Shown: positions 1 to 24,026, counted from the first letter of the stretch. The stretch is DNA of 24,026 nt from Armatimonadota bacterium (GCA_038207085.1 JBBRAE010000038.1:1-24026); one strand, 5' to 3'. Made by a program: numbers and translations. The notes: a model not told the origin generated them from the sequence alone.

Positions 1-105
1 ACGGTAGACGCGCTGATCGACTCCGCCCACCACGCGCTAAACCGCGCCAAGTTCTCAGGCAAAAACCGGGTGCGAAGCTGCCACGAACTCGCCAAAGCCA
101 GTTAG
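1..105 (+). CDS. C-terminal end of a GGDEF-domain (diguanylate cyclase-like) protein, truncated by the window edge
   Basis: Frame 1 reads TVDALIDSAHHALNRAKFSGKNRVRSCHELAKAS*, matching the GGDEF C-terminal pattern L..AD.ALY.AK..G(K/R)NRV; stop TAG at 103-105. Confidence 0.65.
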   Translation, partial: TVDALIDSAHHALNRAKFSGKNRVRSCHELAKAS

Positions 106-138
106 CCCGCTTTATTCGCTTCTCGAATAAAGCTTTCG
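106..138. repeat. Half copy (module A, 33 bp) of the 73-bp double-hairpin element; probable bidirectional terminator between convergent genes
   Basis: CCCGCTTTATTCG-CTTCT-CGAATAAAGCTTTCG flanked by TTAG (102-105) and CTAG (139-142); 10-bp perfect stem; matches the first 33 bp of the full copies apart from the loop. Confidence 0.9.
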
Positions 139-1053
139 CTAGAGCGCCTCTTCCAAATACTTCTCCGTCGAGTTCGCCGCGATCGCCCCGTCGGCGCAGG
201 CGGTTACGATCTGGCGGAAGCTTTTCACACGCACGTCCCCTGCTGCAAACACTCCAGGGATGTTGGTGCGCATATCCGGGTCGGTCGGGATATTGCCGAA
301 GCCGTCGATCTCGATCTGTCCACCAAGAAACGCCGTGTCGGGCTCTTGGCCGATCAAGACAAAGACGCCGTCGACCGCGAGGTTTGAAAGCCCCTCGCTT
401 TTCAGGTTCTTGACAGTCAGCTTCTCGACCGCCGGGCTGCCGTGGATACCTTCAACGACGCTGTCCCAGAGCACTCGAATTCTCGGGTTGGCGAGCGCGC
501 GCTCCTGGATGATCTTGGTAGCGCGGAACTTGTCGCGACGGTGGATAATCGTCACGTCGTCCGCAAATCGTGTAAGGTAGATGGAGTCCTCGACCGCCGT
601 ATCCCCTCCCCCTATCACCGCGACGCGCTTGCCCTTGAAGAACGGGCCGTCGCATGTCGCGCAGTAGGAGACGCCTCTGCCCTGGCACTCGTTTTCGCCG
701 GGAACACCAAGCCTGCGGGGTTTTGCGCCGGTTGCGATGATGACCGCTTTGGCTCGCTTCTCCCCTTCTGAAGTGACGACGACTTTGTCGGGCCGCGCGA
801 AATCGACCGCGGCGATGTCCGACATCAAAATCCGCGCGCCGAACTTCTCAGCCTGCTCCTGCATCGACATGCAGAGCTCAGGCCCCGTGATCCCGTTGGG
901 GAACCCGGGGTAGTTTTCTATGAACTCCGAGATCATCATCAGCCCGCCGGGAAATGTCTTCTCGATGAGCAGCGTGTCCATCCTGGACCGCGCGCAATAA
1001 GTCGCCGCCGCCAGCCCAGCCGGTCCGCCTCCGATTATAATAACGTCGTGCAG
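139..1053 (-). CDS. trxB: Thioredoxin-disulfide reductase (about 304 aa, probable CTG start)
   Basis: CATC redox motif, VIGGGDTA NADPH motif, PGVFAAGD. Extending upstream of the ORF-track Met gives LHDVIIIGGGPAGLAAA (FAD-binding motif) starting at CTG 1053-1051, with GGAGGG 7 nt upstream. Confidence 0.95.
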   Translation of the reverse strand: MHDVIIIGGGPAGLAAATYCARSRMDTLLIEKTFPGGLMMISEFIENYPGFPNGITGPELCMSMQEQAEKFGARILMSDIAAVDFARPDKVVVTSEGEKRAKAVIIATGAKPRRLGVPGENECQGRGVSYCATCDGPFFKGKRVAVIGGGDTAVEDSIYLTRFADDVTIIHRRDKFRATKIIQERALANPRIRVLWDSVVEGIHGSPAVEKLTVKNLKSEGLSNLAVDGVFVLIGQEPDTAFLGGQIEIDGFGNIPTDPDMRTNIPGVFAAGDVRVKSFRQIVTACADGAIAANSTEKYLEEAL

Positions 1054-1091
1054 GGTCGTACCCTCCCGTGAAAAAGTCTCGTATTGAGTAC

Positions 1092-1100
1092 ATTATAGCA
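1092..1100 (-). promoter_or_regulatory. Extended -10 promoter (TGCTATAAT) for trxB
   Basis: Perfect TGnTATAAT on the minus strand about 40 nt upstream of the trxB start. Confidence 0.6.
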
Positions 1101-1187
1101 CGGGGAAGGGCGTTTGGGGGATATGGCTAGCTTCCCTTTGCTGTAGTACGGCCCTTTGATTTGTGTAGCGCGCACCCTTCGAGAGCC

Positions 1188-1749
1188 TCAGGGTGAGGGG
1201 TTGGCTTGGGTGGAGGTGTGAGAGATTGTGCCGCGCGCAGAGGCCCGACGAAATGTCAAAATCAGCGCCCCGAGCCCGATCACGAGCACCACCAGACGAA
1301 CAAGCCCTCCAAGAATCGGGATCGAGCCCAGTATATAGATAATCAAAAGCCCGATCAAAAGGTGTATCCATATCGACTGACCCTTAAGAATCATCGAACC
1401 AAGCGCAACCGCGGCGACGATCATCGCGACCATCAGTGACACTATGTAGGCAAATGTCACAGCCACCCCAAGCGGGATTCCAACGATGGTGAGAATTGCG
1501 ATCATCGCTGCAATCGGCGTGACAACAAGGGAGATCAACCCCCAAATCGCCGACCGACCCGGAAGCCGCGCCGCGTTTGACGCTGCCTGTGAAGTTTGCA
1601 TCGACTGTGATGTTGTTCCCCGCTGCCACCAGGTCATCAGGAATCGGCGTTCCCGCAGAAAGCACCACGTTCTGGTTGGCGAACTGCTAAAAACCAAACG
1701 CCGAGGCGGCAAGTATCATAAAGAAAAGCACAAACACGGCTGTTTTCAT
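1188..1749 (-). pseudogene. Decayed membrane-protein gene (signal peptide, remnant of a bactofilin/beta-helix-like N-terminal region, multi-TM C-terminal domain)
   Basis: ATG 1749 (AGGAGG upstream) gives signal peptide MKTAVFVLFFMILAASAFGF, then in-frame TAG (1689-1687), then QFANQNVVLSAGTPIPDDLVAAGNNITVDANF. The hydrophobic C-terminal part (SAIWGLISLVVTP...IVGIPLG...IPILGGLV) is in another frame from about 1590. Confidence 0.65.
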
Positions 1750-1751
1750 AC

Positions 1752-2288
1752 TCAAGCAACCTCCTTTTCGAGCGTTTCAGAGAGCCTGCGCAGCCACTCT
1801 CTGAGCTGCGGACGGATAACGCCAGTCGCAGCAGGCCCCGCAAACCTTCCGGCAATCGGGGCGTCCACCAAGTGTTCACTCCTAAGACGGGCGACGCAGC
1901 CGCGCCCCTGAACCTTGAAAGTGATCTCTCCGTCCTCTCGAAAACCAAAAGCTCCCCTGACGGTCGTCCATCTGACTACAGGCGGCGAGCCTTCCCTCCA
2001 CTTCCGGTAGCGCACCGACAGAGGAAGCAGCCTTGCCGCCTGGACTTCGTAGGTCACCTCTTTCGGTTCGCGGCCAAGGATCTTCACCCCGGAGATGATC
2101 GGGATAAACTCAGGCTCGCGCTCGACCTGCATGATGAGGTCGATCACCCACTCGGGTGAGGCCGGCATATATTGTTCGAGCTCTACGATTTCTTTCTTCC
2201 GTTCGGCCAGAGCATCAAGGGCAAGCAGCACCGCCCCGGTGGCTATCCCGGCGGCCAACGACAGGCCGGACTTTCGTTCCATTGGCAT
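1752..2288 (-). CDS. SRPBCC (START/polyketide cyclase-like) family protein with N-terminal membrane anchor
   Basis: 178-aa ORF with GGGAGGG RBS, hydrophobic N-terminus, and the pattern PASPEWV.DLI..VE..PEFIP.I..VKIL typical of SRPBCC domains. Confidence 0.6.
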   Translation of the reverse strand: MPMERKSGLSLAAGIATGAVLLALDALAERKKEIVELEQYMPASPEWVIDLIMQVEREPEFIPIISGVKILGREPKEVTYEVQAARLLPLSVRYRKWREGSPPVVRWTTVRGAFGFREDGEITFKVQGRGCVARLRSEHLVDAPIAGRFAGPAATGVIRPQLREWLRRLSETLEKEVA

Positions 2289-2473
2289 ACCCTCCCGACA
2301 AGCTTTTGCCCAGTGGAGAGGGATGGGAAACGAACTTCCTTGAGCGCACAGAGAGGCTTGCAGCCTGTGAATCGTTATCCTCGCAAAACTGCGAGTAGAT
2401 AACTGAGGCCATCGTGGTATATACTGTCATTAACTACAATTCCATGCTCGCTTGATTGAGCACTCTGGAGACT

Positions 2474-3784
2474 ATGAAGACGATCAAAGATGTGATGACG
2501 CCTGACGTGGTGTGGGTCAGCCCGTCGGCTCAGGCAAAAAGCGCGATGTTCCTCCTGAAAGGACACGGGATAGATGCACTTCCCGTGGTGTATTCGCACG
2601 ACTCCGTCGTCGGGATCGTCTACTGCTCAAGCCTCCTCGGTCACGGACTCGAAACGCCCGTGATGGAGATCATGAGCAAGGAGTTCACCACCGTCACCCC
2701 GGATATGCCCGTCTACCAGGCCGCCGACCTGATGAAGTCCACTGGGCGAAGCCACATCCTTGTTGTCGAGTCTGGAACGCTTGTGGGAATCGTCTCGCGA
2801 AGCGACATCATCGACGAACTCGGACGAAGCTACGACACGCTGACCAATCTTCCACTGCAGGACGCCTTTCGCGAGTGGACCATGACCGCGCTTGAAAACG
2901 GGCGGGAGATTTCGATCCTCCTGATCGACCTCGACCAGTTCGGCAGGTTCAACAAGCTCTACGGGCACGTGATGGGCGACAGGGTGCTTCAGGGGGTTGC
3001 TGACGTCTTGAAGGCGGGAGTCGACCCACAAAGAGATTTTCTCGTCCGATACGCGGGCGATGAGTTTGCGATCGGGACCTACAGGCTTGCAACCGAGGCC
3101 TATGAGTTCGGCAAGCAGCTTATGGAGGGCGTGCGACAGATCGAGATACCCGGCCTGCCGGAGCATATCAGCGCGACATTTGGGGCAGCCGGAGGCAGGC
3201 GCGTCGACGGCAGGCAGGACGCCCACTCCGCCGCAACCCTTGACGACCTGATCACAAACGCAAGCCTGAACTGCACGCTTTCCAAGCCTCAGAAGCCGGA
3301 AGCCCCCCAGGAAGCCACAGCCGCAGGCGACCAGCAGCCTGCCCAAGCAGCGAAGCTTGGCGAACGGGCAAGGCTCAAGATCCAGACCATCAGGCTCGCG
3401 ACTACAGCGACCGAAGCGACCTCAGAGGTGATACTCTCGCGCGGAACCGAAGAGTTCGTGCACACCGTCTCAGGCTACTCGATCGGTGGCAGGTCGATGC
3501 TTCGACTTGTGGCCGAAGCTACGGCAGGCGCAGTCTCCAAGTCGCTTTCGAGCGACCACGGGGTAGCGATCGACGAAGTGTCGAGCTTCCAGACCGTCGA
3601 CGAGCGCGAAATGGTGATGGCGATCGCGACATTCGTCACCCCAAGAGGCAGCACGACCCACGCCGGGTGCGCCTTTGTGCGCAGGTCCGACCCCTACAAA
3701 GCCGCCGCCGCCGCAGTGCTATCAGCCCTCAACCGCCAAATCGCCGCCGCACCGTGGGCCGAGATTGCTCTGTCCAGTGAGTAG
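2474..3784 (+). CDS. CBS-pair + GGDEF-like domain protein with extra C-terminal domain
   Basis: Two CBS repeats (IKDVMTPDVVWV...LPVV...VVGIV; VMEIMSKEFTTVTPD...LVGIVSRSDI), then LIDLDQFGRFNKLYGHVMGDRVL and RYAGDEF. Start could alternatively be TTG 2456. Confidence 0.85.
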   Translation: MKTIKDVMTPDVVWVSPSAQAKSAMFLLKGHGIDALPVVYSHDSVVGIVYCSSLLGHGLETPVMEIMSKEFTTVTPDMPVYQAADLMKSTGRSHILVVESGTLVGIVSRSDIIDELGRSYDTLTNLPLQDAFREWTMTALENGREISILLIDLDQFGRFNKLYGHVMGDRVLQGVADVLKAGVDPQRDFLVRYAGDEFAIGTYRLATEAYEFGKQLMEGVRQIEIPGLPEHISATFGAAGGRRVDGRQDAHSAATLDDLITNASLNCTLSKPQKPEAPQEATAAGDQQPAQAAKLGERARLKIQTIRLATTATEATSEVILSRGTEEFVHTVSGYSIGGRSMLRLVAEATAGAVSKSLSSDHGVAIDEVSSFQTVDEREMVMAIATFVTPRGSTTHAGCAFVRRSDPYKAAAAAVLSALNRQIAAAPWAEIALSSE

Positions 3785-3786
3785 TG

Positions 3787-3795
3787 TGGTATAAT
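3787..3795 (+). promoter_or_regulatory. Extended -10 promoter (TGGTATAAT) for the hicAB remnant
   Basis: Perfect TGnTATAAT about 30 nt upstream of the TTG at 3826, which has an AGGGGG RBS. Confidence 0.6.
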
Positions 3796-3825
3796 CTATC
3801 CATCTGACAAGCAGGGGGACTTCCA

Positions 3826-3915
3826 TTGCCGGAATCCCTTCCAAAGGGACTGAAACCCGAAGAACTAGTGCGCGCGCTGGAATCTGCCGGAGGCCTTAGA
3901 CTACTAGGGAGGTAA
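3826..3915 (+). pseudogene. HicA-like toxin remnant (29 aa, internal deletion)
   Basis: TTG start with RBS; MPESLPKGLKPEELVRALESAGGLRLLGR* resembles the HicA N-terminus (LP.....ELVRALE.AG) but lacks the GSH catalytic region; lies 4 nt upstream of a hicB-like gene. Confidence 0.55.
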
Positions 3916-3919
3916 TCGA

Positions 3920-4215
3920 GTGCAGTATACCGTACTTATACATCCCGCCGAAGAGGGCGGTTATTGGTCTGAAGTTCCCGCGCTTTCTGGCTGTTTCTCA
4001 CAGGGCGAAAGCGTGGAGGAGACTCTGAAAAACACCTCAGAAGCAATAGCCCGCTTTATTCGTGAAGCGAATAAAGCTTTCGCTAACAGAGCATTATTCA
4101 CGCTACTCGTGAATAATGCGGGATAGAGTGCCATATTGCCACTCTCAGGGAAGAGGGGCAGGAGGTCAGCGGTGACGCTGGACTTCTGATCGGGCACGTC
4201 GACGTAGCCGCGTAG
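3920..4215 (+). pseudogene. hicB: HicB-family antitoxin interrupted by the 73-bp element
   Basis: N-terminus MQYTVLIHPAEEGGYWSEVPALSGCFSQGESVEETLKNTSEAI is typical HicB-like. Deleting 4050-4126 restores the in-frame continuation ECHIATLREEGQEVSGDAGLLIGHVDVAA* (stop 4213-4215), 72 aa in total. Confidence 0.85.
4050..4122. mobile_element. 73-bp miniature inverted-repeat element (MITE-like), full copy, 4-bp target duplication ATAG
   Basis: ATAG (4046-4049) and ATAG (4123-4126) flank CCCGCTTTATTC...GAATAATGCGGG; terminal repeats match 11/12; identical to the copy at 19852-19924; interrupts hicB. Confidence 0.9.
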
Positions 4216-4235
4216 GCCAACCTCCTCTAAATCCA

Positions 4236-6410
4236 CTACCGAACCACCGCTTGGCTCACCGGAGTGACGATTCGATACTTCGCGGCAAGCTCGGTGGCTT
4301 TCTTGCGCTTTTGCGCGTCGCCCGAAGCGGTCATATCCCACACCTGACTTTGCGCCCAAAGGAGTGATATATCCTCGGAGGATTTGGTAGCGCCTGCCAC
4401 CTTGGAGAGCGGCGCGTGTGTGCGAAAGATCGTCGGAAGTCCGTCTGAGCCGGAAATATAGTCAAAAAACGCCTGCATGTCATCTGCAAGCGTTCCCCTG
4501 CGCGCTATGGGGTGGACCGCGCCCGTGCCGTCGAGCGCGGCAAGGATCCTGTCCTCACCATCTAACACTACAAACGAGAATATCTTCACCTTTCCCGGGT
4601 TGCGCTTGATGCGCTCCAATATCTGGGCGATGGCTTTCTCTGAGCCGATCGGCTGCGGGCCGTGCACCCACAAGACCACACCGTTTTTGCGGCGAAGCGA
4701 CTCATCAACGGCTCGAAGAAGCCCAGGGGCGTTGTCGACACCGCCCTGGCAGCGCACGTGGAGCAGTTTTTTGTTCATGAGCTGAGACGCGGGGATATCC
4801 TGAATAGTGCTCTTAAAAAGAGTTTCCACTTGGTCGGCTGCCAGAAACATCGAAAACGTCGATGTCGGGATATTGGGAAGCGCATTGGCCAGTTCGGGCC
4901 TCCAGGGCCGCATCACGCCAGAGCCATCCACCGCCACCGCAACGTGCTCGACCAGCTTGGGCCGCACTTGGGCGAACATTTCGGCCACACACTCACCGGC
5001 GGGACCGATGGTATCGGGCGACCATATGCGGCTGACCGGCTTCCTCATGGCCATTATGCACCGCTTTTCGCCGCCCAACTCCTCATTGGTTGCCGATGTG
5101 ACGATCCGCCTGTGGTCCTGTCCGCGAGGCTGAGCACCTGTATCGTTACTCTTGAAGTCGATGTCGTTGTTGGAGCGAATATCGAGCGAGTGCTTGAACC
5201 CCTTCGGGATGTCGAAGCGGTAATCGGCAAACTTGGGCAGAGTGCAGACTCCATCAGTGGTAAGCGGCGCGGCAATACCGATGGTTATCTTGGTCCTGCC
5301 CTCGGAAGTGTATCGCAGCAAAAACACCCTGTCCGGCCCAGCCGATGACACGACCACACGCCCGCTCCCCGTCTGAGGAGCCACAAACGCGGCGTCGCGT
5401 GCCTTGCCGTTCTCCCATAGCGTCACTCTTGAGACAACCCCACCGGGCGGAAGCGCGATAATTGCCCCCGTGATGTGGCGGTCAGCTGAGTCCGACGCAA
5501 ACTCCAGAGTCCACTCCATGTGGCTCACGAGCCCTTCGGGGTCGATTGTGACATTGAGCTTGGAAGATGTGATTTTGTCTTTTGTGCCATAGCCGGTCAC
5601 TGCGCGGCTCCCACGAGGAGCGGGAACGGACTCATAGTTGAACCCGGTGACCCGGTAGTAGAGCTCCTGAGCCGTTGTTGACCAGCCCGGCGAGGCGGTA
5701 TAGTCCATGTTTGGCACTATTTGTCGGATCTTCTCATCAGATATATAGACGCTTGGCTTCAGGCCGTGGGCGACCCGCAGCAGTTCGGCCTCGCTGCCAA
5801 ACCTCCGCACGAGTGATGCCGCGCGGGCCTTTGTCTGATCGCTATCTGTGATCATCATATTGAGCCCGACGGCCGTAACGACAACTCCTGTCGTATACAC
5901 AAGCAGAAAAGCAAGTGAAAACGCAAACCCCATGCGGCTGCGCTTGGTCTGATCAGCAGGTTCGAGAAGATCGAGCGCGCGAATCCGTCTGCTGCTTTCA
6001 ATCGACGCCGCAAACGCAAAAAAAGGAGAAAGCCCAAGAAACCCGATACCCCAGAAGAGTATTCCTGCGACCGAGTTCGGTATCATAGGAATGAAAAGCA
6101 GACTATACACTGCCGAGACTGCAACCGATGCACCGGAAAGGGTCGTGACGAGAGACGGCCAGAGGCTTTTCCCGCGCAGGCACGTAATGATTGCTGACAG
6201 GTTTGCGACTGGGATCAGGGCAAACAAAAGCACGTGCCAGAGCGTTGGCAGCGGGTTGAAATAGTTTTTTGCGCAGATGTGCGTCGAGATCTCGACGACA
6301 AGTGTGATCAGAGGCATTACCACCCCAAAGATCAGCACATAGGTCATCCACCGCGCATAGCGGGACTTGGATGCGCCTTTTTCAGCCTGCTGAGTATCGA
6401 TATCGGACAT
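4236..6410 (-). CDS. Integral membrane protein with VIT-like and vWA-like domains
   Basis: 724 aa; about 5 N-terminal TM segments; HMEWTLEF...IALPPGGVVSRVTLWENG (VIT-like); VAVAVDGSGVM (vWA/MIDAS-like); C-terminal AAKYRIVTPVS typical of VIT/vWA proteins. Confidence 0.65.
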   Translation of the reverse strand: MSDIDTQQAEKGASKSRYARWMTYVLIFGVVMPLITLVVEISTHICAKNYFNPLPTLWHVLLFALIPVANLSAIITCLRGKSLWPSLVTTLSGASVAVSAVYSLLFIPMIPNSVAGILFWGIGFLGLSPFFAFAASIESSRRIRALDLLEPADQTKRSRMGFAFSLAFLLVYTTGVVVTAVGLNMMITDSDQTKARAASLVRRFGSEAELLRVAHGLKPSVYISDEKIRQIVPNMDYTASPGWSTTAQELYYRVTGFNYESVPAPRGSRAVTGYGTKDKITSSKLNVTIDPEGLVSHMEWTLEFASDSADRHITGAIIALPPGGVVSRVTLWENGKARDAAFVAPQTGSGRVVVSSAGPDRVFLLRYTSEGRTKITIGIAAPLTTDGVCTLPKFADYRFDIPKGFKHSLDIRSNNDIDFKSNDTGAQPRGQDHRRIVTSATNEELGGEKRCIMAMRKPVSRIWSPDTIGPAGECVAEMFAQVRPKLVEHVAVAVDGSGVMRPWRPELANALPNIPTSTFSMFLAADQVETLFKSTIQDIPASQLMNKKLLHVRCQGGVDNAPGLLRAVDESLRRKNGVVLWVHGPQPIGSEKAIAQILERIKRNPGKVKIFSFVVLDGEDRILAALDGTGAVHPIARRGTLADDMQAFFDYISGSDGLPTIFRTHAPLSKVAGATKSSEDISLLWAQSQVWDMTASGDAQKRKKATELAAKYRIVTPVSQAVVR

Positions 6411-6482
6411 TTACCGTCTCCTTATTGGCCCGAAGTTTCTGAATAGCAGTTGTATGACGACAATTACAGCCCAGTCTGTTCC

Positions 6483-6491
6483 TGCTATAAT
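6483..6491 (+). promoter_or_regulatory. Extended -10 promoter (TGCTATAAT) for the HD-domain gene
   Basis: Perfect TGnTATAAT inside the near-palindrome TGCTAT-A-ATAGCA in the divergent intergenic region. Confidence 0.55.
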
Positions 6492-6528
6492 AGCATACGG
6501 ACTGAATCAATCGAAAGGTTGCACGATT

Positions 6529-7023
6529 TTGACACCGTTCTTGAAAACAAAGCTTACAAAGTCGCTAATCGAGCACTTCGGGGACGACGACCGAAGGATC
6601 GAGCACGCCCTCCGTGTCACATCCTGGGCCGAGCGCATTATGGAAACTGAAGGCGGCGACAGGGAAGTGATTCTCTCCGTCGGCCTGCTCCACGACACCG
6701 GTATCAAGCCCGCCGAAGCCCTTGAGGGCAGTTCATCCGGCAAGCTTCAAGAGAAATATGGCCCCCCGGTCGTCCGATCTATACTCGAGCAGATCGGCCT
6801 CTCCGAAGACAAGATCGTCGAGTCTTGTGAGATCGTAGCCAACCACCACACCCCGTCCGGCATCCCCGGCGCCAACTTCGCCATCCTCTGGGACGCGGAC
6901 ATGCTAGTCAACATCCGTGACGACATAAAGCTCACCGACCCCGAGTCGACCAAGCGCCTGATCGAGCGAAGTTTCAGGACGGAGACTGGGAAACGGCTTG
7001 CGCGGCGGGAATTCGTCGGTTAG
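6529..7023 (+). CDS. HD-domain phosphohydrolase
   Basis: RIEHALRV...GLLHDTG...IVANHH...LWDAD motif set. Start placed at TTG 6529 because it lies downstream of the promoter and a GAAAGG; the ORF track starts at 6454. Confidence 0.8.
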   Translation: MTPFLKTKLTKSLIEHFGDDDRRIEHALRVTSWAERIMETEGGDREVILSVGLLHDTGIKPAEALEGSSSGKLQEKYGPPVVRSILEQIGLSEDKIVESCEIVANHHTPSGIPGANFAILWDADMLVNIRDDIKLTDPESTKRLIERSFRTETGKRLARREFVG

Positions 7024-7049
7024 AGCACCGATGACTACCTTTTCTGTAT

Positions 7050-7110
7050 GCTGCGGGAACGCTTCGTTTCGTCTCACTTCTCAAGTCTAAGAGAGTCTAG
7101 TTCCCGCAGC
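7050..7110. repeat. 11-bp perfect inverted repeat with 39-nt spacer between convergent genes
   Basis: GCTGCGGGAAC (7050-7060) and GTTCCCGCAGC (7100-7110). Confidence 0.6.
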
Positions 7111-7200
7111 GACGGTACAATCTCCCACCATTGCAGGCTGTATGCTACACGCCAAATCTTCAGACACGGCGCGATCTGAGCTAATAGCTAACAGCTCCCC

Positions 7201-8838
7201 CTAAAATTCCGCCGCCCGCGCAATCGCCGGGTCGAGCCCCGGAAAGTGCTCGATGTATCTCGCCCGCTCAAGCCTCAGTTCCCCCACGAGGTAGTCGATC
7301 TGCTCGGAGTCATAATACCGGTCCAGGCAGAAACGCCCGTAGTCGCAGCCGTCGATCGTTTTCGGCGTCTCAAGCATCCAGTAGGGGTCTTCCTGCCACT
7401 CTATCGTGCCTCGGGCGATTCCACGGATGATCGAGCTCATCTCCGGGATCTGCACGCGGGTCACTCGCTGCTTGACGTGCTTGGTGCCGTCGAGGTCGCG
7501 CCGGACGATCTCCCCGACGCCCCCAGTGTTCAGCATATAGCACTGGATCTTGTCCGGGTGACTTTTCACGAACTCGTAGAAGAGATTTCCCTCAAGACTC
7601 GCGTCGCCGATCACAAAGGGGTTGGTCCCGACCTCGCGGGCGTTGTCCCCGTTGCCTCTGCGCTCGGAGGCGGGCGCGTCGATCGACTCGCCGAGCATAA
7701 ACGCCGCGGCGGCCTGCTCCGGGGTGAGCCTTGAGGCGACCGGGAGCACCGTATTTCTGCGCAGGATGAAGGTCATAATCAACCCATCAAGCTCGGAAAG
7801 CGGCGGCAGGTTGATCGAGTCGCTCATATACTCGCCGAGGTCACTTCGCTGGACAATCCCCCGGCCGTTGCCCGTAAGGGTCTGATCGGAGAAATGAGCC
7901 GTGCCGTTGTAGTCGACCATCACGTTTTCAAGAATCGCATCCGGCTTGGTTGCGGCGCTGTAGAGGAGCGGCTGAAGTGCGGGGTCAAGCGCGTCGGTCT
8001 TGATATAAAACGCCCGCTCAGACCCCAGAAGGCTTCCGTCTTTCTGCCAGAAGACGACGTCGTCCTGCACGATCTCCACCCCTTCGCCCTCAAGGCAGAG
8101 GTCGTGGTTGTGGCAGGCGTGGGTCGTTTTGCCAGTCGCTGCGAGCCCGAATATGACCATACCCAGCCGCCGGATTTTGCCGTCCCGGTCGCGCGCGCGG
8201 ATGATCTTGGTCCCGGCATGCAGCCCGAGCATACCCGACTGCTTGGCGTGCCACATCGCCATCCTCAGGAACCCCTTTTTGGCCTCGCCGTAGTAGTCGG
8301 TCCCGAGGATATAGGTGACGTCGATCTCTGGAAAGACGAGCACCTGGCGGTCTTTCTCCTGCCACTCAGGGATGTGGATGACGGTCATCTCAGGGCCGGG
8401 GAGGTCGTTTGGGTCAAAGAGCGTCTGTCGGACCATGTGCGCAAGGCGCACCATCTCCCGCCGGTATGTGGAAACGTAGAGCGTGCAGTGCGGCGTAAAG
8501 CCCGAATTATCCCCCATTGTCGCCCGAACGCGCACGAACGACGACTTCTTCATATAGGCATGGACGAGCTTCAGGGTCTCCGGCAGGTTGTTGATGATCT
8601 CCCGGCGGCGCTGGGTGACCCCTGACTGCATAACGCTCCGACTTCCGACGTACACGGTGAGCCCGGCGCTTCGGGTCTTGGTGTTTGAGACAAAATTGGT
8701 GTTTCCGAACCTGGTTCGAAGCCCGTAGTCTTCGGCCCTCTGTCGAATCTCCTCCGTGGAAGGCTCCGACACGTTTGGCAGGGTGGCGAGAAGATCCACC
8801 GCCGCCGACACCTGTTCAAGAAGAACAGTGGTATTCAC
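7201..8838 (-). CDS. pckA: Phosphoenolpyruvate carboxykinase (ATP)
   Basis: 545 aa; PCK motif GTDYYGEAKKG, LGLHAG, P-loop FGLAATGKTT, QDD kinase-2 motif, FYIKT, ILENV, NGRG, YMLNTG. Confidence 0.9.
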   Translation of the reverse strand: MNTTVLLEQVSAAVDLLATLPNVSEPSTEEIRQRAEDYGLRTRFGNTNFVSNTKTRSAGLTVYVGSRSVMQSGVTQRRREIINNLPETLKLVHAYMKKSSFVRVRATMGDNSGFTPHCTLYVSTYRREMVRLAHMVRQTLFDPNDLPGPEMTVIHIPEWQEKDRQVLVFPEIDVTYILGTDYYGEAKKGFLRMAMWHAKQSGMLGLHAGTKIIRARDRDGKIRRLGMVIFGLAATGKTTHACHNHDLCLEGEGVEIVQDDVVFWQKDGSLLGSERAFYIKTDALDPALQPLLYSAATKPDAILENVMVDYNGTAHFSDQTLTGNGRGIVQRSDLGEYMSDSINLPPLSELDGLIMTFILRRNTVLPVASRLTPEQAAAAFMLGESIDAPASERRGNGDNAREVGTNPFVIGDASLEGNLFYEFVKSHPDKIQCYMLNTGGVGEIVRRDLDGTKHVKQRVTRVQIPEMSSIIRGIARGTIEWQEDPYWMLETPKTIDGCDYGRFCLDRYYDSEQIDYLVGELRLERARYIEHFPGLDPAIARAAEF

Positions 8839-9075
8839 TTGTTTTTTCCTCCGTCGTAGAATCCCTGCGGGCCAAGGCGTCGCGAATAAGTTTGCGTGGC
8901 AATTTGCCCGAGGGAGCCGGACGGGTCCGGCCGCCGCTTTTTGTGGCTTCCGGCAATGCTACAGCGCACTGTCGGCACGTTTATTTTACTGCTAAGCCGT
9001 TACGAAAACAAGCTTCGAGCATAAATGCCTGCCCGGCGCCTGACTTTTCGTGGAACCATGATATAGATGGGTTAG

Positions 9076-9148
9076 CCCGCTTTATTCGCTTCACGAGTAA
9101 AGCTTTCGCTAACAGAGCATTATTCACGCTACTCGTGAATAATGCGGG
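9076..9148. mobile_element. 73-bp MITE-like element, full copy with inverted first-hairpin loop
   Basis: Same sequence as 4050-4122 except loop CTTCA instead of TGAAG and one A>G change; flanked by TTAG (9072-9075) and ATAG (9149-9152). Confidence 0.9.
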
Positions 9149-9189
9149 ATAGATTACTCCGAATCAAGCACAGGAGGTCTGCGAACAAC

Positions 9190-9375
9190 ATGAACCATGC
9201 CGAAGTAAGACGTGTCGAAGAGATCAGGACAAGTTACGAGGTCAACCGGTTCCTTGAGCTTGGCTGGGTGCTCCTGCAGGTATTCCCTGCCCCCGGCGGC
9301 AACCCGCAGGACAAATGGCCGTTCTACATCATGGGTTGGGCCAAGCAGGACGGACCGGTCTATCCCGAAATTTGA
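9190..9375 (+). CDS. Small hypothetical protein (61 aa)
   Basis: AGGAGG RBS upstream of ATG 9190; MNHAEVRRVEEI...VNRFLELGWVLLQV...FYIMGW; fills the gap before a convergent gene. Confidence 0.6.
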   Translation: MNHAEVRRVEEIRTSYEVNRFLELGWVLLQVFPAPGGNPQDKWPFYIMGWAKQDGPVYPEI

Positions 9376-9384
9376 TCGCTGAGC

Positions 9385-11181
9385 CTACCCCCGCGCCTTC
9401 GCTCTGACGTTCTGTTCGTGAATTACCGACTGCAGTCCATCGGCGGGTCCTGCCTTGAGCATCTCCTGGAGGGTGACGAGCTTGTAGCCCTTTGCGCGCA
9501 GGCGGTCGATGATCGCAGGGAGCGCCTGCATGGTGATCGGCTCGGTGTTGTGCATCAGAATGACGCTTCCGGGGATAGTCTGGTTCATCACCTGATTGAT
9601 CATAGTCTCGGGCTTTTTCCCCTCGCTTTGTCCGCAGTTGACGGTCCACATCACCTGAGAGAGCCCGTATTTGGCGGCGATCTTTCCGACCGATGCGTTG
9701 TGTCGCCCGCCGGGAGCTCTAAAAAGCCCCGGAACCTGCCCCGTGATCCCTCGAATCACCGACTGGTTGCGCATAAGCTCGCGCTCGATATCGGCATCTG
9801 GGATATACTCCAAATTGCGATGAGAGTAGGTATGGCTTTCGATCTCATGACCGGAGTCCGCCATCAGCTTCAGCGTCTTCACGTTTTGCTCGGCCATAGA
9901 GCCCACCACAAAGAACGTCGCTTTGACCCCTTTTGCCGCGAGGATATCGAGCAGCTTCGGCGTGCCGATATTTGGTCCGTCGTCAAAAGTTAACGCGGCG
10001 AGCTTCTGGTCTGTTTTGACCCGCCAGACCTCAGTATATTGCCCGGCCGGCTGATAGCGTCTGAGCAGAAGCGTCCGGGCGTCTTTGAAGTTGGGGTCGA
10101 TCCCGACCAGTGCCTCGACTGCGGCAAGCGAAGCCTGCGTGTCCTTTAGCCCATCCGAGCACTTCATCGCGGTGTAGTAGGCGAGCCTGCGGGACGGCTT
10201 CAGCCGAAGCGATTCCCAAAGCTTCGCCTCAATGCGACGAACGTCCTCACCCTCCGCGGGGGCCATCTTCACCTGGTCTTTGTTGAAGACATATATCCCC
10301 GCCTTCTTCTCCGAGACAGCCGCGCCTGAAGAGTCGCGGCCTTCAATTCTGATCGTATGCGGCGCATTTGCGAGCCTGCGGGTGTCGACCTGGCACTCAT
10401 ACGGCGGGTGGTTAATGATCCCGACCACGGCGTCGTCGACGTAAAAGAGCACATAGGCGATGTCAGCCCCGCGTGGCATGTCGACCCGAAGCATGAGCGT
10501 CCCACTTACCCTTTTGTGCGCCGGGGCGACTTCAAGCGGCGGCTGGTAGGCTTTGGCAAGTCCGGGGGCGGTAAGTGCGACGGGTCGCGCCGCTTCAAAG
10601 GTCACAACAGCGCCGAACTCCTCGATAAACCCCTTCTGCCCGGTCGCGATTCCAAGACTGATCTCCCGTGCGCGTTCAAACTCCCGTTTCTCCAGATACC
10701 CCTGGGCCGCAACCTGCCGCAGTGCCGGGTCACCGGAGGCGTCTGCAGCGCTGGGATAGTCTCCCCCAAGCGCCGCGAGATAGGCGATCACCGATGCGGT
10801 GTCCACAAGGTCGTCTGCGGGGATCGATTTGAACTGCTCCAGCGCCCCGGCGCGATCGGCTTTGGCGAGCAGGCACAAACCGAGCCCGTAGAGCGCGAGC
10901 GGGTGCCCATCTACGAGCTTGTCGGCGGCGGCGAACTCCACCTGCGCGCGCTCGATATTCCGCGTGTGCAGAAGCGCTGTCGCAAGCGCGATGTGGGCAA
11001 GCGGGTCGTCCGACCGGTGGACGAGCGCATTCCCCGCCTCCTGGACAGCCACGTCGTAGCTTCCCTGGGCGATATCAGACGCGCTGGCCCCGGCATCGTC
11101 CAGATACGGGTCGCCACCAAACACCGGCAGCGATGCAAGCGCGATTATAGCAAGTGTGATGCGGGCGATATTGCGAAGCAA
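9385..11181 (-). CDS. Secreted polysaccharide deacetylase (NodB/CE4) with N-terminal TPR-like and Ig-like domains
   Basis: Signal peptide; TPR-like helices (LALYGLGLCLL); Ig-like segment (VLFYVDD...PPYE...DT..LAN..HTIRIEG); CE4 motifs TFDDGP, HTYSH, FRAPGG, ILMH. Confidence 0.85.
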   Translation of the reverse strand: MLRNIARITLAIIALASLPVFGGDPYLDDAGASASDIAQGSYDVAVQEAGNALVHRSDDPLAHIALATALLHTRNIERAQVEFAAADKLVDGHPLALYGLGLCLLAKADRAGALEQFKSIPADDLVDTASVIAYLAALGGDYPSAADASGDPALRQVAAQGYLEKREFERAREISLGIATGQKGFIEEFGAVVTFEAARPVALTAPGLAKAYQPPLEVAPAHKRVSGTLMLRVDMPRGADIAYVLFYVDDAVVGIINHPPYECQVDTRRLANAPHTIRIEGRDSSGAAVSEKKAGIYVFNKDQVKMAPAEGEDVRRIEAKLWESLRLKPSRRLAYYTAMKCSDGLKDTQASLAAVEALVGIDPNFKDARTLLLRRYQPAGQYTEVWRVKTDQKLAALTFDDGPNIGTPKLLDILAAKGVKATFFVVGSMAEQNVKTLKLMADSGHEIESHTYSHRNLEYIPDADIERELMRNQSVIRGITGQVPGLFRAPGGRHNASVGKIAAKYGLSQVMWTVNCGQSEGKKPETMINQVMNQTIPGSVILMHNTEPITMQALPAIIDRLRAKGYKLVTLQEMLKAGPADGLQSVIHEQNVRAKARG

Positions 11182-11406
11182 CTGTAGCGTTCCTCAAATA
11201 GTGTGCATTGCATAAAGGCCAATAAATAAACCCGTCTTCATGTTAAGGCAGCGCGCGCCGGAAGTCAAACGGCATTGGGAGATGCATAGAAGCAGAAGGA
11301 AGTCCGAAGTCGTTTGCCTAATACATCTCTTGGTGGCTCTATGCTTGGATGAAGAGTGCAGAGCGCCGCAGGAGCAGTTGAGAACGGGGAACAGGGTACG
11401 TTTTTC

Positions 11407-11997
11407 TTGAGTATATCAAAGTTTTCAGAGTTCGTTGAGGAAAATTACGAGATTCGCGAATGGCGACACGCTTCTGCCATACTGCGAACCGACTATCCGT
11501 CGGAGTGGGCAGATGTCATCAGCGCACTCACGGAGTTCAAGGTTCGAAAATCAGACATAGAGATCGGCGGGGGCAACAAATCCCACGTTGCAGGTCGTTT
11601 GGATGAAGCCCTTACGACTCGCGGCTGGCAAGAGAAATCTTTTAAGACCCAAATAGTGGTCGACGACGTTGCCGTGGACAGTCCAACTCACAAGGTAGAC
11701 TGCTTCAGGAATGGTGTTGCGCTCGAGATCGAATGGAACAACAAAGACCCATTCTTCGACCGCGATCTGAATAACTTTCGGTTGCTATTTGAGCTGAGAG
11801 CCGTCAGCGTCGGCATTATTGTCACGCGATCTGACGAGCTTCAGCAGATATTCAACTCACTCGGACGAGGTAGTTCTTATGGCAACTCGACTACTCATAT
11901 GTCCAAGTTGTTGCCGAGACTCGAAGGAGGAGGTGGAGGCGGATGTCCAGTATTGGTATTCGGGATAACAAAGAGCTTGTACTGCCCGAACTTATAG
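11407..11997 (+). CDS. BglII/BstYI-family type II restriction endonuclease-like protein
   Basis: THKVDCFRNGVALEIEWNNKDPFFDRDLNNFRLL (PD-(D/E)xK-type D...EIE site), GGGNKS, C-terminal GGGGGCPVLVFGI. Start uncertain (TTG 11407 or GTG 11356). Confidence 0.8.
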   Translation: MSISKFSEFVEENYEIREWRHASAILRTDYPSEWADVISALTEFKVRKSDIEIGGGNKSHVAGRLDEALTTRGWQEKSFKTQIVVDDVAVDSPTHKVDCFRNGVALEIEWNNKDPFFDRDLNNFRLLFELRAVSVGIIVTRSDELQQIFNSLGRGSSYGNSTTHMSKLLPRLEGGGGGGCPVLVFGITKSLYCPNL

Positions 11998-12584
11998 CGC
12001 CACAGGTATCAGAGGCAATAACGGAGTGCGCCGCGAAAGATCTGTTGTCTTTCAAACCGGCTCACTTTGGTACTATTCTGGCTGATCCCCCCTGGCAGTT
12101 CGCGAACAGAACTGGCAAGATGGCTCCTGAGCATAAACGTCTGAGAAGGTATCCAACCATGACACTGGACGAGATCATGGAATTGCCCGTTTCTCGTATA
12201 GCGCGTGCTCAGTCCCATCTCTACCTTTGGGTGCCAAACGCCTTGCTCGCCGAAGGCTTAGAGGTGATGAAGCGCTGGGGCTTTACCTACAAAACCAACA
12301 TGGTTTGGTACAAGATCCGAAAGGATGGAGGACCCGATGGACGCGGCGTCGGTTTCTATTTTCGAAATGTGACTGAACTAGTGTTGTTCGGTGTGAGAGG
12401 CAGTATGCGGACGCTTGCTCCAGGCAGACGCCAGGTCAATATCGTCAGCACCCAGAAAAGGGAGCATTCGCGCAAGCCCGATGAGCTGTACGATATTGTT
12501 GAAGCATGCAGCCCCGGCCCGTATCTCGAAATGTTTGCACGCCACTCTCGCGAGGGATGGTGTCAATGGGGAAACGAAGTATAG
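11943..12584 (+). CDS. MT-A70 family N6-adenine DNA methyltransferase
   Basis: ILADPPW catalytic motif, HLYLWV, WGFTYKT, REHSRKP, YLEMFAR, WGNE. Start uncertain; overlaps the end of the endonuclease. Confidence 0.9.
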   Translation: MSSIGIRDNKELVLPELIAPQVSEAITECAAKDLLSFKPAHFGTILADPPWQFANRTGKMAPEHKRLRRYPTMTLDEIMELPVSRIARAQSHLYLWVPNALLAEGLEVMKRWGFTYKTNMVWYKIRKDGGPDGRGVGFYFRNVTELVLFGVRGSMRTLAPGRRQVNIVSTQKREHSRKPDELYDIVEACSPGPYLEMFARHSREGWCQWGNEV

Positions 12585-12983
12585 TTTCATATACGAGATT
12601 GTATACAACAGCGTGAAGGATTGTCTATGGTCATGGGTGTCTGCACTCATGACCATTTTTGCATCTTGAACTGAGCAAAATTCTGCGGCGTCGATCACGG
12701 GTTCGTCCAAACTCACTGATAACCCCGCCCCACCATCACCCCTTTCACCCTCGCTCACCCGTTCTGTCACCCACAGGGGTTAATATTTTTACACCAAACT
12801 TGCCCACATGGGCTAAAGATCACCCACTGGCCGCCGATAATGAGGTTAAGCAAGCGGGAGAGACTGGTCGGGGTTACTCCTTTATTGCTTGATGGAGCGT
12901 TGGGACGAAAGCCTCCCGAGTCAACGCCTGGAGCGTCATTCCCTGTCGGCAAAGATACGCTGCAGTGCAGGAGTTGATCCTTT

Positions 12984-13649
12984 ATGGAGTCTGTAAACAT
13001 TCAAGCAGCCAGGACAATTGTGGTATCCGACCACAGGCTGCACCGTGAAGTGCTTGCCCGATGCCTTGCGAGCGAAAGTGATATCGAAATCGCAGGGACG
13101 ACGGGAAGCGTGGAAGGCGCGCGTTCGCTCGTTGCGGGCGAAAGAGTCGACGTAGTAATCCTTGAGGCTGGGGAATCAGACCTGGCCGTGATGGAATGGT
13201 TTGCAGAGATGAAGTTGGGCGAGGACTGCCCGAAACTTGTGGTGCTCGCCGACCGTCACGACGAAGACGCCGCCCTGAGATATATCGGCGCCGGCGCGGA
13301 GGCGTATCTGTTGAACGACTCGTCCTGCGAGCAACTGATCTCCGCGATCGAGCGGGTATTGACAGGGGAATACGTCTTTGACCCCGCGCTTGCGGTGCCT
13401 GTGGTCCGCCGGGTTGCGGCAAGTCTGCACACTTCCCGGTCGGCAGCTGAGACTCCGACGTTTGTGGGGCTATCCAACCGCGAAAAAGAAATCGCGGCGC
13501 TTGCTTCACAGGGAATGACCAACGAAAAGATCGCGGAGGCGATGTTTATCACGCCAAACACGGTCAAGACCCACCTGCGACGGGTCTACCAGAGGCTCGG
13601 GATATGCTCCCGACGCCAACTTATGCAGAAATATTTACGCGCGGCGTAA
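12984..13649 (+). CDS. NarL/LuxR-family response regulator with atypical receiver domain
   Basis: C-terminal LuxR HTH LSNREKEIAALASQGMTNEKIAEAMFITPNTVKTHLRRVYQRLG; receiver-like N-terminus; AGGAG RBS. Confidence 0.9.
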   Translation: MESVNIQAARTIVVSDHRLHREVLARCLASESDIEIAGTTGSVEGARSLVAGERVDVVILEAGESDLAVMEWFAEMKLGEDCPKLVVLADRHDEDAALRYIGAGAEAYLLNDSSCEQLISAIERVLTGEYVFDPALAVPVVRRVAASLHTSRSAAETPTFVGLSNREKEIAALASQGMTNEKIAEAMFITPNTVKTHLRRVYQRLGICSRRQLMQKYLRAA

Positions 13650-13715
13650 CACCCGCGTTTTTGTTTTGAAAAGCTTCGTCAAGCCAACGCTTGCGAGGAC
13701 ACCTCCTACCCTCGT

Positions 13716-13769
13716 CCGTGGGAAGGCGGATCCGGCTGGCCCCTGGTCCTCCTCCCACGGTACTTTTTT
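13716..13769 (+). terminator. Probable intrinsic terminator or structured 3' region after the LuxR gene
   Basis: CCGTGGGA (13716-13723) pairs with TCCCACGG (13753-13760), followed by TACTTTTTT. Confidence 0.55.
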
Positions 13770-13899
13770 GCCCCATGCGCCGACGTTTGCAAAATTGAGC
13801 AGTCGGCCCGAAATCCAGCAGGAAATCCCCGTCAAGCCGCGAAGTATACCTTGGAAGCCGTAGCGCAAGCGCTGCTACTAAACCAGAATGGCAGGCTAG

Positions 13900-15921
13900 A
13901 TGATAGATATCAGGGAGTTTCCAATCTCACAGAAGACGCGCAACCTCGTGCGCTTTTGCGTGCATCCCGGCTATGAGGTGATTGACGACAGCTTCATCGC
14001 AAACTACGGGTTTCGGGACAGGGGCAGCCACTTCTCGATCCTGAAGAGCACCGAAACCGCACCGGGCCCCGACCAGTGCTTCTCAAACTTCGACCGAGAC
14101 GCCCGCCCCGTGTTCGCCAAGCTCCTTGGCCTTGAGTTGGACTTTCCCGGCCCCTCCGCCGGGCAAAAAGAGCACTACCAGCTCTACAGCTCGATCAACT
14201 ACTACCGCTCGCACATCGAAGAGCACTTCTGCGCAAACGGCATCACCCCCCTGCCTCCGATCCAGGGCACGTGCGTCATGTTCTACCCCGAGACCGACCG
14301 ATTGGCAGTCTCCTACACCCTTGTCAACAACTCCAGCACCGACGTCTCGTTGCGCCTGAGGTGGAAAGCGGTCCCGGAGACGGGAATAGACCGCTCTTTC
14401 CAGACCAAAGAAAACGGCTTTGCGGTGCGAGTGAGGCAAAAGGTCGAGGTGGAGTACGACTCCTACGCCGCCCTCTCCTCAAGCGAGCCCGATCTGCGCT
14501 TCAGCGTTCAGGACGACGCAATTGTCTCAGACTGGGTCGATCGCACAGTCCCCGCAGGAGGGGATACTCGCTTTGATTTTGCAATAGATTTTGGTTTCAA
14601 GCCTTCGACGCCCCAGGCAATTCCTGCCAACACAGGCGCGCAGCTTCGTGCAACAGTCGCCGACGCCGAACGGGCCTATGCCTCGCTTCCGCCGCTTCCG
14701 GAGGGCTTCCAAGGCTTCGAACAGCTCGTCCTGAAAGCTGCAGGGACGCTTAGAACGCTTCGCTACATGGATATCGACCCCGCGGGCGAGCCGGTATGGA
14801 GCATCCACGCGGGCAAGTGCGGCATCGCCTGCACCTACTTCTGGGACAGCGCCTTCACACTCCTTGGGCTTGGGCTTTTGGGTGACACCGACACCGCGCA
14901 CGGGGTCTCCAAACTGCTGCTAGACGGCGTCAAGGAAGACGGCACCCCACCTCTCTACTACATCCTCAGGCAGCACAGATACGAGCACCAGATGCCGATC
15001 TACGCCTGGGGAGTCGGTCACCTGCTCGGCCTGCGACCCGACGACGATTTTCTCGCCGACGCCTACCAGCCACTCAGCCGTTACGTGAACCACTGGGTCC
15101 GGGACTGTGACTCAGACCAAAGCGGGCTTGTGGAGTATCCTGACGGCGGAACCTGTCTTGACGACTCACTTCGCTGGCAGGACCGGTTCCCCATCAGCTT
15201 TTCGCCTGGGGAGAAGTGGTTTGAGAAAGATTGGGGAGAAACGCACCCGGGCCAGTTCAAAAGCCCGGACACCAACACCCACCTCTACCTCGAATGCCGC
15301 ACGCTTGCCGCGATGGCCCGCCGTCTGGGCAAGGAAAGTGAGGCCGAAGTTTGGAACATGCGCGCCGACAGGCTTGGGAAGCTTATCCATTCCGAGCTTT
15401 TCAACCCCAAAAGCGGCGTCTACGAGGACCGCTCGGCCAAGGACGGCCGTTTCGTCGGGATGGTGACCGCGGGAAGCTTCCTTCCCCTCTACGCAGGCAT
15501 CACTCCGCCCGAGATCGCCCGGGACATCTGCCGGCGGTATCTGCTGGACCCCGAGCACTTCTACACCACGATGCCTTTTGCATCAGTCGACCGGGCCCAC
15601 CCATCGTTTAGAAGCGGGGGAGGTCTGTTCGTGCCGCCCGAGCACCCCGGCGCGCTCGTTCAGCAGAGTTACTGGAAAGGCAGGGCGTGGCCGCATGTCA
15701 GCTTTTGGCTGGTCGGGGCGCTCTACCGCTCGGGGCTTGAGGCTGAAGCCGACGAGGCCGCACGCGCGATTCTCGACGCCATCAGCCGCTCAGAGGCGAT
15801 CCACGAGTGCTACGACAGTCTGACGGGCTTTGGCAACGGCCACCCAGAGTTCGCCTGGAGTTCCGCCGCAGTGCTCGCGCTCGCATACGGACTGTACAAG
15901 CACGATCCGGTCGGGATCTAA
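13900..15921 (+). CDS. (alpha/alpha)6-barrel glycoside hydrolase, GH63/MGH1-like
   Basis: 673 aa; YFWDSAF, LDDSLRW, FLPLYAG, YWKGRAWPH, HECYD, FAWSSA motifs. Confidence 0.75.
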   Translation: MIDIREFPISQKTRNLVRFCVHPGYEVIDDSFIANYGFRDRGSHFSILKSTETAPGPDQCFSNFDRDARPVFAKLLGLELDFPGPSAGQKEHYQLYSSINYYRSHIEEHFCANGITPLPPIQGTCVMFYPETDRLAVSYTLVNNSSTDVSLRLRWKAVPETGIDRSFQTKENGFAVRVRQKVEVEYDSYAALSSSEPDLRFSVQDDAIVSDWVDRTVPAGGDTRFDFAIDFGFKPSTPQAIPANTGAQLRATVADAERAYASLPPLPEGFQGFEQLVLKAAGTLRTLRYMDIDPAGEPVWSIHAGKCGIACTYFWDSAFTLLGLGLLGDTDTAHGVSKLLLDGVKEDGTPPLYYILRQHRYEHQMPIYAWGVGHLLGLRPDDDFLADAYQPLSRYVNHWVRDCDSDQSGLVEYPDGGTCLDDSLRWQDRFPISFSPGEKWFEKDWGETHPGQFKSPDTNTHLYLECRTLAAMARRLGKESEAEVWNMRADRLGKLIHSELFNPKSGVYEDRSAKDGRFVGMVTAGSFLPLYAGITPPEIARDICRRYLLDPEHFYTTMPFASVDRAHPSFRSGGGLFVPPEHPGALVQQSYWKGRAWPHVSFWLVGALYRSGLEAEADEAARAILDAISRSEAIHECYDSLTGFGNGHPEFAWSSAAVLALAYGLYKHDPVGI

Positions 15922-15922
15922 C

Positions 15923-16480
15923 CTATTTCACAACGTCAAGAATCTGCTTAAACTCAGGAGCCGTCGCGTCGCGCAGCATCTCATAGATCGCCGCCTCGCT
16001 TGATGTGACTACCACACCCGAGCCGCGCATCTTCGCAACGCCCGTCCGCCAGTCGCTGTCTTTGCGAGAACTCACCGCATCCTCAGCTACCTGCACGCTG
16101 TAGCCGACGTGCAAGAGGTCGTGCGCGGTCTGACTCACACAAATATGCGTCTCAACCCCACACAAGAGTACCTGCCGCCTGCCGGCCTCCGCTATCGCCC
16201 CACCAAAGCACTCGACCCCACAGCAGCTAAAGGTCATCTTATCAAGCCGGGTAGAGTCGGGCAGTAATTCAGCAACTTCGGGTATAACATCCCCCATCCG
16301 AGCCTGATACTGAAGCGTGGTTATTACGGGAACACCAAGCACGCCAGCCGCGCGAATCAGCTTGATCGTGTTCGAGATAACGCGCTCGCGCTCAAATATC
16401 GAGCGCAAAAACGGCTCCTGCATATCGACGACGACAAGCACGGCGTTATCTTTATCGAGAACATGGGGATGTCTGGTCAC
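15923..16480 (-). CDS. Isochorismatase-family cysteine hydrolase
   Basis: LVVVDMQE, DKMTFSC, GVETHICV (D-K-C triad), EDAVSSR. Confidence 0.85.
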   Translation of the reverse strand: MTRHPHVLDKDNAVLVVVDMQEPFLRSIFERERVISNTIKLIRAAGVLGVPVITTLQYQARMGDVIPEVAELLPDSTRLDKMTFSCCGVECFGGAIAEAGRRQVLLCGVETHICVSQTAHDLLHVGYSVQVAEDAVSSRKDSDWRTGVAKMRGSGVVVTSSEAAIYEMLRDATAPEFKQILDVVK

Positions 16481-16495
16481 GTTTCACCTCAATTT

Positions 16496-16606
16496 GGAGT
16501 GCGGCACGCTCGCGCCGCTTTGTTTTCGGGCGACAGGCAGGCGCGCAAGCGCCGAACCTGCACCGGTCGAAAGATCTGTGAAAGCGGCGCTCGCACGCCG
16601 CACTCC
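16496..16606. repeat. REP doublet (REPIN-like): two inverted GGAG-footed hairpins
   Basis: GGAGT-GCGGC-n8-GCCGC-TTT (16496-16521) and the inverted partner AAA-GCGGC-n8-GCCGC-ACTCC (16581-16606), 59-nt spacer. Confidence 0.75.
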
Positions 16607-16670
16607 GAGATCAGAACTTGCCGCCACCAGCGATGGCAACCAGGATATTCGCTGACAGCCTATATGCAGG

Positions 16671-16706
16671 AAACCGCCGCCAAAGAGAAAAACTCCCCGG
16701 CGGCGG
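16671..16706 (-). terminator. Possible terminator downstream of the isocitrate dehydrogenase gene
   Basis: CCGCCGCC (16674-16681) / GGCGGCGG (16699-16706) stem followed by only a short U-run on the minus strand. Confidence 0.4.
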
Positions 16707-16727
16707 CCAATCTCTGTTCCCTGTTAC

Positions 16728-17876
16728 CTAACCGTTCATCTCGCGAATAATCGCATCCGCGAACTCACTCGTTCCGACTGCGGTAGGGTCGTTTCGATCA
16801 GGCTTCATGTCGTAGGTGACGTCTTTGCCCTCTGCGATAACCTTGGCGACAGCTTTCTCAAGCTTGTCGGCCGCCTCAGTCTCACCGATGTGGCGGAGCA
16901 TCAGCATCCCCGAAAGGATCATCGCGGTCGGGTTGACCTTGTTCTTGCCCTTGTACTTCGGTGCGCTGCCGTGGGTCGGCTCAAAGAGCGCGATTCCGTC
17001 ACCGAGGTTCGCGCCGGGAGCGACACCAAGCCCGCCGACAAGCCCCGCACAGAGGTCCGAGAGGATATCGCCGTAGAGGTTCGGCATAGCGATCACATCG
17101 TAGAGCTCAGGCTTCTGCACGAGCTGCATGCACATGTTGTCCACAAGCCGCTCCTGGTAGACGATTCCCGCGCCCAAGCCGTCGACCTTGCCCACAAGCG
17201 TCGGGTCGGGCTCAACGTCCGCGAGGTCGTCCCACTCGAACTTCGCGCCGTAGGCCTTCGCGACCTGACGCGCGACCCGGTAGAAGAGTCCGTCGGTGAA
17301 CTTCATGATGTTCGCTTTGGCGACTGCGGTCACACTAGACCTGCCGTTTGCGATCGCATAATCAAAGGCATACTTGATGATCTGGCGGGTTCCGGTGACT
17401 GAAATCGGCTTGATCGAGATCGCCGCATCCTCACGGATCCTGCCGCCTGCCATCTTGATGATCTCCTTCGCCTCATCGCTTCCAAGATCGTACTCGACGC
17501 CAGCGTAGAGGTCTTCGGTGTTCTCACGGACGACCACGAGGTCAACGTCCTGATACTTGGACCTGATACCGGGGTAGTATTTGCAGGGCCGCAGGCATGC
17601 GTAGAGGTTCAGCTCCTTGCGAAGTGCGACGTTTACGCTCCTGAAACCGGTGCCGATCGGGGTTGTGATCGGGCCTTTGAGCGCGATTTTGTTGCGGCGA
17701 ATGCTCTCAAGCACCTGCTCGGGAAGCGGGGTGCCGTATTTGTCCATAACGTCGATGCCGGCTTCCTGGACCTCCCAGTCGATCTCGACTCCAGTCGCAT
17801 CGATAACCCGCCGGGTCGCCGCTGTAAGCTCAGGGCCGGTGCCGTCGCCGGGAATAAGTGTAATTTTGTAAGCCAA
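16728..17876 (-). CDS. icd: Isocitrate/isopropylmalate dehydrogenase family enzyme, most like NAD-type isocitrate dehydrogenase
   Basis: [78 protein letters not shown] start at 17876 with GGAGG 8 nt upstream. Confidence 0.8.
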
Positions 17877-18154
17877 AAGAAACTCCTCCATACCCGGTCG
17901 AGCGCCGGGCGATATTTAGCCAATAGTAACCAAGCCTATAATACCGTAATATATGGAGGAGGTTCAAGCCCGGAAATCCGGCGCAAAGACTATTTCAGCA
18001 GGCAGACTCATCGGCTATTCTCCTCGCTGGTTGAGCCAAGGGTACACCCGCCTATCAGTATTCGTCAACCCCGGAAGGAAACGGGAACCCTTGTGCATAA
18101 CACATGATGTATAGTTTAAAGAAGGATAAGCCGATTTCCCCGGCGCGGTGGCAG

Positions 18155-19234
18155 ATGGCAGAGGCAGAGAAGAACATCGAGGAAGTGCGAAACAAGATAG
18201 ATCGGATCGACCGCGAAATGGTCGACCTGATCAACAGGCGCGCGGAGTGCGCAATCGAGGTCGGCAAGCTGAAAGACGCCAAGACCGCGAGCATTTTTGC
18301 GCCTGAGCGAGAGGCGCAGGTGCTTGCCAAGGTTCTCGAGCAAAACCGCGGCCCGCTCCCCGACAAAACGATCTCCGCGATCTACCGCGAGGTCATCTCC
18401 GCCTGCCGCGCGCTCGAAAAGCCGATCACGGTCTGTTACTTCGGCCCCGCCGGGAGCAACACCCACATCGCAAGCATCCACCGATTCGGCGAGTCGACCG
18501 ACTTCATACCGGTCGAGACTATCCCCGACGTCTTCAACACCGTCGAGCGCCGCGAGGCAAACTACGGCGTCGTTCCGGTGGAGAACTCGACCGAAGGCAT
18601 AGTCAACCACACGCTTGATATGTTCCTGGTCTCAGATCTCAGAATCTGCGCCGAGATATTCACCCCGATCTCCCACAACATACTCTCAGCGGGCACCGAT
18701 CTCTCGCAGATCAAGCGCATCTACTCCATCGGCCAGGCGATCGCCCAGTGCCGCAACTGGCTAAGAACGCACCTTCCCGGCGTCGAGATCCTGGAGGTCT
18801 CAAGCACAGCCAAAGCCGCCAAACTATGCCAGGGCTACCCCTCAAGCGCCGCGATCGCCTCGACGCTCGCCGCCCGAGAGTATAACCTGAACATAATCTC
18901 AGAGGGAATCGAAGACAACCCCCACAACCGCACCCGCTTTTTGGTCGTCGGCTACAGCAAACCGAACCCCAGCGGCCGCGACAAGACCTCAATCGTCTTC
19001 AGCGTCCCCCACAAGTCCGGTGCGCTCTACAAGTCGCTCTCGATCTTCGACGCCGAGGGCCTGAACATGACCATGATCGAGTCGCGCCCGACCAAACAGA
19101 TGCCGTGGGAGTACGTCTTCTACATCGACGTGCAGGGCCACGAAAAAGACGAAGCCGTCCAAAACGCGCTGGCGAAACTCGCCGAGACGGCGCTTTTCGT
19201 GCGAGTGCTTGGGAGCTTTCCGGAGGCGGAATAA
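18155..19234 (+). CDS. pheA: Bifunctional chorismate mutase / prephenate dehydratase (P-protein)
   Basis: AroQ domain (VRNKIDRIDREMVDLINRRA...PERE), PDT motifs GVVPVENSTEG and NRTRFLV, ACT-domain IESRP; ATG 18155 preferred. Confidence 0.95.
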   Translation: MAEAEKNIEEVRNKIDRIDREMVDLINRRAECAIEVGKLKDAKTASIFAPEREAQVLAKVLEQNRGPLPDKTISAIYREVISACRALEKPITVCYFGPAGSNTHIASIHRFGESTDFIPVETIPDVFNTVERREANYGVVPVENSTEGIVNHTLDMFLVSDLRICAEIFTPISHNILSAGTDLSQIKRIYSIGQAIAQCRNWLRTHLPGVEILEVSSTAKAAKLCQGYPSSAAIASTLAAREYNLNIISEGIEDNPHNRTRFLVVGYSKPNPSGRDKTSIVFSVPHKSGALYKSLSIFDAEGLNMTMIESRPTKQMPWEYVFYIDVQGHEKDEAVQNALAKLAETALFVRVLGSFPEAE

Positions 19235-19255
19235 GCTATTACGGAGGATTTCATA

Positions 19256-19486
19256 ATGGCCGCTTTTGACAGAATCACAGTAGAATCAGGCAAGATGAAC
19301 GGGCAGCCCTGCATACGGGGCTTGCGACTCACCGTACGCAGAGTGCTTGAGGCGCTCGCATTATATCCTGACCGCGAAGAACTCCAGCGCGAATATCCGG
19401 AGCTTAACGACGAGGACATCCGGCAAGCACTTGCCTATGCAGCAGCGAATCTTGATGATTCAGTCATGGATCTTCCTGCAAGTTGA
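19256..19486 (+). CDS. DUF433-family antitoxin
   Basis: RITVESGKMNGQPCIRGLRLTV..VL...YPEL..EDIRQALAYAA is the DUF433 signature; GGAGG RBS. Confidence 0.9.
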   Translation: MAAFDRITVESGKMNGQPCIRGLRLTVRRVLEALALYPDREELQREYPELNDEDIRQALAYAAANLDDSVMDLPAS

Positions 19487-19851
19487 TGAGAGTATTGCTT
19501 GACCAGGGTCTGCCGTATTCGGCAGCGTCAATTCTGACTCAACAAGGCATCGACACTCTCCACGTCGGTGACATAGGAGCGTCTTCAGCCACCGACGAAG
19601 AGATTGTACAGATAGCGCGGAATCGACAAATGGTTATTGTAACGCTCGATGCCGATTTCCACGCCATCTTGGCTCTTTCCGGACAACACTCACCGTCCGT
19701 TATCCGCATACGTGTAGAAGGACTTCGGGCAGAATGGCTGGCAAGCCTTCTTCAAATGGTCATTGAAAGATGCCGAGAACAGTTAGCGAGCGGCGCGTTG
19801 GTAACTGTCACAGAGAACAAGCTACGAGTTAGGCGTTTGCCCATAGCTTAG
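19486..19851 (+). CDS. DUF5615-family PIN-like toxin
   Basis: MRVLLDQGL...DEEI...IVTLDADF...PSVIRIR; TGATG overlap with the DUF433 gene. Confidence 0.88.
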   Translation: MRVLLDQGLPYSAASILTQQGIDTLHVGDIGASSATDEEIVQIARNRQMVIVTLDADFHAILALSGQHSPSVIRIRVEGLRAEWLASLLQMVIERCREQLASGALVTVTENKLRVRRLPIA

Positions 19852-19924
19852 CCCGCTTTATTCGTGAAGCGAATAAAGCTTTCGCTAACAGAGCATTATT
19901 CACGCTACTCGTGAATAATGCGGG
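19852..19924. mobile_element. 73-bp MITE-like element, full copy, 4-bp target duplication TTAG
   Basis: TTAG (19848-19851, contains the toxin stop codon) and TTAG (19925-19928) flank a copy identical to 4050-4122. Confidence 0.9.
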
Positions 19925-19981
19925 TTAGTGATCTGGCGGAATAAGTAAGAACCGTCCACAACATCAATAGGGGGTATTACA

Positions 19982-20416
19982 GTGGCAAGTGGTTCATGGC
20001 TTGGAGCTTATGTTATCGGAGGGGCACTGGTCTACGGACTGGTCGCGTGGCAACTGTCCAAGAGGCGTAATCGATCCAACAAGTGTGCGCGCTGTGGCGC
20101 AGAGCTAGACGCAGAAACCCGTGAGACTGGCATTCCATTCGACGCTGATACAGGACAAGCCGGTATGCAGGTGATGATGTGCCCCAAGTGCGCAAACACA
20201 ACGGCACGAAACTACCGCGCGTGCTACTACCTATTCATGGTTATGGGCATCACCGGCATCCTCGGTGGGCTGCTATGCGTTGCTACCGAGCTTGCAGCAG
20301 GCAAGTTCACCCTATCCGATCTCTGTACCGCATTATCTATGGCTGCACCAGGAATACTGATGATGTCTTACGGAAAAGCCGTGAGGCAGTGGCTGAAGAA
20401 CCGTGAAGGAAAGTAG
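19982..20416 (+). CDS. Small membrane protein with putative zinc ribbon
   Basis: 144 aa; AGGGGG RBS; TM segment, CARC...CPKC, two further hydrophobic segments. Confidence 0.6.
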   Translation: MASGSWLGAYVIGGALVYGLVAWQLSKRRNRSNKCARCGAELDAETRETGIPFDADTGQAGMQVMMCPKCANTTARNYRACYYLFMVMGITGILGGLLCVATELAAGKFTLSDLCTALSMAAPGILMMSYGKAVRQWLKNREGK

Positions 20417-20502
20417 CCACGAACGGTTCGCGTCCGATCAGGTGGGTAACAGAACAACCCCGAGCTTTGCAAATGGGCCGATGAGGCGCTGGAGCAGATC
20501 AC

Positions 20503-21639
20503 TTAGCCGGAGGACCCGATCAGCCGCACCATAGTCCGATAATTCGCCATCGTCCGCTCAGATATCTCTCTGCCGTAGGGCGAGGCCGACGGCATCAGCA
20601 CGAACCCTCTCCCCTCGCCGCAGGTCCCGTCCTCGATCGCCTGCGCGACGACGCGCTCAAATTGGGACGGCTCCATATTCTCGATGTCGGAGATCTCAAG
20701 GTTTCCAAAGAGCACTAGATCGCGCCCATACTCCCGCCGAACCTCCGAGATAAGCACGTCCCCCTGTGGCGGCGGCTCAATGGGGTCGATTGCGTCCGCG
20801 CCAATCGCGACAATCATCGGAAGCGCGCTTTTGATCCGCCCGTGGCTGTGAACCCTGGCGAACCCGCCCCAGCGCTTTATCGCCTCGACGATAGGTCCGG
20901 TGTAGCGCACGACATATTCCTCAAAAAGTCGGGGCGGCAGATACGGCTCACACGCGTATTCCGGCCCATATATGCGCCAGAGTCTTCCGGGGAAGTGCTC
21001 GGCGACAAACTCAGTGCGAGCATAAAGCCCCCTCGAAAGCTTTTCCAAGAGCGCGTGAAATAGCTCCGGCTCAGTGAGCGCGATGATGGTGTAGTCCTCC
21101 ATCGAAAATAGCCCCGCCGCAAGACACAAGGGATCGGCTGTATCGACCATAACGATCCCACGATCCCCAAGCTCGGCCTCCTCTTCGATCAGCCCAGAGA
21201 CGTCGCACTCGAACGAAAATGCCTCGTCGGGAAGTTGCAGGTAGGCCTTCAGGTCGTCGGTATCCTTTAGAAGATGCTCAAGCGTCCAGGTAGTATCAGT
21301 GTCCGGGTCGCGCCGAGTAAGTGAGGTCATAGTCCTCTCAGCAACCCGGAGAGTAGTGCGGACAAACCGCGATCCGTCCTCAATATAACTCTCTTCGACA
21401 AAGAACTCCCCCGCGCAGTTGTCCACCGCTGCCGTCACCTTTGGCATACGCATACGAATGAGGTCAGTGCTGCGCTCGGCCAGTTCCAGAAGCTCCTGCC
21501 AGTTCGGGGAATTATAGATATTGAACGGGTCCGGGTCGCACCGATCCACCTTGAACCCGCCGATCTCATAAAGACTGACCGCCGGCCTGTCGACCGTCTC
21601 TCCTCGAAGCGTAGCCATCAGTCTCTCGCGCCTCGTCAT
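20503..21639 (-). CDS. Uroporphyrinogen decarboxylase / MtaA-like (URO-D superfamily) protein of unknown substrate
   Basis: MTRRERLMATLRGETVDRPAV N-terminus, FEEYVVRY, VHSHG, GADAIDPIEPPPQGD, LVLFGNL, GFVLMPS. Confidence 0.8.
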   Translation of the reverse strand: MTRRERLMATLRGETVDRPAVSLYEIGGFKVDRCDPDPFNIYNSPNWQELLELAERSTDLIRMRMPKVTAAVDNCAGEFFVEESYIEDGSRFVRTTLRVAERTMTSLTRRDPDTDTTWTLEHLLKDTDDLKAYLQLPDEAFSFECDVSGLIEEEAELGDRGIVMVDTADPLCLAAGLFSMEDYTIIALTEPELFHALLEKLSRGLYARTEFVAEHFPGRLWRIYGPEYACEPYLPPRLFEEYVVRYTGPIVEAIKRWGGFARVHSHGRIKSALPMIVAIGADAIDPIEPPPQGDVLISEVRREYGRDLVLFGNLEISDIENMEPSQFERVVAQAIEDGTCGEGRGFVLMPSASPYGREISERTMANYRTMVRLIGSSG

Positions 21640-22553
21640 ACTATCATCAGCATCCCCTCAATCGCACGCCTCGCCCGATCGGCCACATCCTCCGGCACAG
21701 TCACTTCATAGACCATATCTTCAAGCGACCAGAGCACCTTCTCAAGCGTGATCTTCTTCATATTCGGGCAGATATTTAGCGCGCATGGGTTGTAGAACTT
21801 CTTGGCCGGGTTCTCTTTTTCAAGCTGGTGCATAATCCCGCGCTCTGTGCAAAGAATGACCTCCTGCGCGTCGTTCTCCCGCACCCAGCGGATCATCTGC
21901 GAGGTGCTCGCGACGAGATCGGCAAGCTCGGTCACGTCGGTCGTGCATTCGGGGTGAGCCAGCACTACCGCCTGTGGATGCTCCTGCTTGGCCCGCATAA
22001 CGTCCTGCGAGAAAATCCGGTGGTGCGTCGGGCAAAAACCGGGATAAGGGACGATCTTTTTGTTGGTTTTCGACGCGATATAGGTCGCAAGCGACTTGTC
22101 GGGCACGCAGATGATCTCGTCGGCCTCGATCGACTCGACCACTTTCAGCGCGTTCGCCGACGTGCAGCAGATATCGGCCTCGGCCTTCACCTCAGCTGTA
22201 GTGTTGACGTAGGCGACGACCGGAAGCCCCGGGTGCTGCGCCTTGAACTCGCGCAGGCGCTCAACGTCGATCATATTCGCCATCGGGCACCCCGCGTGCA
22301 GGTCCGGGATCAGCACCGTGCGAGTCGGCGAGAGTATCTTCGCGGTCTCTGCCATAAAATGCACGCCGCAAAAGACGATCACATCGGCGTCAGTCTCAGC
22401 TGCCCGCCGCGAGAGCTCAAGCGAGTCCCCCGCGAAGTCGGCGATATCCTGGACCTCGCCTATCTGATAGTTATGCGCAAGTATCACCGCGTTACGTTCA
22501 CGGCGAAGCTTGTTGATCTGTTCGATTATTTCAATATCTGTTTGTGCAGCCAT
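21636..22553 (-). CDS. nadA: Quinolinate synthase A
   Basis: ILAHNYQ, GDSLELS, VFCGVHFMAETAK, AGCPMA, YVNT, CTSAN, CPTH, AHPEC, CPNMK; ATG 22553 preferred; 4-nt overlap with the downstream gene. Confidence 0.95.
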   Translation of the reverse strand: MAAQTDIEIIEQINKLRRERNAVILAHNYQIGEVQDIADFAGDSLELSRRAAETDADVIVFCGVHFMAETAKILSPTRTVLIPDLHAGCPMANMIDVERLREFKAQHPGLPVVAYVNTTAEVKAEADICCTSANALKVVESIEADEIICVPDKSLATYIASKTNKKIVPYPGFCPTHHRIFSQDVMRAKQEHPQAVVLAHPECTTDVTELADLVASTSQMIRWVRENDAQEVILCTERGIMHQLEKENPAKKFYNPCALNICPNMKKITLEKVLWSLEDMVYEVTVPEDVADRARRAIEGMLMIV

Positions 22554-22590
22554 AATTCCCAAGTTGTGATTACTCAAGTTCTAGAACACA

Positions 22591-22619
22591 ATTCTAACAC
22601 GCCGCGCCTGCTTAGGCAA
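22591..22619 (-). promoter_or_regulatory. Sigma70-type promoter for nadA
   Basis: TTGCCT (22619-22614), 17-bp spacer, TG-T-TAGAAT (22599-22591). Confidence 0.55.
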
Positions 22620-22762
22620 ATCGCGCCGCAATTCGACCAGGCTTACGGCGCTGACGCGCTTGCTTTCCACGACCAGCCCTTGGGTATAGACACATGTGTG
22701 TGGTGCTTCACAGATACGGCTCGCGCCGTAGAGCCCCAACACAAGAAGAGGAGTGCCCAAGA

Positions 22763-23317
22763 ATGTACGCAACTCAGGACTTGCGCGACGAGCACGAAGG
22801 TATCAAAGTAGCCCTTTCGGTTCTGGAACACATGGCCAATGAGATCGAAGCCGGACGTCCGCTCAACCTCGACGACCTGGAACAGATCATCGACTTTCTA
22901 AAGACGTTCGCGGACCGCTGCCACCACGGCAAGGAAGAAGACCTGCTGTTTCCGGCGCTGGAACGGGCCGGGATCCAAAGAAACAACGGCCCAATCGGCG
23001 TAATGCTCACCGAGCACGCTCACGGGCGCGAGTACATCAACGCCATGACCGATGCTCTTGCCGGTCTGCGCGCAGGTGACCACCAGGCCCAAACAGCATT
23101 CGCCGCCGCGGCCCGTGGATACGCCCAACTTCTCGGCGATCACATCGAGAAAGAAAACACTGTTCTTTTCGTTATGGCCGAGCAGCACCTCACGCCCGAG
23201 GAACACGCAGAGCTATCGAAGGGTTTCGAGCAGATCGAACAGGAACGCATCGGCCCAGGGGTACACGAGCGATACCACGCGCTTCTCGACCGCCTTAGCC
23301 ACGATTACCTGACCTAA
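22763..23317 (+). CDS. Hemerythrin/HHE cation-binding domain protein
   Basis: LRDEH, FADRCHHGKEEDLLFP, GPIGVMLTEH, HIEKENTVLF; GAGGAG RBS before ATG 22763. Confidence 0.9.
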   Translation: MYATQDLRDEHEGIKVALSVLEHMANEIEAGRPLNLDDLEQIIDFLKTFADRCHHGKEEDLLFPALERAGIQRNNGPIGVMLTEHAHGREYINAMTDALAGLRAGDHQAQTAFAAAARGYAQLLGDHIEKENTVLFVMAEQHLTPEEHAELSKGFEQIEQERIGPGVHERYHALLDRLSHDYLT

Positions 23318-23379
23318 TGCTAACGGTGTCGCGTCTCCAGGCGCGACACCATCAGCCGATTCACTGGGTTGGTCTGGCA

Positions 23380-23598
23380 CTACTTAATGGCGAAGACTAC
23401 CTTGACGTTGACGAGTCTATCAAACTGCGGCACCACCCCCACATCGATGCACGCGAGCGCATCGTCAACGGGCATCTGGATGCTGGGAGCCTCGCTATAC
23501 AAGCCCATCGGTGTTACGCTTGTGGCCGGTCCAAGTGTCTGCCCAAAACTTGCCGCAATGCGCGTCGCCTGTGCAGAGACATCCCCAACACCAAAGAG
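23380..23598 (-). pseudogene. 5'-truncated SIMPL (DUF541/YggE)-like gene fragment
   Basis: Minus-strand frame not in the ORF track: LFGVGDVSAQATRIAASFGQTLGPATSV...RLVNVKVVFAIK*, resembling the SIMPL C-terminus (DA..KA..IA...G..LG....I ... V.VVF.I). Confidence 0.55.
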
Positions 23599-23810
23599 CG
23601 ATATTCCGTCCCGAAGACGTCGTCGCGGCTGGCACAGAGATCGTTCTGACCGCCCTCTCCGGCCGCCACGCCGTGCGCCACAGGCTGGAGGAACTGGGCT
23701 ACCGGGTTACCCCCGATGACCTGGAGCACATCCATCCCAGGTTCCTCGCGCTCGCCGACACCAAAAAGCAGGTCCACGACACAGACCTGCACGTGCTGAT
23801 GGGTGAGTAA
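23598..23810 (+). pseudogene. 5'-truncated fragment of a short-form 2-isopropylmalate synthase (LeuA)/homocitrate synthase family gene
   Basis: IFRPEDV...IVLTALSGRHAVRHRLEELGY...RFLALADTKKQVHDTDL matches the post-catalytic helical region of LeuA-family enzymes; the TIM-barrel part (DTTLRDGEQ) is absent. Confidence 0.8.
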
Positions 23811-23882
23811 CCACATGGCCCCGGACAGCCACAATACCCGGCCATGGCCGACAGAATTCACCTACATTAGATTGCCAAATAG

Positions 23883-23911
23883 AAAACCCCGGGAGCAGTC
23901 TCCGGGGTCTT
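23883..23911. terminator. Probable intrinsic terminator between convergent units
   Basis: ACCCCGG (23886-23892) / CCGGGGT (23902-23908) stem with an A-run on the left (U-tail on the minus strand). Confidence 0.6.
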
Positions 23912-23936
23912 CCAATGGGACAAAGATATGAGCCTC

Positions 23937-24026
23937 TCAGTACCAGAAGCTTGGCAGCACATCGCGCTCGGCTTCGAGCAGCTCACTGATGCACGCATCC
24001 GCGTCGCCGATGTTGTTGCAGATGGG
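23937..24026 (-). CDS. C-terminal end of a gene, probably a family 4 glycoside hydrolase (truncated by the window edge)
   Basis: PICNNIGDADACISELLEAERDVLPSFWY* resembles the GH4 C-terminus (P....A....ELLEA....LP.F); only 29 aa visible. Confidence 0.5.
   Translation of the reverse strand, partial: PICNNIGDADACISELLEAERDVLPSFWY

Follow-up and report, generated by a model that had tools for sequence, protein, structure and literature searches.

A non-coding repeat of 73 bp, present in many copies in a 3.35-Mb Armatimonadota genome, can with a probability of roughly 80% be regarded as a miniature inverted-repeat element (MITE) whose ends are used in trans by a DDE transposase of the IS1380 family, with duplication of 4 bp at NTAN targets. 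The genome (an assembly of 83 contigs) contains 174 loci found by BLAST and 117 full-length copies, of which 113 are exactly 73 bp long, in agreement with the earlier suggestion that the element may be abundant genome-wide. The copies are flanked by 4-bp duplications, their ends and targets match those of IS1380-family insertion sequences (ISs), and one of them interrupts a gene. The 73-mer itself has neither coding capacity nor a transposase gene.

Copies in the window and the interrupted hicB gene

The window, i.e. the whole stretch of 24,026 nucleotides that was analysed, contains three full copies and one half copy (Table 1). Reading of the sequence confirmed the repeats, their coordinates and their flanks (ATAG/ATAG, TTAG/ATAG, TTAG/TTAG and TTAG/CTAG) as given in the preliminary description, which was also correct in reporting no transposase in the window, as all transposase matches fall on other contigs. 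The terminal inverted repeats (CCCGCTTTATTC versus CCCGCATTATTC) agree at 11/12 positions in all three full copies, and the terminal 12-mer CCCGCWTTATTC occurs with at most one mismatch seven times in the window, compared to an expectation of 0.27, a count that none of 100 shuffled sequences reaches. More specifically, each end of the element pairs with an internal inverted copy of itself, leading to two hairpins; in the copy at 4050-4122, hairpin 1 (stem GCTTTATTCG) is followed by the linker TTTCG-CTAA-CAGA and hairpin 2 (stem GCATTATTCACG). DNA folding predicts stems of 10 and 12 bp with 5-nt loops at -22.8 kcal/mol (z = -6.4), and none of 200 shuffles folds as well.

Table 1. Copies of the element and associated features in the window
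Feature	Position	Strand	Basis or detail
TTAG flank of half copy	102..105	+	sequence reading
Half copy	106..143	+	hairpin 1 (106-138, loop CTTCT), TTTCG, then CTAG
hicB (antitoxin) 5′ part, split by the element	3920..4049	+	Pfam HicB_lk_antitox positions 1-41, E 3e-8
ATAG, left target-site duplication	4046..4049	+	sequence reading, flank census
Full 73-bp element, reference copy of subfamily A	4050..4122	+	sequence reading, DNA folding
ATAG, right target-site duplication	4123..4126	+	sequence reading
hicB 3′ part, displaced by the insertion	4123..4218	+	alignment to residues 43-72 of the intact 72-aa homologue
Full copy 9076-9148 with flanks	9072..9152	+	TTAG (9072-9075), ATAG (9149-9152)
Full copy 19852-19924 with flanks	19848..19928	+	TTAG on both sides; identical to 4050-4122

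The copy at 9076-9148, which has an inverted loop (CTTCA) and a single stem mismatch in hairpin 1, is intergenic, being located between a PEPCK-like gene (7204-8838, minus strand) and a polysaccharide deacetylase gene (9388-11181, minus strand). For the copy at 19852-19924, the TAG on the left (19849-19851) is the stop codon of a DUF5615/PIN-like gene (19483-19851). The half copy (106-138) stops where the full copies have an internal CTAA or CTAG. TAG at 103-105 is the in-frame stop (frame 1) of a GGDEF-type gene truncated by the start of the window, and an oxidoreductase gene (142-981, minus strand) has its stop codon at 139-141 (CTA, read as TAG on the minus strand). The half copy is located at an assembly fork (base 141/142), because another contig (C5) begins with the same 141 bases as the window and the two sequences part within the half copy; on C5 the same gene end is followed by a full copy. 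The fork represents a strain variant or a duplicated locus.

The sole clear gene interruption found is that of hicB by the copy at 4050-4122. The truncated hicB frame is now terminated by the TAG of the right ATAG duplication, and the displaced 3′ part is identical to the intact homologue at 19/30 residues (E 1e-13). In-silico excision of 4050-4126 leads to a hicB gene of 72 codons that is colinear with its homologues; these are continuous at the insertion point, which provides an indirect empty site only. For annotation, this means that the apparent small ORF at 3920-4126 is a hicB gene broken by the element. When excision was simulated genome-wide, the three best further candidates for gene disruption were not convincing on reading: in two of them (C1 and C15) a likely gene start lies just past the insertion point, so that they resemble upstream insertions, and the third (C63) is a low-complexity frame only.

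Target-site duplication and distribution among genomes

Identical 4-bp flanks are found in 97 of the 117 full-length copies (TTAG 58, CTAG 25, ATAG 6, CTAA 5, GTAG 2 and CTAT 1), with position 1 agreeing in 106/117 copies and position 4 in 112/117, where 44% and 80%, respectively, would be expected if flanks were independent. Twelve identical copies, all with the sequence of the window copy at 4050-4122, have three different flanks (TTAG 8, CTAG 3, ATAG 1), and therefore the four bases are a true target-site duplication. Thus, the MITE proposed from the window, with its terminal inverted repeats and NTAG duplication of 4 bp, is borne out at the genome level. The terminal 12-mer occurs another 118 times outside full copies, and these occurrences, all of which were listed, consist of copies that are partial, solo or hybrid, of chance matches and of about 10 orphan ends with unrelated sequence next to them; one-hairpin forms of 35 bp with TTAG flanks also exist.

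The orientation of the element on its asymmetric target is strongly biased (TTAG 58 versus CTAA 5), and subfamily is linked to flank type (subfamily A, TTAG 30 and CTAG 5; subfamily B, TTAG 5 and CTAG 14; Fisher p 2e-5). Neighbouring pairs are co-oriented in 38/66 cases versus 32.9 expected (permutation p 0.13, not significant), and the relation of copy orientation to GC skew (68 versus 49) is weak and non-significant. Flank mismatches affect the outer positions in 16 of 20 cases, and seven copies have mismatched flanks without any internal change. The observed mismatch rate (16.3%) is close to that expected under plain mutation (16.4%), but this explanation was rejected since mismatched copies are not older (mean 0.76 versus 1.52 internal changes), and therefore recombination between copies or another process is needed.

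Two further genomes of this class (G008 and G039) contain related two-hairpin elements in about 100 copies each, and the hairpin is present in 8 of the 401 genomes of the phylum that were searched. G008 (20 contigs) has 103 copies, with identical flanks in 10 of the 17 copies read (including the non-canonical TGTA/TGTA), and copy counts within one genus are patchy (103, 3, 0, 0 and 0). The preliminary description had also considered the element recently active. This is shown only in part: the 12 identical copies and the split hicB gene speak for it, but neither reads nor relatives showed an empty site, and all IS1380 copies in the source assembly are either broken or truncated at a contig boundary. 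Specifically, when two public runs of one study were compared to window positions 1-20000, contigs broke at every copy, so that the lack of a joint skipping exactly 77 bases among those listed is uninformative and no sign of fixation. In five genomes of the same family, genes are 64-78% identical and gene order around the four sites is not shared, with no orthologous intergenic site being readable.

The probable transposase and its alternatives

The resemblance of the ends to the IS1380 family, initially noted without verification, is now supported by IS1380-family ISs of about 1.66-1.68 kb (PF13701, NF033539) that have closely similar ends (CCCG...ATTC...GA) and YTAR flanks (CTAG, CTAA or TTAG), and that were located in the source genome (as a broken copy), in one relative and in metagenomes. 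In the source genome (G000), fragments on contig C75 match PF13701 DDE_Tnp_1_4 (E 4e-51), the best NCBIfam match being NF033539 IS1380, and the outer end of this copy reads CTAG followed by CCCGAATAATTCG... The start of the contig truncates this copy, whose two parts are in different frames; another one, on contig C55, is a relic. No intact IS1380 transposase was found in the source assembly, whose 83 contigs may leave such a copy unassembled, and inverted end pairs 150-5000 bp apart with equal flanks in this genome turned out to be pairs of separate small copies only, with no autonomous element among them.

The 1664-bp IS copy of genome G033, flanked by CTAG and CTAA, has a right end that agrees with that of the MITE at the first 16/16 positions and a left end that agrees with the MITE left end at 15/20. 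A Capsulimonadaceae MAG has a copy of 1677 bp with a frame of 462 codons and CTAG on both sides, and metagenomes contain copies of 1666 and 1662 bp with frames of 465 and 457 codons; the right end of one metagenome copy (CCTGCTTTATTCATGA) agrees with the left end of the MITE at 15/17 positions. Ends on the C75, L037, L038, L081 and L094 copies are of the same type as those of the element, and the 13 left-end flanks that were read are CTAG (10), CTAA (2) and TTAG (1). The element also has CCCGC...GCGGG ends and a 4-bp duplication, in line with the 5′-CC..GG-3′ termini and 4-bp duplications of IS1380 (PMC10045372). Among the IS copies found, none has an end identical to both MITE ends (left-end identity ranges from 10/13 to 15/20), and identical flanks exist in only one of the four complete copies, the other three differing at outer positions (1 and/or 4). 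MITE and IS seldom coincide in the assemblies searched, because the high-copy genomes G008 and G039 have no match to PF13701 and G033, which carries the IS, has no match to the hairpin.

IS5-group elements also generate 4-bp duplications at YTAR or CTAG, and an IS5-type transposase as the driver would therefore fit both the target consensus and the duplication. Such an origin is improbable, since no IS5-type IS with CCCGC... ends was found (either among the 12-mer occurrences listed or among the end pairs scanned at 150-5000 bp), and since the ends of the IS1380-family copies match the element in sequence, beyond the target alone.

The location of the copies bears on a different kind of explanation, according to which the element is a structured sequence selected by the host (terminator, mRNA stabiliser or small RNA) and its copy number reflects a function at gene ends. 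In fact, 45/117 copies (38%) coincide exactly with a stop codon that ends an open frame of at least 80 codons, compared to 23.6% of 11,559 YTAR sites; folding is strong, and other genomes retain the two-hairpin layout although the sequence of the left hairpin differs. As a primary explanation this has little probability: (i) no known RNA family in Rfam matches at gathering score anywhere in the window (a check already proposed in the preliminary description), (ii) the hairpins are without T-runs and a simple scan made one weak terminator-like call, in one copy only, and (iii) the flank duplications, the hicB interruption and the patchy bursts among relatives are signatures of transposition. 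A secondary host role is nevertheless conceivable.

It is very improbable that the element is of the REP/REPIN type and moved as single-stranded hairpins by RAYT, a Y1 tyrosine transposase. Like REPINs or REP doublets with RAYT, the element consists of paired short palindromic units, mostly outside genes and in hundreds of copies; the genome encodes a RAYT (C5:70970-71554, NF047646, E 2e-29), and the orientation specificity on the target recalls strand-specific Y1 systems. REPs, however, have an invariant GTAG head inside the unit and no target duplication, whereas here the first and last flank bases vary between sites and recur on the opposite side of the element, a pattern that Y1 transposition does not generate. 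Moreover, the RAYT gene has repeats of its own on either side, which are G+C-rich, begin with a GTAG head and are unrelated to the 73-mer; the 8 kb around this gene contain no copy of the 73-mer, and GTAG flanks occur in only 2/117 copies. The least probable candidate is a palindrome-associated element (PATE) of the IS200/IS605 type, inserting 3′ of a TTAG-like tetranucleotide and carrying its own 3′ NTAG: the subterminal hairpins at both ends and the single preferred orientation on TTAG would suit it, but the right tetranucleotide would then travel with the element without co-varying with the left flank, whereas identical copies show TTAG/TTAG, CTAG/CTAG or ATAG/ATAG, the ends are true inverted repeats and the sole Y1 genes found are RAYT-like.

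Proposed mechanism and relation to known elements

With an IS1380-family transposase as the probable driver, the element ends (CCCGCTTTATTCGTGA... and, on the other strand, CCCGCATTATTCACGA...) would be its putative binding and cleavage sites. The enzyme would join the element, possibly by cut-and-paste, to a 4-bp staggered cut at NTAN (TTAG > CTAG > ATAG, CTAA), and repair of the cut would duplicate the four bases. Surviving copies lie between genes or exactly at stop codons, since the duplication would rebuild a TAG or TAA stop and insertions within genes would be lost. In line with this, copies are found on stop codons more often than YTAR sites are, and after excision at least 50 open codons remain on both sides in only 5/117 copies, as opposed to 48% of 1,500 random YTAR sites. 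The 73-mer may have originated when two one-hairpin mini-elements, adjacent to each other at a single target site, became fused, as suggested by the central CTAA or CTAG kept in the linker, the half copies that end there and the existence of the 35-bp one-hairpin forms. Copies of the element are likely substrates for recombination, and one of them contains a contig fork.

Neither the orientation bias nor the link between subfamily and flank is predicted by a simple symmetric transposase model. In the piggyBac reaction, which has a hairpin intermediate and seamless excision, the 4-nt flank leaves the donor site as an overhang. By analogy, the four flank bases might be more than a passive footprint, in that the element would leave with a 4-nt overhang and integrate best at a target that pairs with it. 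Although unlikely, this would explain the 58:5 bias, the subfamily-flank link, the mismatches at outer positions (16/20) and the seven mismatched copies without internal change. Element lineages would in this case ‘inherit’ their target word and orientation, and the 35-bp one-hairpin forms would be the smallest self-sufficient substrates of an enzyme of the IS1380/piggyBac type.

Short non-coding repeats such as Correia/NEMIS, ERIC and RUP have inverted ends and a TA-containing duplication, are abundant between genes and can fold into hairpins; they are about 100-170 bp long and tied to other IS families. The element is likewise an intergenic, foldable MITE, but a smaller one (73 bp) with one-hairpin derivatives of 35 bp. 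Related full-length ISs in this study (1662-1677 bp) have one frame of about 450-465 codons matching PF13701/NF033539 and share CCCG..ATTC..GA ends with the element, which in contrast to them is only 73 bp long, is non-coding, has each end doubled into a hairpin, and uses a defined NTAG/YTAR word in one preferred orientation. Eukaryotic piggyBac, like the element, has CCC...GGG ends and a 4-bp duplication centred on T-A (TTAA in piggyBac, YTAR here); the element differs in being prokaryotic and in having a target that is not limited to TTAA. The IS1380 family (IS1380, ISEcp1, IS1247) and MITEs derived from it have, like the element, 5′-CC...GG-3′ termini and a 4-bp duplication (PMC10045372); IS1247 is listed with a 5-bp repeat in Table 2 of PMC3281130. 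The introduction of PMC10045372 describes such duplications and termini as common to IS1380 and piggyBac, whose transposases are akin (PMC5718144, PMC10045372). Among the papers listed, no link between IS1380 and MITEs was found in titles, in abstracts or in the passages on IS1380 that were read, and no literature on miniature inverted-repeat elements in Armatimonadetes was found.

The family is a clear-cut but unremarkable example of bacterial mobile DNA, and will not surprise a specialist in this field. In annotation, a single MITE family can now be assigned to about 174 loci of the source genome and to about 100 in each of two related ones. Its defined YTAR word and CCC...GGG ends are tied to an IS1380 clade of uncultured bacteria and reinforce the parallel with eukaryotic piggyBac, and with its 73 bp (perhaps 35 bp) the element is an exceptionally small substrate on which the recognition of ends and targets by IS1380-family transposases can be studied.

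Genome-wide copies and the target-site duplication

The source genome (G000; 83 contigs, 3.35 Mb, 57% G+C, with the window as contig C38) holds 174 loci matched by BLAST of the 73-mer at E up to 1e-3, and an end-anchored search returned 117 full-length copies, of which 113 measure exactly 73 bp; this bears out the genome-wide abundance that the preliminary description had thought possible. Identical 4-bp words flank 97 of the 117 full-length copies; with the copies oriented alike, these are TTAG (58), CTAG (25), ATAG (6), CTAA (5), GTAG (2) and CTAT (1). The first flank base is the same on both sides in 106/117 copies against 44% expected, and the fourth in 112/117 against 80% expected. More specifically, 12 copies identical to the window copy are flanked by TTAG (8), CTAG (3) or ATAG (1), and the two sides always match. 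As identical copies thus carry differing but side-matched words, the four bases derive from the target and not from the element; together with the 97 matched flanks, this upholds the 4-bp target-site duplication proposed earlier.

Three subfamilies, distinguished by the linker and one right-end base, account for 57 (A), 27 (B) and 20 (C) of the 113 exact 73-bp copies, and nine fall outside them; on average, copies diverge by 2.2% from their subfamily consensus. YTAR words are scarce in this genome: there are 11,559 sites across 3.35 Mb, where our own arithmetic predicts roughly 52,000 for the four words together at equal base composition. In two places, full copies stand in tandem with just one 4-bp word separating them, as if the later copy had used the earlier one's target-site duplication as its insertion site.

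The three full copies and the half copy first described in the window are all present on reading the sequence, with the flank words as claimed, and the predicted fold gives both the 10-bp and the 12-bp stem (-22.8 kcal/mol, z -6.4). The element end motif occurs seven times in the window, against 0.27 expected. Bases 1-141 of the window are identical to the start of another contig (C5 1-141), and the point of divergence lies inside the repeat, beyond which a full copy follows in C5, and the half copy with other genes in the window. A sequencing-run contig that covers window 1-167 has a depth of 23.7, about twice that of the rest of the window (~13). The shared start and the doubled depth suggest that the gene end is duplicated or that a strain has rearranged through the element.

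Element copies and associated features (plain coordinates refer to the window, whose element copies were read in the sequence)
Feature	Location	Details
Half copy	106-138	followed by TTTCG and CTAG
Full 73-bp copy	4050-4122	identical to 19852-19924
Full copy	9076-9148	first loop inverted, one stem mismatch
Full 73-bp copy	19852-19924	identical to 4050-4122
TAG stop of GGDEF-type gene	103-105	window copy exactly on it
TAG stop of DUF5615/PIN-like gene	19849-19851	window copy exactly on it
ORF starting as hicB	3920-4126	PF15919 positions 1-41, E 3e-8; then enters element
DUF5615/PIN-like gene	19483-19851	122 aa
Small ORF	19256-19486	end overlaps start of DUF5615/PIN-like gene
Tandem full-copy pair	G000 C16:54737-54886	TTGG between members
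Tandem full-copy pair	G000 C11:34289-34438	CTAG between members
RAYT-type Y1 gene	G000 C5:70970-71554	
IS copy, 1664 bp	G033 (same order)	flanks CTAG and CTAA; transposase split over three frames
IS copy (L037)	1817-bp contig, species-genome scan	intact 453-codon frame behind CTAG and CCCGGATAATTC...
IS copy (L038), 1677 bp	Capsulimonadaceae MAG, species-genome scan	462-codon frame; CTAG both sides

The probable IS1380-family partner

As far as sequence tests can tell, the element appears to be, and to work like, a MITE derived from IS1380-family elements, in agreement with the MITE reading of the preliminary description. Contig C75 of the source genome carries a broken IS1380-family transposase, two frames of which match PF13701 (E 4e-51 and 1.5e-14) and whose best NCBIfam match is NF033539; this IS copy is truncated where the contig begins, its outer end reads CTAG followed by CCCGAATAATTCG..., and a relic of a further IS1380-family copy lies on C55. 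The IS copies of G033, L037 and L038 belong to the clade of the C75 copy. In that of G033, the left end (CCCGGATAATTCGTGA...) agrees with the MITE left end at 15/20 positions, and the right end (CCCGCATTATTCACGA...) equals that of the MITE over its first 16 bases. Metagenomes were scanned for a conserved 16-mer that lies immediately within the IS left end; the matches are mostly due to chance, but they include eight additional left ends of this clade, two of them in complete copies with frames of 465 and 457 codons (1666 and 1662 bp in length). Of these two, one has the right end CCTGCTTTATTCATGA, 15/17 to the MITE left end. The 13 IS left-end flanks that were read are CTAG (10), CTAA (2) and TTAG (1). 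One paper describes 4-bp duplications and CC..GG termini as common to IS1380 and piggyBac (PMC10045372; see also PMC5718144). The IS ends and flanks, taken with these shared traits, thus support the resemblance to IS1380 that the preliminary description had suggested, and the element was probably mobilised by an IS1380-family transposase.

Several negative results concern this partner: (i) no intact IS1380-family transposase was found in the 83 contigs of the source genome, (ii) PF13701 had no match in the other two high-copy genomes (G008 and G039), and (iii) the hairpin search of the phylum found none in the IS-bearing G033. Multicopy ISs are often missing from MAGs, and such absences are therefore weak evidence. 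Identical flanks occur in only one of four complete IS copies. An orphan MITE-like end (CCCGCATTATTCGCGAAG...; locus L016, G033 C98, ~1070-1110) adjoins the left end of the 1664-bp copy and is directed away from it, with CTAG common to both.

Two other memberships were rejected. The RAYT gene of the source genome is surrounded by its own G+C-rich repeats, unrelated to the 73-mer, and no copy of the 73-mer lies near it in the BLAST results, which speaks against a REP/RAYT element; an Rfam check, which had been asked for earlier, gave no match in the whole window, and with it an Rfam RNA family falls away. The RAYT-bracketing repeats (C5:70780-71760) are ~100 bp long and near-identical, carry a GTAG head together with palindromes rich in G+C, and form a separate family. 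A sequence found three times in identical form (C42:21531, C45:19402 and C79:3900), starting AGGCCT and CCCGCAGTATTCTGAGAG..., probably marks the terminus of some other repeat or IS that has no relation to the 73-bp family.

Insertion sites, surviving copies and orientation

In-silico removal of 4050-4126 from the ORF that starts as a HicB antitoxin yields a 72-codon frame, colinear with homologues of 72-73 residues elsewhere; the 30 residues that the insertion displaced match residues 43-72 of one homologue (19/30 identical, E 1e-13). Judged by homology, this comparison would be an indirect empty site for the first full copy. Across the genome, 45/117 copies coincide with the stop codon of an open frame at least 80 codons long, against 23.6% of the 11,559 YTAR sites, while at least 50 open codons remain on both sides after excision in only 5/117 copies, against 48% of random YTAR sites. 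The few interrupted frames and the excess of stop codons show that copies survive between genes or at the ends of genes, where the stop codon is restored by the duplication. The small ORF and the DUF5615/PIN-like gene look like a toxin-antitoxin-type pair; with hicB, two small modules thus lie beside element copies in the window.

The asymmetric word is mostly occupied in a single orientation (TTAG 58 vs CTAA 5; away from stop codons, 35 vs 3). The flank type also depends on the subfamily (A, TTAG 30 and CTAG 5; B, TTAG 5 and CTAG 14; Fisher p 2e-5): B, with the right end GCAGG, favours CTAG, and A and C favour TTAG. Where the two flanks differ, the mismatch lies at the outer positions in 16/20 cases (binomial p 0.012), and copies with mismatched flanks are no older than others, seven being free of internal change. 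Recombination between copies, end-dependent target choice and a piggyBac-like carry-over of the donor flank are all possible explanations of these puzzles.

Hairpin architecture and distribution in the phylum

The hairpins arise from the pairing of each element end with its own inverted repeat inside the element. The linker has CTAA or CTAG at its centre in the three main types (81/113 parsed copies), as have most of the rarer variants, and about 12 half copies in the BLAST results, including that of the window, stop at this internal word. Also present in the source genome are solo forms of the second hairpin (35 bp; n=4) and of the first (n=2), each with NTAN on both sides, and three hybrids made of one hairpin's left arm and the other's right arm. 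The 73-mer may have arisen by fusion of two one-hairpin mini-elements. The first loop is inverted (CTTNA-type) in ~21/113 parsed copies, with CTTCA, the exact inverse of the main loop TGAAG (84), in 14 of them; the second is inverted in about ten (AGTAG 5, AGAAG 4, AGAAT 1), with CTACT in 45. Such inversions relative to the stems look like flip-flop inversion of palindromes.

The second hairpin, searched with up to one mismatch, occurs in 8 of 401 phylum genomes, all of one class (G000 133, G008 103, G039 67, G035 5, G006 3, and one each in G003, G005 and G021), and reversed-pattern controls gave no match in any of the 401. The element of G008 is a two-hairpin unit of ~75 bp that has the right hairpin of the source genome and a different left hairpin (CCCGGATTATGCG...); its flanks are identical in 10/17 copies read, TGTA/TGTA among them. 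The counts within its genus (103, 3, 0, 0, 0) fit lineage-specific bursts. MITEs are a known kind of element, and this one is notable for its length of 73 bp (35 bp in its derivatives), for ends that are each doubled into a hairpin and for using YTAR in one preferred orientation.
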